A stretch of 64,000 bases of DNA from assembly GCA_038200435.1 (NCBI GenBank), contig JBBPXY010000015.1, forward strand, positions 6,396-70,395. The letters run 5' to 3'. This DNA comes from Solirubrobacterales bacterium (GTDB lineage Bacteria > Actinomycetota > Thermoleophilia > Solirubrobacterales > Solirubrobacteraceae). Under the pieces are notes generated by a model. It did no database searches, had not been told where the DNA came from, and saw only the letters and a list, made by a program, of their open reading frames with translations. Below are positions 1 to 64,000 of the stretch, piece by piece. The first letter of the stretch is position 1. Each line of letters starts with the position of its first letter. The position numbers and the translations under genes were made by a program.

Positions 1-763
1 GGAAGTACGCGTGGAAGTCGTTGGAGAGGGACAGCCGCGGGTTGAGCAACAGCGTCTTCGTCTGCCACTCATAGAGCCCGAGCGCGCCGAAGACGAGAGC
101 GAGACCGACGAGCGCGATCAGGCAGCGGCGCAGGACAGGGAGGTCCCAGCGGCGATCTGCCAGCAGCGCGTAGAGCAGCGAGAACGGCACGTAGAAGAAG
201 ACCATCTGCTGGAGCGCCTTCTCGGCATCGTCGGAGTAGGCGCCCTGGATCGCATAGAGGAGCACCGAGGCTGCGAGCACGCGCTCGAGCCAGCTGGGGC
301 TCCAGCCCCCGGCCGCTTCGGACTCAGGCGGGATCCCCGCGGGTGGTCGCAGCTGCGGAACAACGTCGGCAAACGTCCCGGCGGCGATCACGAGATAGAG
401 CGGGACGAGGAGGTTCGCCGTCGCGCCGGCGGCCTGGATCGGTACGCGAAAGGGGACCGCCAGGACGGCAAGGACGGCCAGGGCTTCGGGCCGCGCGGCA
501 AGCACGCGGGCAAGCACGAGGAGCGCCGCAAGCCCGACTAGCCCCGCCACGGCCGCCGGCGCCGGGTGGCGGCCCACCGACTCGAGCGTCGAGGATCCCG
601 AGAGGCTCGCGACGAGCAGGACGGGGGAGAGCACGAGCGCGCCCGCGCGACCCAGGGCCCGTCCCCGTCGAGAGGGCCAAGCGAGCGCGATGGCTGCGGC
701 CGCGGCGACGGCGATCATGCCGAGCACTCCGATCGGACCGGCCAAGGCGATGGGAGGGCTCAC
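1..763 (-). CDS. polytopic integral membrane protein; C-terminal part lies beyond the window edge (partial)
   Basis: It is missing from the ORF track because it has no stop inside the window. Hand translation of the minus frame from GTG at 763 gives VSPPIALAGPIGVLGMIAVAAAAAIALAW. I found no stop triplet down to position 2, where it reads ...LIALVGLALVFGALGLYEWQTKTLLLNPRLSLSNDFHAYF. The listed + ORF 11..541 is its Glu/Arg-rich antisense shadow. Confidence 0.6.
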   Translation of the reverse strand, partial: MSPPIALAGPIGVLGMIAVAAAAAIALAWPSRRGRALGRAGALVLSPVLLVASLSGSSTLESVGRHPAPAAVAGLVGLAALLVLARVLAARPEALAVLAVLAVPFRVPIQAAGATANLLVPLYLVIAAGTFADVVPQLRPPAGIPPESEAAGGWSPSWLERVLAASVLLYAIQGAYSDDAEKALQQMVFFYVPFSLLYALLADRRWDLPVLRRCLIALVGLALVFGALGLYEWQTKTLLLNPRLSLSNDFHAYF

Positions 764-804
764 GCGGGGCGGAAGTGTAGGAGCCGGGCTCTACCGTATG
801 AGGA

Positions 805-1332
805 GTGGCCCGGCTACCCCGCCTTGTGCTCCTCCTTCTTCTTCTGCTCGTGAGTGCCGCCCTGTCGGGGTGCAGCTCGGGTTCGGGCTCGGCCACGCCC
901 ATTCAGGGTGGCGGTAACGGTTCGGGCGACGCCGCTCCTGGCGACTCGCAGGGCAGTGGCTCTGGCGGGGGCGGCGGATTAGCCGGCGGAACCCCGTCGG
1001 GCGGCGGAGGCAGCGCGAGCAGTGGTAGTGGCACATCCGCCGGGGGAGGCAGCCTCGGCGCCTACGACCCGGTCAAGGGCCCGCTGCGCTGCATGCGCTT
1101 GAAGCACGTCCACGCCTACCGCGATGGAGGAACAATCATCCAGGTCGCGCCCAAGCCGACCGGGCCGCGTGTCGTCTTCACCTCGACCCAGGGCGATGCC
1201 CAGGCCGCGCAGATCCATGGCCAGGCCGAGGGCGCCGAGGTCATCGGGGCAGCGTTGTTCTACGTGAACACCGCGTCGGACGGGCTCATCAAGGTGATGG
1301 AGACCTGCCTCGACGCCAGCGGCTCGCGTTAG
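805..1332 (+). CDS. secreted lipoprotein with Gly/Ser-rich linker
   Basis: The N-terminus MARLPRLVLLLLLLLVSAALSGCSSGSG has a charged n-region, a Leu-rich core and an L-S-G-C lipobox. The exact start (GTG 805) is uncertain. Confidence 0.6.
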   Translation: MARLPRLVLLLLLLLVSAALSGCSSGSGSATPIQGGGNGSGDAAPGDSQGSGSGGGGGLAGGTPSGGGGSASSGSGTSAGGGSLGAYDPVKGPLRCMRLKHVHAYRDGGTIIQVAPKPTGPRVVFTSTQGDAQAAQIHGQAEGAEVIGAALFYVNTASDGLIKVMETCLDASGSR

Positions 1333-1524
1333 TCGCGGACGCCCGCAGCGCCAAGGTTACGAAACCTTAAGCACCGGGCCGCGGGCCTTCCAGGCCTCCG
1401 CATCGCCCGTTACGATGCCCCCAGGACGTAAGAGGGAGCCGCGTGCGTGCTTCGGGCACCAACGCCCTCCCTCAGGAGCCTTCCGCTCCCGTCCACTCAT
1501 CGCCATACCTCCGAAGCCCCCGAC

Positions 1525-2490
1525 ATGAACTCCTTCGCCTCCCGACGAATGCTGCCGCTGCAGGTCGCCCTATGGGTGATCCCGATCGCGGGCGTCGTCT
1601 GGTGGGCGTCCAGCCAGAAGGCGCCGCAGCTCCCCGGCTCGCTGGGCGCGGTCATGGGCCTCGTGGCGGCGACCGCCGTCTACGCCGTCGGCACGCTCGG
1701 CCGCGCGGAACGCTGGCACCAGATCCTGGCCGACGCGAACATCCGCCCTTCGCGCCGCGACTCCTACTCGCTCGTGACGATCGGCTACGCCGGCAACAAC
1801 GTGCTTCCGGCCCGCGGCGGTGAGCTGCTGCGCGTGTTCCTGCTCGACTCCCGCACCGAAGCGAGCAAGCGCGCGATTCTCGGTTCGATCCTCGCCGAGA
1901 GGGTGCTCGACGCGGCAGCGCTCGGCATGATCCTCGTGCTCGTCGCGTTCAACCTGATCACGCGGGTGAAGCTTCCGGGCGCCACCGTCCTGCTGGCGAT
2001 CGCCGGCGGACTCGCGCTCGCCGTGGCGATCCTCGCCGTGGTGATCTGGCGCTCGGCAACGCTGGGCGCGCGGCTCATCGAGACTCTCGGCCACATCCTG
2101 CGCCCGTGCCGCGCGCTGCTCAGCCGCCGCGGCGCGTCCCTCCTCGTGCTCTCGGTCGCCATCTGGGGGCTCGAGGCCGCCGTCTACCTCATCGTCGGCG
2201 AGACGCTCAGCCTGCATCTCGGCCTGCGCGACGCTCTCTCGGTGGTCGCCTTCTCCAATCTCTGTGCCTTGATCCCGGCCGCGCCCGGCTACCTGGGCAC
2301 CTACGACTTCGCGGTCGGCGTGGCGGTCAACGCCGCTGTCCGGGTCTCGAGCAGCGTGCTGTTCGCTTACGTGCTGTTGCTGCGCTTCGTGCTCTTCGTG
2401 CCGATCACGCTCGTGGGGCTCGTGCTCCTCTTCGCGCGCTACGGAGGCCTCAGCCGGCTCCGCGCAGCGCGCGCGACCGCCACGGCTTAG
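1525..2490 (+). CDS. flippase-like membrane protein (lysyl-phosphatidylglycerol synthase TM-region / UPF0104 family)
   Basis: ORF 1447..2490, with ATG 1525 (MNSFASRR) chosen as start. It has many TM helices and the family-typical segment GNNVLPARGGELLRVFLL. Confidence 0.6.
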   Translation: MNSFASRRMLPLQVALWVIPIAGVVWWASSQKAPQLPGSLGAVMGLVAATAVYAVGTLGRAERWHQILADANIRPSRRDSYSLVTIGYAGNNVLPARGGELLRVFLLDSRTEASKRAILGSILAERVLDAAALGMILVLVAFNLITRVKLPGATVLLAIAGGLALAVAILAVVIWRSATLGARLIETLGHILRPCRALLSRRGASLLVLSVAIWGLEAAVYLIVGETLSLHLGLRDALSVVAFSNLCALIPAAPGYLGTYDFAVGVAVNAAVRVSSSVLFAYVLLLRFVLFVPITLVGLVLLFARYGGLSRLRAARATATA

Positions 2491-4025
2491 TGTCGACACC
2501 GTCGGCGCGCGCCTCCTCCGGGCCCGCGGCTCTGGACGCGGCGCCCCGGACTCGTGACGGCTCGTCCCCCGCGTTCTCTGAGCGAGTGGCAGCGCTCGCC
2601 CGGCCGGCCACGCGGCGCGACGTCGCGTTCGTCGTCGTCGGCGTACTTGTCGTCGCGGCGCTCACGCTCGCGCTTCCGTCGACCCCGACCTATGACCCGT
2701 GGTCATGGATCGTCTGGGGACGGGAGATCGTGCATGGCTCGCTCGACACGCACAGCGGACCGTCGTGGAAGCCCCTGCCCGTGTTGTTCACGACGGTCTT
2801 TGGTCTGGCCGGCGACGCCGCTCCCGACCTGTGGCTCCTGGTGGCGCGTGCGGGTGGTCTGCTCGCACTCGTGATGGTCTTCCGGCTCGCGGTGCGCCTG
2901 ACCGATCGCCGGGGCGCCCTCGTGGCGGGGCTCTTCGCGGTCTTCGCCCTCACGACGAGCACGGAGTTCGTACGCGGCTGCGCCCTGGGCAACTCGGAGG
3001 GGCTCCTCGTCGCCTTCGTCCTGTTCGCGATCGAGCGCCACGTCGACCGACACCCACGGCAGAGCTTCGCGCTGCTCTACGGTGCGGCGCTGCTGCGTCC
3101 CGAGACGTGGCCCTTCCTCGGCCTTTACGGCCTGTGGCTGCTGCGCCGCGACCGGACCACGTGGAAGCTCGTCATCGGCCTCGGGCTGCTGTTGCCCGTG
3201 CTCTGGTTCGGGCCGGAGCTCTGGGGCTCGGGAGATCTGTTCCGCGCCGGGTCCCGGGCCTCCAACCCCAACCCGAATAGCCCCGCCTTCGCGAAGCACC
3301 CCGCCCTGCAGGTGCTGGAGAACGCCCGGCCCGTGCTGTTCACGCCCGCCAAGATCGGAGCGGTCCTCGCGCTGCTCCTCGGTCTCGTCACCGCGGCGCG
3401 CACGCGCCGCATGAACGTCTGGCTGTGGATCGCGCTGGCCGCCGCCGTGTGGACCGCGCTCGTCGCCGGGATGACCCAAGCCGGCTTCTCGGGCAACCAG
3501 CGATACCTGCAGGTCGCCACCGGCGTCGTATGCGTGCTCGCGGGCACGGGATGGGGGTGGGCCGTGGCCAGAGCGGGCGACCTCGCCCGGCGCTACGGGC
3601 GGCCGCATCGCATGGCGGCCGCCGTGGTCGCCGCCGGGGTGCTCGTGCTCCTGTTCTCCTCGCCTTTCGCCTACCGCCGGATGCAAGCGCTTCACCGAGT
3701 GGAGATCGCGCTGCACTTCCAAGCGATCGTCCGAGGCAGGCTCGAAGAAGGCATCACCCGGCTCGGCGGAGCGAAGGCGGTGCTGGCGTGCGGACATCCG
3801 TACACCTCGGCCCTGCAGGTGCCGGTCGTCTCCTGGTATCTCAACGTCCCGGGCATCGACGTCGGCTTCCGCCCGCAGGCTCCCGGGATCACGATGGCGG
3901 TGAAGAACAACCGCCGGGCCCGCCGGCGACCCGTACCGCCCCCCGACTTCCTGCCGGTCGCCGCAAGCGGCCCGTGGCGGTTCACGGCGCACTGCGCACC
4001 GGGAAAGCAGCTCAGATCGGGGTAG
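2490..4025 (+). CDS. large polytopic membrane protein, GT-C-fold glycosyltransferase-like
   Basis: ORF 2106..4025. Its first ~380 nt overlap the upstream gene and are Arg-rich, so I moved the start to the in-frame GTG at 2490, which overlaps the upstream TAG. More than 10 hydrophobic helices follow VAFVVVGVLVVAALTLAL, and the loop YDPWSWIVWGREIVHG is present. Confidence 0.5.
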   Translation: MSTPSARASSGPAALDAAPRTRDGSSPAFSERVAALARPATRRDVAFVVVGVLVVAALTLALPSTPTYDPWSWIVWGREIVHGSLDTHSGPSWKPLPVLFTTVFGLAGDAAPDLWLLVARAGGLLALVMVFRLAVRLTDRRGALVAGLFAVFALTTSTEFVRGCALGNSEGLLVAFVLFAIERHVDRHPRQSFALLYGAALLRPETWPFLGLYGLWLLRRDRTTWKLVIGLGLLLPVLWFGPELWGSGDLFRAGSRASNPNPNSPAFAKHPALQVLENARPVLFTPAKIGAVLALLLGLVTAARTRRMNVWLWIALAAAVWTALVAGMTQAGFSGNQRYLQVATGVVCVLAGTGWGWAVARAGDLARRYGRPHRMAAAVVAAGVLVLLFSSPFAYRRMQALHRVEIALHFQAIVRGRLEEGITRLGGAKAVLACGHPYTSALQVPVVSWYLNVPGIDVGFRPQAPGITMAVKNNRRARRRPVPPPDFLPVAASGPWRFTAHCAPGKQLRSG

Positions 4026-4040
4026 CACGCTCGAGCGGCC

Positions 4041-4127
4041 CTGTCGCTCCAGTGGACAGTGTGCCCGGTGGACAGAGCTAGGGACGGCTGACCCCATCCC
4101 TGTCCACTGTCGACTGTCCACTGTCCG
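4041..4127. repeat. inverted repeat with tandem heptads in the intergenic spacer
   Basis: GTGGACAG at 4052-4059 and 4068-4075 faces CTGTCCAC at 4100-4107 and 4114-4121. The right arm is four tandem heptads, CTGTCCA CTGTCGA CTGTCCA CTGTCCG (4100-4127), followed by CTTCTTTCG. Confidence 0.7.
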
Positions 4128-4179
4128 CTTCTTTCGCTAACGCAAATCGCCCAAACCGGCAGTTATCCTCAGCTTCCGC

Positions 4180-5736
4180 ATGGCCACCGTCGCTGCTCGC
4201 CGCCTTCCCGCGGTGCCCCGTGTGCGCATCGAGGGACGAGTACCGATCATCCTGCTGGTCGCAGGGCTCACGCTCGTCTCGCTCTTTGTGCGCTCCCGGG
4301 TCATCACCGGCTCGTTCTGGATGGACGAGGGACTGTCCGTGGGCATCGCCTCGCACGGGTTCTTCGACATTCCGGGCGTCCTGCACCAGGACGGTTCGCC
4401 GCCGCTCTACTACATGCTGCTCCACCTCTGGATGGGCGCCTTCGGCCGCTCCGAGGCCACGACGCACGGACTTTCGCTCCTGTTCGCGATCCTCACGATC
4501 CCGAGCGCGCTCTGGGCGGGCTGGAGCCTCTTCGGCCGCCGCGCGGGCATCATCGGCGCCGTCCTCGCGGCGCTCAACCCGTTCCTCACCGCCTACGCCC
4601 AGGAGACGCGGATGTACTCGCTCATGGCGCTCCTGGCCCTGCTCACGTCGGCCTGCCTCGTGCACGTCTATGTCTTCGGGCGCCGCAAGTACATCCCGTT
4701 CTTCGCTGTCGGCCTCGCCGCAATGCTCTACACGCACGGCTGGGGGATCTTCTTCGGCCTGGGTGCCGCCGTGTCGGTGGCCGCGCTCTGGTTCAAGTCC
4801 GAAGATCGCCGCGCGATCGGCCGCGATTTCCTGCTCGGCTTCGGCGGAGCCGCGCTCCTCTTCCTCCCGTGGTTGCCGACGCTACTTTTCCAGGCGGCCC
4901 ACACGGGCGCACCCTGGGGCCATGCTCCCCGGTTCGGCGTTGTCGTGCAGTTCTCGCGCGGCCTGCTCGGAGGAGACCGCGCCGCGGTAGCGCTTCTGCT
5001 CGCTGCCGGTGTGGGCATCGCCGGCGTCGTCAGTGCGCGCCGGGCAGATCAGACGCGGGCCACGCGCACGCTTGCCATCGCGATCGTCGGAACGCTCGCT
5101 GTGGCTTGGGTGCTCTCGCAGATCAGCCCGGCCTGGACGGTGCGCTACTTCGCGGCCGTGCTCGGCCCGGTGCTTCTGATCGCGGCCCTGGGCCTCGCCA
5201 ACGCCGGCCGTCTCGGCCTAGTTGCGCTCGGCCTCGTCGCGCTCTTCTGGATCAACCCGAAGGGCTACACGTCGAGCTACAAGAGCGACGTGCGCGACAT
5301 CGGAGCCAACCTGCGCCCGTTCCTGCACCCCGGCGACCTCGTGATCGTCGCCCAGCCCGAGCAGGTGCCGGTCGTCAACTACTACATGCCGGCGGGCCTT
5401 CGTTACGCCAGCACCATCGGGCCCGTCAGCGATCCGCGTTACATGGATTGGCGCGACTCGCTCGACCGCATCAAGGCGGCTCATCCGCCCCAAGTCCTGC
5501 CGCCTTTGATTGCTAGCCTTAAGCCCGGCCAGCGAGTGGTTCTGGTGCGTCCGATCACGGACGGGATCTACAACTGGACCGCTCCGTGGACTCTCCTGGT
5601 CCGCCGCCGCTCCGCGCAGTGGAGCCAGATGCTCGCGACGGACCCGACCTTGAAGCGCACGGTCACCGCGCCGCAGTTCTACAAGCCGGCTGCGACCGTC
5701 GGCAACAGCGCGGTGCTGTACACCAAGACCGCCTGA
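4180..5736 (+). CDS. glycosyltransferase family 39 (ArnT/PMT-like) membrane protein
   Basis: 518 aa. The N-terminal TM helix is followed by GSFWMDEGLSVGIA (the acidic loop motif typical of GT-C enzymes), about 11 further helices and a soluble C-terminal domain. Confidence 0.7.
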   Translation: MATVAARRLPAVPRVRIEGRVPIILLVAGLTLVSLFVRSRVITGSFWMDEGLSVGIASHGFFDIPGVLHQDGSPPLYYMLLHLWMGAFGRSEATTHGLSLLFAILTIPSALWAGWSLFGRRAGIIGAVLAALNPFLTAYAQETRMYSLMALLALLTSACLVHVYVFGRRKYIPFFAVGLAAMLYTHGWGIFFGLGAAVSVAALWFKSEDRRAIGRDFLLGFGGAALLFLPWLPTLLFQAAHTGAPWGHAPRFGVVVQFSRGLLGGDRAAVALLLAAGVGIAGVVSARRADQTRATRTLAIAIVGTLAVAWVLSQISPAWTVRYFAAVLGPVLLIAALGLANAGRLGLVALGLVALFWINPKGYTSSYKSDVRDIGANLRPFLHPGDLVIVAQPEQVPVVNYYMPAGLRYASTIGPVSDPRYMDWRDSLDRIKAAHPPQVLPPLIASLKPGQRVVLVRPITDGIYNWTAPWTLLVRRRSAQWSQMLATDPTLKRTVTAPQFYKPAATVGNSAVLYTKTA

Positions 5737-5756
5737 CGCACCGCACCGCACCGCAC
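5737..5756. repeat. (CGCAC)x4 pentanucleotide microsatellite
   Basis: Read directly: cgcac cgcac cgcac cgcac, starting immediately after the TGA at 5734-5736. Confidence 0.9.
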
Positions 5757-5793
5757 CGCCTCCCGCAAGCGACGATTAGGACACGACACGCAC

Positions 5794-7314
5794 ATGACTA
5801 CCGAGAACGGAACCACTCCTGCCTCCGGCGACCATCCCGTTGTCGTGCTCGGTGGCGGCCCGGCGGGCCTGACGGCCGGCTATGAGCTGGCCAAGCGCGG
5901 CCGCCCCGTGATCGTCCTCGAGAGCCAGGATCAGCTCGGCGGCCTGGCGCGCACCGAGGAGCGCGACGGCTACCGCTTCGACCTCGGCGGCCACCGCTTC
6001 TTCACCAAGGCCAAGGAGGTCGAGGCCCTGTGGGACGAGATCATGTCCCACGCCAGCGCGAAGAGTGGCCGTGAGGAATGGCTGCTGCGCCCGCGCCAGT
6101 CGCGCATCTACTGGAACAAGAAGTTCCTCGACTACCCGCTTCAGGGCATGGACGTGATCAAGAAGCTCGGCCCGATCGAGCTCACGCGCGCGTTCCTCTC
6201 CTACCTGTGGGCGCAGGTCAAGCCCAAGGGGCCTGAGGACACGTTCGAGCAGTGGGTCTCCAACCGTTTCGGGCGCCGCCTGTTCAACCTGTTCTTCAAG
6301 TCCTACACCGAGAAGGTGTGGGGCGTCTCCACTTCGGAGATCCGGGCCGAGTGGGCCGCGCAGCGCATCAAGGGCCTCTCCTTCATCTCGGCGGCCAAGG
6401 CGGCCTTCTTCGGGAACAAGGGCGAGATCAAGTCGCTGATCTCCGAGTTCAAGTACCCGCGCTACGGCCCCGGTCAGATGTGGGAGCAGATGGCCTCCGA
6501 CATCACCGAGATGGGCGGCGAGGTGCGGATGAACGCACCGGTCACCGGCCTGAAGATCGAGGGTGGGAAGGTCATCGGGGTCGAGACGCCGCAGGGCGTC
6601 CTCGAGGCCTCGCACGTGATCTCGTCACTGCCGCTGCGTACCACGGTGGGCATCGCCCAGCCGGCGGCTGACGCCTCGGTGCAGTCGGCGGCGCGTGGCC
6701 TGCGCTACCGCGACTTCCTCACGGTCTCGCTCGTGATCGACGGGGAGGACCTCTTCCCCGACAACTGGATCTACATCCACGAGCCCGAGGTCACGGTAGG
6801 TCGCATCCAGAACTTCAAGTCCTGGAGCCCGGACATGGTCCCGCCCGGTGTGAACAAGGCCAGTGTCGGCCTCGAGTTCTTCGCCTTCGAAGGCGACGAG
6901 CTGTGGAACATGGCCGACGACGATCTCGTCGAGCTGGCCAAGCGCGAGCTCGAGGAGCTCGGCCTCGCGCGGGCCGACCGGGTCGAGCGGGGCTTCGTGG
7001 TGCGCGTGCACAAGGCCTACCCGATGTACGACGCCGACTACTCCGAGCGGGTCGACACGATCCGCGCCTGGCTCGAGGGCATCGACAACATCACGCAGGT
7101 CGGGCGCAACGGACTCCACCGGTACAACAACTCCGACCACTCGATGCTCAGCTCGCTGCGCGCCGTCGACAACCTCGTGGACGGCACCAAGCACGACATC
7201 TGGGCCGTGAACGCCGAGAGCGCGTACCACGAGGAGGACACGCCCGACGAGCAGCCCTACATCGAGGCGCCTGAGACGAAGGCGATGGAGAGTCCCCTGG
7301 CCAGCGACGTCTGA
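5794..7314 (+). CDS. NAD(P)/FAD-dependent oxidoreductase (amine-oxidase / UDP-galactopyranose-mutase-like fold)
   Basis: Dinucleotide-binding N-terminus [28 protein letters not shown]. It is a clean 506-aa ORF with natural amino-acid composition. Confidence 0.75.
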
Positions 7315-7330
7315 CGGAGTTCGGACGCGA

Positions 7331-7403
7331 GGGCCGGTAGCTCAGTGGCAGAGCGCCGTACTCTTGGTACGGAAGACCCGTGGTTCGATCCCCGGCTGGC
7401 CCA
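7331..7403 (+). tRNA. tRNA-Lys (anticodon CUU), with a one-nucleotide bulge in the T-stem
   Basis: Hand-folded cloverleaf:
- acceptor GGGCCGG/CTGGCCC
- D arm GCTC-AGTGGCA-GAGC
- anticodon arm CCGTA-CTCTTGG-TACGG (CTT)
- T arm CCG(T)GG-TTCGATC-CCCGG
- discriminator A
No CCA is encoded. Confidence 0.75.
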
Positions 7404-7416
7404 TCTAGGACACGAC

Positions 7417-7770
7417 ATGACTGACGACCCACACGACACCCTGGCCGCCGAGGCCTTTGCCATACCGGCGCCCGACGCGCACTCGGCCGCGGCGGTACCG
7501 CACAACCCGCTCGAGCCCGCGCACGACACGCTGGCCGCGGATGAGTTCGCCATTCCTGCGCCGGATCCGCGCTCAGCAGCTGCGGTTCCGCATAATCCGC
7601 TCGAAGCTCCGCACGACACTCTGGCCGCGGACGAGTTCGCGATCCCGGCGCCCTCTCCGGTGACGCCGAGCACTCCGTCGGTGGGCCGGCGCCGTGCAGG
7701 CGCCGCGCCGCTGCCCGTCGCGGCTCTCGCGCTGGCGGCGTGGGCGCTCGCGCGGCATCGCGCGCGCTGA
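7417..7770 (+). CDS. tandem-repeat protein with C-terminal transmembrane anchor (unknown function)
   Basis: The ATG at 7417 lies inside ORF 7345..7770, whose 5' end overlaps the tRNA. There are 2.5 copies of a 30-aa unit, HDTLAA(E/D)(A/E)FAIPAPD..SAAAVPHNPLE... The C-terminus reads RRRAGAAPLPVAALALAAWALARHRAR. The copies differ mostly at synonymous positions. Confidence 0.6.
   Translation: MTDDPHDTLAAEAFAIPAPDAHSAAAVPHNPLEPAHDTLAADEFAIPAPDPRSAAAVPHNPLEAPHDTLAADEFAIPAPSPVTPSTPSVGRRRAGAAPLPVAALALAAWALARHRAR
7432..7660 (+). repeat. 90-nt tandem repeat (2.5 copies) inside the CDS
   Basis: Units start at 7432, 7522 and 7612, each beginning cacgaca(c/g/t)ctggccgc. Confidence 0.85.
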
Positions 7771-7864
7771 CGTCTGCTCGCGCCTGACAGGGGATACAAA
7801 GTTCCACTCCTCCAGCCCCCCTTCCTAGATCCGAGCCCTCCACCGCGCTCGGAGCGCGAAGCGT

Positions 7865-9242
7865 CTACCGCACCACGGGCAGCCGGACGGCGACCCGTGA
7901 CAACGAGACCAGTCCGCTCGAACGCTGCGGCGCGTACACGTTCGTGCCCGCGATCACCTGCAACTTGAGCTGGGTGCCCGCCGCCGCCGAGAACGCGACG
8001 GGCTCGAGGGGCCGACGGATCGTGTGCGGGTGTCCGTCGAGTGTCACGGGGATCGGCGTGACCTGGTTGCCCAGCACCAGCCCGCTCGCCGGATCGACCA
8101 GCTGCGCGAACAGCCGCGTGACGCCCGGTGCGGCGGTGCCCGAGTAGGAGAGGGCGAAGCCGGGGGTGCCGACGATCCGGACAGTCCTCGACGGACGGTC
8201 GATCGGTATCGACACCGCCGTCGCGGCAGGGCCGGCGGCAATGGCGGCGCCCGAGGTCTGGCCGGGGGAGAGGGCGAGCGTGCCGGTCCCGAGTCCCGTC
8301 AGCGAGGCGCCGTAGCGCAGCGGGTAGTCGCCGCCGAAGCGCCAGGCTCCCGTCTGGTCGACCCACTCGAAGCGCGGGCCCGTGTTCACGCGCCGGTTGC
8401 GCTTGAGGTAGCGGTCAAACCAAGCCAACGTGTCCTTCTGAAGGTGCCCGGCCTTGCCCGCCTTGGTCAGGCACACGCCGTGACCGCCGCAGAACCACAG
8501 CATCTTCACCGGCACGTGGTTCTTTCGCAGGATCGTGTAGTTCTCGATCGCCTCGCGCAGGGTGAAGAGGGTGTCGGCCGTGCCTTGAGTGAGGAGCGTC
8601 GGGATGCGGATCTTGTGCACGAGCGCGCCCGGGCCGCGGGACTCGAACCACTTGACGTCCTCGGGCGGCACTGTGCCGGTGGCCGTGCCGTTCGTGAACG
8701 CATCCCGGATGTGCGGATCCTGATCGCCCATCTGCACGCCCGCCGGGTCGCCGCCCAGTCCGGACCCGAACGAGCTCGCCTCGCCGGCGCCCACGAGCGC
8801 GTTGATCCATCCCGACTTGAACGTCTGGTCCTTGTAGAGGCTCGAGAGGAGGTGGTGCCACGCGATGTCGGGCACGATCGCGTCGATGCGCCGGTCGACC
8901 CCGGCGCTGACGAGCGGGATACCGCCGCCGTAGGAGGCCGCCCGCCATCCCGAGCCTCGGGTCGCCTCGGTGATCGAGCTGCGCCTCGCGCTGCTTGGCC
9001 ACAAAGGAGATGAGCGCCTTCACGTCGCGCCCCTCGGTTTGCGGCCCGTCGACCATGACCTTGCCGCCCGAGTCACCGAACCCTCGGGCGTCCCAGGTGA
9101 GCACGTTGTACCCGCGCCTGCGCAGAGGCCCGACGCCGATCTGGCCGAACAGCTCCTCGGAGGAGGAGCTCTCGCTGGTGTCGCGGCTCTGCCCGTATCC
9201 ATGCCCGACGAGAACGGTCGGAGCGCGGTGATGCGGGCGCAA
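7865..9242 (-). pseudogene. CocE/NonD (S15 X-Pro dipeptidyl-peptidase-like) alpha/beta hydrolase; frameshifted and N-terminally truncated
   Basis: The N-part sits in ORF 8415..9242 (...TVLVGHGYG...LTWDARGFGDSGG...GDPRLGMAGG) and the remainder in ORF 7865..9004 (SYGGGIPLVSAGVDRRIDAIVPD...). The frames switch inside ggccgcccgcc (8936-8946), right at the GxSYGG nucleophile motif. An in-frame TAG (plus-strand cta 9277-9279) cuts off the expected upstream strands. Confidence 0.6.
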
Positions 9243-9311
9243 CCCCGCCGCTGGGAAGAACGAGTAGACGAGACCCTAAGCAGCCGGGCCGACCCGGTCG
9301 ATAAGAGTCAT

Positions 9312-10358
9312 ATGGAGCTGCGTACACGATCATGGCTGTGCCGCGAAGAGCTCGACCGCGAGCGACTTCTCGACATGGAGCAGCGCCTGGGCCCGCGCCG
9401 GGTTGCCTCGATGGCGATTCTCGGCGTCGCGTTGATCGCGACGGGACCTTGGCTTGGCTACTGGACGATCATTCCGCTCCTGGGCTCGGGGTTGTTCTTC
9501 GCTGTCATGAGCCGTGGCACCGCGCAGGCATCTCGCCCCGAGTACCGGATGGCCGCCGCATGGGTCGGCGCCCAGCTCGCCATCGCCGGCAGTGTCGCGC
9601 TGACGGGCGGGCCCCGCAGTCCGGCTGTCAGCTGGCTCGTCATCCCCGTCATCACTCTGGGAGCCCGCTTCAGTGGCCGCGGCGTTTCCGCTGGCGTAGG
9701 TCTGACCGCAGTGCTCATCGGCGCCACGACCCTGGGCGTCGACTCCACGTGGGTTTGGCATCACCCGGCCGACATGATCTTCCCCTTGGCGATGCTGGCC
9801 GCGATGGCCGTGCTGTCGACGGCTCTGATGGGCTCCGACCTCGCGCACCGCAGCGCGTCGATCATCGACCCGCTGACGAGCATGCTCAATCGCGCGTCGC
9901 TAAACGCGCGCGCCGCAGAGCTCACGGCCCAGGCCGGGATCGTGCAGCAGCCGATCGGATTGCTGGTCGGCGATCTCGACTGCTTCAAATCGATCAACGA
10001 CACGCACGGTCACGCGATCGGCGACGCCGTGCTTCGCGACGTGGCCTACCGGATCCGCCGCGAGCTGCACGCCTACGACCTTGCCTACCGCATCGGAGGC
10101 GAGGAGTTCGTCGTGCTCATGCCGGGAGCCGGCGCGGGGCGCTCGGCCGAGGTCGCGGAGAACCTGCGCCTAGCCGTGGCCGCCGAGGAGGTGGCCGGGA
10201 TCGCCGTGACGATGTCGTTCGGCGTGGCCGCCGCTCCCCCAGGAACCTTCGACTACGCCGAGACGTTCGCCGCCGCCGATGCCGCGCTGTACGAGGCGAA
10301 AGCGCGCGGTCGCGACCAGGTTGTAGGCGCGAGCCTGCCGGCCGTCGCTGTCGCCTAA
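9312..10358 (+). CDS. membrane-bound diguanylate cyclase (GGDEF domain)
   Basis: ATG 9312 (MELRTRSW) lies within ORF 8970..10358. About 6 TM helices precede DPLTSMLNRASL ... GDLDCFKSINDTHGH ... RIGGEEFVVL ... ALYEAKARGRDQV. Confidence 0.85.
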   Translation: MELRTRSWLCREELDRERLLDMEQRLGPRRVASMAILGVALIATGPWLGYWTIIPLLGSGLFFAVMSRGTAQASRPEYRMAAAWVGAQLAIAGSVALTGGPRSPAVSWLVIPVITLGARFSGRGVSAGVGLTAVLIGATTLGVDSTWVWHHPADMIFPLAMLAAMAVLSTALMGSDLAHRSASIIDPLTSMLNRASLNARAAELTAQAGIVQQPIGLLVGDLDCFKSINDTHGHAIGDAVLRDVAYRIRRELHAYDLAYRIGGEEFVVLMPGAGAGRSAEVAENLRLAVAAEEVAGIAVTMSFGVAAAPPGTFDYAETFAAADAALYEAKARGRDQVVGASLPAVAVA

Positions 10359-10364
10359 CCGGAG

Positions 10365-10712
10365 TCAGCTCGCCGGTGGGCCGGCACTCAGACCGAACGG
10401 GCTGCCCTCGGAATCGCGGCACACCGCGAATCGCTCTCCCGGGTGGATGAGCGTTCCGCCCAGGGCCGTGACGCGCTCGAGCGCCGCCGGCAGGTTGGCC
10501 ACCGCGAAGTAGGGGAGGGAGAAGCGATCGCCCGGTCCCGCGCCGCGCGCGTGTACGCCGAGGGCTGACCCTTCGTCGCCGGCCTGCCAGCCCTCGCCTT
10601 GCTCCGAGCTCCGCTCACGCAGCTCGACGCCGAGCAGTCCTTCCCAGAAACGCCGGGCGCGCTCCGGATCGTCGGCCGGGAACTCGACGAGCGCGCGGGG
10701 TGCGCCGCTCAT
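10365..10712 (-). CDS. VOC / glyoxalase-like small protein
   Basis: 115 aa with the pattern FPADDPERARRFWEGLLG ... GTLIHPGERFAVCRDSEGSPFGL, typical of glyoxalase/bleomycin-resistance folds. It has a 4-nt overlap with the upstream gene. Confidence 0.6.
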   Translation of the reverse strand: MSGAPRALVEFPADDPERARRFWEGLLGVELRERSSEQGEGWQAGDEGSALGVHARGAGPGDRFSLPYFAVANLPAALERVTALGGTLIHPGERFAVCRDSEGSPFGLSAGPPAS

Positions 10713-11002
10713 ACCGCTGGACTGTTGTCCCGCGCCCAGGCTTTGATGTCGCCAGATCCCGAGATCGTCTTGCCGTCGCCGAGTGCGAGCACCGGCAGCT
10801 TCTCCTGCCCGCTCATCTCCTTCAGCTTGGGGCGCTTGCCTTTCGTGAAGAGGCCGAGCGGCTTGTTCTTATCAAACACGACAGTCTCGTACGTGTGCCC
10901 AGCCGCGTCGAGTGCGTCGTGCACCTGGCGGCAGGGATGCAGTTTCGGCCCGGAGCGGTCGAGGTGGCACGTGTAGAGAGTGAGTTTGTCGGGCATGGCC
11001 AT
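10709..11002 (-). CDS. thioredoxin-fold protein (glutaredoxin / GST-N-like)
   Basis: This is the 3' part of ORF 10709..11572, starting at ATG 11002 (MAMPDKLTLYTCH...LHPC...KLPVLALGDGKTISGSGDI). The upstream part of the ORF is an Arg-rich shadow of the + strand gene. Confidence 0.6.
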   Translation of the reverse strand: MAMPDKLTLYTCHLDRSGPKLHPCRQVHDALDAAGHTYETVVFDKNKPLGLFTKGKRPKLKEMSGQEKLPVLALGDGKTISGSGDIKAWARDNSPAV

Positions 11003-11023
11003 GACCCTATCGTGCGGGTCAGG

Positions 11024-11800
11024 ATGCCTCATCCAGACGCCGATCCCGTGCGCTTCCGGCGCTTCTTGCCCGCGGAAGGGACCGTCACCGCGGCCGAGGC
11101 GGTTCGCGACGTCGTCCCGGACGGCGCCGGCGCGGAGGGTCGCCCGTATGTGGTGCTGAACATGGTTGCGACCGCCGACGGCCGCGCCGCCGTCAGCGGG
11201 CAGACGAGCCAGATCGGCAACCGCGCCGACCGGGAGCTCTTCCATCAGCTGCGAACGCGGACCGACGCGGTGATGGCCGGCGCCGGCACGGTGCGCGCAG
11301 AGCGGTATCGCCGCCTCGTGCGGGATCCCGAACTGCGAGCGCAGCGCGAACGCGACGGCCTGCGCCCGGATCCGCTGGCGGTGATCGTCTCCGGAAGGCT
11401 TGACCTGCCGTCCGAGGACGTTCCCCTGTTGGGCGAGCCGGAGCAGACGGTGGCGATTCTCACTTCCTCCGAGCGTGTCGTCGAGGGTGCCTCGGCGAGC
11501 ATCGACTACCTCCGGTCGGCGGGCGAGACGCTCGACTTCGCCTCGCTGCTCTCCGAGTTGGGCGAGCGCCACGCGATTCGCTCCATCCTCTGCGAGGGAG
11601 GCCCGACCCTCAACGGCGCACTGTTGGCCGAGGGCCTGGTCGACGAGCTCTTCCTCTCACTGGCGCCGAAGATCGCCGGCGGGCCGGATCCGTTGACCAT
11701 CGTCGAGGGCAGCGAGTTGCCTGATCCAGCCGACATGGAGCTCACCTGGCTCCTCGAGTCCGGGGGGCACCTCTTCCTGCGCTACAGGTTGCGGCCATGA
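11024..11800 (+). CDS. RibD C-terminal-domain / dihydrofolate-reductase-like pyrimidine reductase family protein
   Basis: ATG 11024 lies within ORF 10700..11800. Motifs: YVVLNMVATADGRAA ... GNRADRELFHQLRTRTDAVMAGAGT ... ILCEGGPTLNGALL ... DELFLSLAPKIAGG. Confidence 0.7.
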   Translation: MPHPDADPVRFRRFLPAEGTVTAAEAVRDVVPDGAGAEGRPYVVLNMVATADGRAAVSGQTSQIGNRADRELFHQLRTRTDAVMAGAGTVRAERYRRLVRDPELRAQRERDGLRPDPLAVIVSGRLDLPSEDVPLLGEPEQTVAILTSSERVVEGASASIDYLRSAGETLDFASLLSELGERHAIRSILCEGGPTLNGALLAEGLVDELFLSLAPKIAGGPDPLTIVEGSELPDPADMELTWLLESGGHLFLRYRLRP

Positions 11801-12297
11801 CGCGCGCGGGATACCTCGGCCTGGGCTCCAACCTGGGGGAGCGGCGCGCGCACCTCGAGGCTGCCGTCGCCGAGTTGCGCCGGAGCGGAGTCGAGGTGGT
11901 GGCCGCATCTTCGGTCTACGACACCGAGCCCGTGGGAGAGGTGCTCGACCAGCCCGAGTTCCTCAACGCCTGCCTGCGGGTCAGGACCGCGCTCGAGCCC
12001 GAGGAACTGCTCGACGTGTGCAAAGCCGCCGAGCGCGCCGTGGGTCGCGAGGCGGGGGGCCAGCCTCAGGGCCCGCGCGTGATCGACATCGACGTGCTCC
12101 TGCTCGGTGGCCTGACCTTCGCCTCGGAGCGGATGCGGATCCCCCACCCCGAGGTCAGCGGGCGCCGGTTCGTTCTCGTGCCGCTGCTCGAGCTCGACCC
12201 CGAGCTTGCGTTGCCCGACGGAACGCAACTGCGAGTCGCCCTGGAGAAGTTGGGGAATGGGCAGTGGGTGCGCCTTGCCGGTGCGCCTCTGAGCTGA
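11797..12297 (+). CDS. folK: 2-amino-4-hydroxy-6-hydroxymethyldihydropteridine diphosphokinase
   Basis: Motifs YLGLGSNLGER, SSVYDTEPVG, RVIDIDVLL, IPHPEVSGRRFVLVPL. It has an ATGA overlap with the upstream gene. Confidence 0.9.
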   Translation: MTRAGYLGLGSNLGERRAHLEAAVAELRRSGVEVVAASSVYDTEPVGEVLDQPEFLNACLRVRTALEPEELLDVCKAAERAVGREAGGQPQGPRVIDIDVLLLGGLTFASERMRIPHPEVSGRRFVLVPLLELDPELALPDGTQLRVALEKLGNGQWVRLAGAPLS

Positions 12298-12413
12298 TCG
12301 AGCCGGCCCTAGCGGCCGGGACGTGTCGGTGACCTACATGGGGAACTCGGTGCTCCAGCCGTCGTCGACGGCGACGCTGACGGTGCGAGTGCGACGGTAG
12401 GCTTGCCGATCAA

Positions 12414-12487
12414 GGCTCCGTAGCTCAGCTGGTTAGAGCGCACGGCTCATAATCGTGAGGTCCCTGGTTCGAGTCCAGGCGGAGCTA
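12414..12487 (+). tRNA. tRNA-Met (anticodon CAU; elongator-like, though an Ile2/lysidine type cannot be excluded by eye)
   Basis: Cloverleaf:
- acceptor GGCTCCG/CGGAGCT (G1-U72 wobble)
- D arm GCTC-AGCTGGTTA-GAGC
- anticodon arm CACGG-CTCATAA-TCGTG
- T arm CCTGG-TTCGAGT-CCAGG
- discriminator A. Confidence 0.9.
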
Positions 12488-12563
12488 CTTCGCCCGCAAC
12501 TCCACTTGCACTCGGGGGTTGAAGTGGTAGGTCCAAACCCGCCACCCCTCTGGAGCAACTTCC

Positions 12564-12941
12564 ATGCGCAAGCTCGTCCTCTTCGTTCTTCTCGCCGTCG
12601 CGCTTGTCGTGCCGGCTCTTGCCCTCGCCTCGGGCGGTAGTCATGACTCGAAGGACGGCCATCACCGTGCCGGTCACGGCGTCGCCAAGGCCGCCATCGC
12701 CGCCTGCCAGTCCGAGCGCACCGCTGACGCCGCCGCGTTCAAGACCAAGTACGCCAACGAGAAGGGCAAGAAGGCCTTCCGCCGTTGCGTCAAGCAGCAC
12801 GTGCGTAGCGCCAAGAAGGCGTGCCGCGCGGAGCGGAAGTCGGACAAGGCGGCCTTCAAGACCAAGTACGGCGATGCCAAGGGCAAGCATGCCGGCCGCC
12901 GCTGCGTTCGCCAGCACAGCGGCGACGCGATCTCCTCCTAG
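12564..12941 (+). CDS. small secreted Lys-rich protein with two Cys-containing internal repeats
   Basis: The signal peptide is MRKLVLFVLLAVALVVPALALASG. Two roughly 38-aa repeats follow, each of the form C..ER..D.AAFKTKY...KGK.A.RRCV.QH. Confidence 0.65.
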   Translation: MRKLVLFVLLAVALVVPALALASGGSHDSKDGHHRAGHGVAKAAIAACQSERTADAAAFKTKYANEKGKKAFRRCVKQHVRSAKKACRAERKSDKAAFKTKYGDAKGKHAGRRCVRQHSGDAISS

Positions 12942-12959
12942 GGAACAGCGCGGATCCAC

Positions 12960-13008
12960 GCCCGCCCGCGGCTGCTCCAGCAGCGCCGCGGGCGGGCGCC
13001 GTCGTTTT
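12960..13008 (+). terminator. rho-independent terminator candidate
   Basis: A 13-bp stem, GCCCGCCCGCGGC (12960-12972) / GCCGCGGGCGGGC (12985-12997), is followed by GCCGTCGTTTTCG. Confidence 0.6.
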
Positions 13009-13039
13009 CGACACCCCGGCCGGGGGGTAGCGACACCAC

Positions 13040-13936
13040 GTGTCCCCGGATCTGCAACAGCGGTGTCCGCTTCTCGCGGTCCCCAACTTCTCGGAGGGGC
13101 GCGACGACGCGATCCTCGAGGCGATCGGCGACGCGCTGGGCGCCGGGGACGGAGTGCGCCTGCTCGACGTCCACCGCGACGCCGACCACAACCGCTCGGT
13201 CTTCACGCTCGCTGGCGGACCGGCGGCACTCGCTCCGGCCCTCGTAAACGGGGCGCGTGCGGCGCTCGAGCGCGTCTCGATTCCCGATCACGCGGGCGTG
13301 CACCCGCGCGTGGGAGTGCTCGACGTTGCCCCGATCGTCCATCTGCATGACGCAGATCGCGGCGCTGCATGCGCCGAAGCGCTCGTGCTGGGGGAGGAGC
13401 TGGGTCGCGAGCTCGGCCTGCCGGTCCTGCTCTACGGGGCGCTCGCCTCGGGACGCACACGGGCCGACCTGCGGCGCGGCGGCCCCGAGGCGCTGGGGGC
13501 GCGGCTCGCGTCGGGCGAGCTGCGCGCCGACTTTGGCCCGTCCAGGCTGCACCCCCGCGGCGGTGCTGTGCTGGTCGGCGCGCGGCCTCCGCTCGTGGCG
13601 TTCAACCTCGAGCTGGCTCCTCCGGCGAGACTGGAGGAAGCCCAGCAGATCGCCGCGCGCGTGCGCGAAGGCGGCGCGGAAGGCCTCCCCGGGGTGCGCG
13701 CCATTGGGCTCGAGCTCCCCTCGAGCGGGGTGGCGCAGGTCTCGTTCAACGTCGAGGACCCGACCCGCGTGCCGCTCGCGACGCTGGTCGAGGCAGTCGG
13801 CCGTCACGCCGAGATCGCGGCCGCCGAGCTCGTCGGCCTCGCCCCCGAGGCGGCGCTGGGGGGGTTCCCGCCCGACCTGCCGATGCCGGGGTTCGACCCG
13901 GAGCGCCACGTGATCGAACACGCGCTCAGTCTCTAA
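13040..13936 (+). CDS. glutamate formimidoyltransferase (FtcD N-terminal type)
   Basis: GTG start. Motifs LLAVPNFSEGRD, HRDADHNRSVFTL, HPRVGVLDVAPIV. The 298-aa length fits the family. Confidence 0.8.
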   Translation: MSPDLQQRCPLLAVPNFSEGRDDAILEAIGDALGAGDGVRLLDVHRDADHNRSVFTLAGGPAALAPALVNGARAALERVSIPDHAGVHPRVGVLDVAPIVHLHDADRGAACAEALVLGEELGRELGLPVLLYGALASGRTRADLRRGGPEALGARLASGELRADFGPSRLHPRGGAVLVGARPPLVAFNLELAPPARLEEAQQIAARVREGGAEGLPGVRAIGLELPSSGVAQVSFNVEDPTRVPLATLVEAVGRHAEIAAAELVGLAPEAALGGFPPDLPMPGFDPERHVIEHALSL

Positions 13937-13947
13937 GCTCCGTCACG

Positions 13948-14295
13948 ATGGCCCAGACCAAGAAGAAGCGGCGCTCCAAGCACCGGGGCAACGCCGCCGG
14001 CTCCGTCGAAGCGCGCGGGCGCACCGGCCGCCGTCCCCGTCCCGAGGAGAACAAGGCCGCCGCGCGCACACAGGGCCGGCGTGATCGCCTGACCAAGCCT
14101 CCGACCTGGCGCAGCTCGGCCATCCGCGCAGCTCTGACGGCCGCCGTCCTCTTCCCGATCCTGCTGCTGCTCCTGAAGGCCCCAGCGGCCACCGCGGGCG
14201 TGATGACGGTCGTCGCCTTCGGCATCTACGTGCCGATGAGCTACTACACCGACCTCTTCGTCTTCCGCCGCCGCGAGCGCAAGAAGGCGGCATGA
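13948..14295 (+). CDS. small membrane protein with a highly basic N-terminal tail
   Basis: ATG 13948 lies inside ORF 13369..14295. The sequence MAQTKKKRRSKHRGNAAG... is followed by two hydrophobic helices (AALTAAVLFPILLLLL, GVMTVVAFGIYVPM). Confidence 0.55.
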   Translation: MAQTKKKRRSKHRGNAAGSVEARGRTGRRPRPEENKAAARTQGRRDRLTKPPTWRSSAIRAALTAAVLFPILLLLLKAPAATAGVMTVVAFGIYVPMSYYTDLFVFRRRERKKAA

Positions 14296-14936
14296 TCGAA
14301 GTCCAGTCGTTGACGGTCGGGATGGTGCAGGAGAACTGCTACCTCGTCCGCCTTGCGGGGTCCGACCGGGTCGTGATCATCGATCCGGGCGATGAGCCCG
14401 ACCGCCTGCTCGGCGCGATCCGCGATCTCGGCGTGACCCTCGAGGCAATCCTCCTCACCCACACGCACTTCGACCATGTCGGCGCCGTCGCACCGGTGGC
14501 GCGGGCGACCGGCGCGCCCGTGTGGTGCCCCGAGCTTGAGGTGCCGGTGCTCGCCGACATCATGTCCTTCGTTCCGTGGCCGGGGTTCGGCCCCTTCGAG
14601 TCCTACGACGCCGACCACACCGTGCGCGGAGGGGAGACGCTCGAGCTCGCGGGGATGTCGTTCGAAGTGCTCTTCACACCCGGCCACTCACCGGGCCACG
14701 TGACCTACGCGGTGCGCGAAGAATCGGCGCTTTTCTCGGGCGACGTGCTGTTCGAGGGTTCGGTGGGCCGCGTCGATCTTCCCGGCGGCGACTGGCCGAC
14801 GCTCCTCACATCGATCACGACGCTGGTCGAGGAGTTCCCGGCCGAAACGGTCGTGTACCCGGGGCACATGGGCGTCACCACGCTCGGGCGAGAGCGCCAG
14901 AGCAACCCGTTCTTGCGCGAGCTAAGCGCTTCGTGA
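14292..14936 (+). CDS. MBL-fold metallo-hydrolase (hydroxyacylglutathione-hydrolase-like)
   Basis: Motifs ILLTHTHFDHVGA, TPGHSPGH, GDVLFEGSVGRVD. It has an ATGA overlap with the upstream gene. Confidence 0.85.
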   Translation: MIEVQSLTVGMVQENCYLVRLAGSDRVVIIDPGDEPDRLLGAIRDLGVTLEAILLTHTHFDHVGAVAPVARATGAPVWCPELEVPVLADIMSFVPWPGFGPFESYDADHTVRGGETLELAGMSFEVLFTPGHSPGHVTYAVREESALFSGDVLFEGSVGRVDLPGGDWPTLLTSITTLVEEFPAETVVYPGHMGVTTLGRERQSNPFLRELSAS

Positions 14937-16173
14937 GCGCGCGCCTGCAGGCGCCGCGCGGCACGTTCGACGTGCTGCCTGAGGACTCCGCGCGCCGCTC
15001 CGAGCTCGAGAGCACGGCTCGCCGGCTGCTCGAAGCCGCCGGATACCGCCGAATCGAGACGCCCACGTTTGAGGCCACCGAGCTCTTCGCCCGCGGAGTG
15101 GGGGAGGCCACCGACATCGTGCAGAAGGAGATGTACTCCTTCGACGACGGAGGCGGGCGATCGCTCACACTACGTCCCGAGGGCACGGCACCCGTCTGCC
15201 GCGCCTACCTCGAGCACGGGATGCACAAGCTGCCCCAGCCCGTGCGCCTTTGGTACGCAAGCTCGTTCTTCCGCCGCGAGCGCGCGCAGGCCGGGCGCTT
15301 TCGCCAGTTCTGGCAGGTGGGCGCCGAGGCGATCGGCTCCGATGACCCCGCGCTCGACGCCGAGACGATCCTGCTGCTCGCCGAGCTGCTCGACGCTGTC
15401 GGGGTGCGCGGCACGCGGTTGCGCATCGGCTCGCTCGGTAGTGCGGAGACCCGCGCCACCTACCGCGAGGAGCTAGCCGCTCACCTGCGCGCGCACGAGA
15501 GCGAGCTCTCCGACGAGGTCCGCGCCCGGATCGACTTGAACCCGCTGCGCGCCTTCGACGCTGATCACGCGGGTACGCGCCGGGTGATGGAGACCGCGCC
15601 CCGGCTCTTCGACCGGCTCTCCGGCGAAGACGCCCAGCACTTCGCGCAGGTGTGCGCCGCGCTCGACGACGCCGGCCAGCCCTACGTTCTCGACACCACG
15701 CTCGTGCGCGGTCTCGACTACTACACGCGCACGCTGTACGAGTTCACCTCCGACGAGCTCGGAGCCCAGAGCGGCGTGGGGGGCGGTGGGCGCTACGACG
15801 GGTTGGTCGAGCAGCTCGGCGGTTCCGCGACGCCCGGCGTCGGGTGGGCGGCCGGGATCGAGCGCATGCTGCTCGCGGGCGGCGACTCGGAGAATGCAGC
15901 GCCGGTGGTCGACCTGCTCGTGGCGCCCGGCGAGGGCCGGTCTCGCCTTCTCGCCTCGCGGCTGGCGCTGCAGGCACGACGCGCGGGGCTGACCGCCGAG
16001 CTCGAGGCCGGCGGTCGCTCGCGCAAAGGCCAGCTCAAGCACGCCGATCGCATCGGCGCCCGCTGGGTGGCGCTGGTCGACGAAGAGGCGGTGTCGCTCA
16101 AGGACATGGGCTCGGGCGAGCAGCGCGAGATCGCCCCCGGCGATCTCGTAGACGCGGTTGCGGAGCCGGCAAC

Positions 16174-16177
<4 letters not shown>
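14933..16177 (+). CDS. hisS: histidine--tRNA ligase
   Basis: GTG 14933 (GTGA overlap) lies within ORF 14576..16177. Motifs PRGTFDVLP, LRPEGTAPVCR, FRRERAQAGRFRQFWQ, GGGGRYDGL. Confidence 0.9.
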
Positions 16178-17964
<1,787 letters not shown>

Positions 17965-17997
17965 CGCTCCGGGGCCTACCTGCCGATCACTACCGCG

Positions 17998-18708
17998 ATG
18001 TCACAGATATCGCGTCCGGTCCTCATCGCCCTCATCGCCGCCTTCGCCTTCGCGGGCGTCTGGTTCGTCGCGCTGCGTCCGAAGGGCGACAGCGGCTCAT
18101 CCACCTCATCGCCCTCCGCGCACAGCGCGCCCGGCGAGACCGGTCTGAAGCGCGCCGTCGACAAGGCTCACGGCGTCGTCAACGATTCCAACCGCGCCCA
18201 GGGCGTGCCGCACCCGATCGCCCCGGCGGCCATGAAGCCCCCCGGTGCCGCGCCGAGCGCCACGGCTCCTGCGCCGGCCTCGCCCGGTGCTGTGGCTCGT
18301 TCCAAGACTCCTCCCTCGCGCTACCACGGCGGCGTCGGGCGCGTAGAGCGAGCGCTCGCCGCGCATCACACCGTCGCCATCCTCTTCTACAACCCCGCGG
18401 CCTCCGACGATCGCGCGGTGAGAGGGGTGCTCGACCACGTCGACCGCCGTCAAGGCCGCGTCGATACCTTCGCTGCACCGGTCTCCCAGCTCTCGCGCTA
18501 CGGGCCCATCACGACGAAGGTGGCTGTGTTTGGCTCGCCCACCGTCGTAATCGTCGATCCGGCGGGCCAAGCCAGTGCTCTCACCGGGTTCGTTGACCGG
18601 CTCGAGATGCAGCAGCGCATCGACGACGCGGTGGGCCCGATTGCTCATCTGCGCGACCAGCGTCGCGGCGCTCATCGCGCGCGCCGCGGTCACTCGCGCC
18701 GCCGCTAA
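17998..18708 (+). CDS. membrane-anchored protein with Pro/Ala linker and thioredoxin-like C-terminal region lacking CxxC
   Basis: It has an N-terminal TM helix (VLIALIAAFAFAGVWFVAL), a low-complexity linker, and then the segment TVAILFYNPAASDD...SPTVVIVD. Confidence 0.5.
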   Translation: MSQISRPVLIALIAAFAFAGVWFVALRPKGDSGSSTSSPSAHSAPGETGLKRAVDKAHGVVNDSNRAQGVPHPIAPAAMKPPGAAPSATAPAPASPGAVARSKTPPSRYHGGVGRVERALAAHHTVAILFYNPAASDDRAVRGVLDHVDRRQGRVDTFAAPVSQLSRYGPITTKVAVFGSPTVVIVDPAGQASALTGFVDRLEMQQRIDDAVGPIAHLRDQRRGAHRARRGHSRRR

Positions 18709-18736
18709 CAGGCGCAGCGCGCGGCATACTGGCCGC

Positions 18737-20188
18737 GTGGATCTGGAGCGCTTCGAGCAGCATCTCCGATCGCCCGTGGGGCGGGGCGGCGAGATACCCG
18801 GCGCCTACACGGGAGCGGCCGGCGGAGCCGCCTGCGGTGACCTGGTGCGAATCTCGCTCGCGGTCGAGGGGGAGCGCGTGCGCGACGCGAGCTTCGACGC
18901 CTCAGGCTGCGGGGCGATCATCGCCGCCGGCAGTGCCGCCGTCGAGCTCCTGCGCGGGAGCCACGTGCTCGACGCGGCGCGCGTCGGGCCTGGAGAGATA
19001 GCGGCCGAGCTCGGCGGCCTCTCGCCCGGAAAGCTGCACGCCGCCGACCTGGCCGCCGACGCTCTGCACCGGGCTTTGGGCGCAGCCGCGCGAGCGGATG
19101 CCCACCTGACCGCACGGCCCGGCCGCGTGCTGGTGGCGATGAGCGGAGGCGTCGACTCGGCCGCCGCGGCGCTGCTCTGCGCCCGCGAGGACGGCGCCCA
19201 GGTCGCCGCGGTGACGCTCGAGCTCTGGTCCGATGCCGAGAACGACCCCGAGGGATCGTGCTGCTCGGCCTCGGCTGTGCGTGTCGCGCGCTCTCTGGCT
19301 CACCGCATGGGGATGCCTCACTTCACCCTCGATCTGCGCGAGGAGTTCCGCGCCGGGGTGGTCGCGCCGTTCCTTGCCGGCCACGGGGCGGGGGAGACCC
19401 CCAACCCGTGCGTGGGGTGCAACGGCCACGTCAGGCTCGACGCGATGCTGGACTTCGCCTCTTCGCTGGGTGCCGGGCAACTGGCGACGGGGCACTACGC
19501 ACGCGTGGAGCGGCGCGACGACGCTGGAGCCCTGTTGCGCGCGCCCGCCGACGCCGACAAGGATCAGACCTACATGCTCGCGGCACTCGAGCCGAACTCG
19601 CTGCGGCGATTGCGCTTTCCTCTCGGCGACTTGACCAAGCCCGCGGTGCGGGAGCTCGCCCGAGCCGCTGACCTGCCCGTAGCGGAGAAGCCCGATTCGC
19701 AGGACCTCTGCTTCCTGGCCGGCACCGACCGGGCGAGCTTCCTGCGCCGCCACGGGGGCGCTGCCGAGCGGGAGGGCGACCTCGTCGACGCGAGCGGCGC
19801 CGTGCTCGGGCGTCATGCCGGGCACCAGCGCTTCACCGTCGGCCAGCGCCGGGGGATCGGCGTAGCCGCGGCCGAGCCGCTGTATGTGCTTTCGACCGAC
19901 GCCGCGTCCAACCGCGTCGTCATCGGCCCTCGCGCCGGCCTGCGCTCCAACCGCGTAGCCGTGCGCGGCGCCAGGCTGTTTCGCGACGGCGCGCGCGTCG
20001 ACAGGGTGAAGCTTCGCTACCGGTCCCGTGCGTTGCCCGCCCGCGTGGCGGGCGACGCGGCTTCGGGCGCTCATCGCCGGCTTGCCCTCGAGCTCGCCGA
20101 GCCCGCCGACGGCGCCGCTCCGGGTCAGCTGGCCTGCCTCATGGAGGGTGACCTAGTGGTCGGCTGGGGCACGATCACCCGCGCGTAG
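18737..20188 (+). CDS. mnmA: IscU/NifU-N-like domain fused to tRNA 2-thiouridylase MnmA
   Basis: GTG 18737 lies within ORF 18575..20188. The N-domain has ACGD and SGCGA, but the third-Cys motif reads KLHAAD. The MnmA part has VLVAMSGGVDSAAAA (PP-loop), NPCVGCN and DSQDLCFL. Confidence 0.85.
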   Translation: MDLERFEQHLRSPVGRGGEIPGAYTGAAGGAACGDLVRISLAVEGERVRDASFDASGCGAIIAAGSAAVELLRGSHVLDAARVGPGEIAAELGGLSPGKLHAADLAADALHRALGAAARADAHLTARPGRVLVAMSGGVDSAAAALLCAREDGAQVAAVTLELWSDAENDPEGSCCSASAVRVARSLAHRMGMPHFTLDLREEFRAGVVAPFLAGHGAGETPNPCVGCNGHVRLDAMLDFASSLGAGQLATGHYARVERRDDAGALLRAPADADKDQTYMLAALEPNSLRRLRFPLGDLTKPAVRELARAADLPVAEKPDSQDLCFLAGTDRASFLRRHGGAAEREGDLVDASGAVLGRHAGHQRFTVGQRRGIGVAAAEPLYVLSTDAASNRVVIGPRAGLRSNRVAVRGARLFRDGARVDRVKLRYRSRALPARVAGDAASGAHRRLALELAEPADGAAPGQLACLMEGDLVVGWGTITRA

Positions 20189-20349
20189 AACTCTCACCTG
20201 GACCCCTACCCGCTCGGCCCGAGCGCGAAGTACCCGAAGGTGACCCCTGAGCGTGCTCCCCGGCGGGGTTTGCTGATCATTCGGCCCGCTCCGAGCGGCT
20301 CATCGCCGGGCGGACTGGACCGGCCCGCCACCTACACTCCACGCCGCCT

Positions 20350-23004
20350 GTGATGACCTCGGACGAGATCCGCGAGACGTTCCTCGAGTTCTTCGTCGAA
20401 CGCAATCACCTTCGGCTGCCCTCGGGGTCGCTGGTGCCTTCCGTGCACGACCCGTCGGTCCTGTTGACAACGGCCGGGATGCAGCCGCTCGTGCCCTACT
20501 TCCTCGGCCGCGAGCCCGCACCGCACCACCGCCTGACAAGCTGTCAGAAGGTCTTCCGAACGGTCGACATCGAGAACGTCGGAGACACCACGCGTCATCT
20601 CACGTTCTTCGAGATGCTCGGCAACTTCTCGATCGGCGATTACTTCAAGCAGGGCGCAATCGAGCAGGCGTGGGAGTTCTCGCTTCGCGCGCTGGGCTTC
20701 GAACCCGGGAAGATCTGGATCACCGTCTTTGCCGGCGACGAGGCCCTCGACCTCGGTCCGGACGAGGAGGCGATCGAGGCCTGGCTGGCCGTAGGCGTAC
20801 CGCGCGAGCGCATCGTCGAATGCCCGCGCTCGGAGAACTTCTGGCAGGCGGGCCCCACGGGGCCTTGCGGTCCCTGCTCGGAGCTCTACTTCGACCGCGG
20901 CGTCGAGTTCGGCAGCCCTGACGACGTCCCGGGCGGCGAGAACGAGCGCTTTCTCGAGTACTGGAACCTCGTGTTCATGCAGTACGCCCAGGACCCGGTG
21001 GACCATCTCGAGCCGTTGCCGACGCAGAACATCGACACTGGGCTCGGGCTCAACCGCATGGCGCTGATCCAGCAGGGGACGCCGACGATCTTCGAAACCG
21101 ACCAGTTCAAGCCCCTGGTCCAGCTCGGCGAGGAGCTCTCGGGACGGCGCTACGGCGAGGAAGTCGCGACCGACCGCGCCCTGCGCATCCTCGCCGACCA
21201 CACCCGGGGCATGACCTTCCTGGTGGCCGATGGCGTGGTGCCGTCAAACGAAGATCGCGGCTACGTGCTGCGGCGCATCATGCGCCGGGCGATACAGCAG
21301 GGCCGATCGCTGGGGATCGCGCCGGGCTTCTTGCCGCGCTACGCCGAGCGTGTCGAGGAGCTCATGGGCGGCGCCTACCCGGAGCTCGAGACCCAGCGCG
21401 ATGCCGTGCACGGCTGGCTCGCCGCTGAGGAAGAGGGCTTCGACCGGACCCTCGAGCAGGGCAGCGGGCTGCTCGCCGACCTCATCAGGCGCGCGCGCGA
21501 GAGCGGCGCCGAGGGCATCGCCGCCGAGGACGCCTTCCGGCTGCACGACACGTACGGGTTCCCGATCGACCTCACGCTCGAGCTTGTCGCCGCGGAGGGG
21601 CTGGGAGTCGACGAGCAGGGCTTCGAGCTGCTGATGGACGACCAGCGGACCCGCGCGCGGGCCGGCGCCGGCCGGAGTGCCGTGGCGCAGGACAGCACGC
21701 GCGGCGCGGCTGAGCGCCTCGTGGCCGGCGCCGGCTTTGCCACCGACTTCACCGGCTACGCGGCGACGGAGCAGGAGACCACGGTCGGCGCGCTCGGGGA
21801 GGACGGCGGGCGGGTGCTCGCGAAGCTCGTCGAGTCGCCGTTCTACGCCGCCGGCGGCGGGCAGGTATCCGACTCCGGCTGGGTCGAGTGCGCGTCGGGC
21901 GATTGCCGAGCGCAAGTGAGCGAGGTGTTCCGTGTCGGGGACGATCAGGTGGTCGTGCTCGAGCCCGAGCGCGGCGAGCTGCGCGCCGGTGAAGCCGTTC
22001 ACGCCCGGGTCGACCGCGCCGCGCGTCACGCGACGGAGTGCAACCACACCGCGACTCACCTCTTGCACGCCGCGCTCCGGGAGCGCCTCGGCGGGCACGT
22101 GCGCCAGGCCGGCTCGGCGGTGCGACCCGACAAGCTGCGCTTCGACTTCACCCACGGGCACTCCCTCAGCCCCGAGGACGTGCGCGCGGTCGAAGACGAG
22201 GTCAACGCGCGCATCGCGCACAACGACCCGGTCCGGGCGCTGTCGACGACGCTCGACGAGGCGCGCAGACTGGGCGCGATGGCGCTCTTCGGAGAGAAGT
22301 ACGGTGACGTCGTGCGAATGGTCGAGATCGGCGACGGATCGTTCTCGCGCGAGCTCTGCGGAGGGACCCACGTGCGCTCGACCGCGGAGATCGGCGCGTT
22401 CCGCGTGCTCACGGAGAGCTCGAGCGCGGCCAACGTGCGCCGGATCGAGGCGCTCACCGGCCCGGGAGCGATCGACCTGCTGCGCCGCCACGACACAGTG
22501 CTGAGCGAGGCGGGCGTTCGTCTGAAGGTGCCACCGGAGCGCGTGCTCCAAGCGCTCGACGAGCGCGAGAAGCGCCGTCGTGAGCTCGAAGAGGCGGCGC
22601 GCCGCGGACCGGCGGCGGCCACGAACGGCGCGGTGGACCTCGAAGCTCTCGCGGGTCGCGCCACCGATGTGGCCGGCGCGACCGTCCTTGTCGAGGCCGT
22701 CGAAGTGCCGACTCCCGACGGCCTTCTCGAGCTTGTCGACCGCCTGAAAGGACCGCTGGGCGAGGCCGCCGTGGTGCTCGGCACCGTCATCGAAGGCCGC
22801 GTCCATCTGGTGGTCGGCCTGCACAAGAGCCTCGTCGAGCGAGGGGTGCACGCGGGCACGGTCGTCAAGGCCGCAGCCGAAGTGGCAGGCGGTGGCGGGG
22901 GCGGCCGGGATTCGCTCGCGCGCGCCGGTGGCCGCGATCCCGAGAAGCTGCCCGACGCGCTGGTGGCCGCGCGGACGGCGATCGAAGCCGTCCTCGTCAC
23001 ATGA
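20350..23004 (+). CDS. alaS: alanine--tRNA ligase
   Basis: Motifs SCQKVFRTVDIENVG, FEMLGNFSIGDYFK, HTATHLLHAAL, CGGTHV. Length 884 aa. Confidence 0.95.
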   Translation: MMTSDEIRETFLEFFVERNHLRLPSGSLVPSVHDPSVLLTTAGMQPLVPYFLGREPAPHHRLTSCQKVFRTVDIENVGDTTRHLTFFEMLGNFSIGDYFKQGAIEQAWEFSLRALGFEPGKIWITVFAGDEALDLGPDEEAIEAWLAVGVPRERIVECPRSENFWQAGPTGPCGPCSELYFDRGVEFGSPDDVPGGENERFLEYWNLVFMQYAQDPVDHLEPLPTQNIDTGLGLNRMALIQQGTPTIFETDQFKPLVQLGEELSGRRYGEEVATDRALRILADHTRGMTFLVADGVVPSNEDRGYVLRRIMRRAIQQGRSLGIAPGFLPRYAERVEELMGGAYPELETQRDAVHGWLAAEEEGFDRTLEQGSGLLADLIRRARESGAEGIAAEDAFRLHDTYGFPIDLTLELVAAEGLGVDEQGFELLMDDQRTRARAGAGRSAVAQDSTRGAAERLVAGAGFATDFTGYAATEQETTVGALGEDGGRVLAKLVESPFYAAGGGQVSDSGWVECASGDCRAQVSEVFRVGDDQVVVLEPERGELRAGEAVHARVDRAARHATECNHTATHLLHAALRERLGGHVRQAGSAVRPDKLRFDFTHGHSLSPEDVRAVEDEVNARIAHNDPVRALSTTLDEARRLGAMALFGEKYGDVVRMVEIGDGSFSRELCGGTHVRSTAEIGAFRVLTESSSAANVRRIEALTGPGAIDLLRRHDTVLSEAGVRLKVPPERVLQALDEREKRRRELEEAARRGPAAATNGAVDLEALAGRATDVAGATVLVEAVEVPTPDGLLELVDRLKGPLGEAAVVLGTVIEGRVHLVVGLHKSLVERGVHAGTVVKAAAEVAGGGGGGRDSLARAGGRDPEKLPDALVAARTAIEAVLVT

Positions 23005-23423
23005 GGGTTCTTGCCCTGGACTACGGCAGCGCTCGCTGCGGCTGTGCCGTCAGCGACCCGACCGGAACGCTCGCCACGCCCATCGAGGAAGTGCTGCGGC
23101 CGGCGACTCGGCGTGGGCTCGCTCGCCTGCGCGCCCTGGCGGGCGAGCGCGACGTCGAGCGGGTGGTCGTCGGGCTGCCCCTCGGGCTCTCGGGCCGCGA
23201 CACCGCTCAGACGCAGGAGACGCGCGCCTTCGCCGATCGTCTGGGTCAGGGTCTCGACGTTCCGGTTGAGCTCTACGACGAGCGGTTCACGACCACGCTC
23301 GCCGTCCGGGCCGGCGGCCGGGAGAGCGAGGACTCGCGCGCGGCGGCTGTGCTGCTCGAGGGTTGGTTGGCCCGGGGCGAGAGGCCCTTGGAAGCGGTTC
23401 CGGCCCAGGAGGCAGAGCGATGA
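23001..23423 (+). CDS. ruvX: Holliday-junction-resolvase-like putative pre-16S rRNA nuclease (YqgF)
   Basis: Motifs MRVLALDYGSARCGCAVSD, VVVGLPL, DERFTT. It has an ATGA overlap with alaS. Confidence 0.88.
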   Translation: MRVLALDYGSARCGCAVSDPTGTLATPIEEVLRPATRRGLARLRALAGERDVERVVVGLPLGLSGRDTAQTQETRAFADRLGQGLDVPVELYDERFTTTLAVRAGGRESEDSRAAAVLLEGWLARGERPLEAVPAQEAER

Positions 23424-24664
23424 GCGACGAGGAGCCCCGCGACCAGCCGACCGAGGCGTGGACGCCGCAGTTCGAGCCCGAGGATGACTACGAGGCCCCG
23501 TCGGGCACCCGGCGGGTGTCACCCGCGGACCGCGCTCGGGCACGCGCGGCCGCGTCGCAACCGGCCGGGCCCTCTGCGCCGGCTCGGCGCGCACCGGATG
23601 AGCCGCGGCGCCGCTTGGGCCTGCGTCGCTTGATCGCCCTGGCTGTGCTCGCGGTCGCGATCGGCGCCACCGTCTTCGCGGTCCTGCTCTTCCAGCCCTT
23701 CACCGGCAAGGGCAGCGGCTCCGTGACCGTGCAGGTGCCGCGCGGTGCGTCGGCGAGCCAGATCGGAGACATCCTGGCCCGTGGCGGCGTGGTCGATTCG
23801 AGCTTCTTCTTCTCGCTGCGCGCGAAGCTCTCGGGCAAGCGCGGCGCGCTGCGCTCGGGCTCCTTCAAGCTGGCGAAGGGGATGAGCTACGCGTCGGCGA
23901 TCGACGCCCTCACGCGGGTCCCGCCGGCCGCTCCCGTCGCGCACTTCACGATCCCCGAGGGGCTCTCGCGGCGTGAGGTAGCCGCGCGGCTCAAGGGGTC
24001 GGGCCTGACCGGGAGCTACGTGAACGCGACCAAGCGCGCTCCCGGCTTCAAGCCCTCTGCCTACGGCGCGCCCGCAAGTACCCCCACGCTCGAGGGCTTC
24101 CTCTTCCCGGCCACATACGACTTGAAGCCCCACGCGCCCGCCTCGGCGCTGGTCGCCAAGCAGCTTGTCGCGTTCCGGCGCAACTTCGCCGGGCTGAGTC
24201 TCGCCGACGCCAAGCGCAAACAGCTCACGAGCTACGACCTCGTCGTGATCGCCTCGATGGTCGAGCGCGAAGCCCAACGCGATGACGAGCGCCCGCTTGT
24301 CGCGGCGGTCATCTACAACCGGCTGCACGACCACATCCCGCTCGGTATCGACGCGACGCTGCGCTACGCGCTGAACGACTGGACCAAGCCGCTCACCCAG
24401 TCGCAGCTGGCGCTGCCCACGCCCTACAACACGCGGTTGCGCCAGGGTCTGCCGCCCACGCCGATCGGCAATCCCGGACTCGCCTCGCTCAAGGCGGCGG
24501 CGAACCCGGCAAAGAGCGCCTTCCTCTACTACGTCGTCAAGCCCGGCACGTGCGGGCGTCACGCGTTCTCCTCCTCGAACGCCCAGTTCCTCGCGGACGT
24601 CGCGCGCTACAACGACGCGCGCAACAAGGCGGGCGGCCGCTCGCCGACCACGTGTAAGCAGTAA
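23420..24664 (+). CDS. mltG: endolytic murein transglycosylase (YceG family)
   Basis: ATG 23420 overlaps the ruvX stop. It has an N-terminal TM helix, then LEGFLFPATY, VIASMVEREA, VIYNRL and PYNTR. Confidence 0.88.
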   Translation: MSDEEPRDQPTEAWTPQFEPEDDYEAPSGTRRVSPADRARARAAASQPAGPSAPARRAPDEPRRRLGLRRLIALAVLAVAIGATVFAVLLFQPFTGKGSGSVTVQVPRGASASQIGDILARGGVVDSSFFFSLRAKLSGKRGALRSGSFKLAKGMSYASAIDALTRVPPAAPVAHFTIPEGLSRREVAARLKGSGLTGSYVNATKRAPGFKPSAYGAPASTPTLEGFLFPATYDLKPHAPASALVAKQLVAFRRNFAGLSLADAKRKQLTSYDLVVIASMVEREAQRDDERPLVAAVIYNRLHDHIPLGIDATLRYALNDWTKPLTQSQLALPTPYNTRLRQGLPPTPIGNPGLASLKAAANPAKSAFLYYVVKPGTCGRHAFSSSNAQFLADVARYNDARNKAGGRSPTTCKQ

Positions 24665-24678
24665 GGCCGAGTCCGCTG

Positions 24679-25476
24679 GTGCCGCGCCTTGGCGTCCTCG
24701 GTCACCCGGTCGCGCACAGCCGCTCTCCGGCTATGCACCGGGCCGCCTTCGTGGCGCTCGGCATGGACCGGGAGTGGAGATACCAGCGCCTGCCCGTCCC
24801 CCCGGAGCTGTTCAAGGAGACGGTCCGCGCGCTGCCGGCGGCCGGCTTCGTCGGCGCAAACGTGACGATCCCCCCCAAGGAGGCGGCCCTCGCTCTTGCC
24901 GATGAGGCGACGCCGGAAGCCCGTGCGATCGGCGCCGCCAACACCCTCAGCTTCACCCCCGACGGCCGGATCCACGCGGCCAACACCGACGCGCCGGGTC
25001 TGATCGCCGCCCTGCCGGAGCCTCCGGCCGGCCGCAGCGCACTCGTGCTGGGCGCCGGGGGCAGCGCCCGCGCGGTCGCCTGGGCCCTGCGTCACGCCGG
25101 TGCCGGAGAGGTGTCGGTGTGGAATCGCACGCCCGAGCGCGCACGCGCGTTGGCGGACTCGCTCGGGGTGCGGGCGGTCGGCCGTCTGGAGCCCGCCGAT
25201 CTGCTCGTCAACTGCACGTCTGTGGGCTTGGATGGGGAGGGCGGGGAACTCAAGATCGGCCCGCTGGGTGCCGATGAGCTCCTCGGGTTCAACAGCGTGA
25301 TCGATCTTGTCTACGGCACGACGGAGACGGCGCTCGTCTCGACGGCGCGCCGTCTCGGCGTGCCCGCAGTAGATGGGCTCGAGGTGCTCGTCCGGCAGGG
25401 CGCAGCCTCCTTCGAGCTGTGGACAGGCCGCACGCCGCCGCTCGATGCCATGCGGGCCGGGGCCCGGGACTCATGA
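24679..25476 (+). CDS. aroE: shikimate dehydrogenase
   Basis: Motifs HSRSPAMHRAAF, GANVTIPPKEAA, NTDAPG, VLGAGGSARAV. Confidence 0.9.
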   Translation: MPRLGVLGHPVAHSRSPAMHRAAFVALGMDREWRYQRLPVPPELFKETVRALPAAGFVGANVTIPPKEAALALADEATPEARAIGAANTLSFTPDGRIHAANTDAPGLIAALPEPPAGRSALVLGAGGSARAVAWALRHAGAGEVSVWNRTPERARALADSLGVRAVGRLEPADLLVNCTSVGLDGEGGELKIGPLGADELLGFNSVIDLVYGTTETALVSTARRLGVPAVDGLEVLVRQGAASFELWTGRTPPLDAMRAGARDS

Positions 25477-25639
25477 GCGACCCTTCCGATTCGAATCTCC
25501 ACCATCTGCGGCCCGTTCTCTCGGGGGAGCCGGCGCCGACGGATGGGGGCGCCACGCTCTCCGCCGGCCCTCCGACGGTCTTGGGCGGCGCCCTGATCCG
25601 GTTGCACTTCCGCCGGCACCTTTCGGTTCGGAGTCGGCG

Positions 25640-27577
25640 GTGCCTCCGCCTGCGCCGTTCAGTGAGCCCGAGGCGGTCGTGACCTCACCGTATGGCGAGT
25701 CGGAGTCGGCGACGGCTCTCCCCGCAGATCCCGTTGTGACGCCGCCTGCTGCGGACTACGGAGCACCGGATCCCGTGGCTACTCAGCCGGCCGCTCCGCC
25801 CGCAGTGATCACGCCGGCGCCGGTGTCCTACGGTGGCTCAGAGGCCGTGGCCTACGAGCCGGAAGCCGCCGATTGGGATGGCCTGACGCCGCCCTCACGC
25901 CGCGGCGGCTCGGGTCGGTTCCTGACCGACGTCCTCGTCGATCTCGGGTTCGTCGATAGCGCGCGGGTGGAGAGCGCCGTCGAGTCGGCCCGCCTCTCGG
26001 GCCGGCCGCCCGAGAGGATGCTGCTCGAGGCAGGAGCCATCACCCCCGACCAGCTCGCGCGAGGGACAGCTGAGCGCTTTGGCCTCGACCACGTCGATCT
26101 CAACACCTACAACGTCGACATGGCAGCCGCGAACCTCGTCAACACCGCGGCGGCGCGGCGCTACGAGGCCGTTCCCATCTCGTTGATCGGGAGCACCGCT
26201 GTGCTGGTCGCGATGGCCGATCCCTCCAACGTCCTCGCGGTCGACGATATCGCGATGCTCACGAGTCTCGAGGTGCGCCCGGCGGTCGCCTCGAGCGAGG
26301 ACATCGCCGGGCTCGTGATGCGACTCAACCGCTTCGAGGACGCGGTTCAGGAGGCTTACGAAGAGGAGCGCGACACCGAGAGCACCGCCGAGGTAGTCGA
26401 CCTGCAGGAGTCCGCCGACGACGCCCCGGTCGTCAAGCTCGTGCACTCGATCATCGCTCAGGCGGTCGAACGAGGCGCCTCCGACATCCACTTCGAGCCG
26501 GACGGCACCGACATGCGCGTGCGTCTGCGCATCGACGGCGTCATGTCGACCACCACCACGGTTCCCCGCCGCATGGTGGGCGGAGTGGTCTCGCGCATGA
26601 AGATCATGTCGGAGCTTGACATCGCCGAGCGCCGCATGCCCCAGGACGGCCGTATGGGGCTGAACGTCGACCACCGTCACATCGACATCCGCGTTGTCAC
26701 CCTGCCGAGCGTTCACGGAGAGTCCGTGGTCTTGAGGATCCTGGACAAGGACGCGGTGGTCCTCGAGCTCGACAAGCTGGGCATGCAGGACGAGGAGCGC
26801 GACCGCTTCCGGCGTGCCTTCAAGCGCTCTCACGGCGCTGTCCTCGTCACGGGGCCGACGGGCTCGGGCAAGTCGACCACGCTCTACGGGGCGCTCGGCG
26901 AGCTCAACACGCCCGAGAAGAACATCATCACGATCGAGGATCCGGTCGAATTCGAGGTCGACGGCGTCACCCAGGTGCAGGTGAACCCGCGCACGGGCCT
27001 GACGTTCGCCCAGGGCCTGCGGTCGATGATGCGCGCCGACCCCGACATCCTCATGGTCGGAGAGATCCGCGACCGCGAGACCGCGCAGATCGCGGTGGAA
27101 GGCGCCCTCACGGGCCACCTCGTCCTCTCCACGCTCCACACCAACGACGCACCGACGGCCATGACGCGGCTGACCGAGATGGGCATCGAGCCCTTCCTGG
27201 TGGCCTCCGCGGTCGACTGTGTCGTCGCCCAGCGCCTGGCCCGCACCCTGTGCCCGATGTGCAAGCGCCGAGTCATCATCTCTGCCGAGGTGCTGCGCGA
27301 CCACGGATTCAACGCCCAGCTCGACATCGAGGCCTACGAGCCCGCGGGCTGCGGGCGTTGCGGAGGCATGGGCTACAAGGGCCGGGTTGGGGTGTATGAG
27401 GTGATGCACGTCGACGACGAGATCCGCTCGATGATCCTGCGCCGCGCCGCCTCCGACGAGATCGCCGCCGCCGCCGCGCGCGCCGGGATGCGCCGCCTGC
27501 GCGAGGACGGCCTCGACAAGGTCAAGAAGGGCCAGACGTCGCTTGCGGAGATCGCCCGGGTGACCGGAGCTTCCTGA
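25640..27577 (+). CDS. pilB: type IV pilus assembly ATPase PilB (GspE family); true start uncertain
   Basis: ORF 25373..27577. It contains a T2SSE_N domain, Walker A GPTGSGKSTTL, GEIRD and a CPMC...CGRCGG tetracysteine. GTG 25640 is preceded by GGAG at 25629-25632. An upstream ATG at 25473 in another frame may be the real start, separated by a 1-nt indel (see findings). Confidence 0.9.
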   Translation: MPPPAPFSEPEAVVTSPYGESESATALPADPVVTPPAADYGAPDPVATQPAAPPAVITPAPVSYGGSEAVAYEPEAADWDGLTPPSRRGGSGRFLTDVLVDLGFVDSARVESAVESARLSGRPPERMLLEAGAITPDQLARGTAERFGLDHVDLNTYNVDMAAANLVNTAAARRYEAVPISLIGSTAVLVAMADPSNVLAVDDIAMLTSLEVRPAVASSEDIAGLVMRLNRFEDAVQEAYEEERDTESTAEVVDLQESADDAPVVKLVHSIIAQAVERGASDIHFEPDGTDMRVRLRIDGVMSTTTTVPRRMVGGVVSRMKIMSELDIAERRMPQDGRMGLNVDHRHIDIRVVTLPSVHGESVVLRILDKDAVVLELDKLGMQDEERDRFRRAFKRSHGAVLVTGPTGSGKSTTLYGALGELNTPEKNIITIEDPVEFEVDGVTQVQVNPRTGLTFAQGLRSMMRADPDILMVGEIRDRETAQIAVEGALTGHLVLSTLHTNDAPTAMTRLTEMGIEPFLVASAVDCVVAQRLARTLCPMCKRRVIISAEVLRDHGFNAQLDIEAYEPAGCGRCGGMGYKGRVGVYEVMHVDDEIRSMILRRAASDEIAAAAARAGMRRLREDGLDKVKKGQTSLAEIARVTGAS

Positions 27578-27847
27578 GCAGGGCCGCCGGCTTCGCCGGC
27601 TCGAAGTACGGGTGACAGGTACGCGGGCCTTACGTCGCCCCGGGCTCGCATCTGGGAAGGGGGGAAGGAGTGAACCGGCCTCGCAGATGGGGGGTGGTCG
27701 CACTTAACGACAGTGTGTGTCGCTAAAGGCAACCACCCCCTCTCGCTGCCCTCCCAAGATCCGAACGACGCCGCGGCCGATCCCGCGCCCTGCCACCTGC
27801 CACCTGAAGAGGGGTAACGGTCGGACCCTCAGCTGCCGATAGGACGC

Positions 27848-28930
27848 GTGATGAACATCGACTTCGCCGACATCCTCCTCGAGGTAATCGATCGCCGGGC
27901 CTCCGACCTGCACCTCACCGCAGGCTCTCCGCCGATGGTCCGCACCCGCGGCCGCCTGACTGCGCTCGAGGGATTCCCGCTCCTGACTCCCGCCGACACA
28001 CGCGAGATCGTCTACTCGATCCTCTCGAATGATCAGCGCCAGCGGCTGGAGACCAACTGGCAGCTCGACTTCGCCTACGCAATCCCGGGCCGGGCCCGTT
28101 TTCGCGTCAACGCCTACTTCCAGCGCGCCGCGTTGAGCGCCGCCTTCCGGCTGATCCCGTTCGAGCTCACCCCGCTCGAGGAGCTCGGCCTGCCGCCCGC
28201 GGTCATCGACTTCGCCAAACGCCCGCGGGGCATCGTCCTCGTCACCGGCCCGACGGGCTCGGGCAAGTCGACCACGCTCGCCTCGATCGTCGACCTGATC
28301 AACGAGACGCGCGAGGAGCACATCCTCACCATCGAGGACCCGATCGAGTTCCTGCACAACCACAAGCGCTGCATCGTCAACCAGCGCGAGATCGGCTCTG
28401 ACGCCCCCAGCTTCGCCGCCGGCCTCAAGGCCGCCCTGCGGCAGGATCCCGACGTGATCCTCGTCGGCGAGATGCGCGACGTCGAGACGATCGGCACCGC
28501 CATCACGGCGGCGGAAACGGGCCACCTCGTCTTCGCGACCCTGCACACGCAGGACACGCCGCAGACGATCGACCGCATCATCGACGTCTTCCCGTCTGAC
28601 CAGCAGTCGCAGATCCGCGTGCAGCTGGCGGTCGCCCTCCAGGGCATCGTCACCCAGCAGCTTCTCCCGACCGCCGACGGCGCCGGGCGCTGCGTGGCGG
28701 CCGAGGTCATGGTGCCCACCCCCGCGGTGCGCAACCTGATCCGCGAGGGCAAGACCCACCAGCTCTACTCGGTGCTGCAGACCGGCGGGGCCCAGGGCAT
28801 GCAGACCATGGACGCCGCTCTCGTTGGCCTGGTGCGCTCGGGCAAGATCACCCGCCAGATGGCCGAGGCCCGGTCGACGACGCCCGACGAGCTACGGCGA
28901 CTGCTCGGGTTCACCCCGATGGCGGCCTAG
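27848..28930 (+). CDS. pilT: twitching-motility retraction ATPase PilT
   Basis: Motifs ASDLHLTAGSPPMVR, GPTGSGKSTTL, ILVGEMRD, GHLVFATLHT. Length 360 aa. Confidence 0.93.
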   Translation: MMNIDFADILLEVIDRRASDLHLTAGSPPMVRTRGRLTALEGFPLLTPADTREIVYSILSNDQRQRLETNWQLDFAYAIPGRARFRVNAYFQRAALSAAFRLIPFELTPLEELGLPPAVIDFAKRPRGIVLVTGPTGSGKSTTLASIVDLINETREEHILTIEDPIEFLHNHKRCIVNQREIGSDAPSFAAGLKAALRQDPDVILVGEMRDVETIGTAITAAETGHLVFATLHTQDTPQTIDRIIDVFPSDQQSQIRVQLAVALQGIVTQQLLPTADGAGRCVAAEVMVPTPAVRNLIREGKTHQLYSVLQTGGAQGMQTMDAALVGLVRSGKITRQMAEARSTTPDELRRLLGFTPMAA

Positions 28931-28939
28931 GAACCGGCT

Positions 28940-30151
28940 GTGTCTGCATCGTTCGTCTTCAAGGCCGTCGACCTGGCCGGGATGCCGGCCCGGGGCGAGG
29001 TCGAGGCCGACTCCAAGTCGGCGGTCGCCGAGCAGCTGAAGTTGCGCGGCCTCATCGTCGTCGACATCCAGGCCAAGCACTCATCGAAGGAGCTCAACCT
29101 CGAGCTGTTCTCGCGGGTGAAGCCCGTCGAGCTCACGATCATGAGCCGGCAGCTCGCGACGATGGTCTCCTCGGGCATGACCTTGCTCCGCGCGCTGTAC
29201 GTGCTCGAGGCTCAGACCGAGGGCAAGAAGCTCAAGGAGACGCTGACCAAGGTCCGCAAGGACGTCGAGGCCGGACTGCTCTTCTCCGACTCCCTGGCCC
29301 GCCACCCCAAGGTCTTCAACCCCCTCTACATCGCGATGGTCCGCGCCGGCGAGTCGGGAGGCCTGCTCGAGAGCGCGCTCGAACGGGTCGCCGACCAGCT
29401 CGAGAAGGACGCCGCGCTGCGCCGCCAGGTGAAGTCGGCGATGGTCTACCCGAGCGTCGTCATCTCCTTCGCCGCCATCGTCCTGCTGGCCCTCGTGGCG
29501 TTCCTGGTGCCGATCTTCGCCAAGATCTTCAAGGACTTCGGTGGCAAGCTCCCTGCCCTCTCGCAGTTCACGGTTGACCTGTCGCACGGCCTGACGACCT
29601 ACTGGTTCGTCTACCTCCTGTGCGTCGTCGGTGTGGTGGTCGCGTTCTCGCGCTGGAAGAAGTCCTCGTGGGGCCGCCCGCAGTGGGACTCGTTCCGGCT
29701 GCGGGTCCCGTTCAAGATCGGTGACATCGTGCAGAAGGTCGCTCTCGCGCGCTGGGCCCGTACGCTCTCTTCGCTCACCACCGCGGGTGTACCCATCTTG
29801 CAGGCACTGGAGATCACGGGGCAGACGGCGGGCAACAACGTCGTCGAGAAGGTCATGGCCTCGGTGATCGACTCCGTCAAGGCAGGTGGAACGATCGCCG
29901 CCCCACTCAAGGACGCTCCCGTCTTCCCCGGCATGGTGCAGCACATGGTTGCCGTCGGCGAGGAAACCGGCGCGCTCGACCAGATGCTTTCGAAGATCGC
30001 GGACTTCTACGAGGACGAGGTCGCCGCGGCGGTGAAGTCGCTCACCTCCATCCTCGAGCCCGTGATGATCGTGGTCGTCGGGGCCGTCGTCGGGTTCATC
30101 GTCGTCTCGATGTACCTCCCGCTCTTCAAGATCTACGACCAGATCAAGTAG
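28940..30151 (+). CDS. pilC: type IV pilus platform protein PilC (T2SS F family)
   Basis: 403 aa with a duplicated T2SSF domain, three TM helices and the ending YLPLFKIYDQI. Confidence 0.92.
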   Translation: MSASFVFKAVDLAGMPARGEVEADSKSAVAEQLKLRGLIVVDIQAKHSSKELNLELFSRVKPVELTIMSRQLATMVSSGMTLLRALYVLEAQTEGKKLKETLTKVRKDVEAGLLFSDSLARHPKVFNPLYIAMVRAGESGGLLESALERVADQLEKDAALRRQVKSAMVYPSVVISFAAIVLLALVAFLVPIFAKIFKDFGGKLPALSQFTVDLSHGLTTYWFVYLLCVVGVVVAFSRWKKSSWGRPQWDSFRLRVPFKIGDIVQKVALARWARTLSSLTTAGVPILQALEITGQTAGNNVVEKVMASVIDSVKAGGTIAAPLKDAPVFPGMVQHMVAVGEETGALDQMLSKIADFYEDEVAAAVKSLTSILEPVMIVVVGAVVGFIVVSMYLPLFKIYDQIK

Positions 30152-30184
30152 CGGTCGGGCTCCGGGGCGCTAGCCTCGCGCGCC

Positions 30185-30373
30185 ATGGCCGCAGATAACG
30201 AAGCGGGCGCGGGCGCCCCGGCCGGCGAGCCCGCTCCCTGCTCCCCCTGCCGTGGTACCGGGAAGCTCATCTCCGGGCTGGGCGGCGCTCCCAGCGAAGT
30301 CATCTGCCCGTGGTGTGAAGGCTCTGGCGTACGCGCCCCCGGGTACGACGCGCAGGCTGCCCGCCGCGCCTGA
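30185..30373 (+). CDS. 62-aa DnaJ-type zinc-finger miniprotein (two CxxCxGxG motifs)
   Basis: The motifs CSPCRGTG and CPWCEGSG are separated by 16 residues. Third codon positions are GC-rich. It sits between pilC and the pilA leader. Confidence 0.55.
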   Translation: MAADNEAGAGAPAGEPAPCSPCRGTGKLISGLGGAPSEVICPWCEGSGVRAPGYDAQAARRA

Positions 30374-30446
30374 TCGAAGAGAACTTCCGCTGTGCCCTCA
30401 AGTGTTGGGCTGAGGGGTCGATATATGGGTTGTCCAGCACTTCTTA

Positions 30447-30527
30447 GGTGCCAAAGGCAAACCGTTCGTGAGGGCGGGACGCAAAGCCACGGATCTCCTT
30501 GAAAGGGGAGGAAGCCGGGTTGCCACC
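30447..30527 (+). promoter_or_regulatory. c-di-GMP-I (GEMM) riboswitch aptamer candidate in the pilA leader
   Basis: The sequence GGUGCCAAAGGCAAACCGUUCGUGAGGGCGGGACGCAAAGCCACGG...UUGAAAGGGGAGGAAGCCGGGUUGCCACC contains the blocks GGCAAACC, a GNRA-capped hairpin (GUGA), GGGACGCAAAGCC and the closing CCGGGUU.CC, as in the Vc2 aptamer as I remember it. The P1 helix is GGUG/CACC. Confidence 0.8.
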
Positions 30528-30559
30528 AGGGTTAGACGCGCTGTCGAGCCCGACGGCAT

Positions 30560-30612
30560 GGTTCTCCTAGGAGCTGGCGATCAATCCCATAGATCCGTTC
30601 CTAGGAGGAACA
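30560..30612 (+). promoter_or_regulatory. putative expression platform: anti-SD / SD pairing ahead of pilA
   Basis: GGTTCTCCTAGGA (30560-30572) is the near-exact complement, with one bulge, of TCCTAGGAGGAAC within GTTCCTAGGAGGAAC (30597-30611). That segment contains the AGGAGG Shine-Dalgarno 5 nt before ATG 30613. Confidence 0.55.
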
Positions 30613-31056
30613 ATGCTCACCAAGATCCGTAACCGCGCCGAGGACGAAAAGGGCTTCACCCTGATCGAGCTCCTCGTCGTGATCCTGATCATCGGCATCC
30701 TTGCCGCTATCGCCATTCCGTCGTTCATCAACCAGCGGGGCAAGGGGCAGGACGCCGCCGCCAAGTCTGACGTCAAGACGGCGCAGACCGCGATCGAGAC
30801 GTTCTACACCGACAACCAGAACTACACGACCGACAAGGCTGGCCTCGTGGCCATCGAGCCCGCTCTGACGAGCGTCAACGTGACGGTCACCCCTGGTACC
30901 GACAGCTACTCACTGTCCGTGCCTTCGAAGTCCGGCGCGCAGGGCGGCGGCACGTTCACCATCGTCCGGGCGACCAGCGGTGCGGTGACACGTACCTGCA
31001 CCAACGCCAACAAGGGCGGCTGCAAGGCGGCCGACGCCGACGGGAACATGTGGTAG
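30613..31056 (+). CDS. pilA: major type IV pilin
   Basis: The prepilin leader is MLTKIRNRAEDEKG, with cleavage before FTLIELLVVILIIGILAAIAIPSF (Glu at +5). There is a C-terminal Cys pair (C...C). Strong SD. Confidence 0.93.
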   Translation: MLTKIRNRAEDEKGFTLIELLVVILIIGILAAIAIPSFINQRGKGQDAAAKSDVKTAQTAIETFYTDNQNYTTDKAGLVAIEPALTSVNVTVTPGTDSYSLSVPSKSGAQGGGTFTIVRATSGAVTRTCTNANKGGCKAADADGNMW

Positions 31057-31086
31057 CAGCAGCTTCCTAGCGGAAACTGCTTTTTA

Positions 31087-31120
31087 GAGAGGCGGGCCTT
31101 CGGGCCCGCCTCTTTCGCGT
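31087..31120 (+). terminator. rho-independent terminator after pilA
   Basis: The hairpin AGAGGCGGGCC-TTCG-GGCCCGCCTCT is followed by TTCGCGTT. Confidence 0.8.
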
Positions 31121-31149
31121 TCTGGGGCCGATCTCCGTTCTGGGGCCGA
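31119..31149 (+). repeat. 13-nt direct repeat GTTCTGGGGCCGA x2 (18-nt period)
   Basis: Copies lie at 31119-31131 and 31137-31149, between the pilA terminator and the pilin paralog start. Confidence 0.85.
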
Positions 31150-31154
31150 CCCTC

Positions 31155-31577
31155 ATGTGCGCACTTCGAGCGGCCGATACCAGGAGCGTGCTTCCATCGC
31201 TCCGCCAGTCCTTCTCCGCCGGCTCCGTCATCCTGACCCTCGCCGCCGGCTTCTCACTCGTCTCCACCGAGCACGCGCTCGGACTCGACGGCACCGCCCA
31301 GCGCGACGCGCGGGCCGGCCTGACGGCGATGGAGGAGTTCTACATCCGCCACCAGACCTACAACGCCGATCCCACGCAGCTGGCGCAGACCGACCCGAGA
31401 CTTCAGGGCGCCAACGTCCTCACCGCCAGCGGGACTGCCGAGACTTACGTGGTGTCTGTCACGTCGCGATCTCCGCAGCACACGGTCTTTACGCTCACCC
31501 GGGGCGCCAACGGCACCGTGACCCGCGGCTGCGACACGCCCGGTCGTGGCGGGTGCCCGCTCGCGGGCACGTGGTAG
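31155..31577 (+). CDS. degenerate pilin paralog (PilA-like globular domain, N-terminal helix shortened)
   Basis: The C-terminal 90 aa align by eye with PilA: TAMEEFYIRHQTYNAD...TVFTLTRGANGTVTRGCDTPGRGGC against TAIETFYTDNQNYTTD...GTFTIVRATSGAVTRTCTNANKGGC. The N-terminus AGFSLVSTEH lacks about 20 residues of the hydrophobic helix and the Glu at +5. Confidence 0.5.
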   Translation: MCALRAADTRSVLPSLRQSFSAGSVILTLAAGFSLVSTEHALGLDGTAQRDARAGLTAMEEFYIRHQTYNADPTQLAQTDPRLQGANVLTASGTAETYVVSVTSRSPQHTVFTLTRGANGTVTRGCDTPGRGGCPLAGTW

Positions 31578-31671
31578 CCCGGGCGCGCGCCAGGCGGCCA
31601 TCCGTCGTTCCGGTCCCATCATCGGTCCGGTAACACCCCGCTGGGGCTCAAGTGCCCGTGCCGAGGAGTCG

Positions 31672-34600
31672 ATGGGAACCGGGTCGTCGACCAGGAGATC
31701 GGTACCGGTGCTCACAGGAAGTGGATCGCGAAGGCTCGCTTGGCTCTGTGCGCTGGCCTGCTCGGTCTTCGCCGCGGGCGGGAGCACCGCCCAGGCCGCG
31801 GTCCTCTCTCCGCCGCACGTCTCGTTCTCCTGGGCGCCCGGCACGGCACGCGTGAGCGCACCCATCCAGTTCGACTCGACCGCCTCAGACCCCGGGGGCA
31901 CGCCCATCGCGAGCTACGCCTGGTACTTCGACGGCGACGCGCAGGTCGGCTCGACGGCTCCCGACCCCGCCTACGCGGGATTCTCGACCGAAGGCCCGCA
32001 CCTGGTCCGCCTTGTGGTGACCGACGGCCAGGGCGAGAGCACCACCGAGGAGCACATCGTCCATGTCCATGCCGGCAACCTCGCGCCGCGGGTGGGCGAC
32101 GTCTCGGCGCTACCGGCCCTGCGTCGCGCCGGCGTCGCCATGACGCTCAGATGCGAGTGCTCGGATCCTGACGGGGATCCGGGCACTTCGCTGACCTACG
32201 ACTGGGACTTCGGAGATGGGAGCCCCCATGGCTCGGGGCCGACGCCCACCCACACCTACGCGACGGCGGGCGACCGCGTGATCCGCGTGACCGCCACCGA
32301 CACGCAGGGTGACTCGGCGACGAACATCCTCGCCGTGCACGTACACGGCGGAAACGATCCGCCGACGCTCCGCATCGGGCCCCCGCGCACCGCGATGCCC
32401 ACCGAAAGCCTTCCGTTCGGTGTCTACGCCACCGATGACGCCACGGCGGAGTCAGCCATGAGCTACTCGTGGGACTTCGGCGACGGGACAGCTCCGGCTA
32501 CGGAGGCCAACCCCAACCACGCGTTCGCGGAGGCCGGCGATTACGTCGTGCAGGTCAGCGTGACCGACGGCGACGGCGCCTCGACCATGGCCAGCCAGGT
32601 GGTGCACGTCGGACGCCCCTCCGGCACTCCGTCGGCGTTCTTCAGCACCCTCTTCGATCCGACGGGCAGCGTCCTCTTCGTCGACACCGCGGCGCATCCA
32701 CAGACTGGGCAGCCCGTACTCTTCCAGAACGGGTCAGCCGATCCCGACGGCGCGGCTCTCGTGTCCTACTCGTGGGACTTCGGCGACGGCCAGGGCTCCA
32801 CGGCGGCCTCGCCGTCGCACACGTTCGAGACCGTCGGCGACAAGCTCGTGGTGTTGACTGTCACCGATGCCCAGGGGCTGCGCGCGAAGTACTCGGCGGT
32901 CATGCAGGTACACGCGGGCAACATCGCACCGGTGGCCTCGTTCGTCTCGTCGTCCGACTCCCCTCGCGCCGGGCGATCCGTCGACTTCTTCAGCGAGGCC
33001 AGCGACGCCGATTCGCCCGGGTCCGCCGGGCTCGTCTGCGACTGGGACTTCGGCGACGGCTCGCCCCACTCGAGCGCGTCCGACCCAACCCACACGTTCA
33101 CCGTCCCGGGCCCGCACGACGTCCGCCTGACCGTCACCGATTCGGCGGGCGCGACCGTGGTCGCCGCGCGTACCTTCGCCGTTCACGCCGACAACCTGCC
33201 TCCCGAGGTCGCCCTGAACGCCGACACCGTGTATCCCGGTACCGGGCAAACGGTCAGGTTCACCGACGCCTCGGTCGACCGTGATGGGCAGATCGTCTCC
33301 TACAGCTGGGACTTCGGCGACGGAACCACCGACTCGCAGTCCTCGGTCGAGCACTCCTACCCGACGGCGGGGGACTACCAAGTGCGCGAGGTCGTCACCG
33401 ACGACGACGGGGCGAGCACGACGGAGGTGCTCACCGTGCACGTGGAGCTGGTCCCTCCGTCGGTCTCTTTTCCACCGGCCATCGCGGGCGTGGCCCGGCA
33501 GCGCGACACGCTTACCGCCGGCCCGGGCGCATGGAACGGGTCCACGCCGCTCACCTACGCCTATCAATGGGTGCGCTGCGACCCTGCCGGCACCGCATGC
33601 TCCGACATCGCCGGGGCGGGCGGAGCGGGTGCAAGCTCGACCTACACGCTGACCCGGGCCGACGTGGGCAACGTCGTGACCGTGCGCGTGACGGCGACCA
33701 ACTTCGCCGGCAGCGATTCGGCGAGCTCGGCGCCGAGCGACGTGATCGCTCCCGCGCCCCCGCTTAGTACATCGCCTCCGCCCGTGTCCGGAACGACGCG
33801 CGACGGTGACGTGCTCACCGCCGGACCGGGCGGTTGGGACACGTACTCCACGCCGGTCTACAGCTATCAATGGGTGCGTTGCGACTCGGGCGCCTGCTCT
33901 GACATCGCCGGCGCCGGCGCACAGACCTATCGCTTGACGTTCGCCGACGAGAGCAAGACCGTGCACGTGCGCGTCACCGCCAGCAACCTGGAGGGCGCGA
34001 CGCAGGCCGAATCCGCCGAGACTTCGGCCATCGCCCCGGGGCCGCCCGTCAAGCTGGGTGACCCGACGGTGGCCGGGACCGCGCGCGACGGCGCCACTCT
34101 TGCGTCCGACGCGGGCACTTTCGGCGGCTCGCCGGCCATGACGACCACGCGCACGTGGAAGCTCTGCGACTCGAGCGGATTCTCGTGCGTGGACATCGCC
34201 GGAGCCAGCGGCGGTACCTACACGCTCACCCCCGGCGATGTCGGGCATCGAATACGGCTCGTCGTGGGCAAGTCCAACGCGCTCGGTTCGGCCTCGGGTG
34301 CATCAGCGCCGAGCGCCGTGGTGCTCGCCACTCCTCCGGTCATCACCGCGGCCCCCGCGCTGAGCGGCACGGCGACTGACGGTCAGGTCCTCACGGTCGG
34401 CACGGGCGCGGCCACCGGGACGCCCATCCTCTCCTACGCGTATCGCTGGCGCCGCTGCGACGCCGCCGGAGCGGCGTGCACCGACCTGGCCTCAGGTGGG
34501 TCGGATTCGAGCTACACCCTCACGCCGCAGGATGTCGGCCACCGCATGCGCGTGCGCATGACGGTGAGCAACGCGACCGGCTCGGACTCGAGCGATTCGG

Positions 34601-35589
34601 CCGCGAGCGCGCCCGTCGCACCCGTTCCTCCGAGCCTGCTCGCGCCGTCGGTCGTATCCGGCACAGCGCGCGACGCGGCGGTCCTGACCTCGAGTCCCGG
34701 AGTGTTCACCGGCAGCGGCCCGCAGCTCTCCTACCGCTGGCGTCGCTGCGACCGCACGCTCGGAGGCGACGGGACGGCGATCAACTGCGCCGACGTCGCC
34801 GGTGCGACCCAGCCCACCTACCGTCTCACGGGCGCGGACGTGGCGCACCGGTTCGTCGTTCTCGTCACGGCCACCAACAGCGCCGGATCGGCGTCGGATA
34901 CCTCGGCGCCTACCCCCGTCGTCCTGCCCGCGCCGCCCGTGGCGATGGCCGCTCCCGCCGTGATCGGCACTGCGATGACCGCCCGCGCGCTGACCGCGAC
35001 CGGGGCGCTGTTCTCGGGGAGTGCACCGCTCGCCTACGCCTACCAGTGGAGTCGCTGCGACGCCTCCGGTGCTTCCTGCTCCGACATCGCGGGCGCCACC
35101 GGCGCGAGCTACCCGCTCGGAGCAGGCGACGTCGGGCACACCGTGCGGGTCCGCGTGAGCGCGCGGAACGCGGCGGGCTCGGTTTCGGCCACGTCGGGCC
35201 GCAGTGCCCTCATTCTCTTGGCGATCGACGGGGCCCGCGCTCGCTCGGCGCTCAGCGCGGCACTCCTGACCTCGCGCCGCGCGGCGACCGTGCGCGCCGT
35301 GATGCGCGCGCGGGGCGCGACCACGTACTTCGACGACCGCTTCGGCGCCGGCGTAGTCCAGCTTTCCTGGTACGGCTCCTCGCACGGGCGCTCGGTGCTC
35401 GTGGCGAAGGCGACGCGCACGCTCGCCGGGAGCGGCCGCGTCGCGCTGAAGCTCGTCCTGACCGCACCGGGCCGGGCGCTGCTGAAGAAGGCCGCCCGCG
35501 GCATCAGGCTCACGGGCCGCGGATCGTTCGCACTGGTCCACCAAGCGTCGATCGCCGCCTCGCGCTCGGTGTCGCTGCGTCCGCGCTGA
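31672..35589 (+). CDS. 1305-aa secreted protein with six PKD domains and six Ig-like W.RC repeats
   Basis: ATG 31672 (SD GAGGAG at 31664-31669) lies inside ORF 31546..35589. The signal peptide is LAWLCALACSVFAAGGSTAQA. There are five WDFGDG signatures and one YFDGD, followed by six ~97-aa units containing Y.W.RCD......C.D(I/V)AGA...Y.LT..DVG..(I/V)R(V/L).V.A.N..GS. Confidence 0.85.
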   Translation: MGTGSSTRRSVPVLTGSGSRRLAWLCALACSVFAAGGSTAQAAVLSPPHVSFSWAPGTARVSAPIQFDSTASDPGGTPIASYAWYFDGDAQVGSTAPDPAYAGFSTEGPHLVRLVVTDGQGESTTEEHIVHVHAGNLAPRVGDVSALPALRRAGVAMTLRCECSDPDGDPGTSLTYDWDFGDGSPHGSGPTPTHTYATAGDRVIRVTATDTQGDSATNILAVHVHGGNDPPTLRIGPPRTAMPTESLPFGVYATDDATAESAMSYSWDFGDGTAPATEANPNHAFAEAGDYVVQVSVTDGDGASTMASQVVHVGRPSGTPSAFFSTLFDPTGSVLFVDTAAHPQTGQPVLFQNGSADPDGAALVSYSWDFGDGQGSTAASPSHTFETVGDKLVVLTVTDAQGLRAKYSAVMQVHAGNIAPVASFVSSSDSPRAGRSVDFFSEASDADSPGSAGLVCDWDFGDGSPHSSASDPTHTFTVPGPHDVRLTVTDSAGATVVAARTFAVHADNLPPEVALNADTVYPGTGQTVRFTDASVDRDGQIVSYSWDFGDGTTDSQSSVEHSYPTAGDYQVREVVTDDDGASTTEVLTVHVELVPPSVSFPPAIAGVARQRDTLTAGPGAWNGSTPLTYAYQWVRCDPAGTACSDIAGAGGAGASSTYTLTRADVGNVVTVRVTATNFAGSDSASSAPSDVIAPAPPLSTSPPPVSGTTRDGDVLTAGPGGWDTYSTPVYSYQWVRCDSGACSDIAGAGAQTYRLTFADESKTVHVRVTASNLEGATQAESAETSAIAPGPPVKLGDPTVAGTARDGATLASDAGTFGGSPAMTTTRTWKLCDSSGFSCVDIAGASGGTYTLTPGDVGHRIRLVVGKSNALGSASGASAPSAVVLATPPVITAAPALSGTATDGQVLTVGTGAATGTPILSYAYRWRRCDAAGAACTDLASGGSDSSYTLTPQDVGHRMRVRMTVSNATGSDSSDSAASAPVAPVPPSLLAPSVVSGTARDAAVLTSSPGVFTGSGPQLSYRWRRCDRTLGGDGTAINCADVAGATQPTYRLTGADVAHRFVVLVTATNSAGSASDTSAPTPVVLPAPPVAMAAPAVIGTAMTARALTATGALFSGSAPLAYAYQWSRCDASGASCSDIAGATGASYPLGAGDVGHTVRVRVSARNAAGSVSATSGRSALILLAIDGARARSALSAALLTSRRAATVRAVMRARGATTYFDDRFGAGVVQLSWYGSSHGRSVLVAKATRTLAGSGRVALKLVLTAPGRALLKKAARGIRLTGRGSFALVHQASIAASRSVSLRPR
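31830..33440 (+). repeat. coding repeats: six PKD-type modules
   Basis: The recurring DNA core tgggacttcgg(c/a)ga(c/t)gg lies near 32202, 32470, 32773, 33043 and 33307. Confidence 0.8.
33450..35215 (+). repeat. coding repeats: six ~290-nt Ig-like modules
   Basis: The protein units start PPSVSF, PPLSTS, PPVKLG, PPVITA, PPSLLA and PPVAMA. Each has a conserved W.(R/L)CD...C..(I/V/L)A core. Confidence 0.8.
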
Positions 35590-35698
35590 CGGGGCGGTAC
35601 CCGGCGCGCCGCGGGAGCACGATGCCAATGTGGCCAAGCCGCGGCCCAGAAGCCCGGTGTCGCTCAAGATCAGGCGCCGAGAGGCCGAGTAGTCACCT

Positions 35699-37894
35699 AT
35701 GGATCGCTGCCGCCTGCACGAAGAGAGCGGCTTCAGCATGGTCGAGGTGCTCGTCGCCGCCGTCGTGCTGCTCATCGGCATCACCTCGACGTTCGTGCTC
35801 ATCAGCTCCTCCAACGCCGGTATCAACCGCGCGCGAGCCCGGGAGGGCGCCACCAACCTCGCCCGGGAGACGCTCGAGGACACGCGCAACGTGAACTACT
35901 CGAAGATCGGACAGGCCGGATGGGCCGACTCGATCATGACCGGCCTGTCGGGGCGCACGGGAGCGGTCACCTCGCCGAACGCCAACACATCGCAGACGAC
36001 CGTGGTGCGTAGGGGAGTCACCTATGCGGTGAGCACCTCGTGGTGCTCCGTCGACGACTCGAAGGACAACTTCGGAGTGCATGCCGCCTCCACCGCCTGG
36101 TGCTCGGACAGCATCCAGGCCGACACGAAGGACCCGCAGCCGGAGGACCTCAAGCGCGTATCGGTCAACCTCAGCTGGACCGAGCGCGGGCGCACCGGCA
36201 GCGTGCAGCAGGTGGCCACCTTCGGCGCGGGCGGCGCGGCGCTCGGACCGGTGCTCACCAACCTGCAAATCACCACGCCGACGGTGGCCAACCCGACGGC
36301 CCCGGTCATCACGGCCAATCCGTCAAGCGGCAACGCAACCTTCACGGCGACGGCCGCGGGCGCGGATGACGTGAAGTTCAGCATCGACGGCACCGAGCAG
36401 GCCTCGGGGGTCGTGAAGAACTCCGGCGGGACGTGGACGTTCACGTGGCCCGTCAACACGCTCCGGGACGGCACCTACCAGATCAGCGCCGTGGCGGTCG
36501 ACACGCTGGGCGTCCGCGGGCAGTCCCGGACGCTACCGGTCAGGCTGGCCCGCGGCTGGCCCGTCGTGCCAGCGAACGTCACGGGTGGCTACAACTACGT
36601 CTGGGTCGGTGGTGTCAAGACACTGGTGGTCGAGGGACAGTGGGACGCCAGCCCCGACGGAAGCGTCACGGGCTACGAGCTCCTGGATGGCTCGGGCACG
36701 GTCTGCGGCGGCTCGGGCGACGTGTCGCTCGCGTGCGTCGACCTGACCCCGCCCACATCGGGTTCGAGCTGGTACTACCTCCGGACCTGGTACCGCGATG
36801 CGTCCAATGCGCTCGCTTACGTCACCGTCCCCTACTACCTAACGGCGCCCGCGCAACCGTTCCCGGCCACGTACTCGTGGACGACGGGCACGTCGATCTC
36901 CCGCACCAACTGCTACGGCGGCACGGGCGTCGTGCAGGGCGACGCGCCCTCCACCTTCGCCTCCGGCGCCCAGGCCACCTTCGGCAAGGTCAACGGCAAC
37001 ATCGTGGCTGGTTGCCTCCCTCCCTTCACCGGCGCGGTGAGCAGCACCGCGGGCACCGGCACGGGCACGTTCACCGGCTACTTCAAGAACACCGGCTCGA
37101 AGATCTGCTACCTGCAGGTCGGCGCCTATCCCAACAAGTCGCTGGCCACCAGCAACGCGGTCGAGGGCAACGCGGTCGGCGGCTCGCCCACCTACATGGC
37201 GGTGCCGAAGACCACCACGCCGACGCTCCTGACCTACAACTACAACGTCGTCGCCAAGAGCTTCGCCGCGGGCGATCAGCTCACGACGATCGTCAGCGGC
37301 TTCAGCCCGGGCACGCTCAACAGCGGCGACTGCTCGGGCACCACCTTCTACTACAACACGAGCACCTACCAGTCGAGCCTGGTGATCCCGATGACGACGG
37401 GCGGGAGCACCCCGTTGGCCGTGCCCGCCGCGCCCACCGGCCTCGCGCCCGGGAGCGGCGGTACGACTCTCACCTGGACGGCTCCCGCGAGTAGCAACCC
37501 GGCGGTGGACTTCTACCGCATCTACCGGGACGGCACGAACTACACGAACCGCGTCGACACGGCGGACGCCACCTCCACACCGGTCGGGACGGCGACTTCG
37601 GTGGGCGCGACCACCGTCACCGTGCCGAGCACGAGCGGGTTCGCCGCCGGGCAGAGCGTCTCCGTCGACACGGCGGCCAACCAGGACAACGTGACGATCC
37701 AGTCGGTGTCGGGCACCACCATCACCTTCACCACGGGGCTGGCGCATGCCCACGCCACGGGCGTCCCGGTGGGCGTGCGCACGATCAGCTGGACCGACAC
37801 CAACACGGGTGGCTCCACGCACACCTATGCCGTCACGAGCGTATCTGCGCCGCTCGCCGAATCCGCCTTCACCCCGATCGTGGGGCCGCTGTGA
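35699..37894 (+). CDS. giant minor pilin (PilV-like prepilin N-terminus, 731 aa, Ig/FN3-like C-terminal modules)
   Basis: MDRCRLHEESG is cleaved before FSMVEVLVAAVVLLIGITS (class III signal, Glu at +5). The C-terminal segment LTWTAPASSNPAVDFYRIYRDG is FN3-like. Confidence 0.8.
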   Translation: MDRCRLHEESGFSMVEVLVAAVVLLIGITSTFVLISSSNAGINRARAREGATNLARETLEDTRNVNYSKIGQAGWADSIMTGLSGRTGAVTSPNANTSQTTVVRRGVTYAVSTSWCSVDDSKDNFGVHAASTAWCSDSIQADTKDPQPEDLKRVSVNLSWTERGRTGSVQQVATFGAGGAALGPVLTNLQITTPTVANPTAPVITANPSSGNATFTATAAGADDVKFSIDGTEQASGVVKNSGGTWTFTWPVNTLRDGTYQISAVAVDTLGVRGQSRTLPVRLARGWPVVPANVTGGYNYVWVGGVKTLVVEGQWDASPDGSVTGYELLDGSGTVCGGSGDVSLACVDLTPPTSGSSWYYLRTWYRDASNALAYVTVPYYLTAPAQPFPATYSWTTGTSISRTNCYGGTGVVQGDAPSTFASGAQATFGKVNGNIVAGCLPPFTGAVSSTAGTGTGTFTGYFKNTGSKICYLQVGAYPNKSLATSNAVEGNAVGGSPTYMAVPKTTTPTLLTYNYNVVAKSFAAGDQLTTIVSGFSPGTLNSGDCSGTTFYYNTSTYQSSLVIPMTTGGSTPLAVPAAPTGLAPGSGGTTLTWTAPASSNPAVDFYRIYRDGTNYTNRVDTADATSTPVGTATSVGATTVTVPSTSGFAAGQSVSVDTAANQDNVTIQSVSGTTITFTTGLAHAHATGVPVGVRTISWTDTNTGGSTHTYAVTSVSAPLAESAFTPIVGPL

Positions 37895-38784
37895 TCCGGC
37901 GCCTGCAAGCGGAGGACGGGCTCATGCTCACCGAGATGCTCGTCGGCATGGTCATGGCGATCATCATCTTCGGCGCGACGCTCGGGGCGCTCGACATGTT
38001 CTTTCGCCAGAGCGCGCGCACCGACAAGCAGAGCCAGGCTCAGGACTCGGCCCGCTCCGCCGTCGACCGCATGGCGCGCCTGATTCGCGACGGTGTCGGG
38101 ACCACGGGCGGACCGGTGGAGCAGAGCGGCGCCTACGACATCGTCTTCCTCGCTCCCAGCGCGAACGTCTCTCTGGTCAACAACCCACAGGGGCTCGTGC
38201 ACACCCGCTACTGCATCGATGCGAGCACCCTGAGCAACGAGAAGCTGTGGGTGCAGACGGTGCCCTACAGCTCGACGACTCAGCCGGCGCCCCCGGGGAC
38301 CGGTGGCTGTCCCGACCCATCGGCAGCGTGGACCGCGAAGCGGCTCATCGCCCGCAACCTCGTCAACCGCCAGCGCTCGCCCGCGGCTCCGCTCTTCAAC
38401 CCCTCGACCGACGCCTCGGGGGCAGTGACCGACGTCGCCTTTGACGCCTGGGTCGACGCCGACCCGACCGGCGGCGCGCCGGCCAGCGAGCTCCAGAGCA
38501 GCGTCACCCTGCGCAACCTCAACCACGCCCCAACCGCCACGATCACGTGCCAACCGACGGGTAACGGGCACGTCATCTGCGATGCCTCGGGGTCAACCGA
38601 CGCCGACAGCCAGACGCTGTCCTACGCCTGGCAGATGGACGGCGCCACATTGGCCGGCCAGACCGGCTACAGCCTGGACAAGCCGGGCCTCGTCTCAGGC
38701 GGTACCCATACGTTCACGGTCACGGTGACCGACCCCGGCGGAGCGAGCTCCAGCGCGACGAGCCCGGCGGTGACGCTCCCATGA
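37891..38784 (+). CDS. minor pilin (PilW-like) with C-terminal PKD domain
   Basis: MIRRLQAEDG is cleaved before LMLTEMLVGMVMAIIIFG (Glu at +5). The C-terminus DASGSTDADSQTLSYAWQMDG...HTFTVTVTDPGG is PKD-like. It has an ATGA/GTGA-type overlap with the upstream gene. Confidence 0.75.
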   Translation: MIRRLQAEDGLMLTEMLVGMVMAIIIFGATLGALDMFFRQSARTDKQSQAQDSARSAVDRMARLIRDGVGTTGGPVEQSGAYDIVFLAPSANVSLVNNPQGLVHTRYCIDASTLSNEKLWVQTVPYSSTTQPAPPGTGGCPDPSAAWTAKRLIARNLVNRQRSPAAPLFNPSTDASGAVTDVAFDAWVDADPTGGAPASELQSSVTLRNLNHAPTATITCQPTGNGHVICDASGSTDADSQTLSYAWQMDGATLAGQTGYSLDKPGLVSGGTHTFTVTVTDPGGASSSATSPAVTLP

Positions 38785-40049
38785 GGTCGCGGCTCGCCCA
38801 CGAGGACTCGGGATCGGTCCTTGTCGCCGCGGTGCTCGTCTTGATGATCACGCTCGGCCTCGGCGTGGCGCTCGCCGCAACGGTCAACACCCAGGTCCAC
38901 GCCGCCAAGTACGAGCGCAACCGCGAGTCGAGCTTCACCCTCACCGAGGCGTCCCTGAACGCCCAGGCCCTGCAGCTCGGCCGCCAGTGGCCGACGCGGG
39001 CGACGCCGGCTCCGAGCTCGTGCGACCCAAGCGTGAACAACGCGGCGTGTCCGCTCAGCACCGCGATCACGAACGGCTACACCGCGAACGACTACAACTC
39101 GAGCTGCCCGCGCGCGCCGAGCACCCCGATCTGGAAGACGCAGGTCCGCGACAACGTGAACGGCGAGAAGTACTGGTCCACGGCGGTCAACTCCCGCGGC
39201 AGCTACGACGGCGCCAACGACGGAACGCCCACGGGCGACGGGGCGGTCTGGGTCCGTGCCACCGCCACGGTCCAGTGCCGGGTTCAGTCGATCGTGACGC
39301 TCGTGCGCAACGACCCGCTGCCCGGCATCGACTTCCCGCAGAACGTCATCACCGCGAACTTCTTCCAGACCACCAACCAGGGTCGCAAGGTGCTCGTCGA
39401 CACGCTCGGCTCCTACGCGCAGCCTCCCTCGAGCCGGCCGGGCCCGTCCGGGCAGCCCGCGGCGATCACCCTGCGCTGCACCGGCGTCACCAAGTGCGCG
39501 GACTACAACGCCTCCAAGGGCCAGGTGCAGCCGCCGAAGGTAATCACCGGCAGCCAGACCAGCACCAGCTCGCTGTCGCCCAGCCAGCTCCTCCAGCTCA
39601 AGGCCCAGGCCGTGGCCGCCGGCACCTACTACGCCACGGGCAGCTGTCCGGCGATCACGGCCGCTGGACTGAGCAGCGCGAACGGCGCGCCGGTCTACGT
39701 CGAGGGCCCGTGCAACATCTCGGTCAACAGCAACACCGTCATCAACAGCGCGCCCGCCCCCGGGGCGCTGATCATCGTCAACGGAACGTTCAGCATCAGT
39801 GGAAGCGCGTACTTCTACGGCTTGTTGTACGCGGTGAACGCCCAGGGCTCGACGTCGAGCGTGGTCAACGTGACCGGCAACGGCAGCATCCAGGGCCTCG
39901 TGTCGGTCGACGGAGCGGGCGGAGTGACCGTGGGCGGCAGCGCCACCGGGATCGTCTACGACTCCAAGGCCGGACACCTGCTCAAGGGCAGCGCCGGTGC
40001 TACGCCCGCCAAGGGCACGTGGCGCCAGCTGCCGGCGAACACCCCGTAG
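38781..40049 (+). CDS. PilX-like minor pilin / pilus assembly protein
   Basis: The N-terminus MRSRLAHEDSGSVLVAAVLVLMITLGLGVALAATV...ERNRESSFTLTEASLN is typical of the PilX N-terminal domain. Length 422 aa. Confidence 0.65.
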   Translation: MRSRLAHEDSGSVLVAAVLVLMITLGLGVALAATVNTQVHAAKYERNRESSFTLTEASLNAQALQLGRQWPTRATPAPSSCDPSVNNAACPLSTAITNGYTANDYNSSCPRAPSTPIWKTQVRDNVNGEKYWSTAVNSRGSYDGANDGTPTGDGAVWVRATATVQCRVQSIVTLVRNDPLPGIDFPQNVITANFFQTTNQGRKVLVDTLGSYAQPPSSRPGPSGQPAAITLRCTGVTKCADYNASKGQVQPPKVITGSQTSTSSLSPSQLLQLKAQAVAAGTYYATGSCPAITAAGLSSANGAPVYVEGPCNISVNSNTVINSAPAPGALIIVNGTFSISGSAYFYGLLYAVNAQGSTSSVVNVTGNGSIQGLVSVDGAGGVTVGGSATGIVYDSKAGHLLKGSAGATPAKGTWRQLPANTP

Positions 40050-40082
40050 CGTCCTGCGCGCGCCGTAGGTTCCTTTCAAGGC

Positions 40083-40832
40083 ATGTTTGTCGCGCTCACC
40101 GCCCTGCTCGGGCTGATCATCGGCTCCTTTCTCAACGTGGTGGTCTACCGGCTGCCGCGCGGTGAGTCGCTCTCGCACCCCGCGTCGCGCTGCCCTGGGT
40201 GCGGCACGCCGGTCAAGCCCTTCGACAACGTACCGGTGATCTCGTGGCTCGTGCTGCGCGGCCGCTGCCGCACGTGCCGCACGCCGATCTCCGCGCGCTA
40301 CCCGCTTGTCGAGGCCGGCACGGCGGTCCTCGCGGTCGCGGTGGTGCTCCTCAGGGGCGCCGATCGCGACGCGTGGCTCGGCCTTGCGTTGGTGCTCGTG
40401 CTCGTGCCCGTGGCGCTCATCGATCTCGACCACCGCATCATCCCCAACAAGATCACGCTGCCCGCGGCGATCGCGGCGATCGCGATTGGCGCGCTCACGC
40501 GGCCGGAGCACCTGATCGAGCAGCTCATCGCCGGTGCGGCGGCCGGCGGGTTCCTGCTGCTCGCGGCGCTCGCCTACCCGCGGGGGATGGGGATGGGCGA
40601 CGTTAAGCTCGCGGGCGTGATGGGGCTGTTCCTGGGGCGTGACGTGGCGCCCGCAATGCTCGTCGCGCTGTTGTCGGGCACGATCGTCGGCGCGGTGATC
40701 ATCGCCCGCAAAGGCACCAAGGAGGGCCGGAAGACCGCGGTTCCGTTCGGCCCGTTCCTGGCTCTCGGCGGCTTGGTGGGCCTGCTCGCAGGCGCGCCGA
40801 TCGTCACCTGGTACCTGGACACGTTCGTTTAA
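40083..40832 (+). CDS. pilD: prepilin peptidase (A24 family)
   Basis: Motifs IGSFLNVVVYRLP, CPGCG...CRTCR, DLDHRIIPN, GMGDVKL. About 7 TM helices. Confidence 0.92.
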   Translation: MFVALTALLGLIIGSFLNVVVYRLPRGESLSHPASRCPGCGTPVKPFDNVPVISWLVLRGRCRTCRTPISARYPLVEAGTAVLAVAVVLLRGADRDAWLGLALVLVLVPVALIDLDHRIIPNKITLPAAIAAIAIGALTRPEHLIEQLIAGAAAGGFLLLAALAYPRGMGMGDVKLAGVMGLFLGRDVAPAMLVALLSGTIVGAVIIARKGTKEGRKTAVPFGPFLALGGLVGLLAGAPIVTWYLDTFV

Positions 40833-41090
40833 GAGGCTGTCTCAGAACCCGTTCGCGGCCGCGGGTAACCGTTCCGCGGCGCCGGATCACCACGTCTGAT
40901 CCTCGCCGATGCGCTGCATCGTCTGCGGTCAGCCGTGACGCCCGGCATCCACCGCCCGGTCGTCCCGCGCCTCACGACCGGTTTCAAGACACCCCCTTGG
41001 AGCAAGCCACGCCCGAAAAGGGCTCAACCTTCAGGCGCACCGCGCCGATAGAGCGGGGGCAGGGTCGATCGACGACCCCCACTTGCCACC

Positions 41091-42152
41091 GTGATGAAAC
41101 TCTCCAGCAAAAAGTCCCGAGCCCTTGTCGGACTCGACATCGAACCCGGCTACATCGCCGCCGTCGAGGCGCGCGTCGGCGGCGATGTCGCAGTCGACCA
41201 CGCGGCGGCCGCTGCGCTGGCGCCGGGCGTGGTGCGTGACGGCGAGGTCGCTGACGTCGAGGGCCTGGCCGACGCGCTGCGCGACCTGTTCGCCGAGCAC
41301 AAGCTTCCCAAGCGTGTCCGCCTCGGTGTCGCCAACCAGCGCATCGTCGTGCGCACGATCGATCTTCCCCCGCTCGGCGACGAAAAGGAGCTCGCCGCCG
41401 CGATCAAGTTCCAGGCTCAGGATCACATTCCGATGCCGCTCGACCAAGCGGTGCTCGAGTACCACTCACTCGGCGTCGTGGAGACCCCCGACGGCCCGCG
41501 CGCCCGCGTCGTGATCGTCGCGGCCCGCCGCGACATGCTCGAGCGTTTCCTCGGCGCCGCCCGTCAGGCCGGACTGCGCCCCGAGGGCATCGACCTCTCC
41601 GCCTTCGCCATGATCCGCGCCCTCGGGCGGGGCAACGCCGACGGCTCCGCCACGCTGTACGCGAGCGTCGGCGGCGTCACCAACATGGCGGTCGCAGAGG
41701 GCTCGCGCTGCCTGTTCACCCGCGTCGTGACCGGCGGCTTCGAAACTCTCGTCACCGAGCTCGCCGAGCGCCGCGGCCTCACGTTCCAGCACTCACAGCA
41801 GTGGCTGGGACATGTCGGTCTCGTCGAGCCCGTCGAGGCCATCGACGGCGAGCCCGGGATCGTCTCCGAGGCGCGCGCCGTGCTCAGCGACGGCGTGCGG
41901 CGCATCGCTGACGATCTGCGCAATTCGCTCGACTTCTACCGCTCTCAGGAGGGCGCGATGTCGGTCGAAGCCGCCGTGCTCATCGGGCCGGCCTGCGCGA
42001 TCGACGGATTCACGGAGCAGCTCTCTTCCGAGCTCGGCATCCCGGTCGAGACGGGCATGCCCGTCGAAGGCCGTGCCGGCGCGCTCGTGGGCCTGGATCC
42101 GAGTCGCCTGGCGGTGGCCGCGGGACTCGCCGTCGAGGAGCGACTGGCGTGA
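41091..42152 (+). CDS. pilM: type IV pilus assembly protein PilM (actin-like ATPase fold)
   Basis: The sequence LVGLDIEPGYIAAVE ... 353 aa is followed by pilN with a 4-nt overlap. Confidence 0.88.
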   Translation: MMKLSSKKSRALVGLDIEPGYIAAVEARVGGDVAVDHAAAAALAPGVVRDGEVADVEGLADALRDLFAEHKLPKRVRLGVANQRIVVRTIDLPPLGDEKELAAAIKFQAQDHIPMPLDQAVLEYHSLGVVETPDGPRARVVIVAARRDMLERFLGAARQAGLRPEGIDLSAFAMIRALGRGNADGSATLYASVGGVTNMAVAEGSRCLFTRVVTGGFETLVTELAERRGLTFQHSQQWLGHVGLVEPVEAIDGEPGIVSEARAVLSDGVRRIADDLRNSLDFYRSQEGAMSVEAAVLIGPACAIDGFTEQLSSELGIPVETGMPVEGRAGALVGLDPSRLAVAAGLAVEERLA

Positions 42153-42997
42153 AGGCCGTAAACCTCATCCCGGTCGAGGAACGCCGCGGCGGAGCCAGCG
42201 CCGCGCGCACGCCCACGTACGGCGTCCTCGGCGTGCTCGGTCTGCTCCTCGTCGCGGTCACGGCGTCGGTCGTCCTCTCCAACCAGATCGGCGAGCGCAA
42301 GGCCGACCTCGCCCGCGAGCAGGGCAGGGCGGCAGCAGCCCAGACGCGCGTCGAGAGCCTGAAGCCCTACGTCGCTTTCTCCGAGCTTTCGCAGAAGCGC
42401 GTCCAGACCGTCACCCAGCTCGCCCAGACCCGCTTCGACTGGGAGGGCACGATGCACGATCTCGCCCGTGTCGTCGGCGGCAACGTCTGGATCACCAACT
42501 TCACGGGCACTGTCGCTCCCGGCGTCGATATCGGAAGCGCCGGCAGCGGCGGCGACACGGCCGCCGTGCGCTCGTCTCTATCCGACCCCGCGGTCGAGCT
42601 CAGCGGCTGCGCGACCTCCAACGGCGAGGTCGCCCGGTTCGTCTCGCGCCTGCGCGCCATGAACAGCGTCACGCGGGTGACCATCGTCGGCGCGACGAAG
42701 AGCGACACGGCGACTCCGCAGAGCGCCCCGGCGCCGGGTGGCTCGCCCGCGGCCGGCGGCGGTTCCAGCAGTTCCGGTGGTGACTGCACCGAGGGGAGCG
42801 ACCGCTACCCCGTCTTCGGCCTCGTGATCTTCTTCAAGCCGCTCCCCGGTGGCGCGGCCGTGCCCGCCGCGGCCGGAGCCGCTCCGGCGACCACCCCCGC
42901 CCCGGCCACGTCGGCCAAGCCCGGCTCATCGGCGACGAGCACCACGCCGGGGCCCGCCGGTACCTCTTCCCCCGCTTCAGTCGGAGGCTCCAAGTGA
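42149..42997 (+). CDS. pilN: PilN (fimbrial assembly) with Ala/Pro/Ser-rich C-terminal extension
   Basis: MKAVNLIPVEERRG is followed by a single TM helix (VLGVLGLLLVAVTASVVL) and a coiled-coil segment. Confidence 0.8.
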   Translation: MKAVNLIPVEERRGGASAARTPTYGVLGVLGLLLVAVTASVVLSNQIGERKADLAREQGRAAAAQTRVESLKPYVAFSELSQKRVQTVTQLAQTRFDWEGTMHDLARVVGGNVWITNFTGTVAPGVDIGSAGSGGDTAAVRSSLSDPAVELSGCATSNGEVARFVSRLRAMNSVTRVTIVGATKSDTATPQSAPAPGGSPAAGGGSSSSGGDCTEGSDRYPVFGLVIFFKPLPGGAAVPAAAGAAPATTPAPATSAKPGSSATSTTPGPAGTSSPASVGGSK

Positions 42998-43776
42998 CCA
43001 CGCGTGATCGCATCGTCATTCTCGTCTTGGTCGCTGCGGCCGCCGTGGCCGGGTTCTGGTTCCTCGTGTTCGAGCCCAAGCGCGCCGAGGCGAGCAAGCT
43101 CAGCACCGAGCTGAGCGCCGTGCGCCAGAAGGAGGCCACCGCGCAGCAGGACATCGCCACCGGACTCGCGGCCCGCCGCGCCTACGGTCACAACTACGCC
43201 GTCATCGCGCGTCTCGGCGAGGCCGTGCCCGCCGACGACAACGGGCCGTCGCTCGTCTTCCAGCTCGACTCAGCGGCCAAACGCTCGGGCGTCGACTTCC
43301 GCTCGCTCAAGCTGAGCGCCGGGGCGGGATCGCCCACGGCTGCCGCCGCGGCCGGGAGCAAGCCGGGCGCGGCAGCCGCGCCGACCCAGGCTGCCTCCGC
43401 GACTTTGCCCCCGGGGGCGTCGGTCGGGCCGGCGGGCTTCCCGACGATGCCCTTCCAGCTCGGTTTCGACGGCTCCTTCTTCCACATGTCCGACTTCTTC
43501 CGCCGGCTCGACGCCTTCGTCGACGCCAACTCCAGGCGCGTGTCCGTGAGCGGCCGCCTGCTCACGATCAACGGGCTGTCGCTGACCGCGAGCCGTCATG
43601 GCTTCCCGGCCGTGAAGGCGACGGTGGCGGCCAACGCCTACCTCGTGCCGGCCGATCAGGGCAGCACGGGCGGCGCGACGCCGACCGCGCCGAGCGCGGC
43701 CGGGTCCAAGCCCACGACTTCTTCTTCGACGGGGACCACTCCCGCTCCGGCCACCGCGACCCCGCCCACACGATGA
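42994..43776 (+). CDS. pilO: PilO-like pilus assembly protein
   Basis: An N-terminal TM helix (IVILVLVAAAAVAGFWFLVF), a coiled coil and a C-terminal domain. Its position after pilN fits PilO. Confidence 0.7.
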   Translation: MTTRDRIVILVLVAAAAVAGFWFLVFEPKRAEASKLSTELSAVRQKEATAQQDIATGLAARRAYGHNYAVIARLGEAVPADDNGPSLVFQLDSAAKRSGVDFRSLKLSAGAGSPTAAAAAGSKPGAAAAPTQAASATLPPGASVGPAGFPTMPFQLGFDGSFFHMSDFFRRLDAFVDANSRRVSVSGRLLTINGLSLTASRHGFPAVKATVAANAYLVPADQGSTGGATPTAPSAAGSKPTTSSSTGTTPAPATATPPTR

Positions 43777-44675
43777 AGTTCTTCCGCAACGTCTATGAGG
43801 ATCTGGTCGAGCGCAAGCTGCTTCCGCTCGCCGTACTGCTCATCCTCGCCCTGGTGGCGGTTCCGCTGACGCTCTCGAAGTCGATGCCGATTCCGCCGGC
43901 CGTCGCGGCGTCGAGCGCGGCGCCGGCGCTTGATGTCCCGTCGGCTGTCCCGGCCGTGAGCCTCTCCTCGCCCGACAGCTCGAGCCGCCTCGACCACCTG
44001 GGCGCCCTGAACCCGTTCGAGCAGCGCCACAAGCAGCGCGTGCAGCCGCTCAAGCCAGCGAGCGCGCCGACCACGACCGCCGCCGCCCAGCCCGCCCAGC
44101 CGAGCTCACCCGCGGCGTCGTCCTCGGGTGCCTCGATCGGAGCGGCGGCGTCATCTCCCTCGGCGTCCTCTCCCTCGTCGTCCGGTCCCGTCTCCTCGCC
44201 GTCGCCCAGCGCCGGCCCGTCCCCGCACAGCTCGCGCCCGCCTGCCCGTCATACGGTCAGCTCGCTGCAGGTGCGCTTCGGTCCGCTCGGGCATACGGGA
44301 GGCCGCCATGGGATCGATCGCCTCGCGCCGCTTCCCGACAGCGAAAGCGCGGCCATCATCTACCTGGGGATGCTGCGCGATCACAAGACCGCTTCCTTCC
44401 TCGTTTCCTCCGATGCGCACGCTGAAGGTGACGGGCGCTGCCTGCCCAGTCCCAGCAACTGCCAGAAGGTCTACCTGCGCGCCGGTCAGACCGAGTTCTT
44501 CGATCAGACGAACTCGCACGGTGGGGTCACTCAGTATCAGCTCGATGTCATCGGCGTGGCGAAGCGGGCCGTGGCCTCGGCGCGGACTGCCCGCCGGATG
44601 AGCGCCCGCGTCTCGCGGCGCGGCCAGCGGCTCGAGCGTCACTCCGCCGCCTTCCGCGCGCCCGCTCCCCGCTAG
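43773..44675 (+). CDS. membrane-anchored PilP-like protein (last gene of the pilus locus)
   Basis: A TM helix (LLPLAVLLILALVAVPL), an NPF motif (GALNPFEQ), a long Ser/Pro/Ala linker and a C-terminal beta-rich segment IIYLGMLRDHKTASFLVSSD...YQLDVIGV. Confidence 0.5.
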   Translation: MKFFRNVYEDLVERKLLPLAVLLILALVAVPLTLSKSMPIPPAVAASSAAPALDVPSAVPAVSLSSPDSSSRLDHLGALNPFEQRHKQRVQPLKPASAPTTTAAAQPAQPSSPAASSSGASIGAAASSPSASSPSSSGPVSSPSPSAGPSPHSSRPPARHTVSSLQVRFGPLGHTGGRHGIDRLAPLPDSESAAIIYLGMLRDHKTASFLVSSDAHAEGDGRCLPSPSNCQKVYLRAGQTEFFDQTNSHGGVTQYQLDVIGVAKRAVASARTARRMSARVSRRGQRLERHSAAFRAPAPR

Positions 44676-44707
44676 AGGGCCGGCGTCCGCCTAACCTGTG
44701 GCGCCGC

Positions 44708-45874
44708 ATGGCGCTTCGTCTCATCACGGCCGGTGAATCGCACGGTCCCGGCCTTACCTGCCTCGTGGAGGGCCTGCCGGCCGGCCTCGAGCTCGACCGC
44801 GCGCTGATCGACCGTGACCTCGGCCGCCGGCAGCTCGGCCACGGTCGCGGCGGGCGCATGAAGATCGAGACCGACGCCGCCGAGGTGACTTCTGGCGTCC
44901 GGCACGGCTTGACCCTCGGTTCGCCGGTCGCCCTGCGGGTGATCAATCGCGACTACGCCAACTGGGAAGAGCGGATGAACCCCTGGCCGGTCGAGGCCGA
45001 CGTGCCCGAGGTGCACCTGCCGCGCCCCGGTCACGCTGACCTCGTCGGCACCCAGAAGTACGGCTTCAGCGACGTGCGCAACGTGCTCGAGCGCGCGAGC
45101 GCGCGCGAGACGGCCGCGCGGGTAGCCGGGGGCGCGCTGGCGCGTGCCTTCCTGCGCGCGCTCGGGGTCCAGGTCTTCTCCCACGTCATCCAGATCACGT
45201 CGGTGCGGGCGCCGGTGCGCGAGCCCTTGTCTCCGGCGGACTTCGCCGAGGTCGACGCTTCGCCGGTGCGCTGCCTCGACCCCGAGGCGAGTGCGGCGAT
45301 GGTTCAGGAGATCAACGTCCTGCGCAAGCGCAACGAGTCCCTCGGTGGCGTCTTCGAGGTGCGCGCCTTCGGATTGGTGCCCGGCCTCGGCTCCCACGTG
45401 TCCTGGGAGGAGCGGCTCGACGGCCTGCTCGGGCAGGCGATCCTCTCGATTCAGGCCATGAAGGCGGTGGGCATCGGCGACGGGTTCGACCTCGCCGGCG
45501 TCCCGGGCTCGGAGGCCCACGACGAGATCTTCTGGACCGACGAGCGCGGCTACTTCCGTGAGACCAACCGCTCGGGAGGGGTAGAGGGAGGCATGACCAC
45601 CGGCGAGCCGCTGATCGTCAGGGCGGCCATGAAGCCGCTGCCCACGCTGACCAAGCCGCTGCGCTCGGTCGACATCGCCACCAAGGAGCCCGCTCAGGCG
45701 CTTCGCGAGCGCACCGACTCGGCGACGATCCCCGCCGCCGGGGTCGTGGGAGAGGCGATGGTCGCGCTCGTTCTCGCCGACGCCTACCGGCGCAAGTTCG
45801 GCGGCGACCACATCGACGACGTCAAGACCTCGGTGGCCGCCTACCGCGAGCGCATCGGCTGGCCCGAGCGGTGA
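44708..45874 (+). CDS. aroC: chorismate synthase
   Basis: Motifs TAGESHGPGL, RPGHADL, ERASARETAARV, GGMTTGEP. Confidence 0.93.
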   Translation: MALRLITAGESHGPGLTCLVEGLPAGLELDRALIDRDLGRRQLGHGRGGRMKIETDAAEVTSGVRHGLTLGSPVALRVINRDYANWEERMNPWPVEADVPEVHLPRPGHADLVGTQKYGFSDVRNVLERASARETAARVAGGALARAFLRALGVQVFSHVIQITSVRAPVREPLSPADFAEVDASPVRCLDPEASAAMVQEINVLRKRNESLGGVFEVRAFGLVPGLGSHVSWEERLDGLLGQAILSIQAMKAVGIGDGFDLAGVPGSEAHDEIFWTDERGYFRETNRSGGVEGGMTTGEPLIVRAAMKPLPTLTKPLRSVDIATKEPAQALRERTDSATIPAAGVVGEAMVALVLADAYRRKFGGDHIDDVKTSVAAYRERIGWPER

Positions 45875-47391
45875 GCCCCAAGCTCGTGCTCGTCGGCTTC
45901 ATGGGCGCCGGCAAGAGCACGGCGGCCTCGCGCGCCGCGGAGTACCTCGGCGAGCAGTCGGCTGACACCGACGAGATCCTGCGCCGCCGCTTTGGCACGT
46001 CGATCGACTCCTTCTTCGCCGAGCGCGGCGAGGCTGCGTTCCGGGAGGAGGAGGAGGCAGTCGTCGTCGAGGCGCTCGAGGCGAGTGGCCCGGCGATCGT
46101 CGCCCTCGGGGGCGGCGCGCTCGGCTCCGAGCGCGTCCGCGCCGCGCTCGCCGATCACCGCGTGGTGTACCTCGACGTCGATCCCGAGCACGCCTGGCAA
46201 CGCATCAGGCGGGGCGACCGGCCTCTCGCGCGGGACCGTGCCAGGTTCGCGCAGCTGCACGCCGAACGCGAGCCGGTCTACGAGGCCAGCGCCGATGTGA
46301 TCGTGCACGCCGAGCGGCTGCTGAGCGCCGAGGAATGGCTGAGCGCCGCGCGCTCCCTCGACTACGCGCCCCCACGCACGCGGCTTCTGCTGGCCTCGAG
46401 CCGGTCGGGCTCCTACCCGGTCTACGTGGGCAACGGCCTCGTCGCGGCCGGGTTCTACCCCTTCGACGCGCGCCGCTTCCTCGTCAGCGACGGCATCGTG
46501 GCCCGCCTGTACGCAGACCACCTCGAGCCGCTGGCGGGCCGCGTGGCGATCATGCCCGGAGAGCAGTCCAAGACGATCGCCCACGCGGAGATCGTCTGGA
46601 CCGAGCTCGCCCGCCAGGGCGCGACGCGCGACGATCACGTCGTTGCCCTCGGGGGAGGAGTCGTCGGCGACCTCGCCGGGTTCTGCGCGGCGACCTACCA
46701 GCGCGGCGTGGGAGTGGTGCAGGTGCCGACGACACTGGTCGCTCAGGTCGACTCGGCCTACGGCGGCAAGACCGGAGTCGACCTGCCCGAGGCCAAGAAC
46801 TACGTCGGGGCCTACCACCAGCCGGAGGCGGTGCTGGTCGATCCGGCGACGCTCGAGACGCTCCCCCCAGCCGAGCGCTCGGCGGGCTACGCCGAAGTGT
46901 TGAAGACAGCGCTGATCGCCGGCGGCCGCCTCTGGGAGCGTGTGCGGGGCGGCGCGGTCGACGACGAGCTGACCGTCCTCGCGTGCGCGCGCACGAAGCT
47001 GCGCGTGGTGGCCGAGGACGAGCGCGACGGCGGCCGGCGGCAGATCCTGAACCTCGGCCACACGGTGGCCCACGCGATCGAGTCGGTGACGGGCTATGCC
47101 CGCTACCGCCACGGCGAGGCGGTCGCGCTGGGGCTGCTCGCTGCTCTGCGGCTCTCCGAGCAGCCCGAGCTGCGCGCCGAGGTGGCGGAGCTGCTCGCCG
47201 CGAACGGGCTGCCCACGCGCCTCGAAGATGCCCCGGTCGACGCCGTGATCTCCGCGACCGAGCGCGACAAGAAGCGGCGGGGAGCCGCTCCCGTCCCCTT
47301 CGTGCTCGTGGCCGCCGCGGGCGATGTGCGCTACGGCCGGCCCGTGCCGGAACCCGCCCTGCGCGCGGCCGTGGAAGAGTTGACCCGATGA
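45871..47391 (+). CDS. aroB: bifunctional shikimate kinase / 3-dehydroquinate synthase
   Basis: The N-terminus has VLVGFMGAGKST (AroK Walker A). The C-terminal ~360 aa have LGGGVVGDLAGF, VDSAYGGKTGV and GHTVAHAIE (AroB). Confidence 0.88.
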   Translation: MSPKLVLVGFMGAGKSTAASRAAEYLGEQSADTDEILRRRFGTSIDSFFAERGEAAFREEEEAVVVEALEASGPAIVALGGGALGSERVRAALADHRVVYLDVDPEHAWQRIRRGDRPLARDRARFAQLHAEREPVYEASADVIVHAERLLSAEEWLSAARSLDYAPPRTRLLLASSRSGSYPVYVGNGLVAAGFYPFDARRFLVSDGIVARLYADHLEPLAGRVAIMPGEQSKTIAHAEIVWTELARQGATRDDHVVALGGGVVGDLAGFCAATYQRGVGVVQVPTTLVAQVDSAYGGKTGVDLPEAKNYVGAYHQPEAVLVDPATLETLPPAERSAGYAEVLKTALIAGGRLWERVRGGAVDDELTVLACARTKLRVVAEDERDGGRRQILNLGHTVAHAIESVTGYARYRHGEAVALGLLAALRLSEQPELRAEVAELLAANGLPTRLEDAPVDAVISATERDKKRRGAAPVPFVLVAAAGDVRYGRPVPEPALRAAVEELTR

Positions 47392-47831
47392 GAAACCGCA
47401 TCGAGGTCATGCACGGCGTCAATCTCGATCAGCTCGCCAGGCGCGATCCGGAGCATTACGGCATGTTCAGCCTGCCCGATCTCGAGCGCCACGTGGAGGA
47501 GTGGGGGAGGGAGCTCGGACTGGTCACCCGGTTCTTCCAGACCAACCACGAGGGCGAGTTCGTCGAGCACCTGCACGGAGTCGAGGGGATGACCGACGCG
47601 CTGATCCTCAACCCGGGCTCCTGGACGCACTACGCGTGGTCGATCCACGACGCGCTCGAGATGGCCGGCCTCCCCGCGGTCGAGGTCCACATCTCCGACG
47701 TCGCCAACCGGGAGGCATGGAGGCGGCACTCGGTGATCGAGTCCCTCTGCCTGGAGACGGTGAGCGGCCAGGGCGCCCAGGGCTACCGGGCCGCTCTCGA
47801 ACGGCTCCATCAAGAGCTCGCCGACGCGTGA
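47388..47831 (+). CDS. aroQ: type II 3-dehydroquinate dehydratase
   Basis: ATG 47388 (ATGA overlap) lies inside ORF 46335..47831. Motifs VMHGVNLDQLARRDPEHYG, QTNHEGEFV, LNPGSWTHY, VEVHISD. Confidence 0.92.
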   Translation: MRNRIEVMHGVNLDQLARRDPEHYGMFSLPDLERHVEEWGRELGLVTRFFQTNHEGEFVEHLHGVEGMTDALILNPGSWTHYAWSIHDALEMAGLPAVEVHISDVANREAWRRHSVIESLCLETVSGQGAQGYRAALERLHQELADA

Positions 47832-48904
47832 GCCGGGCCGACCGCCTCGCCGAGCGCGTGGCCGAGCGCGAGCTCGACGCGCTGCTCGTCACCGAGCTCT
47901 ACAACCTGCGCTGGCTCACCGGCTTCACCGGCACGAACGGGTTGGCCCTCGTCGGAGCCGATCCGGACGGGCTGCGCCGGTTCGCGACGGACTTCCGCTA
48001 CGTCGAGCAGGCCGCCGAGGAGGTGAGCGGCTTCGAGCGCACGCGGGCACCCCAGGAGCTCCTCGAGGCAGTGCGCGACTCCCTACCCGACGACGTCAAC
48101 CGCCTCGGCTTCGACGACGCGCACCTGACCGTCAAGCAGCACGCTTGCCTCCGCGCGCTCGTGCCGGACGACGTCGAGCTCGTGGCCTCGGGCGGCCTGC
48201 TCGAGCGGGAGCGCGCCATCAAGGAGCCCGGCGAGCTCGAGCGCATCCGCGCCGCCGCCGCGCTGGCCGACGATGCGCTCCGCGAGCTACTGGAGGAAGG
48301 GCTCGCTGGCCGCACCGAGCGCGCGCTTGCCCTGGCGCTCGAGGACGCTATGCGGCGGCGGGGAGCGAGCGCCCCGAGCTTCCCTTCGATCGTCGCCGCG
48401 GGCGCCCACGGTGCCCTGCCGCACGCCCAGCCGCGAAACGTGCCCGTGGCGACCGGGACGCTCGTGGTCATCGACTGGGGCGCGCTTCTCGACGGCTACT
48501 GCTCGGACTGCACGCGCACGCTCGCCACGGGCGAGCTCGGAGGCGAGGCGCGGGAGACCTACGAGCTCGTGCTCCGGGCCCAGCAGGCGGCGCTCGAGGC
48601 AGTGGCGCCCGGCCCTCTCGGTCGTGAGATCGACGCCGTGGCCCGCGAGATCATCGAGGAAGCCGGCCACGGCGAGCGCTTCGGCCACGGCCTGGGGCAC
48701 GGAGTGGGCCTCGAGGTGCACGAGGGCCCCCGGCTGTCGCGACTCGGCGAGGAGGCCCTCGTGCCGGGCAACGTCGTGACCATCGAACCCGGCGTGTACG
48801 TGCCGGGACGGTTCGGAGTGCGTATCGAAGATCTCGCGGTGGTCACGGGCGAAGGTCATGAGGTCTTCTCAGCTTTCCCCAAGGAACTCACTTTCGTCGA
48901 CTGA
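47828..48904 (+). CDS. M24 family Xaa-Pro aminopeptidase/dipeptidase
   Basis: GTG 47828 (GTGA overlap) lies within ORF 47501..48904. Motifs DWGALLDGYCSDCTRT, HGLGHGVGLEVHE, TIEPGVY. Confidence 0.88.
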   Translation: MSRADRLAERVAERELDALLVTELYNLRWLTGFTGTNGLALVGADPDGLRRFATDFRYVEQAAEEVSGFERTRAPQELLEAVRDSLPDDVNRLGFDDAHLTVKQHACLRALVPDDVELVASGGLLERERAIKEPGELERIRAAAALADDALRELLEEGLAGRTERALALALEDAMRRRGASAPSFPSIVAAGAHGALPHAQPRNVPVATGTLVVIDWGALLDGYCSDCTRTLATGELGGEARETYELVLRAQQAALEAVAPGPLGREIDAVAREIIEEAGHGERFGHGLGHGVGLEVHEGPRLSRLGEEALVPGNVVTIEPGVYVPGRFGVRIEDLAVVTGEGHEVFSAFPKELTFVD

Positions 48905-48969
48905 CGAGGTGAGTTGGCACCGAAACTTCTTGATTTCGGGCGAGTTCATGCAAGAGTTGGAACCAACAG

Positions 48970-49120
48970 TTGCCGAATCCGCGCCGGCCTGACCGACGCG
49001 GAACGGGGGAACCATTGCCGGCTCCATCACGGGCCGGCGGGGGCGAATCGGCCGCAGCACCGGGCCGGAGCGAGATCGAACTTCGATCGCGCCAGCCCGT
49101 CAGCTCACCTCGTAGGCGCA
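48970..49120 (+). promoter_or_regulatory. ydaO/yuaA-type c-di-AMP riboswitch candidate
   Basis: The conserved blocks occur in order: UGCCGAAUC, ACGGGGGAACCA, GGGGCGAAUC, and the signature 3' end CCCGUCAGCUCACCUCGUAGGCG. The P1 helix UGCC/GGCG closes the element. Confidence 0.8.
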
Positions 49121-49144
49121 CCAGAGCGAGGACTTTCAAACGAG

Positions 49145-50413
49145 ATGAACGCCCCCAAGGTTCACCGCGCTTCCGCGACCCGTGCCCTCGCGCTCCTCCT
49201 GCTGCTCGCCGTGGCGGTCTTCGCCGGCACCGTTCCCGCCAACGGCGCGAGCTCCGGGGGAGCAGGGCCCACGACGGACCCGTCCACCTCGCCCGCGGAT
49301 CCGCCTTCGCCACCGCCGGCCCCCGCGGCAGGCTCGCCCTTCGACTCGCGTGGCATGTGGATCTGGGAGCTTCCCCGCTCGAGCGGGGGCAGCATCTCGG
49401 CGATCATCTCGAAGGCCCGTCACTACGGCGTGGGCACTCTTTTCATCAAGAGCTCCGACGGGCGCAACCTGTGGAGCCAGTTCACCTCTCGGCGCGTGGC
49501 TGCGCTCCGCCGCGCCGGCCTGAAGGTCTGCGCCTGGCAGTACGTCTACGGCACCTATCCCGACACGGAGGCCGCCCTGGGGGCGAAGGCCAAGGCGCTC
49601 GGAGCCCAGTGCCTCGTGATCGACGCCGAGGGCGAGTACGAGGGCAAGTACGCCGCCGCCCAGCGCTACATCCATGTGCTGCGCAGCAAGACGGGGGCGG
49701 CCTATCCGGTCGCGCTCGCCGGCTTCCCCTACAACGACTACCACCCGGCTTATCCCTTGTCGGTCTTCCTTGGCCCGGGCGCAGCGCAGTACAACGTGCC
49801 GCAGATGTACTGGAAGGCGATCGGTACCTCGGTCGACCGCGTCTACAGCCACACGTACCGCAACAACAGACCCTATGGGCGGGCTATCGCGCCGCTCGGC
49901 CAGAGCTACGACCGGGTGCCCGGGCGTGATATCGACCGCTTCCGTCTGCTGGCCCGGAGCTACAGGGCCAAGAACGTCTCCTGGTGGGATTGGCAGGAGG
50001 CCCGGCTGTCGGATTTCCACGAGATCGCCCGCGGGCTTCGTAGCCTCAAAGGCTTCCGGCCCGACAACACCTACGCCACGCTCGCCCGTGGCGCGCGGGG
50101 TGACCTCGTCGTCTGGGCCCAGCAGCACCTGCGCACGGCCGGCCAGGCCCTTCCCGTCGACGGCGTTTACGGTTCGCGGACGGCTGCCGCGGTTCGAGCT
50201 TTCCGCGCCGCGCACGGACTGCGCGCCGGTTCGACGATCGACACGCCGACGTGGCAGAGCCTCTTGCGCTTCCGGGCCGCCGCGGTGCGCTGGAGCCACG
50301 CTCCCTCCGGCGCGCGCAGCGCGAGCGCCGCCGGCGGTTCGTCGAGGGATTCGGCACCGCTCTCGGCCCACGACCGCCCGCGCCGCACCGAGATCCCCCG
50401 CAAGCGTCACTAG
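49145..50413 (+). CDS. secreted glycoside-hydrolase-like protein with C-terminal peptidoglycan-binding domain
   Basis: ATG 49145 lies inside ORF 48914..50413. The signal peptide is ALALLLLLAVAVFAGTVPANGA. A barrel-like region follows (GMWIWEL...LFIKSSDG...CAWQYVYG...VIDAEGEY). The PG_binding_1-like segment is GARGDLVVWAQQHLRTAGQALPVDGVYGSRTAAAVRAFR. Confidence 0.7.
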   Translation: MNAPKVHRASATRALALLLLLAVAVFAGTVPANGASSGGAGPTTDPSTSPADPPSPPPAPAAGSPFDSRGMWIWELPRSSGGSISAIISKARHYGVGTLFIKSSDGRNLWSQFTSRRVAALRRAGLKVCAWQYVYGTYPDTEAALGAKAKALGAQCLVIDAEGEYEGKYAAAQRYIHVLRSKTGAAYPVALAGFPYNDYHPAYPLSVFLGPGAAQYNVPQMYWKAIGTSVDRVYSHTYRNNRPYGRAIAPLGQSYDRVPGRDIDRFRLLARSYRAKNVSWWDWQEARLSDFHEIARGLRSLKGFRPDNTYATLARGARGDLVVWAQQHLRTAGQALPVDGVYGSRTAAAVRAFRAAHGLRAGSTIDTPTWQSLLRFRAAAVRWSHAPSGARSASAAGGSSRDSAPLSAHDRPRRTEIPRKRH

Positions 50414-50484
50414 TACGCGTTTTCGTAGCTGATTCGTGACGCTCGCGTGGCCCGCCGCGCGAAGATGGCTGCCAGCCTGGGCCG

Positions 50485-51488
50485 ATGGCGAACGAACTTC
50501 ACGTTGAGCCCGACTGTGGGGCTCAACTGCATTCTCGTGACCTCGACCGCCTGATCTGCTGCATCGCCGAGCGCCAGCACGGCGTCGTGACCCGGGCCCA
50601 GCTCCTTCGGGCGGGTGCCGGTCGTCGCGCTGTCGGCCACCGGATCCAGCAGGGCCGGCTGCACCCCTCCACCGCGGCGTTTACGCGGTGGGCCAGCGGA
50701 TACTCACCCGAGATGGTCGCTGGATGGCCGCCACCCTCGCCGGGGGACCGGGATCGGCGCTCAGGCGCAGATCGGCCGCCAGTCTCTGGGGCATCCGGTA
50801 CTGGGACTCCACGCGCGTCGAATTGGTGGCCAGCTCGCAGCGCCACGATCGCCCGGGCATCTCGTTTCGTTGCTGCGCGCTCCCGCCGGACGAGCTCACC
50901 CGCAAGGACGGCATCCCCGTCACGACGCCCTCCCGGACTCTGCTCGACCTGGCCGGAGCCCTGAACCGGTCCCAGCTCGAACGGGCGATCAACGAAGCCG
51001 AGGTCAGGCGCCTCGACGGCGCGCTTTCGCTCGATGACCTGGTCGATCGCCACCCGGGCGCACCCGGCACTGCGAAGCTGCGAGCGATAGTGGCTGACGG
51101 GCATCTAAGCGAACGAATCACCCGGAGCGAGCTCGAGACAGAATTCCTCTCCTTCCTGGACCGCTTTGACCTTCCGCGCCCGCGCGTCAACGTCGGCGTT
51201 GATGCGGGCACGCGGCGCTACGAGGCAGACTGCGCCTACACCGCCGAGAAGCTCATCCTCGAGCTCGACGGCTACGCCACCCACGCCACGCGCCGCTCGT
51301 TCGAGGAAGACCGCGCCCGCGATCGCGTGCTGGTCCTGGCCGGCTGGCGCGTCGTGCGCATCACCTGGCGTCAACTCACCCAGGATCCGGGCACGCTGGC
51401 CACAGACCTGGCCACCCTCCTGCTTACGCCCGGCGGGCGGCGTCCAGTCCCAGAGCTACGAACAGCGCCGCGCCTCCGCCACCGCTGA
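50485..51488 (+). pseudogene. DUF559 / AbiEi-N-like endonuclease-domain protein, split by a 1-nt frameshift
   Basis: The N-part is in ORF 50485.. (...IAERQHGVVTRAQLLRAGAGRRAVGHRIQQGRLHP). The rest is in ORF 50688..51488, which reads LHRGVYAVGQRIL upstream of its listed start, and later ...ILELDGYATHATRRSFEEDRARDRVLVLAGWRVVRITW. The frames join at the C-run 50664-50667. Confidence 0.65.
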
Positions 51489-51718
51489 TGGTCGTGTAAC
51501 CGGAAAGTCCACCTCCGGAGCTCGTCCTCGTTCCGGGCGCCGAGGAGAGATGCCGCCAGCAGAAGCTCGCGCGAGCCGAACAGCCGTGTGGTCCAGTCGT
51601 TCGAGCTGGCGGGGTCGATGCCGAACGTGCGCGCCGAGAGCCTCGGCGCCAGTAGCGCCTGAACCCCGACCGCCATGCGGAGGCCGCCGAGGAGACCGCG
51701 CGACGGAAGGGTCCTCAT
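51371..51718 (-). CDS. small DUF4267-like membrane protein, possibly a degraded remnant
   Basis: ATG 51718 lies inside ORF 51371..52012 (MRTLPSRGLLGGLRMAVGVQALLAPRLSARTFG...RLFGSRELLLAASLLGARNEDELRRW). The tail then turns Arg-rich, while another frame gives GLSGYTTISGGGGAALFVALGLDAARRA-stop. The upstream part of the listed ORF is antisense to efp. Confidence 0.3.
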   Translation of the reverse strand: MRTLPSRGLLGGLRMAVGVQALLAPRLSARTFGIDPASSNDWTTRLFGSRELLLAASLLGARNEDELRRWTFRLHDHQRWRRRGAVRSSGTGRRPPGVSRRVARSVASVPGSWVS

Positions 51719-51788
51719 GCCGGCGATGGCACCCGTGGGTGGTGGGTGCGTCCGCCTGACGCGGCTAGCCTGTCCAGCCGGTGATGAG

Positions 51789-52349
51789 ATGATCTCGACC
51801 AACCAGTTCAAGAACGGCAACCACATCGAGGTGGAAGGCACGATCTTCAAGATCGTGGAGTTCCAGCACGTCAAGCCCGGCAAGGGCGGGGCCTTCGTCC
51901 GCACAAAGCTCCGGCGCTCCTCCGACGGCGCCTCGATCGACCGGACGTTCCGCGCCGGTGAGAAGTTCCGCTCCGTGCACACCGAGGTGCGCAAGATGCA
52001 GTACCTGTACAAGGACGGGGCCGACGCTCACTTCATGGACACGGAGACCTACGAGCAGGTCCAGGTGCCCGAGACCGCTCTCGCGGAGCCGCTCCAGTGG
52101 ATGCGCGACTCCGACGAGGTCGAGCTGCTCTACATCGACGAGAAGGCCGCCGACGTGCAGCTCCCGAGTGCTGTGGATCTCGCCGTCACCGAGACCGAGC
52201 CTGGCGTGAAGGGCGACACGGTCTCCGGCGGCGGCAACAAGCCGGCCACGCTCGAGACCGGGGCCAAGGTGCAGGTACCGCTCTTCGTCAACATCGGCGA
52301 CCGGGTGCGCGTCGACACCCGCTCGGGCGCCTACGTGTCGCGTGCGTAG
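51789..52349 (+). CDS. efp: elongation factor P
   Basis: ATG 51789 lies in ORF 51675..52349. The sequence MISTNQFKNGNHIEVEGTIFKIVEFQHVKPGKGGAFVRTKL is diagnostic. Confidence 0.95.
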   Translation: MISTNQFKNGNHIEVEGTIFKIVEFQHVKPGKGGAFVRTKLRRSSDGASIDRTFRAGEKFRSVHTEVRKMQYLYKDGADAHFMDTETYEQVQVPETALAEPLQWMRDSDEVELLYIDEKAADVQLPSAVDLAVTETEPGVKGDTVSGGGNKPATLETGAKVQVPLFVNIGDRVRVDTRSGAYVSRA

Positions 52350-52743
52350 GGACGAGCAGCGCCGGCGGGCCGTCTTCGCCCTCTACCAGCACGACCTCAC
52401 GGGCCGCTCGCTCACCGAGGTGCTCGGTCGCGACTCGCCGGTCTTCGCGGGCGCCATCGCCCATGCCGTGAGCGACAACCAGGAAGAGCTCGACGAGCTC
52501 ATCTCCCGTCACGCCAAGGGCTGGACGCTCGAGCGCATCGCTCCGCTCGAGCGAAGCATCCTGCGCGTCGCGCTGCTCGAGATGGTCCATCCCGGCCTCG
52601 TGCCCTCCGACTCGCCGATCCCACCGGAGGGCGCGATCGAAGAAGCTGTCGAGACCGCCAAGGCCTACTGCGGCGCCGACGCGCCCGGGTTCGTCAACGG
52701 CATCCTCGGCGCCGCCCTGCGCGAGATCGGAGCGGCGGCGTGA
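52342..52743 (+). CDS. nusB: transcription antitermination factor NusB
   Basis: 133 aa with RRRAVFALYQ, ERIAPLERSILRVALLEM and FVNGILGA. It follows efp. Confidence 0.88.
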   Translation: MRRDEQRRRAVFALYQHDLTGRSLTEVLGRDSPVFAGAIAHAVSDNQEELDELISRHAKGWTLERIAPLERSILRVALLEMVHPGLVPSDSPIPPEGAIEEAVETAKAYCGADAPGFVNGILGAALREIGAAA

Positions 52744-52943
52744 GCGAGGCGCTCGACGAGCTGACGATGCGTCTCGAGCAGACGGCCGCGCGGATGCGTG
52801 ATGGCAGCCTGGAGGGCGAGGAGGCCGCGTCGGTGGTCGACGACTGCGCCCGGGCGGCCAGCGAGGCGGCGGCTGAGTTCGAGCGCCAGGTGCGGACCGC
52901 CGGCGAGGCGCCCGGCCCCGGCCAGGCCTCGCTGCTCGAGTGA
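52740..52943 (+). CDS. xseB: exodeoxyribonuclease VII small subunit (probable)
   Basis: A 67-aa helical protein (LDELTMRLEQTAARMRDGSLEGEEA...). It sits directly upstream of ispA-dxs, as in the E. coli xseB-ispA-dxs operon. Confidence 0.55.
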   Translation: MSEALDELTMRLEQTAARMRDGSLEGEEAASVVDDCARAASEAAAEFERQVRTAGEAPGPGQASLLE

Positions 52944-53830
52944 CTCACGGCGAGTATCCCGACGAGCTGCAAAGCCGCGTCGAGCGCTACCTCGAGAGCC
53001 TCACCTTCGCGGACGAGGAGCCACTCGCGCCACTTCAGCACGCCATGCGGTACTCGCTGCTGGCCGGCGGCAAGCGCATCCGCCCGGTGCTCGCGCTGGC
53101 CACGGCGCGCGCCACCGGGCGCGATCCCGACGAGGTGCTCCCGCTCGCGGGGGCGCTCGAGCTCATCCACACCTACTCGCTCATCCACGACGACCTGCCG
53201 GCCATGGACGACGACGACCTGCGCCGCGGCCGCCCGACGTGCCACCGCGCCTTCGGGGAGAACGTGGCGATCCTCGCGGGCGACGGGCTCTACGCGGAGG
53301 CGTTCCGCCTCGTTCTCTCCGAGCAGAAGGACGATCCGTCGCGAGTCATCGCGGCGGTTTGCGAGCTCGCCGCGGCCACTGGGGTGGAGGGCATGGTGGG
53401 AGGCCAGTTCCTCGACGTCGTGGAAGGGGCGCCTGCCGGGCCCGAGGGCCTGCGCCGTCTGCACGCCCTCAAGACCGGCCGGCTGATCGGAGCCTCGATC
53501 GAGTGCGTACTCCTACTGGGTGAGCTGCGCCAATCTGCGACAATGGACTCCTTCCGATCCTTCGCAAGCGAGTTGGGCGTGCTCTTCCAGATCGTTGACG
53601 ACATCCTCGACGTCACCGGCACGGACGCTGCTCTCGGCAAGCCCCAGGGCAGCGACGAGCGTCACGGCAAGCGCACCTACGTGAGTGAGTTCGGACTGCA
53701 GCGGGCACGCGAGTTGGCCGCCGACTCGCATCGGCGTGCCAGGTCGGATCTGGCGGCCGCGATCGGCCCCGAACAGCAGGCTAAAGACCTCGAGAACGTG
53801 ACCGACTTCATCTTCACCCGCACCTCATGA
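52940..53830 (+). CDS. ispA: polyprenyl (farnesyl/geranylgeranyl) diphosphate synthase
   Basis: The first Asp-rich motif is IHDDLPAMDDDDLRRGRPT and the second is FQIVDDILD. Confidence 0.9.
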   Translation: MTHGEYPDELQSRVERYLESLTFADEEPLAPLQHAMRYSLLAGGKRIRPVLALATARATGRDPDEVLPLAGALELIHTYSLIHDDLPAMDDDDLRRGRPTCHRAFGENVAILAGDGLYAEAFRLVLSEQKDDPSRVIAAVCELAAATGVEGMVGGQFLDVVEGAPAGPEGLRRLHALKTGRLIGASIECVLLLGELRQSATMDSFRSFASELGVLFQIVDDILDVTGTDAALGKPQGSDERHGKRTYVSEFGLQRARELAADSHRRARSDLAAAIGPEQQAKDLENVTDFIFTRTS

Positions 53831-55773
53831 CCCGGATCCTCGACCGCATCGACCGCCCGCAGGACCTGCACGGCCTCACCGACGAGGAGCTCCAGACGGT
53901 GGCTCAGGAGGTGCGTGAGCACATCATCGACACCGTCGGTGAGATCGGCGGCCACTTCGGAGCGAACCTGGGGACGTGCGAGCTCGCGGTGGCGCTGCAC
54001 TCCCTGCTCGATTCGCCGCGCGACAAGGTCCTCTGGGACGTCGGCCATCAGGCCTACCCGCACAAGGTGATCACGGGCCGGCGCGACGCGCTGCCCACGA
54101 TCCGCAAGTACCAGGGCCTGGCCCCGTTCTGCGCAATCGCTGAATCCGAGCACGACATCATGGGCGCGGGACACGCGTCGACGTCGATCGGCTACGGCGT
54201 CGGCCTCAAGGAGGGCATGCGCCAGGGGGTCGGCGACAACGGCAAGGTCGTCGCGGTCATCGGCGACGGCGCGATGACCGGCGGAGTCGCCTTCGAGGCG
54301 GTGCACCAGGCCGGAGGGCTCCAGACCCCGCTCGTCGTCGTCCTGAACGACAACGGCATGTCGATCTCGCCCAACGTCGGCGCGATGTCGCGCTACTTCA
54401 CGCGCATGCGGCTCAACCCGCGCTGGTGGAAGGCGCGCGAAGGCGTGGAGGGCGGCCTGACCAAGCTCCCCGCCCCGTTCGGCGCCGCGTTCGAGCGTCT
54501 CGGCCCGCAGCTCAAGGAGTCGATCAAGGCCTTTTGGGCGCCCGGCCTGTGGTGGGAAGAGCTCGACTGGGCCTACATGGGCGTGATCGACGGGCACGAC
54601 GTGCGCGCCGTGCGCGAGGCCATGCGCGAGGCACTCGCGGCGGAGCGGCCGGTGGTCGTGCACGTGGCGACCATCAAGGGCAAGGGCTTCGCCGCCGCCG
54701 AGGGAGGCGGCCTCGAGGGCATGGAGAAGTGGCACGCCGCCAAGCCGGGCTCGATCGTCGGGGGCGTGCCGGCCTCGGCACCGAAGAAGCCCGCGCGCGA
54801 CGGCAACGCGCCTCCTCCCGTGCCCCAGTACACGACCGTATTCGGCAACGCCCTCGTCGAGGAGTGCCGGCGCGACGAGCGCGTCGTCGGCATCACCGCG
54901 GCCATGAACTCCGGCACCGGGTTGAACATCCTCCAGAAGGCGATGCCCGAGCGCTACTTCGATGTGGGCATCGCCGAGCAGCAGGCGATCCTCTTCGCAT
55001 CCGGACTCGCACTTCAGGGAGCGCGGCCGGTGGCGGCGATCTACTCGACGTTCCTGCAGCGCGCCTACGACCAGATCGTGCACGACGTCTGCCTGCAGAA
55101 CCTGCCCGTGGTCTTCGCGATGGACCGCGCGGGGCTGGTGGGCGACGACGGCCCGACCCATCACGGCGTCTTCGACATCGCCTACCTGCGCTGCCTGCCC
55201 AACATCGTCCTCGCCGCCCCACGCGACGAGGCGATGCTTGTTCACATGCTGCACACTGCGCTGACCCACGACGGGCCGGTGGCGCTGCGCTACCCGCGCG
55301 GGGAGGGCATGGGCGTCCCGTTGCCCGAGGCCCCGCGCGCGATCGGAGTTGGCACGGGCGAGATACTCCGGGAGGGCCGTCGCGTCGCGCTGCTGGCCTA
55401 CGGCACGGGCGTGGCGAAGGCGCTCGAGGCCGCCGACATCCTGGCGGAGGGAGGCCTCGAGGTCACCGTGGCCGACGCCCGCTTTGCCAAGCCGATCGAC
55501 GCCGGGCTCGCGGCGCAGCTCGCCGCGGAGCACGAGCTGCTCGTGACGGTGGAGGAGGGCGTTCTCACCGGCGGCTTCGGCTCCGCGGTCTGGGAGACCC
55601 TCTCAGACGCCGGCGCCGCGCCGCGGATCATGCGGGTGGGCCTTCCCGATCGCTACGTCACCCATGGCACTCCGAACCTCCTCCACGAGGAGGTCGGCTT
55701 CACCGGCAAGCGCATCGCCGAGCGCATCGAGGCCGCCGTGCTCGAGCCGCGTGGCACCCTCGCATCCGCCTGA
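53827..55773 (+). CDS. dxs: 1-deoxy-D-xylulose-5-phosphate synthase
   Basis: Motifs GGHFGANLG, DVGHQAYPHK, IGDGAMTGG, DRAGLVGDDGPTHHG. Length 648 aa. Confidence 0.95.
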   Translation: MTRILDRIDRPQDLHGLTDEELQTVAQEVREHIIDTVGEIGGHFGANLGTCELAVALHSLLDSPRDKVLWDVGHQAYPHKVITGRRDALPTIRKYQGLAPFCAIAESEHDIMGAGHASTSIGYGVGLKEGMRQGVGDNGKVVAVIGDGAMTGGVAFEAVHQAGGLQTPLVVVLNDNGMSISPNVGAMSRYFTRMRLNPRWWKAREGVEGGLTKLPAPFGAAFERLGPQLKESIKAFWAPGLWWEELDWAYMGVIDGHDVRAVREAMREALAAERPVVVHVATIKGKGFAAAEGGGLEGMEKWHAAKPGSIVGGVPASAPKKPARDGNAPPPVPQYTTVFGNALVEECRRDERVVGITAAMNSGTGLNILQKAMPERYFDVGIAEQQAILFASGLALQGARPVAAIYSTFLQRAYDQIVHDVCLQNLPVVFAMDRAGLVGDDGPTHHGVFDIAYLRCLPNIVLAAPRDEAMLVHMLHTALTHDGPVALRYPRGEGMGVPLPEAPRAIGVGTGEILREGRRVALLAYGTGVAKALEAADILAEGGLEVTVADARFAKPIDAGLAAQLAAEHELLVTVEEGVLTGGFGSAVWETLSDAGAAPRIMRVGLPDRYVTHGTPNLLHEEVGFTGKRIAERIEAAVLEPRGTLASA

Positions 55774-55893
55774 TCGCAACATGCCGCCCCGGGCGCTTTG
55801 TTCCGCCGCGGGCAACGGCCTCTACGGGGCGGGCAACATCTGCCTCATCAACAGCAACGTCATCGGCTGACCAAGGAGAAGCGCTCTTCCAAA

Positions 55894-55926
55894 GAGAACG
55901 GCCCGCCGGGGAGGCGGGCCGTTCTC
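55894..55926. terminator. bidirectional terminator hairpin between convergent genes
   Basis: A perfect 14-bp stem, GAGAACGGCCCGCC-GGGGA-GGCGGGCCGTTCTC. Confidence 0.7.
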
Positions 55927-55975
55927 AGGGGAGGAGAGATGTAGCTATGGGGTATGTGATCTATGGGGTGAAGTT

Positions 55976-56374
55976 CTAGGAGCGCAGCGAGTAGCGGGTG
56001 GTCGCGTTGAGCGCGAGCTGGGCGATAGCGATGCCGCCGAGGGCGCTCATCGCAACGCGGTCGCCACTCAGGCCAAGCAGCAGGGCTCCGGCGAGAGATC
56101 CGAAGGCCACGGCGTAGTCGAAGGCGTAGTGGGTGCTGAGGCGCACGCTCGAGTCGGTAGTGCTGAGGGCGAGGCCGACGAGCAGCGCTCCGACGAGCAG
56201 CGAGACCGCTGCGCCGGCCGGACCGAAGTGCAGGGCGAACGGAGCCACCATGGCGACCAAGCCGAGCATGAACTCGACAGCGCCGTGCGCCGGGAGGGTG
56301 ATGAGTCGGAAGGCAGTCATCGCCTCGAAGATGCTGACGCGCGCGTCACCGAGTGACTGTGAGGCTGCGCACAC
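55976..56374 (-). CDS. small hydrophobic membrane protein (about 4 TM helices)
   Basis: Third codon positions are GC-rich and helices are present (GAVEFMLGLVAMVAPFAL, AAVSLLVGALLVGLAL, ...). The start is either ATG 56374 or ATG 56320 (MTAFRLITLP). Confidence 0.6.
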   Translation of the reverse strand: MCAASQSLGDARVSIFEAMTAFRLITLPAHGAVEFMLGLVAMVAPFALHFGPAGAAVSLLVGALLVGLALSTTDSSVRLSTHYAFDYAVAFGSLAGALLLGLSGDRVAMSALGGIAIAQLALNATTRYSLRS

Positions 56375-56395
56375 GTGTTGTGTGCAGCTGCGCTG

Positions 56396-56653
56396 CTACC
56401 GGCGGCCGCGCGAGAACGCTGCGCCGCGGCCTGCCTTCAGCACGATCCGGCGCAGCTCGGCGCGGTCGTGCGGGCCGAGAGCGCTCGGCCCCCGGCGTGA
56501 GATGCGCAGCAGCCGGCCGAGCTCCTGCTGCTCGGACGGCGTGAGTGCGCGCCAGCCCTGGCTGCCGTGGCGGTAGATGCGACGAGCGGCGTCGAGAACG
56601 GCGAGGGCGGGGACGCGGCGGGCGGCGATGCGGGCGAAGGCGGACATGTCCAA
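56396..56653 (-). CDS. 85-aa helical, Arg-rich hypothetical protein
   Basis: GC3-rich codons and an ATG start. It is divergent from tlyA with a 62-nt spacer. Confidence 0.4.
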   Translation of the reverse strand: MDMSAFARIAARRVPALAVLDAARRIYRHGSQGWRALTPSEQQELGRLLRISRRGPSALGPHDRAELRRIVLKAGRGAAFSRGRR

Positions 56654-56715
56654 GCAGTCTGTCCTGTCACGCGCGGCTCAAACTCGAAGGATTCGATCGT
56701 CTAGCTTTCGCCGCG

Positions 56716-57507
56716 ATGGTCAAGGTCCGCCTCGACTCCCTTCTCGCCGAGCGCGGTCTGTTCGACTCGCGCAGCCGCGCCGCCGCCTCGGTGCTGGCGG
56801 GAGAGGTGCGACTGGGTGCAGGCCGGCAGCGGGCGGACAAGCCTGGCCAGCTCGTGGCCGCTGATGTCGACGTGGCGCTCGACGAGGCGCCGGCCTTCGT
56901 CTCGCGCGGCGGCCGCAAGTTGGCCAACGCCCTGGCGGCCCTGCCCGGTCTCGAGGTCGCGGGGCGCCGGGCGCTCGACGTCGGGGCCTCGACGGGCGGG
57001 TTCACCGACTGCCTGCTCCAGGCGGGAGCCACGCACGTGACCGCGCTCGACGTGGCCTACGGCGAGTTGCACTGGCGGCTGCGCAACGACCCGCGGGTTA
57101 CGGTGCTCGAGCGCAAGAACGCTCGCCAAGTGCGCCTGGACGACCTTCCGTACGCCCCCGAGCTGATCGTGGCCGACGTCTCCTTCATCTCCCTCGCCAA
57201 GATCTTCCCGGCCGTGCTGGCCTGCTCCGCCCCCCGGTTCGACTTCCTGGCCTTGATCAAGCCGCAGTTCGAGGTCGGGCGCGAGCGCGTCGGCAAGGGG
57301 GGAGTGGTCCGGGAAGCCAGCGATCGCCGGGATGCCCTCGTAGGGGCGGCGACCGCGGCCCGCGATCAGGGCGCATCGGTCCTCGGCTTCGCCTCCTCTG
57401 GCCTGCCGGGCCCCAAGGGCAACCTGGAGTCGTTCGTCTGGCTTGCCGAGGGGACGCGCGGCGGAGTTGCCGACCTCGGAGCCGCGGCGCGTGAGATCGA
57501 GCCGTGA
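56716..57507 (+). CDS. tlyA: TlyA-family rRNA 2'-O-methyltransferase (S4 + FtsJ domains)
   Basis: ATG 56716 lies within ORF 56545..57507. Motifs RLDSLLAERGL, VSRGGRKL, LDVGASTGGFTD, DVSFISL. Confidence 0.88.
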   Translation: MVKVRLDSLLAERGLFDSRSRAAASVLAGEVRLGAGRQRADKPGQLVAADVDVALDEAPAFVSRGGRKLANALAALPGLEVAGRRALDVGASTGGFTDCLLQAGATHVTALDVAYGELHWRLRNDPRVTVLERKNARQVRLDDLPYAPELIVADVSFISLAKIFPAVLACSAPRFDFLALIKPQFEVGRERVGKGGVVREASDRRDALVGAATAARDQGASVLGFASSGLPGPKGNLESFVWLAEGTRGGVADLGAAAREIEP

Positions 57508-58370
57508 AGCGGGCGCGCACCGCCACGGTCTTCACCCACCGCCGGCCGTCGGAGACCGCTGAGGCGCTCTCCACGCTGTGCCGGGCCGCCGAGCGGGCGG
57601 GAGTCGAGCTGCGCTTCTCGCCCGAGGAGACTGCGAAGCACGGGTTGCAGGGCAGCAGCGCCAGTCTCATCGACGCGCCGCTCGACCACGGGGTCGACCT
57701 GTGTCTTGTACTCGGGGGCGACGGCACGATCCTCCACGGCCTGCGCAACTACGTGGGCACGGGCGTCCCCGTGTTCGGGGTGAACTTCGGGGAGGTCGGC
57801 TTCCTGGCGACGGTGGATCCGGAGAACACCGAGGAGGGCATCGACCGGGCGCTGCGCGGGGACTTCGAAGTGCTGAGCCTGCCATCGATCGAGCTCAAAG
57901 GGCCCGGCGAGACGCCCATGCCCGCGATCAACGACGTCTCCTTCCAGCGCAAGCACGGGCTGCGGGTGGCCGATCTCGCCTACTCCGTCGGGGAGGACGA
58001 GGTGGGCCGGGTGCGGTGCGACGGGCTTGTCGTCGCCACGCCCGCGGGCTCGACGGGCTACAACCTCGCCAACGGTGGGCCCGTGATGGCGTGGGGCGTC
58101 GAAGGGTTCGTCGTTTCCTTCATCGCGCCCCACTCCCTCACCGCGCGCGCGCTCGTGATCGCGCCCGGCGACACGATCACGGTGAGCAACCGCTCGCGGG
58201 AGGAGCCGGCAGTCATCACCGTCGACGGCCGCCCGGCCGGCGAGCTCGAGCCGGGCGCCTCGTTCGAGGTGTCCTTCTCCGAGGCGCGAGCCACCCTGGC
58301 CCAGATCCCCGGCGCGTCTTTCTACCACCGTTTGCGCGAGAAGTTTGGACGGTTGGCCACAGGGGTGTGA
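57504..58370 (+). CDS. nadK: NAD kinase
   Basis: Motifs LVLGGDGTIL, GVNFGEVGFL, ATPAGSTGYNLANGGP. Confidence 0.9.
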   Translation: MKRARTATVFTHRRPSETAEALSTLCRAAERAGVELRFSPEETAKHGLQGSSASLIDAPLDHGVDLCLVLGGDGTILHGLRNYVGTGVPVFGVNFGEVGFLATVDPENTEEGIDRALRGDFEVLSLPSIELKGPGETPMPAINDVSFQRKHGLRVADLAYSVGEDEVGRVRCDGLVVATPAGSTGYNLANGGPVMAWGVEGFVVSFIAPHSLTARALVIAPGDTITVSNRSREEPAVITVDGRPAGELEPGASFEVSFSEARATLAQIPGASFYHRLREKFGRLATGV

Positions 58371-58424
58371 CGAGCTGCCCCGTTCGAGCCGATCCGTCGG
58401 CCGCGGCTGGTTCACTGAGACTCG

Positions 58425-60095
58425 ATGCTCCTCGAGCTCCGTGTCGAGAACCTTCTGCTCATCGAGCGGGCCGAGCTACGGCTGGGCCCGGGCCTGAACG
58501 TGCTCACGGGTGAGACCGGCGCAGGCAAGACGATGCTCGCTCACGCGCTCGATCTGCTGCTGGGCGGGCGACCGCGTCCCGGCGCCGTGCGGCCCGGCGC
58601 GGCCGAGGCCTGGGTGGAGGGCGTCTTCGAGCTCTCGAACGAGCTGCGTGAGCGCATGGGCGACCGTCTCGCGCCCGACGCCGACGAGGTGGTGCTCGCT
58701 CGCCGTGTGGGCGCCGACGGGCGCACGCGCGCCTATCTCCAAGGACGCACGGCCACGGTCGGCGATCTACGCGAGGCCGGGGAGCTCCTGCTCGCCTTCT
58801 ACGGCCAGCATGAGCACCGCAAGCTCTCGCTCGCCTCGGCGCAGCTCGAGGTGCTCGACGGATACTGCGGGCCCGCTCAGCGCGAGCGCCGGGCGCGGTG
58901 CACGGCGGCTCACGCGCAGGTGCGCGCGCAGCGCACGCGCCTGTCTGAACTGAGCGAGCTCGCCGGCGCGCGCGAGCGCGAGATCGACCTGCTCGAGTTC
59001 GAGCTGCGCGAGATCGACGAGGCCTCGCCGACCGAGGAGGAAGCGACCGGCCTCGAGCGCGAGCGCGAGCGGTTGCGCCACCTCGAGGGGCTGCGCTCGG
59101 GAGCGTTCGGCGCCGCCACCGCCCTGGCCGGCGAGGACGACCAGCCCGGGGCGGCTGCGCTGCTCGCCGGGGCCGAGCACGGTCTCGAGATGGTCGCCGG
59201 CGTCGACTCCGAGCTCGACGCGCTCGCCGAGCGCTTCCGCGCGGTCCGCTTCGAGGCCGAAGACCTGGCGGGTGAGCTCCGCCGCTACGAGGAGACGGTC
59301 GATGCTCCGGAAGGGCGACTGGACGAAGTGGAGGATCGCCTCGCTCTCTTCGCACGGCTCGAGCGCAAGCACGGCGGTTCGATCGGTGCCGTGCTCGCGC
59401 ACGCGGAGCGTTGCCGCGCCCGCCACGCAGAGTTGACCGGGGCGGAGGAGGCGTTCGCGGGGGCCGAATCGGCTCTCGCCGTCGCCCAGGCCGAACTTGA
59501 CGCGGCGGCCAAGGAGCTGCACACGGCCCGCGAGGGCGCCGGTCCCGAGCTCGCGGCCGCGGTGCGCGGGCGCCTCGGCGAGCTGGCGATGGAGGGCGCC
59601 TCCTTCGAGGTCGCACTCAGCCCGCGGGATGAACCGGGCCCGGCGGGGGCAGATCACGTCGAGTTCCTCATCGCGCCCAACCCGGGCGTTCCCGCTGGGC
59701 CGTTGCGCGAGATCGCCTCGGGCGGCGAGACCTCGCGGGTGATGCTCGCGCTGCTCGGTGTCGCGCACGGTCGCGGCGCCGGCGATGCGCGCCTGCTCGT
59801 CTTCGACGAGGTCGACGCGGGCATCGGTGGCCAGACCGCCCGGGCGGTGGGCACCCACCTGCGCGAGCTGGCCGAGGGCCGCCAGATCCTCTGCATCACG
59901 CACCTTCCGCAGATCGCCTCGCAAGCCGTGCGCCATTTCCGCATCGCGAAGGACCTGGGCCGCGAGCCCGCTGTCACGACGGTGGGCGACCTGGGCGGCG
60001 ACGAGGTGGTCGGCGAGCTCGTGCGGATGCTCGGTGCCGACTCGGGCGACCGCGCGGCGCACGACCACGCCCGGGAGCTGCTGAAGGCCGCATGA
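58425..60095 (+). CDS. recN: DNA repair protein RecN
   Basis: MLLELRVENLLLIE, Walker A GETGAGKTM, long coiled coils, and SGGETSRVMLAL with LLVFDEVDAGIGG. Confidence 0.93.
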   Translation: MLLELRVENLLLIERAELRLGPGLNVLTGETGAGKTMLAHALDLLLGGRPRPGAVRPGAAEAWVEGVFELSNELRERMGDRLAPDADEVVLARRVGADGRTRAYLQGRTATVGDLREAGELLLAFYGQHEHRKLSLASAQLEVLDGYCGPAQRERRARCTAAHAQVRAQRTRLSELSELAGAREREIDLLEFELREIDEASPTEEEATGLERERERLRHLEGLRSGAFGAATALAGEDDQPGAAALLAGAEHGLEMVAGVDSELDALAERFRAVRFEAEDLAGELRRYEETVDAPEGRLDEVEDRLALFARLERKHGGSIGAVLAHAERCRARHAELTGAEEAFAGAESALAVAQAELDAAAKELHTAREGAGPELAAAVRGRLGELAMEGASFEVALSPRDEPGPAGADHVEFLIAPNPGVPAGPLREIASGGETSRVMLALLGVAHGRGAGDARLLVFDEVDAGIGGQTARAVGTHLRELAEGRQILCITHLPQIASQAVRHFRIAKDLGREPAVTTVGDLGGDEVVGELVRMLGADSGDRAAHDHARELLKAA

Positions 60096-60134
60096 TGCGA
60101 AATCGGCCGACTCATCCGCCGACCCTTGATCTAG

Positions 60135-63024
<2,890 letters not shown>

Positions 63025-63028
<4 letters not shown>

Positions 63029-63582
63029 GCTCGTTCGAGAAGACCGGCGAGAAGGTTGCCTGGGAGGGCAAGATCGCGACAGTTCGCGTCGACTCCTTCC
63101 GCCATGCCGACGATGGCGAGGAGGTCTCGCGCGAAGTCGTCGCCCATCCGGGCGCGGTGGCGATCGTCGCCCACGACGGCGAGCACGTCTGGCTGGTGCG
63201 CCAGCCGCGTGAAGTCGTGGGGGAGGAGCGGCTGCTCGAGCTTCCAGCAGGGAAGCTCGAACCGACCACCGGCTCCGCCGGCGGTGCCCGTGACGAACCG
63301 CCTCTCGAGACCGCCAAGCGCGAGCTGGCGGAGGAGATCGGCAAGGCCGCCGAGCAGTGGGAGAGCCTTGGCAAGCTCTACACGAGCCCCGGCTTCACGG
63401 ACGAGCAAGTGGAGGTCTTCCTCGCCACGGAGCTCTCCGACGCCTCCGCCGAATCTGAGGAGAACGAGCGCATCGAGATCGTCGAGTGGCCTTTGGATCG
63501 CCTCGACGAGGCGATCGACGATTGCCACGACGGCAAGTCGCTGGCCGGCCTCTTCTGGCTGCGCCGCCGCCTGCGCGGCTGA
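63025..63582 (+). CDS. NUDIX hydrolase (ADP-ribose pyrophosphatase-like)
   Basis: ATG 63025 (ATGA overlap) lies inside ORF 62749..63582. The Nudix box is GKLE...ETAKRELAEEIG. Confidence 0.85.
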
Positions 63583-63660
63583 GGCGAAACGCCCGTTCGG
63601 GCGTGAAGAAGTCCGTGCAGCGGCAAGGACATCGGGCGTCCGCGCGGAACTGGAGTGCTC

Positions 63661-64000
63661 GTGGCCACCGCCGTCGCTCCCCCCGCTACCCGTCCCTTCG
63701 AGCATCTCGTGCTCGACTTTCTCGCCTACCTCGAGTTCGAGCGCGGACTGTCGCGCAACACGCTCGAGGCCTACCGCTCCGACCTTCTTCAGTACGGGAA
63801 CTTCCTCGCGGCGCGCGACCTCGACGCGCTGACGGCCGATCACAGCGACCTGAGCGCCTTCATCGCAGAGCTCGCCGGCCCGCGTCCCGGCCGCGCCGCC
63901 GCCGCCGCGACGACCGTGCAGCGCAAAGTCGCGTGCCTGCGCTCCTTCTATCGCCACCTGCGCCGGGAGGAGATGCTCGAGCATGATCCCACGGCCGACC
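63661..64000 (+). CDS. xerD: tyrosine recombinase XerD/XerC, N-terminal part (runs off the window end)
   Basis: It is not in the ORF track because it has no stop in the window. Hand translation from GTG 63661 gives VATAVAPPATRPFEHLVLDFLAYLEFERGLSRNTLEAYRSDLLQYGNFL...VQRKVACLRSFYRHL. Confidence 0.8.
   Translation, partial: MATAVAPPATRPFEHLVLDFLAYLEFERGLSRNTLEAYRSDLLQYGNFLAARDLDALTADHSDLSAFIAELAGPRPGRAAAAATTVQRKVACLRSFYRHLRREEMLEHDPTAD

Follow-up and report, generated by a model that had tools for sequence, protein, structure and literature searches.

A type IVa pilus gene cluster of a Solirubrobacterales bacterium with WhiG-type promoter motifs and a c-di-GMP-I-clan riboswitch upstream of the major pilin gene

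The modular minor pilins of S. sanguinis carry vWA and lectin modules, and the tip-associated adhesins PilY1 / PilC are encoded in the minor-pilin operons of Gram-negative type IVa pili (T4aP). T4aP mediate transformation in several phyla. Modular pilins have been described as widespread (PMC6916266). In C. difficile, pilA1 is known to have a c-di-GMP riboswitch ahead of it; this element, Cdi-2-4, belongs to class II and is an ON switch (PMC6366702). In Rubrobacter, WhiG, RsiG and c-di-GMP, acting as (RsiG)2-(c-di-GMP)2-WhiG, have been proposed to control T4P, and a single-motif RsiG (and WhiG) has been reported from Thermoleophilia (Schumacher et al. 2021, PMC8325347). Riboswitches are not mentioned in that paper.

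The stretch of DNA analyzed here (the window, 64 kb) originates from a soil actinobacterium of the Solirubrobacterales (class Thermoleophilia). Pfam and NCBIfam searches identify a complete T4aP gene cluster on the + strand. It is flanked by aroE and aroC, which belong to the conserved block alaS-ruvX-mltG-aroE / aroC-aroKB, and the best matches to its PilC come from Solirubrobacteraceae MAGs (69% identity). The features are listed below in window positions; a slash marks the prepilin site.

25250..25277, + strand: WhiG-type motif TCAA-N16-GCCGATGA, putative pilB promoter, inside the aroE 3' end
25473..27577, + strand: pilB, extension ATPase with MshEN N-domain (Pfam T2SSE 1.8e-138, MshEN 5.5e-16)
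27815..27842, + strand: WhiG-type motif TAAC-N16-GCCGATAG of pilT, 8 nt ahead of ATG 27851
27851..28930, + strand: pilT, retraction ATPase (TIGR01420 PilT/PilU, 491.4 bits, cutoff 319)
28940..30151, + strand: pilC, platform protein (two copies of Pfam T2SSF, 5.4e-66)
30171..30373, + strand: gene of a 62-aa zinc-finger miniprotein (30185-30373; two CxxCxGxG motifs) with a -10-like element TAGCCT (30171-30176)
30398..30424, + strand: WhiG-type motif TCAA-N15-GTCGATAT of riboswitch-pilA, 20 nt upstream of the aptamer
30445..30534, + strand: c-di-GMP-I-clan riboswitch aptamer (Rfam match 30447-30528), 85 nt upstream of pilA
30555..30617, + strand: candidate expression platform, a hairpin in which an anti-SD arm pairs with the pilA SD (AGGAGGA) and AUG (z = -3.5)
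30613..31056, + strand: pilA, major pilin, prepilin MLTKIRNRAEDEKG/FTLIELLVV (Pfam N_methyl, ComP_DUS; TIGR02532)
31087..31114, + strand: probable terminator of pilA, a 12-bp GC-rich hairpin with UUUCGCGUUCU after it (z = -3.45)
31153-31180, + strand: WhiG-type motif TCAT-N16-GCCGATAC ahead of pilA2 GTG 31188
31153..31577 including the motif, + strand: pilA2 (GTG 31188, 129 aa), pilin paralogue, 33% identical to PilA residues 25-140
31648-31675, + strand: WhiG-like motif TCAA-N16-GTCGATGG of the PKD/Ig gene, conserved in the related loci L086 and L087
31648..35589 including the motif, + strand: PKD/Ig exoprotein gene (GTG 31708, 1293 aa; PKD_4 2e-83, IG_AIR9 4.6e-15)
35664..35691, + strand: WhiG-type motif TCAA-N16-GCCGAGTA of the 731-aa pilin gene, 7 nt ahead of the ATG
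35699..37894, + strand: modular 731-aa minor pilin, G/FSMVE, Big_13 Ig domain, FN3-like C-terminus (N_methyl, Big_13; weak PilV match)
37891..38784, + strand: 297-aa minor pilin, G/LMLTE, C-terminal PKD domain (K319L-like_PKD 28.3 bits, cutoff 27)
38781..40049, + strand: 422-aa minor pilin, G/SVLVA, without Glu5 as in the GspK/PilX type (by sequence)
40083..40832, + strand: pilD, prepilin peptidase (A24_N_bact 2.3e-35, Peptidase_A24 1.7e-17)
41024..41051, + strand: WhiG-type motif TCAA-N16-GCCGATAG upstream of pilM 41091
41091-42152, + strand: pilM (PilM_2 1.5e-25)
42149-42997, + strand: pilN (PilN 2.4e-6)
42994-43776, + strand: pilO-like, weakly T2SSM-like (T2SSM 5e-6, slightly below cutoff)
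43773..44675, + strand: conserved 300-aa fifth gene (30 homologues)

PilB, PilT, PilC, PilA, PilD, PilM, PilN and a weak PilO are present on the + strand as originally predicted. The expected lack of a PilQ secretin was borne out, with zero secretin family matches among the pil ORFs and the remaining large ORFs of the window. Judged by its gene content, the cluster encodes a monoderm, secretin-less T4aP machine including PilT in a high-GC Gram-positive lineage. The genes pilM, pilN and pilO-like (41091..43776) are linked through 4-nt overlaps. The 300-aa product of the gene that follows combines a TM helix at the N-terminus with a low-complexity linker, an NPF motif and a β-rich C-domain that contains two invariant Cys (AF2 pLDDT >90 at residues 160-290). 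A fold search with its AF2 model against the PDB gave nothing below E 0.05, and the label PilP-like was dropped as no PilP fold was found. PilA2 is a pilin paralogue but aligns to residues 25-140 of PilA only; it lacks the prepilin leader and the G/FTLIE half of α1N. Its orthologue in L086 is 81% identical and likewise comprises 129 aa from the first in-frame ATG.

PilB scores 625 bits against TIGR02538, slightly below the cutoff of 675.65. The ATG at 25473, the previously assigned start, indeed overlaps the aroE stop (ATGA), and the resulting N-terminus NLHHLRPV resembles PilB of relatives. The frame opened at this ATG, however, terminates at 25682, and the long ORF (25373-27577) is in a different frame. 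The break between 25473 and about 25700 points to a frameshift, to an error in the assembly or to an internal start. If it is real, pilus assembly could be impaired.

The three minor pilins (731, 297 and 422 aa) are all of the prepilin type, and the PKD domain anticipated on a minor pilin is located at the C-terminus of the 297-aa protein. Orthologues of the latter are present in five loci (L020, L021, L081, L088 and L090). The 422-aa pilin has no Pfam or PDB sequence match; its orthologues in L088 and L090 are 65-67% identical. The match of PilA to Pfam ComP_DUS (31.8 bits, cutoff 27.3), its weak match to ComGC and the general role of T4aP in transformation would suit a machine that is mainly a competence pseudopilus for DNA uptake instead of an adhesive or motility pilus. 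This is very unlikely, since the ComP_DUS match spans the generic pilin fold, comEA-/comEC-like genes are not seen among the annotated window ORFs, and PilT, PilM/N/O and large modular minor pilins that bear Ig/PKD/FN3 modules characterize T4aP and not ComG systems.

The predicted c-di-GMP riboswitch on the pilA gene is present. Its best Rfam match is RF03167 (c-di-GMP-I-GGC, c-di-GMP-I clan; 62.1 bits, gathering score 59, E 3e-12). A purpose-built covariance model scores the window aptamer with 86 bits and finds 28 aptamers in the window and 80 comparison loci (PilC-anchored, species-representative Thermoleophilia) and 5 further ones in loci added later. All 28 are located upstream of a major pilin ORF (GFTLIELLVV), which in the window has the prepilin site KG/FTLIELLVV. 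Compensatory changes occur in 13 of 23 pairs, 98.4% of the cells are paired, and the covariation score is reached by none of 500 shuffles. From these sequences, a riboswitch behind a putative flagellar/WhiG-type promoter on the main pilin gene is shared throughout the class Thermoleophilia. Seven related loci contain pilins without a riboswitch and thus the RNA layer is dispensable.

The assignment to RF03167 raises the question of whether this RNA is a GGC variant that senses another ligand, in which case the link to c-di-GMP would be wrong. GGC in the family name presumably refers to positions 20/47/92. The aptamer reads GACGCAAAGCC, with an A where the consensus of the GGC model has a G (consensus GACGCGAAG, window GACGCAAAG; the mismatch is exactly at the consensus G). 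An alignment of 25 Thermoleophilia aptamers shows no exception to this A. Conservation extends to the G ahead of GCAAACC and to the C of UGCC; we take them to be G20 and C92 of the Vc2 structure. Furthermore, a second member of the Rfam clan scores above its gathering score and is masked by the clan filter. Recognition of a different ligand is therefore highly improbable, and c-di-GMP remains the probable ligand.

The hairpin that buries the SD and AUG of pilA recurs in L086 (z = -3.2). In thermodynamic models of 14 orthologous leaders, SD accessibility does not change consistently between the aptamer-formed and the aptamer-blocked state. The terminator hairpin downstream of pilA is also kept in L086. 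By this hairpin, pilA appears to be monocistronic and thus the riboswitch would gate pilA alone.

In the original prediction, the genes mostly overlap by 4 nt and form one co-transcribed 19-kb operon for an adhesive, retractile pilus, in which the riboswitch gates all downstream genes and the PKD/Ig protein and the miniprotein are integral. All genes are on the same strand, and L086 reproduces the order PilC-mini-riboswitch-PilA-PilA2-PKD-731-aa pilin. Overlaps of 4 nt, however, are found at only six of 15 junctions; the others are gaps of 9-270 nt that contain promoter-like motifs and a terminator. Conserved motifs of the type TAAA-N15/16-GCCGATAA (sigma-28/WhiG-type) are located upstream of pilB, pilT, riboswitch-pilA, pilA2, the PKD gene, the 731-aa pilin gene and pilM. 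In 23 related loci, the pilB motif is placed exactly 199 nt ahead of the aroE stop codon, and five of these loci have a perfect TAAA-N-GCCGATAA; the pilT motif of relatives is often found 5-9 nt ahead of the start codon. With ≤3 mismatches, the motif is present 16-42 nt upstream of 27 of 32 aptamers checked (perfect in L027). At the 731-aa pilin gene, TCAAG-N15-GYCGAGTA-N7/8-ATG is kept in the window, L086, L087, L088 and L090 with diverged spacers; this five-locus phylogenetic footprint reads TCAAG-N15-GCCGAGTA-N7-ATG in the window.

Across loci, the motif (≤3 mismatches) precedes pilT in 43/74, pilM in 21/51, pilD in 11/29 and the 731-aa pilin gene in 6/10 cases. The control genes alaS (0/30), aroE (1/41), pilN (1/18) and pilO (0/33) and the minor pilin controls (297-aa gene 0/7, 422-aa gene 0/6) mostly lack it. 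The motifs of the window itself have 2-4 mismatches to the consensus, where the search in Rubrobacter allowed 2 (PMC8325347), and the loose pattern is common in this GC-rich window (31 matches versus 7.9 expected, many of them intragenic). Neither whiG nor rsiG was found within the 64-kb window. The sigma factor reading the motifs is probably of the sigma-28/WhiG type. Several motifs are only 7-8 nt ahead of start codons, which would imply leaderless mRNAs, for example for pilT-pilC.

We infer that the cluster consists of about seven short transcription units and not of a single operon. The units would be pilB; pilT-pilC; riboswitch-pilA-terminator; pilA2; the PKD/Ig gene; the 731/297/422-aa minor pilin genes with pilD; and pilM-pilN-pilO with the 300-aa gene. 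A position-conserved WhiG-type motif per block, including those ahead of pilA2, the PKD gene, the 731-aa pilin gene and pilM, and the conserved hairpin directly 3' of pilA argue against one transcript for the whole cluster, as do the miniprotein and PKD genes described below. A single operon is unlikely.

The predicted DnaJ-type zinc-finger miniprotein exists, and its two CxxCxGxG motifs are invariant in 67 aligned homologues. There are 354 homologues, the named sources being Conexibacter/Solirubrobacteraceae. The top Foldseek match is the DnaJ CR domain (1exk, probability 0.96, E 0.07), whereas the Pfam score is below the threshold (20.2 vs 32.7). In each of the 14 loci examined, the gene adjoins the pilin cluster, as expected for an operon member. 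On the other hand, a TAnnnT element 7-9 nt ahead of its start is kept in all loci examined, unrelated genes part it from the pilins in L081 and L084, and it is inverted in L003. Probably the miniprotein is an independently transcribed neighbor with a housekeeping-type leaderless promoter of its own and not a pil component.

Absence of the miniprotein and the PKD/Ig gene from relatives had been named as a sign of accidental insertion. The outcome is mixed. The miniprotein is confined to Solirubrobacterales. None of the 80 species-representative Thermoleophilia loci contains the PKD/Ig gene, yet one sub-lineage has conserved it. The giant product of this gene (1293/1305 aa) is a PKD/Ig protein as predicted, with a signal peptide, six PKD and six Ig-like repeats and a C-terminal domain of about 125 aa. 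Five contigs (48-100% identity, two of them from one organism) carry the gene immediately ahead of the same minor-pilin genes, and the protein P0121 is 100% identical. Since it is kept beside these genes at 48-71% identity in L086, L087, L088 and L090, it is not a one-off accident.

Alternatively, pilA2 and the PKD/Ig gene are cargo in a variable spot, with a function unrelated to pili, and the PKD/Ig protein is an ordinary secreted surface protein. In relatives, unrelated genes, among them acyltransferase, glyoxalase and opposite-strand genes, have a hotspot between pilC and the pilins or minor pilins, and a homologue in L089 (38% identity) does not adjoin pilin genes. The protein lacks a pilin signal, a PilY1 domain and any PDB/Pfam link to pilus proteins, and PKD-repeat proteins are very common (3046 matches at E ≤1e-10). 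Nevertheless, the 731/297/422-aa pilin neighborhood is kept at 48% protein identity and persists in L087, where an ABC transporter and not pilA is upstream of the PKD gene. The WhiG-type motif is shared with the pil genes, and a C-terminal extension of the 731-aa pilin of about 370 aa (residues 365-731) is found only in PKD-bearing lineages. In L083, a different PKD protein is located between the miniprotein and the pilins. Unrelated cargo is thus a serious possibility that falls somewhat short of even odds. The PKD/Ig protein and PilA2 are best read as sub-lineage-specific additions at the 5' end of the minor-pilin operon, with the same promoter type, and as a co-regulated surface or adhesive accessory; the PKD protein may also be physically linked to the pilus.

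We propose that c-di-GMP may act in two layers. In the first, RsiG and c-di-GMP would hold WhiG inactive, as in the sister class Rubrobacteria, and c-di-GMP would set the whole WhiG regulon at transcription initiation. This regulon would include the GGDEF cyclase gene (9312-10358), which carries the same WhiG-type promoter geometry. In the second, the major pilin, needed in bulk, would receive another c-di-GMP input in cis through a class I aptamer with a presumed canonical G20/A47/C92 pocket, most likely acting on translation through the SD/AUG-burying hairpin. Based on the observed gene content, aptamer covariation, motif conservation and synteny, the overall reading is a T4aP cluster in WhiG-type units with two c-di-GMP layers and sub-lineage-specific PKD/PilA2 accessories, with a probability of roughly 0.7.

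The pilA1 system of C. difficile is also a monoderm, secretin-less T4aP whose major pilin gene bears a c-di-GMP riboswitch in its 5' leader, and c-di-GMP co-regulates surface adhesins there, as proposed here. The aptamer is class II in C. difficile and class I (GEMM-I clan) in the window. The pilA leader of the window has no U-tract terminator, the SD/AUG hairpin being the candidate platform; it is preceded by a sigma-28/WhiG-type motif, and pilA has its own terminator and appears monocistronic.

The T4P cluster of Rubrobacter, likewise a deep-branching actinobacterium, contains several TAAA / GCCGATAA promoters, and the same promoter type precedes a GGDEF gene. In comparison, the motifs described here are degenerate (typically TCAA...GYCGATNN), the starts are predicted from sequence, whiG and rsiG are not in the window, and the cis c-di-GMP aptamer on pilA would be an added layer.

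PilB and PilC of S. sanguinis share the fusion of a class III signal peptide and pilin module to adhesive-type domains; in the actinobacterial host these are Big_13 and FN3-like domains on the 731-aa and PKD on the 297-aa pilin. Similar to PilY1/PilC, the PKD/Ig protein is a large, signal-peptide-bearing non-pilin protein whose gene adjoins those of the core minor pilins, an analogous position. It lacks the PilY1/Neisseria_PilC β-propeller domain, is built of PKD and Ig-like repeats, is limited to one sub-lineage and has its own promoter motif. The miniprotein shares two CxxCxGxG motifs with the DnaJ CR domain and BSD2, which is also among the Foldseek matches, but has one zinc center (two motifs versus four), only 62 aa and no J domain. 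Given the published precedents in C. difficile, Rubrobacter and modular pilins, the original view that these elements belong to no known T4P architecture was overstated. We regard the cluster as an instructive variation on known systems; it does not represent a new type of machine.

The pil cluster (about 25.4-44.7 kb, forward strand) lies between aroE and aroC and interrupts an otherwise conserved alaS-ruvX-mltG-aroE / aroC-aroKB block. The G+C content of the window is ~70%.

Flanks of the pil cluster (positions in the window)
20350-25476: upstream flank, alaS-ruvX-mltG-aroE
44708-47391: downstream flank, aroC-aroK/aroB

A PilC-anchored scan with one genome per species yielded 80 related loci, all but one of them from actinobacterial (Thermoleophilia-type) MAGs. 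The best PilC identity (69%) is found in Solirubrobacteraceae MAGs. The upstream neighbors alaS-ruvX-mltG-aroE recur in most related loci. In other Actinobacteria a prepilin peptidase gene stands alone at the aroE/aroC spot, which would suggest an ancestral pil locus at that position.

Pfam and NCBIfam support the gene families that the original prediction had assigned to PilB, PilT, PilC, PilA, PilD, PilM and PilN; PilO is weak (T2SSM alone, 27.2 bits with a cutoff of 27.8). The PilB/GspE-type ATPase with its N-terminal MshEN domain matches T2SSE at 1.8e-138 and TIGR02538 at 625 bits, slightly below the cutoff of 675.65. PilT is a dedicated retraction ATPase (TIGR01420, 491 bits with a cutoff of 319). 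The two T2SSF domains of PilC, the A24_N_bact and Peptidase_A24 domains of the prepilin peptidase PilD, PilM_2 (PilM) and PilN exceed their cutoffs. As for a PilQ secretin, secretin families have no match among the pil ORFs and the other large ORFs of the 64-kb window. By its gene content, the predicted machine is a monoderm member of the T4aP.

Two regions of pilB stand apart from these family assignments.

25473-25700, forward strand: pilB frame break; the ATG overlapping the aroE stop reads the conserved N-terminus MSDPSDSNLHHLRPV
25922-26340, forward strand: PilB MshEN domain (PilB residues about 184-322)

The N-terminal frame of pilB stops at 25682 and the ATPase goes on in another frame. 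The break may stem from misassembly or from a genuine frameshift, or the ATPase may use an internal GTG start. In PilB, little is left of the RLG...Q residues of the two 24-residue c-di-GMP-binding motifs of MshEN, and at 20.8 bits the NCBIfam c-di-GMP motif stays below its cutoff of 38. Direct binding of c-di-GMP by PilB therefore appears doubtful.

The major pilin PilA carries the prepilin motif KG/FTLIELLVV (slashes mark the cleavage site). Three minor-pilin genes and, at the end of the cluster, the gene of a 300-aa protein lie further downstream.

35699-40049, forward strand: minor pilins of 731, 297 and 422 aa
43773-44675, forward strand: 300-aa protein

The 731-aa pilin (N-terminus SG/FSMVE) combines an N_methyl segment with a Big_13 Ig domain. 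The 297-aa pilin has a prepilin-type N-terminus (DG/LMLTE), for which NCBIfam gives a weak match to the pseudopilin HpsC only, and a C-terminal PKD domain barely above threshold. The class III signal (G-1, hydrophobic α1N, Glu5) is found in the major and minor pilins, except that the 422-aa pilin (SG/SVLVA) lacks Glu5, as in minor pilins of the GspK/PilX type. The 731-aa (Big_13) and 297-aa (PKD) proteins can thus be classed as predicted modular type IV pilins. PDB sequence searches with the 422-, 731- and 300-aa proteins returned nothing meaningful, and a metagenome scan with the 422-aa pilin gave two loci only, both spurious.

The cluster had been taken for a single co-transcribed operon. 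Against this speak a conserved hairpin after pilA and positionally conserved putative promoter motifs before seven units. The motifs resemble the WhiG/flagellar consensus (-35 TAAA, -10 GCCGATAA, spacer of 15-16 nt).

Putative WhiG-type motifs and the hairpin after pilA (forward strand, positions in the window)
25250: motif of pilB, inside aroE
27815: motif of pilT, 8 nt from the end of the -10 element to ATG 27851
30398: motif of aptamer-pilA, 20 nt upstream of the aptamer
31087-31114: 12-bp GC hairpin and then UUUCGCGUUCU, directly 3' of pilA (z = -3.45)
31153: motif of pilA2, 7 nt ahead of GTG 31188
31648: motif of the PKD gene, ~32-nt leader to GTG 31708
35664: motif of the 731-aa pilin, 7 nt ahead of the ATG
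41024: motif of pilM, ~39-nt leader

The hairpin is kept in L086, a relative at 65-81% identity, and pilA is read as its own transcription unit. The motif upstream of the aptamer is TCAA-N15-GTCGATAT. Of the 32 aptamers checked, 27 are preceded by a motif with up to three mismatches, at a set distance of 16-20 or 38-42 nt; one copy is perfect and seven differ at a single position. In 23 loci the pilB motif is found at the same place, 199 nt upstream of the aroE stop, and five of these copies are perfect. The motifs of the window have 2-4 mismatches to the consensus; at orthologous positions in relatives the match improves to as few as 0-1.

Loci with the motif (up to three mismatches) upstream of the gene
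pilT: 43 of 74
pilM: 21 of 51
pilD: 11 of 29
731-aa pilin: 6 of 10
alaS (control): 0 of 30
aroE (control): 1 of 41
pilN (control): 1 of 18
pilO (control): 0 of 33
297-aa pilin (control): 0 of 7
422-aa pilin (control): 0 of 6

The loose pattern is common in this DNA, where codon composition inflates matches and makes a shuffle test uninformative, and the case for the promoters therefore rests on positional conservation. The best single piece of evidence for the putative promoters is the footprint TCAAG-N15-GCCGAGTA-N7-ATG, which is kept in five loci despite diverged spacers. The promoters, the leaderless layout and the WhiG-type regulon are all deduced from sequence. Neither whiG nor rsiG is present in the window. 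With the WhiG/flagellar consensus, Schumacher et al. (PMC8325347) showed that the type IV pili of Rubrobacter are likely controlled by WhiG, whose antagonist is RsiG-c-di-GMP; WhiG and a single-motif RsiG have been reported in Thermoleophilia (PMC8325347).

Comparable motifs precede two genes outside the pil cluster.

9277-10358, forward strand: membrane GGDEF diguanylate cyclase gene
17962-18708, forward strand: unannotated 236-aa ORF (ATG 17998); product with a TM helix and, C-terminally, a thioredoxin-like region

The cyclase gene likely starts at ATG 9312, 7 nt after TAAG-N16-GTCGATAA, a leaderless arrangement like that of the pil genes. In Rubrobacter, similarly, DGC/PDE genes belong to the WhiG regulon (PMC8325347). 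The 236-aa ORF may be a further member of the WhiG-type regulon, because TAAC-N16-GCCGATCA lies 8 nt ahead of its ATG.

The leader of pilA contains an aptamer and, close to the start codon, a stable hairpin.

30447-30528, forward strand: aptamer of the c-di-GMP-I clan (GEMM-I, Rfam CL00126)
30555-30617, forward strand: hairpin (z = -3.5) in which AGGAGGA and the AUG pair with an anti-SD arm
30573-30600, forward strand: GGAGCUGGCR motif and, 3' of it, a C-rich, G-poor tract, between aptamer and SD

The best Rfam family for the aptamer is RF03167 (c-di-GMP-I-GGC) with 62.1 bits, above the gathering score of 59; a second member of CL00126 also exceeds its own threshold and is suppressed by the clan filter. 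In the cmscan alignment there is a mismatch at the single column where the RF03167 consensus has G (GACGCGAAG), the window reading GACGCAAAG. On the reading, drawn from the Rfam consensus, that in the GGC variant this G replaces the intercalating A, the aptamer would not belong to that variant. The A of the window at this column presumably corresponds to the intercalating A47 of Vc2, and equivalents of G20 and C92 are present too. Because of these three equivalents, we infer a canonical c-di-GMP pocket that merely resembles GGC seed sequences. The segments AAAG-GCAAACC, GACGC-A-AAGCC and UUG-C-C are all found in the window and are near-invariant in 25 relatives.

Twenty-five aptamers matched by pattern were used to build a covariance model, which detected 28 aptamers in the window and the 80 loci; loci added afterwards contained another five. 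All 28 are located 3-160 nt upstream of a pilin ORF of the GFTLIELLVV type. The structure (P1/P1a/P2) comprises 23 pairs with 98.4% of the cells paired and compensatory changes in 13 of the 23; none of 500 shuffles reached the observed covariation score. Having been fitted to the model, the alignment favors the structure somewhat. The c-di-GMP riboswitch proposed at pilA is thus upheld by the RF03167 score and by covariation, and ligand binding is predicted. No aptamer was matched in seven close loci that do have pilins, and so the link between riboswitch and pilin is recurrent across the class and not universal.

In five relatives (L013, L032, L036, L038 and L081, the last from the cultured Conexibacter sp. 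W3-3-2) the riboswitch-pilin unit occurs twice in a row, and each of the two has an aptamer of its own; the two units of L038 are near-identical duplicates. In another related locus, L022, the pilin-leader aptamer (15357-15443) has A (AAAAAAGCAAACC) at the position equivalent to G20, where the others have G. A change of G20 to A is associated with GEMM-Ib riboswitches that respond to 3'3'-cGAMP. The window contains one more riboswitch, ahead of an ORF that encodes a peptidoglycan-binding domain.

48961-49135, forward strand: c-di-AMP (ydaO-type) riboswitch, 47.3 bits with a gathering score of 38

Given the position of this aptamer, the ORF annotated at 48914-50413 must start after it.

The pilA leader has no U-tract or intrinsic terminator. 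L086 shares the hairpin at the SD. When 14 orthologous leaders were folded under constraints, there was no consistent shift in SD accessibility and no consistent direction of switching. Most likely, c-di-GMP would act on pilA by translational control. Class I c-di-GMP switches of other bacteria work in either direction (PMC6366702). The GGAGCUGGCR motif and its tract are conserved in orthologous leaders from several families. The motif is a poor fit to a sigma-54 site, and that assignment was dismissed; motif and tract are possibly a Rho utilization site or a protein-binding site.

The PKD/Ig gene and the short pilA2 lie between pilA and the minor-pilin genes.

31.5-35.6 kb, forward strand: large ORF of 1305 aa, or 1293 aa from GTG 31708, with a signal peptide, six PKD repeats and six Ig-like repeats of AIR9/SCAB type

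This gene is absent from all 80 species-representative loci. In the Thermoleophilaceae loci L020 and L021 the order is pilA, 731-like, 297-like, 422-like and pilD genes, with nothing between them. Full-length orthologs were found by protein search. L086, which has an ortholog of 71% identity, shows the same order PilC-mini-riboswitch-PilA-PilA2-PKD-731. In L087, L088 and L090 (48-49%) the ortholog is located directly upstream of that of the 731-aa pilin, with the 297- and 422-aa orthologs next as far as the contigs extend; upstream of the PKD ortholog, L087 has unrelated genes. A homolog at 38% in L089 has no pil linkage. The co-occurrence with pil genes expected in relatives therefore fails in the representative set and holds in L086, L087, L088 and L090. 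The PKD gene carries its own conserved WhiG-like motif, and residues 365-731 of the 731-aa pilin are found only in lineages that have the PKD gene. Because of the synteny with minor pilins, the conserved motif and this lineage-limited extension, the PKD/Ig gene is interpreted as a conserved, putatively co-regulated addition limited to one sub-lineage. A physical role of its product in the pilus is possible.

The PKD/Ig protein does not fit a PilY1 / PilC tip adhesin: over the 1305 aa, Pfam gives PKD and Ig-type repeats only and no C-terminal PilY1 beta-propeller. Tat export, suggested by an SRRLAWL motif, was discarded since the RR is not conserved in orthologs. PilA2 is 33% identical to residues 25-140 of PilA; it has no leader, and α1N is missing its first half. 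It is 81% conserved in L086 and hence no pseudogene. A second, independent PKD protein beside pilins occurs in L083, another Solirubrobacterales MAG, in which the gene of a different, 801-aa PKD-repeat protein (8408-10813; P_proprotein and PKD domains) is flanked by the miniprotein gene on one side and by three pilin genes on the other.

The miniprotein itself precedes the aptamer.

30185-30373, forward strand: 62-aa putative zinc-finger miniprotein with two CxxCxGxG motifs

Its Cys and Gly residues are invariant in 67 homologs. There are 354 homologs in total, and the few with source names come from Conexibacter and Solirubrobacteraceae. The Pfam family DnaJ_CXXCXGXG scores 20.2 bits (cutoff 32.7), and the best fold match of the model (mean pLDDT 70) is the DnaJ Cys-rich domain (1exk, probability 0.96, E 0.07). 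The proposed association with the pil genes stands in so far as all 14 loci examined have the miniprotein 5' of the pilin cluster. Its place as an integral part is weakened by unrelated genes between miniprotein and pilins in some loci, by its inversion in L003, one of the related loci, and by its own TAnnnT element 7-9 nt ahead of the start in every locus. The miniprotein is read as a neighbor that is probably transcribed independently.

The 300-aa protein had been called PilP-like, after the inner-membrane lipoprotein that connects PilNO with the secretin. It has 30 homologs, an N-terminal TM helix without a lipobox, a confidently predicted (AF2) beta-rich C-domain and no Pfam or NCBIfam match. 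A Foldseek search of the C-domain against the PDB gave no match below E 0.05 and neither PilP nor GspC among the 50 matches listed. With no lipobox, family match or PilP / GspC-HR fold match, the identification as PilP was abandoned.

A rather unlikely reading, to which we assign a probability of about 0.15, would unite these elements. The PKD/Ig exoprotein would be a pilus-associated adhesin, a functional analog of PilY1 with another fold, and would be made from the same WhiG-type regulon as the pilus. It would dock to the priming complex of the 731-, 297- and 422-aa pilins, possibly via the ~370-residue C-terminal extension of the 731-aa pilin, and PilA2 might be a partner. c-di-GMP would act twice, first through sigma/anti-sigma control of all parts and second through the cis riboswitch on the major pilin, which together would form a feed-forward gate.

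If WhiG is subject here to the RsiG-c-di-GMP antagonism described for Rubrobacter, the pilin gene would respond to c-di-GMP at two points, at initiation (in trans) and in the leader (in cis). Whether these layers act together or against each other depends on the sign of the riboswitch. The exoprotein, paired with the minor-pilin operon, is a candidate for the way in which secretin-less pili gain accessory adhesins.

T4aP are barely studied in Actinomycetota, and the actinobacterial pili studied up to 2019 were described as Tad/Flp type (review, PMC6916266). The locus and more than 80 relatives have in common the aroE-aroC position and multiple putative sigma-28/WhiG-type promoters, often leaderless; in many lineages of the class, the major pilin also has a class I c-di-GMP aptamer. 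The machine is not of a new class. Its oversized minor pilins can be likened to the modular pilins of PMC6916266, and its putative sigma/anti-sigma control has a precedent in Rubrobacter (PMC8325347). A riboswitch-gated pilin is known from C. difficile pilA1, where the ON switch belongs to class II (PMC6366702), whereas the aptamer here is of class I. New with respect to these systems are, as far as the sequences indicate, the combination of a class I aptamer and a putative WhiG-type promoter on the same pilin leader, the class-wide layout of multiple predicted leaderless promoters, and the conserved PKD/Ig accessory beside the minor pilins.

Follow-up and report, generated by a model that had tools for sequence, protein, structure and literature searches.

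A probable class I c-di-GMP riboswitch in the leader of a type IV major pilin gene from Thermoleophilia

In a 64,000-nucleotide stretch of DNA from a Solirubrobacterales bacterium (the window), a preliminary description had placed a candidate class I c-di-GMP (GEMM) riboswitch in front of the major pilin gene. The locus raises two questions. Firstly, is the element a genuine member of the class I family, with c-di-GMP as its ligand? Secondly, how might ligand binding be coupled to synthesis of the pilin, and in which direction? The explanation that we favour as a whole, and regard as probable rather than secure, is a functional class I riboswitch in the pilin 5' UTR, transcribed from a WhiG-type promoter and acting as a translational OFF switch through two alternative folds.

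Aptamer identity and expected ligand

The elements of the aptamer are as follows.

30447..30528, + strand: c-di-GMP-I aptamer (Rfam RF03167, 62.1 bits; our own covariance model, 92.7 bits)
30447-50 (GGUG) / 30524-27 (CACC), + strand: helix P1, blocks read in the sequence
30453-30463, + strand: block AAAGGCAAACC, read in the sequence
30457-58/30481-82 plus 30462-67/30472-77, + strand: helix P2, with the GNRA loop GUGA as its cap
30462-30477, + strand: the P2 hairpin CCGUUC-GUGA-GGGCGG, read in the sequence
30476-30488, + strand: block GGGACGCAAAGCC, read in the sequence
30485-98/30506-21, + strand: helix P3, a CUCC/GGAG hairpin
preceding the P1 GGUG/CACC closure, + strand: block CCGGGUUGCC, read in the sequence
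30456 (G20), 30483 (A47) and 30523 (C92), + strand: equivalents of the ligand-contact bases, a canonical triad

All of the sequence blocks named in the preliminary description are present, in the order and at the positions given there, and its assignment of the element to the class I c-di-GMP (GEMM) aptamers is borne out by the Rfam threshold together with strong covariation. With cmscan, RF03167 (c-di-GMP-I-GGC) was the top Rfam model, matching 30447-30528 over its full length with 62.1 bits (gathering score 59) and an E-value of 2.9e-12 for the entire window, or 1.2e-14 for a 261-nt region. A second family of the c-di-GMP-I clan (CL00126) also scored above its own gathering score and was outranked in clan competition. 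Membership of RF01051 was set at a threshold of 35 bits. The P2 loop, GUGA, is of the GNRA type; in the type 1 architecture such a tetraloop docks into a receptor in P3. We consider it very likely that 30447-30528 is a class I c-di-GMP riboswitch aptamer. As an aptamer it is unremarkable within a class that is already known. It shares with RF01051 and with Vc2, the structural reference from Vibrio cholerae, the three-helix architecture, the P2 GNRA loop, AAAGGCAAACC, GGGACGCAAAGCC and G20/A47/C92. It differs from Vc2 in its short P3 and slightly better RF03167 score, in its host lineage, the Thermoleophilia, and in an expression platform that is lineage-specific.

Related loci were fetched by way of PilC (genomes), a four-pilin alignment (metagenomes) and exact protein look-up. 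Our own covariance model, built from 30 aptamers, was run over the 165 loci so obtained from Thermoleophilia genomes and soil metagenomes and gave 65 aptamer copies, all of them on the coding strand. Every complete copy (64/64) is followed by a type IV pilin gene on the same strand, 49-165 nt to its 3' side, and an aptamer lies upstream of 35 of the 86 related pilin genes that have at least 230 nt of upstream sequence. Five loci (L013, L104, L038, L036 and L032) contain tandem riboswitch-pilin units, two per locus. A class I element on a pilin gene had been called unusual in the preliminary description; with 65 copies it is instead the norm among a large group of pilin genes in Thermoleophilia. 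Motility and pilus genes have been classical GEMM targets since the original description of the motif (PMC7288161). Our literature search found no paper linking riboswitches to Thermoleophilia, and the lineage-wide pairing of class I aptamers with their major pilin genes is new, as a descriptive finding.

The proposed helices are upheld by these relatives. In a plain MAFFT alignment of 30 sequences (A3), 95.1% of the cells are paired and 11 of the 24 pairs show double changes; in the model alignment of 65 sequences (A4) the values are 97.1% and 19/24. None of 500 shuffles equalled the pairing values in A3 or in A4, and sliding the 3' partners by 1-3 columns makes the pairing collapse to 29-48%. 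P1 itself covaries, from GGUG/CACC to GGCG/CGCC, and the GNRA loop on P2 is found in 63 of 65 copies. When RNAalifold was applied to whole leaders, the aptamer helices alone were recovered.

The bases G20, A47 and C92 are ligand contacts (PMC11218506, PMC7288161), and across the family they are present in 65/65, 64/65 and 63/64 copies, respectively, with the full canonical triad in 63 of 65. One copy, L155:2333-2416, has U at the C92 position. Since the binding site of the window is canonical at G20/A47/C92, c-di-GMP would be the expected ligand. A change of G20 to A has been linked to cGAMP recognition (PMC7288161); G stands at 30456, as it does in 65/65 copies, and a c-AMP-GMP (GEMM-Ib) riboswitch was ruled out.

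The name of the best-scoring model suggests another reading, in which the element is a specificity variant of the Rfam c-di-GMP-I-GGC class that senses a ligand other than c-di-GMP. RF03167 is, after all, the best model for the window (62.1 bits) and for nine of the 13 relatives with Rfam matches (61-66 bits), and the peripheral scaffold of the variant is the same as that of the window. We take 'GGC', in the variant attributed to Weinberg et al. 2017, to mean the bases at positions 20/47/92, going by the RF03167 consensus. In that consensus, GGGACGCGAA, a G follows GGGACGC, whereas the window, GGGACGCAAA, has A (30483) at this position; the variant-defining G is absent from the window and from 64/65 family members, all of which have A. 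At the other two positions, G20 and C92, the window is canonical too, without G20A. The four remaining relatives (L087, L099, L092 and L082) match best to RF01051 (48-61 bits). The lone copy with G at the A47 position and so a true GGC-type site, L060:5631-5714 from a Solirubrobacterales MAG, falls below both Rfam thresholds. On this evidence a change of ligand is highly improbable, and RF03167 comes out a few bits ahead, probably on account of a short P3 scaffold that its seed has in common with this lineage. The Rfam GGC model collects many sequences with canonical sites, a further descriptive finding that is new, and caution is needed when altered specificity is inferred from the label.

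Promoter and genomic setting

The aptamer is set within a type IV pilus cluster, of which the following features are relevant.

25373-27577, + strand: pilB, type IV pilus cluster
27848-28930: pilT, type IV pilus cluster
28940-30151: pilC, type IV pilus cluster
30185-30373, + strand: 62-aa zinc-finger ORF between pilC and the pilin promoter
30398..30401, + strand: -35-like element TCAA of sigma-WhiG/FliA type, from leader comparison
30417..30424, + strand: -10-like element GTCGATAT of WhiG/FliA type, taking in most of GATATAT
30613..31056, + strand: regulated gene, type IV major pilin (pilA), 147 aa, with the class III signal peptide ...KGFTLIELLVV
40050-40832: prepilin peptidase gene pilD, type IV pilus cluster

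As had been described, the aptamer is directly 5' of the major pilin gene, with the Shine-Dalgarno sequence (SD) at 30603-08 and the ATG at 30613, and the spacer is locally AT-richer (GC 0.58 at 30400-30700 vs 0.65-0.74 nearby). The pilin (30613-31056) matches Pfam N_methyl (4e-9) and ComP_DUS and has thousands of homologues named PilA. The cluster also contains pilM, pilN and additional genes for pilin-like and PKD-repeat proteins. PilC shares 65-69% identity with MAG proteins of Solirubrobacteraceae, Baekduia and Conexibacteraceae, which puts the organism in the class Thermoleophilia (Actinomycetota). The whole cluster sits between aroE and aroC/aroK-aroB (24679-25476; 44432-47391) of the shikimate pathway.

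Several neighbouring features deserve mention in their own right. The 62-aa ORF (30185-30373), for which Pfam yields sub-threshold matches only, contains a pair of CxxCxGxG repeats of the DnaJ zinc-finger type and ends in a conserved ...DAQ tail. In 33 of the fetched loci this ORF immediately precedes the promoter or riboswitch. A pilin-like ORF at 31155-31577 (+) directly follows pilA; it has a weak ComP_DUS match and no recognisable N-terminal methylation motif. At its 5' end, 31173-31180, there is a match to GCCGATAC without a convincing -35. PilB (25373-27577) carries the Pfam MshEN N-terminal domain, and a simple regex search of the protein for the c-di-GMP-binding MshEN motif gave no match. 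Elsewhere in the window are a c-di-AMP (ydaO/yuaA) riboswitch at 48961-49135 (+; 47.3 bits vs a gathering score of 38), directly 5' of an ORF at ~49145-50413 with a peptidoglycan-binding domain, and two tRNA genes (7331-7403 and 12414-12487, +).

The preliminary description had suggested GATATAT (30420-26) as a -10 element. It does lie within a promoter, but not one of sigma-70 type, for which there was no match in 30380-30700; it forms the 3' part of the WhiG/FliA-type GTCGATAT (30417-24). The arrangement TCAA-N15-GTCGATAT agrees with the pattern that we applied for WhiG/FliA (sigma-28 type) promoters (-35 TAAA, spacer ~15-16 nt, -10 GCCGATAA), and TAAA and GCCGATAA are the -35 and -10 of the published WhiG consensus (PMC8325347). 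Common to 41 related leaders is T(T/A/C)AAG-N16-GCCGATA(C/A)-N6-7-TGCCAG, with the consensus TtAAg-N16-GCCGATAc. Transcription would start at about 30431-30433, which would place the GCCAG-type motif at the extreme 5' end of the mRNA. About 8 nt 5' of the WhiG-type -35 a further motif, (T)AGCACAAACGTCCA, is conserved (L013, L084, L119, L134, L139, L153 and others; in the window, 30386-30395, only weakly); in some loci it is the inverted repeat TGGAC-N-GTCCA, and it may be the binding site of a regulator.

In Rubrobacter, RsiG-(c-di-GMP)-WhiG controls type IV pilus and DGC/PDE genes (Schumacher et al.; PMC8325347), and the same study reports homologues of RsiG from Conexibacter, Patulibacter and Thermoleophilum. 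A Pfam scan of 31 distinct ORFs of the window turned up no sigma factor gene. The membrane GGDEF cyclase noted earlier at 9312-10358 was confirmed, in that the ORF ending at 10358 has a GGDEF domain. A second WhiG-type match, CTAAG-N16-GTCGATAA at 9276-9304 (+), ends 7 nt before the ATG of this gene (9312), so that the mRNA would have almost no leader; WhiG promoters likewise precede DGC/PDE genes in Rubrobacter (PMC8325347). By analogy with Rubrobacter, sequestration of WhiG by RsiG-c-di-GMP would lower transcription from promoters of this type at high c-di-GMP, and an OFF riboswitch would then act in the same direction.

Expression platform and direction of control

Four segments of the leader outside the aptamer enter into the argument.

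30430..30446, + strand: 5' leader F, with CCAGC 30434-38 as the P0 5' strand and UCUUA 30442-46 extending the pairing with X
30529..30551, + strand: linker hairpin H1 (GGGUU...AGCCC), in minimum-energy folds
30558..30580, + strand: segment X, AUGGUUCUCCUAGGAGCUGGCGA, comprising the anti-SD (30560-72) and the P0 3' strand GCUGG (30573-77)
30597..30615, + strand: segment Y, the ribosome binding site, comprising GUUCCU, AGGAGG (SD 30603-08), AACA and the ATG (30613-15)

An SD-sequestering helix had been proposed for this leader. GGTTCTCCTAGGA (30560-72) is indeed complementary to TCCTAGGAGGAAC (30599-611), and their pairing is the dominant helix of the minimum-energy fold. The X:Y duplex has a predicted energy of -23.4 kcal/mol, where shuffles average -9.8 and 0/300 are as good, and it pairs 6/6 bases of the SD. 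The helix is present in the window, far above chance; conservation, with partial covariation, extends to the window's own sub-clade only. The homologue of H1, GGCUCG/CGAGCC, varies to GACUCG/CGAGUC in L120 (compared by eye).

The platform is not uniform across the riboswitch family. The 15 leaders of the window's sub-clade, A1, have the consensus ...GGACC-NN-GGGAUCUGGCG...CGAUCCC-AGGAGG-AUC-AUG, and in them X pairs either with the sequences on both sides of the SD or across the SD itself. Nine of these leaders, which differ in sequence, give p<0.05 for X:Y against shuffles (the window, L119, L120, L122, L124, L134, L153, L158 and L162). When A1 was aligned with MAFFT, pairing in the two helices came to 73.9%, six pairs had double changes and 12 of 500 shuffles were as good, and X:Y pairing peaks clearly at zero slide; these column counts lend moderate support to an SD helix in A1. 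In the larger sub-clade, A2, X:Y pairing is no better than chance and the leaders contain a local SD hairpin. RNAalifold applied to the platform alone gave a weak local SD hairpin and nothing more.

In more distant relatives (L033, L035 and L037, and the L031/32/36/40/62/65 group) the platform is a terminator hairpin with a U tract behind it, and for L035 a scanner confirmed a terminator with a 17-bp stem and T-rich tail. The 5' strand of each terminator has its complement in the aptamer, whether in the core GGCAAACC, in P2 or in the 3' strand of P1, so that the unliganded fold would be an anti-terminator and the folded aptamer would permit termination. For the window leader itself an intrinsic terminator was rejected, none being detected.

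How might the aptamer communicate with the SD, a point on which the preliminary description offered neither a route nor a direction? In equilibrium folding, SD accessibility in the window and most relatives was the same whether the aptamer was enforced, unconstrained or had P1 unpaired. A different picture emerges from truncated transcripts, cut before the SD region. In the minimum-energy fold of such an RNA, X is joined in nearly every case to the leader and to the 5' strand of P1: the GCCAG... leader, GGU of P1 and GCCA of J1/2 pair with CUGGC, (G)ACC and ...UGGC... of X. For the window the predicted F:X helix joins 30430-30453 to 30559-30580 and takes in the anti-SD. X thus carries a mimic of the P1 3' strand, and the mimic tracks P1, with GGCG matched by CGCC in L027 (by eye). 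In the full window leader the leader:X fold is predicted at -73.7 kcal/mol and the aptamer fold at -75.2, a gap of 1.5. The two folds are nearly isoenergetic, mutually exclusive and share the P1 5' strand and J1/2, and this fits what a switch requires. Imposing the ligand-free fold on the window leaves the SD 0.52 unpaired, and imposing the aptamer fold leaves it 0.07 unpaired. Of 44 leaders compared in this way, 14 have the more open ribosome binding site in the ligand-free fold and one has it in the aptamer fold. In these models the predicted coupling to the SD appears only with the leader:X fold imposed, as taken from the predicted structures of truncated RNAs.

The GCCAG/CUGGC complementarity (P0) between leader and X is kept in about 40 of 44 leaders. 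Its covariation test was not significant (83.2% paired vs 81.8% in shuffles) and is uninformative for or against P0, because both strands are almost invariant. The spacing from leader to X differs between sub-clades in a concatenated leader+X alignment (A6). The mean P0 probability in truncated RNAs is 0.94 when free, 0.80 with the aptamer enforced and 0.90 with P1 unpaired. We rejected the idea that the aptamer abolishes P0 in these RNAs; there is a weak trend only, and P0 is predicted alongside the enforced aptamer.

The scheme that we infer, covering the start site, the binding of ligand, the F:X helix and the sense of regulation, is as follows. The pilin mRNA would start at about 30431, behind the sigma-WhiG/FliA-type promoter, and its aptamer, with the canonical G20/A47/C92 pocket, would bind c-di-GMP. 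Without ligand, 30430-30453 (leader, P1 5' strand and J1/2) would pair with X (30559-30580), keeping the anti-SD off the ribosome binding site, and the pilin would be translated. Capture of c-di-GMP would lock P1 and the binding core and free X to pair with the SD/start region (30599-30611 and beyond), blocking initiation. An OFF switch is favoured by the fold accessibilities of the window together with the terminator-type relatives; here we make the assumption that the OFF logic of those relatives carries over to an SD-type platform. To this leader-mediated OFF mechanism we would give slightly better than an even chance.

The same riboswitch could instead be an ON switch, with c-di-GMP exposing the SD and raising pilin synthesis. 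Activation of pilin expression by c-di-GMP has precedent (Bordeleau 2015, as listed in PMC6916266). In the window the leader sequence CUUCUUAGG (30440-48), two bases of which belong to the P1 5' strand, shows complementarity to the SD region as well, so that formation of P1 could in principle free the SD from it, and for eight of the 44 leaders, mostly of A2 type, the models make the SD itself more accessible in the aptamer fold. The leader:SD complementarity is, however, specific to the window and not conserved. The window SD is predicted to be far less accessible in the aptamer fold than in the alternative, the 14 leaders against one given above for ribosome-binding-site openness point the same way, and the terminator-type relatives are built as OFF switches. 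We consider an ON switch unlikely.

A third reading accepts that the aptamer binds c-di-GMP and makes X:Y a constitutive element of translation or stability, with control exerted elsewhere, through Rho-dependent termination or 5'-end mRNA decay. The equilibrium models form the helix whatever the state of the aptamer, the window leader has no intrinsic terminator, and the predicted pairing of the mRNA 5' end in P0 could affect decay that depends on this end. Against this stand the near-isoenergetic folds that share the P1 5' strand and J1/2, and the classical terminator platforms of the relatives, which couple directly to the aptamer. Constitutive sequestration seems to us less probable still than an ON switch, and a leader-mediated OFF switch remains the reading that we prefer.

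Known switches and the biology of Thermoleophilia

The Cdi2_4 element of Clostridioides difficile is a c-di-GMP-II riboswitch upstream of pilA1 that acts as a transcriptional ON switch. The window element is like it in being a c-di-GMP riboswitch directly 5' of a type IV major pilin gene and differs from it in being class I and, by prediction, a translational and probably an OFF switch; our models favour this direction, opposite to that of the pilA1 precedent. In Bc1 of Bacillus thuringiensis a class I aptamer with an intrinsic-terminator platform inhibits the downstream gene (PMC11218506). The distant relatives L033/L035/L037 are Bc1-like, whereas the window platform lacks a terminator and would act on the ribosome binding site.

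The closest parallel in setting is the Rubrobacter (RsiG)2-(c-di-GMP)2-WhiG switch, which likewise connects c-di-GMP with type IV pilus genes in deep-branching Actinobacteria and shares the promoter consensus (-35 TAAA, -10 GCCGATAA) with the window leaders (PMC8325347). That system is a protein sigma/anti-sigma switch at transcription initiation, for which no riboswitch has been reported (PMC8325347), whereas the window has an RNA sensor 3' of such a promoter. New, in a descriptive sense, are the placement of the riboswitch behind a WhiG-type promoter and a platform in which the 5' end of the mRNA seems to take part.

Thermoleophilia are abundant in soil and rarely cultured, and to our knowledge A-type type IV pili are almost unstudied in Actinobacteria. 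A conserved c-di-GMP riboswitch on the pilin gene offers a direct and testable way into the question of when they produce pili. Taken with the promoter of WhiG type, its presence suggests that a protein c-di-GMP switch of the Rubrobacter type is backed by an RNA sensor on the same mRNA. A tentative extension, to which we give somewhat less than an even chance, is a two-tier lock on the Thermoleophilia pilin with both tiers acting in the same direction: a WhiG promoter silenced by RsiG-c-di-GMP, and a riboswitch that uses the mRNA 5' end as an anti-anti-SD strand. If this were true, the riboswitch would stop translation, or in relatives transcription, at high c-di-GMP, and the diguanylate cyclase gene at 9312-10358, apparently under the same promoter type, would close a feedback loop.

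Follow-up and report, generated by a model that had tools for sequence, protein, structure and literature searches.

A secreted thirteen-domain rod protein inherited with modular minor pilins in a Solirubrobacterales type IV pilus locus: a plausible pilus helper adhesin

Introduction

The type IV pili of actinobacteria and of other bacteria without an outer membrane have been little studied, and how such pili gain adhesive specificity is an open question. It is raised here by a large gene for a secreted, repetitive protein, located among the pil genes of a 64,000-nucleotide stretch of DNA (the window) from an uncultured actinobacterium of Thermoleophilia type. The gene and the parts of its product, which we call the rod protein, are as follows:

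31672-35589, + strand: coding sequence as delimited in the first-pass annotation, an open frame of 1305 aa
31672-31797, + strand: signal peptide, aa 1-42 counted from the ATG, or 30 aa from GTG 31708; predicted cleavage AQA/A
31798-33453, + strand: six PKD domains (PF18911/PF00801), aa 43-594, net charge -49
33454-35196, + strand: six W.RC modules, aa 595-1175, Ig-like and probably of A9/SCAB-Ig type, with one Cys pair per module
35197-35586, + strand: C-terminal domain (CT), aa 1176-1305, a helix-decorated beta-sandwich of net charge +20, belonging to no Pfam family

Start site and export signal

Translation of the annotated frame returns no stops and the expected length. GAGGAG lies 5 nt 5' of the ATG at 31672, while AGGAG lies 5' of a GTG at 31708, from which the public gene call (P0002, 1293 aa) starts. 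The GTG is probably the true start, since a conserved promoter-like -10 element, described below, overlaps ATG 31672; the ATG within this motif is furthermore out of frame in the orthologue of a related contig (L046). The classical signal peptide of the first-pass annotation is borne out, with a hydrophobic core (LAWLCALACSVFAAGG) followed by STAQA/A and an AxA-A cleavage site that is kept in the orthologues. A hydrophobic window of 19 aa occurs just twice in the protein, once at aa 22-40. An SRRLAWL sequence is present at the N-terminus and TatC is encoded in the genome; Tat signals are recognized by a conserved twin-arginine motif, (S/T)RRxFLK, with a mildly hydrophobic core. Export by Sec is likelier than by Tat because the RR pair is not conserved, being absent from L046 and from the non-pil homologue P0038; the signal core is, moreover, strongly hydrophobic.

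Domain composition of the rod protein

The six PKD modules previously marked by WDFGDG or YFDGD signatures are confirmed by six Pfam stretches of PF18911 (Bitscore: 275.5; cut-off: 27; e-value: 1.4e-83) and six of PF00801 (Bitscore: 214.6; e-value: 1.3e-64), with five WDFGDG and one YFDGD signature at aa 85, 178, 267, 368, 458 and 546. The closing VHxxNxxP strand, which had also been ascribed to these modules, is found in only about four of the six. Sequence matches in the PDB include the PKD domains of the collagenases ColH/ColG (e-values down to 1.4e-19).

The six Ig-like W.RC modules were recovered in a motif scan as six W.(R/L)CD motifs (aa 633, 734, 829, 926, 1023 and 1126; spacing 95-103 aa), each followed by a second Cys after 5-13 residues. 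The whole protein matches PF23197 (56 bits; cut-off: 27.5) and PF16709 (33.9 bits; cut-off: 27.6). When searched singly, as had been proposed, the modules reach 14.8-20.4 bits against the A9/SCAB-Ig profiles, which is under the Pfam cut-off. The AF2 model of a single unit, module 6, likewise proposed earlier, is a beta-sandwich (pLDDT 95) with the Ig domain of SCAB1 as its best PDB match (e-value: 5.8e-5). From these profile matches and this model the W.RC modules appear to be distant A9/SCAB-type Ig domains, resembling the plant AIR9 A9 and SCAB1 Ig families in the profile matches of the set and the fold of module 6. They differ in their sub-threshold single scores and in a conserved Cys pair, and the plant proteins are cytoskeletal whereas the bacterial modules are extracellular.

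The 130-aa CT was missing from the first-pass description. It has no Pfam match, and structure and family searches returned no solved or named relative; its AF2 model has a pLDDT of 95, and its charge lies between +19 and +25 in all orthologues. Among 1.84 billion proteins 148 CT representatives were found, nearly all at the extreme C-terminus of varied, secreted carriers, those checked having PQQ, FG-GAP, Big_3_5 or A9 domains. Relatives carry zero to five copies per genome; those that were compared are either distant from pilC or on a different contig. By this distribution CT is a generic C-terminal domain on secreted proteins unrelated to pili.

Behind the signal peptide, the six PKD domains, the six W.RC modules of ~97 aa and CT make up a chain of 13 Ig-like or beta-sandwich domains of ordinary types. 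Its net charge runs from -49 (PKD) through -3 (A9) to +20 (CT), a polarity kept in five homologues, and divergence among orthologues is even along the whole rod. Pfam and hydrophobicity scans of the sequence identified no transmembrane anchor, no hydrophobic window at the C-terminus and no LPXTG-type motif where a sorting signal would be placed, nor does the rod protein contain a recognizable ligand-binding head domain. A sortase substrate, defined by LPXTG, a hydrophobic stretch and a positive tail, was rejected on these grounds. The genome encodes a sortase, so that covalent anchoring is open to the organism, though the rod protein does not use this route.

The lack of a covalent or membrane anchor would fit a shed exoprotein. 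Its PKD and Ig arrays would attach to polysaccharide and other polymers or link cells to one another, and its cationic CT would bind anionic polymers, such as extracellular DNA or exopolysaccharide, in place of the wall of its own cell. Similar PKD domains stand beside substrate-binding modules in collagenases and glycoside hydrolases, and the tandem FnIII matrix scaffold RbmA is among the weak fold matches (ranks 34-47). The RbmA-type matches are, however, those of generic tandem beta-sandwiches, a Pfam scan of the rod protein finds no catalytic or carbohydrate-binding module, and release would leave the tight linkage to the minor pilins, described below, unexplained. We consider a released protein quite improbable.

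Neighbouring genes

The rod gene is flanked by the following features:

30613-31056, + strand: pilA, major pilin, with N_methyl motif (e-value: 4.2e-9)
31086-31115, + strand: hairpin 3' of pilA, 13 bp, G+C-rich and terminator-like with a weak T tail, from a ViennaRNA fold of 31057-31160
31155-31577, + strand: pilin-like ORF of 140 aa without a prepilin motif, between pilA and the rod gene
35699-37894, + strand: minV, PilV-like modular minor pilin (minor pilin V) of 731 aa, with N_methyl and Big_13, co-inherited with the rod gene
37891-38784, + strand: PilW-like minor pilin of 297 aa with a PKD-like end; its start overlaps the end of the previous gene by 4 nt
38781-40049, + strand: PilX-like minor pilin of 422 aa with a hydrophobic N-terminus; its gene overlaps that of the PilW-like pilin by 4 nt

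A c-di-GMP-I-GGC riboswitch (30447-30528; Rfam: 62.1 bits) precedes pilA. The rod gene does lie between the pilin and minor-pilin genes, as first described, but the 140-aa ORF and a strong hairpin intervene after pilA. This hairpin was not reported by a consensus terminator scan. The product of the ORF shares 33% identity with the globular part of PilA (e-value: 2e-19) and is 81% conserved in L040.

Pilins are recognized by a class III signal peptide, G/(F,M)xxxE, and a hydrophobic alpha1-N (PF07963). The rod protein has no PF07963 (N_methyl) match while pilA and the 731-aa neighbour do, in keeping with the earlier statement that it is not itself a pilin. The 731-aa protein consists of an alpha1 helix, a pilin head and four beta-sandwich modules (AF2 pLDDT 82; helix 14-62), with Foldseek matches to generic Ig/FnIII arrays, while the PilX-like pilin shows 61-75% identity in the orthologous loci. 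The PKD module previously noted at the end of the PilW-like pilin is present, though borderline (PF22352; aa 228-290; Bitscore: 28.3; cut-off: 27). In the phylogeny proposed with that annotation, the PKD modules of the rod form position-specific clades across orthologues, and the minor-pilin PKD stands outside them as a clade of its own (100/100), with a branch length of 1.44. An exchange of PKD modules between the two genes is therefore not supported.

Promoter-like motifs

Two promoter-like motifs lie on either side of the rod gene:

31648-31675, + strand: flagellar/WhiG-type promoter-like motif 5' of the rod gene, TCAAG (31648-31652), N15, GTCGATGG (31668-31675), of putative function
35664-35691, + strand: the second such motif, TCAAG-N15-GCCGAGTA; 7 nt separate its end from the first minor-pilin ATG

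The pattern TCAAGN{15,16}GYCGAK has three matches in the window against 0.28 expected, and none of 100 shuffles reaches three. Conserved blocks amid diverged upstream DNA mark the rod-gene motif in L040 and L046, while L041 has a degenerate copy. For the second motif, both the sequence and the distance to the ATG are kept in six orthologous loci (L040-L043, L046 and L047), and its closeness to the ATG implies a leaderless transcript. The same motif is found 5' of pilB, pilT, pilA, minV and pilM in the window, and 5' of pil genes in seven relatives. The published WhiG/FliA rule allows at most two mismatches to a -35 TAAA and a -10 GCCGATAA, with the start site just downstream (PMC8325347); the rod-gene motif, TCAA with GTCGATGG, has four and thus lies above this limit, while better copies precede pilT, pilA and pilM. 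Two FliA/WhiG-family sigma genes are present in the genome, in which neither flagellin nor FlhA was found, and in Rubrobacteria, a sister class, pilus units are under the control of WhiG promoters (PMC8325347). The rod gene probably has its own promoter, and the motifs suggest that it is a separate transcription unit inside the pilus regulon. Such a promoter points to an accessory that this lineage has added, not to a core part of the pilus.

Distribution and linkage

In all seven related contigs, window included, that carry minor pilin V at 50-61% identity, a full-length rod orthologue immediately precedes this trio of minor-pilin genes. ABC transporter genes take the place of pilA in L041, where the linkage of rod gene and minor pilins is kept, and one kinase-like gene is inserted between the rod orthologue and minor pilin V in L046. 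A search of 40 species-level relatives, all from the same family or order, found no orthologue, and the rod gene is absent beside some homologous minor-pilin clusters (L048/L049, with 52-66% identity, and L050-L052); in relatives pilA directly adjoins minV. Conservation next to pil genes, which the first-pass annotation had made a test of its reading, as such holds for the seven close contigs, one of them without pilA, but fails in the 40 relatives and several minor-pilin clusters.

Exposed surface proteins usually diverge fast. Within the locus, the rod gene and minor pilin V diverge fastest of all, and the L047 rod protein is about 49% identical, while aroC and pilM are 97% and 91% identical, respectively. 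The rod gene could alternatively be an unrelated passenger, a fast-evolving surface gene inserted in a variable spot of the pil locus of one lineage, whose constant position would reflect nothing more than the short evolutionary distance between the genomes sampled. The absence from the 40 relatives, the variable pilC-pilD interval in relatives and the close kinship of the carrier contigs, seen in the aroC value of L047, are consistent with this. The linkage, however, outlasts the two local rearrangements of L041 and L046, and the rod gene carries a pil-type promoter-like motif, which was not found 5' of the non-pil homologue P0038. A passenger is very improbable.

Comparison with known systems

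A relationship to PilY1 was rejected, since no PF05567 beta-propeller match was found and Pfam shows only PKD, A9 and SCAB-Ig families. A genome-wide search for the domain also came back empty, but so did its control genomes, and it is uninformative. The rod protein resembles PilY1/PilC, the tip-associated adhesins of proteobacterial type IVa pili, in being a large non-pilin with an ordinary signal peptide, encoded beside core minor pilins (of the FimU-PilVWX type). The rod gene instead lies upstream of the minor pilins with its own promoter-like motif, the organism is without a secretin, and the rod is dispensable in many related loci. PamR and ZirU were also rejected (NF058578: 36.3 bits, cut-off 300; NF040485: 42.8 bits, cut-off 100); PamR, which is RbmA-like and found in CPR bacteria, is the protein of a chaperone-type pilus (PMC13278184).

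CofJ of ETEC CFA/III and TcpF of the Vibrio cholerae TCP are secreted and bind a tip minor pilin (PMC6048534, PMC9565799, PMC10120004). The rod protein shares with them a Sec signal, a non-pilin nature and an origin in a type IV pilus locus with a putative functional tie to a minor pilin. They belong to type IVb pili of diderms and dock by a flexible N-terminal segment; their size and fold are unrelated to the rod, whose host has no outer membrane to cross. In the monoderm Streptococcus sanguinis, PilB and PilC are modular pilins (PMC8179133, PMC9934059). There, too, adhesive or structural modules extend a pilus system that works with no outer membrane, and the neighbouring 731-aa and 297-aa minor pilins are modular pilins of the same kind, whereas the rod has no pilin moiety and bears its modules on a separate polypeptide. 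The long unbranched string of Ig-like beta-sandwiches also recalls fibrillar repeat adhesins, such as the extenders of large RTX adhesins (PDB 6xi3) and SiiE. The rod, however, lacks a type I secretion signal, a calcium-repeat region and a recognizable head, and would differ in anchoring, by its cationic C-terminal sandwich.

Proposed function

Our preferred, though tentative, reading, to which we give a probability of about 0.4, is that the rod may be a surface adhesin that belongs, as an accessory, to the type IV pilus regulon and is held on the envelope by CT. The protein would be exported by Sec and cut after AQA, and, once outside, would fold into an unbranched string of six acidic PKD domains, six disulfide-clasped A9-type Ig domains and the cationic CT, as predicted by Pfam and AF2. 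An Ig-like domain usually spans ~4 nm, which gives a rod of roughly 45-50 nm. CT would most likely grip the anionic cell envelope non-covalently, which would leave the acidic PKD end pointing outward. Transcription from its own flagellar/WhiG-type promoter, of the type common to pilB, pilT, pilA, the minor pilins and pilM, would mean, given the conserved motifs and the Rubrobacter precedent, that the rod is made when pili are made. Together with the modular minor pilins particular to this lineage, it may then help cells to attach or to cohere with one another.

Against this reading count the four mismatches of the rod-gene motif to the published consensus, a CT with no solved or named relative, the sortase route that the rod protein leaves unused, the absence of a recognizable head domain and the even divergence along the rod. 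Direct docking on the pilus would, moreover, account for the linkage to the minor pilins no less well. The exported rod could bind the minor-pilin priming complex and be carried on the end of the pilus, which it would prolong by a long adhesive stretch. Its role would then correspond to that of PilY1/PilC or CofJ/TcpF, in a host that has no outer membrane. The rod gene stays with the minor-pilin trio even without an adjacent pilA, the rod and minor pilin V diverge fastest, the PilW-like pilin carries a PKD domain, and CofJ and TcpF provide precedents. Furthermore, another metagenome contig (L045) encodes A9-type repeat arrays fused to true prepilin N-termini, so that such arrays can be pilus-borne. 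The rod has, however, neither a PilY1 domain nor a pilin-like segment, and no flexible N-terminal docking segment, because its mature N-terminus is already the first PKD strand; there is no charge complementarity between rod and minor pilins, and CT occurs on proteins unrelated to pili. Homologous minor-pilin clusters without a rod gene, pilA directly adjoining minV in relatives, and the minor pilins' own conserved promoter-like motif likewise argue against it, and we regard tip docking as doubtful. The specific proposal of a detachable tip extension, docked on the modular minor pilins and diversifying with them, is unlikely; docking would be, for instance, PKD to PKD with the PilW-like pilin, or via the C-terminal sandwich.

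The first-pass interpretation of a pilus-linked adhesin thus retains its non-pilin with a Sec-type signal, now with linkage in all seven contigs and a shared promoter-like motif, and loses the PKD exchange. A helper adhesin of the pilus is plausible but unproven.

Conclusions

The lead that this locus offers to the question of adhesive specificity is a separate secreted rod inherited with a specific set of modular minor pilins. Were the rod an ordinary wall-associated adhesin, the finding would be routine; were it pilus-borne, it would be a third, unrelated kind of non-pilin pilus partner. A tip extension would be the first non-pilin tip adhesin outside PilY1 and CofJ/TcpF, under a c-di-GMP-linked WhiG-type sigma regulon. 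The uncharacterised, strongly cationic CT family, common on Solirubrobacterales-type secreted proteins, may be a surface-retention module. The sequence evidence further suggests that WhiG control of pilus genes of the Rubrobacter type extends to the Thermoleophilia and covers an accessory adhesin.

The pil locus and its neighbours

The rod-protein gene is located in a pil locus with the order aroE, pilB, pilT, pilC, pilA, a pilin-like ORF, the rod-protein gene and three minor pilin genes, namely the PilV-like minV (731 aa), PilW-like minW (297 aa) and PilX-like minX (422 aa), followed by pilD, pilM, pilN, pilO, a gene for a 300-aa protein and aroC.

Features surrounding the rod-protein gene
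30447-30528, c-di-GMP-I-GGC riboswitch in the pilA leader (Rfam RF03167; 62.1 bits; cut-off 59)
31086-31115, strong hairpin after pilA
31155-31577, pilin-like ORF of 140 aa, 33% identical to the globular part of PilA
31672-35589, + strand, rod-protein ORF
35699-37894, + strand, minV

The hairpin was not reported by the terminator scan. The pilin-like ORF lacks a prepilin motif, and its hydrophobic helix is short by about 20 residues; given its 81% conservation in contig L040, it is unlikely to be a recent pseudogene. MinV is predicted to be a modular pilin, its AlphaFold2 model (pLDDT 82) comprising a helix (residues 14-62), a pilin head and four β-sandwich modules. At E<=1e-10, its extension is unmatched across 400 genomes from the class, and about 45 relatives were found in metagenomes. 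Contig L045 encodes two giant proteins of 2267 and 1696 aa (2382-9185 and 10001-15091), in which true prepilin N-termini are fused to long A9-type repeat arrays and a phage-tail Collar domain, and which are modular pilins of unusual size. The genome assembly (1.94 Mb) encodes TatC and a sortase; a secretin was not found in this 82.6% complete assembly.

Domain architecture and predicted structure of the rod protein

As the first-pass annotation had read it, the frame is open over 1305 residues (31672-35589, + strand), encodes six PKD domains and six W.RC modules, and lacks a prepilin motif, such that the product is not a pilin. Third-position G+C of the gene is 87%, with 70% G+C for the window. 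The PKD domains (PF18911, E 1.4e-83; PF00801, E 1.3e-64; six stretches each) carry five WDFGDG signatures and one YFDGD signature. The six W.RC modules carry W.(R/L)CD motifs at intervals of 95-103 residues, and a further Cys follows each motif after 5-13 residues. In whole-protein Pfam comparisons the second half matches two families, AIR9 A9 at 56 bits and SCAB Ig at 33.9 bits, more weakly than the PKD families are matched, and the W.RC modules scanned singly reach only about 15-20 bits; on these profile scores they are classed as distant members of the A9/SCAB Ig-like family. The last 130 residues, the C-terminal domain (CT), have no Pfam family match. Apart from this unnamed CT family, the parts of the protein, PKD and Ig-like, are ordinary. 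Identities as PamR or ZirU were discarded, both scoring far under the model cut-offs.

The signal peptide cleavage end, AQA/A, stood up to comparison and is kept in the orthologues, and the protein is likely exported through the Sec system. Neither an LPXTG motif nor a second hydrophobic anchor is present, and reading of the sequence revealed no lipobox ahead of either signal-peptide Cys.

An AlphaFold2 model of the last W.RC module and CT, based on an alignment of 70 sequences, has a mean pLDDT of 95.3 and comprises two β-sandwiches, with two helices at the start of CT and a third between its strands. In a Foldseek comparison of this pair against the PDB, the top match was the SCAB1 Ig domain (E 5.8e-5), ahead of extender repeats of an adhesin (6xi3), titin and further generic tandem Ig/FnIII proteins; pilins, PilY1 and known wall-binding folds were absent from the matches. 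A CT profile compared to PDB sequences gave no match below E 0.39. Given the β-sandwich folds of its parts, the protein is a string of 13 β-sandwich domains, and it is likely a rod of about 45-50 nm. Its charge is polarized (PKD part -49, A9 part -3, CT +20), with 23 K/R against 3 D/E in CT, and this pattern is repeated in five homologues. Comparison of CT with the minor pilins revealed no electrostatic complementarity.

Linkage of the rod-protein gene to the minor pilins

No full-length ortholog is present in the 40 relatives, which belong to the same family or order and in which W.RC-repeat proteins are numerous, with open frames reaching 4926 aa. Where the pil loci of these relatives carry minor pilins (L021, L032 and L036), pilA abuts minV with no gene in the gap. 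Full-length orthologs were found in metagenome and assembly contigs, at 71% identity and, for the others, 48-50%.

Gene neighbourhood of the rod-protein orthologs (upstream; interval to minV)
L040: pilA and a pilin-like ORF; no gene
L041: ABC transporter genes, without pilA; no gene
L042 and L043: contig begins 39-52 nt 5′ of the ortholog; no gene
L046: 88-aa ORF and opposite-strand response-regulator gene; one inserted gene for a 250-aa histidine-kinase-like (HATPase_c) protein (5676-6428)
L047: contig begins within the ortholog; no gene

The ortholog precedes the same minor pilin genes (V-like of about 720 aa, W-like of about 300 aa, X-like of about 410-420 aa) in the window and in 6/6 contigs, as far as each contig reaches, and in L047 these are followed by pilD, pilM, pilN, pilO and aroC, as in the window. 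A related minor pilin trio with 52-66% identity (L048/L049), and more distant clusters (L050-L052), lack the rod-protein gene; the L048 cluster is flanked by genes for a GerE-type response regulator and PAS/GGDEF proteins. The long MinV extension was also considered as an obligate partner of the rod protein, which is ruled out by the long-V clusters without the gene (L048-L052). A homologue outside the locus, P0038, has no pil context. The lack of pilA in L041, the absence from the 40 relatives and the minor pilin clusters without the gene thus show it to be an accessory of one sub-lineage, in which its tight link is with the minor pilins and not with pilA. That it is an unrelated passenger at this site is very improbable.

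Such tight linkage, together with the occurrence in L045 of true pilins that carry fused A9-type arrays, would favor docking of the rod protein on the pilus tip, while the homologous minor pilin clusters without the gene argue against it; we consider this reading somewhat unlikely. Likeness to PilY1/PilC and CofJ/TcpF (PMC6048534, PMC9565799, PMC10120004) is restricted to gene placement. The domain test for PilY1 was negative, and no feature of CofJ/TcpF docking is common to the rod protein.

The C-terminal domain family

Searching 1.84 billion representative proteins in full with HMMER identified 148 relatives of CT, nearly all with the domain at the extreme C-terminus of proteins of 86-1938 residues; those with names derive from Solirubrobacteraceae metagenome genomes. 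The CT-bearing proteins checked contain PQQ or FG-GAP propellers, or Big_3_5 or A9 repeats. One clear and one weak match occur in the own genome, and 0-5 copies per genome in the 40 relatives, where those compared lie on another contig or far from pilC. The family (35197-35586; P0122-P0339; consensus ...KLKLTxxGRxLLKHAKxLKLTAKGTFTP...), a strongly cationic β-sandwich without a Pfam model, terminates many different secreted proteins from Solirubrobacterales-type bacteria. The low copy number in the own genome and the relatives rules out a high-copy sorting signal resembling the T9SS C-terminal domain, while the varied architectures and the position away from pilC weaken the case for a pilus-specific docking domain. 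With such varied hosts and low-copy placement away from pilC, CT is a generic C-terminal module and not pilus-specific, which also speaks against tip docking. Because of its charge, CT may instead hold the rod protein non-covalently on the anionic envelope; release as a matrix protein is quite improbable.

Divergence and module history

The rod protein is the fastest-diverging product of the locus between L047 and the window.

Amino acid identity between L047 and the window
aroC: 97%
pilM: 91%
pilD: 81%
minX: 75%
minW: 72%
minV: 61%
rod protein: about 49%

This steep gradient between close kin (window 31672-45874) suggests that the surface-exposed parts are under diversifying selection or undergo allele replacement. 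Identity along the rod is even (45-59%), with no conserved or hypervariable stretch.

In a maximum likelihood tree of 39 PKD modules, these cluster by position across orthologs. The position labels require 6 changes, which is the lowest number attainable, whereas shuffled labels average 26.8, such that the six-fold duplication is older than the ortholog divergence. The MinW PKD module branches off in a clade of its own (support 100/100; branch length 1.44). The tree thus gives no support to the exchange of PKD units with the minor pilin that the first-pass annotation had suggested. Nearest neighbours in the W.RC module tree follow the same positional pattern, with labels offset in two orthologs in which the motif search missed one module each, indicating probable positional orthology.

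Promoter-like motifs and a proposed pilus regulon

Alignment of intergenic DNA from the orthologous loci revealed two conserved blocks, GCTCAAG-N15-GTCGATG 5′ of the rod-protein gene and TCAAG-N15-GCCGAGTA 5′ of minV (35664-35691). The latter ends 7-8 nt before the ATG in six loci, which implies a putative leaderless minV transcript. In Rubrobacter, promoters mapped for type IV pilus units bear a flagellar/WhiG consensus (-35 TAAA, -10 GCCGATAA; PMC8325347). Both blocks resemble it, that of the rod-protein gene with 4 mismatches to this Rubrobacter-derived consensus, and closer copies precede other pil genes.

Closer copies of the motif in the window
25250-25275, precedes pilB
about 27815-27842, TAAC-N16-GCCGATAG, precedes pilT and ends 7 nt before its GTG (27848)
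30398-30424, precedes the pilA riboswitch, which lies downstream of it
41024-41051, precedes pilM

The pilT transcript would be leaderless too. Overall the motif takes the form TCAAG or TAAC, N14-16 and a GCCGAT-type block; TCAAGN{15,16}GYCGAK is matched 3 times in the window, where 0.28 matches would be expected. Copies are found before pilA, pilM, pilB or minV in seven relatives, and the motif is absent from P0038. Two FliA/WhiG-family sigma factors are encoded in the own genome, on contigs C19 and C56, where flagellin and FlhA were not found (assembly 82.6% complete). A scan for consensus sigma-70 promoters returned no site. The -10 block overlaps the ATG at 31672, and in L046 the matching ATG does not share the reading frame, so that the true start is probably the GTG at 31708, which the public gene call uses as well; both starts yield an identical mature protein. 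Good motif copies (GTCAAG-N15/16-GCCGATA) also precede the genes for two collagen-like (G-x-y repeat) secreted proteins on own-genome contig C52 (near 924 and 4762, minus strand), which may be further surface fibres of the same regulon.

The rod-protein gene thus appears to form its own transcription unit inside a WhiG-type pilus regulon. The earlier placement within the pilus operon holds as conserved proximity to the minor pilins in the window and six contigs, but does not extend to the 40 relatives, and transcription of the gene would probably be separate. The separate promoter-like motif of minV further argues against tip docking. We favor, with a probability of about 0.4, an adhesin that is linked to the regulon and held on the envelope, with a proposed adhesive role and with co-expression with pili predicted from the motifs. 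In Thermoleophilia, these promoter-like motifs would extend the link between WhiG and pili described in Rubrobacter (PMC8325347).
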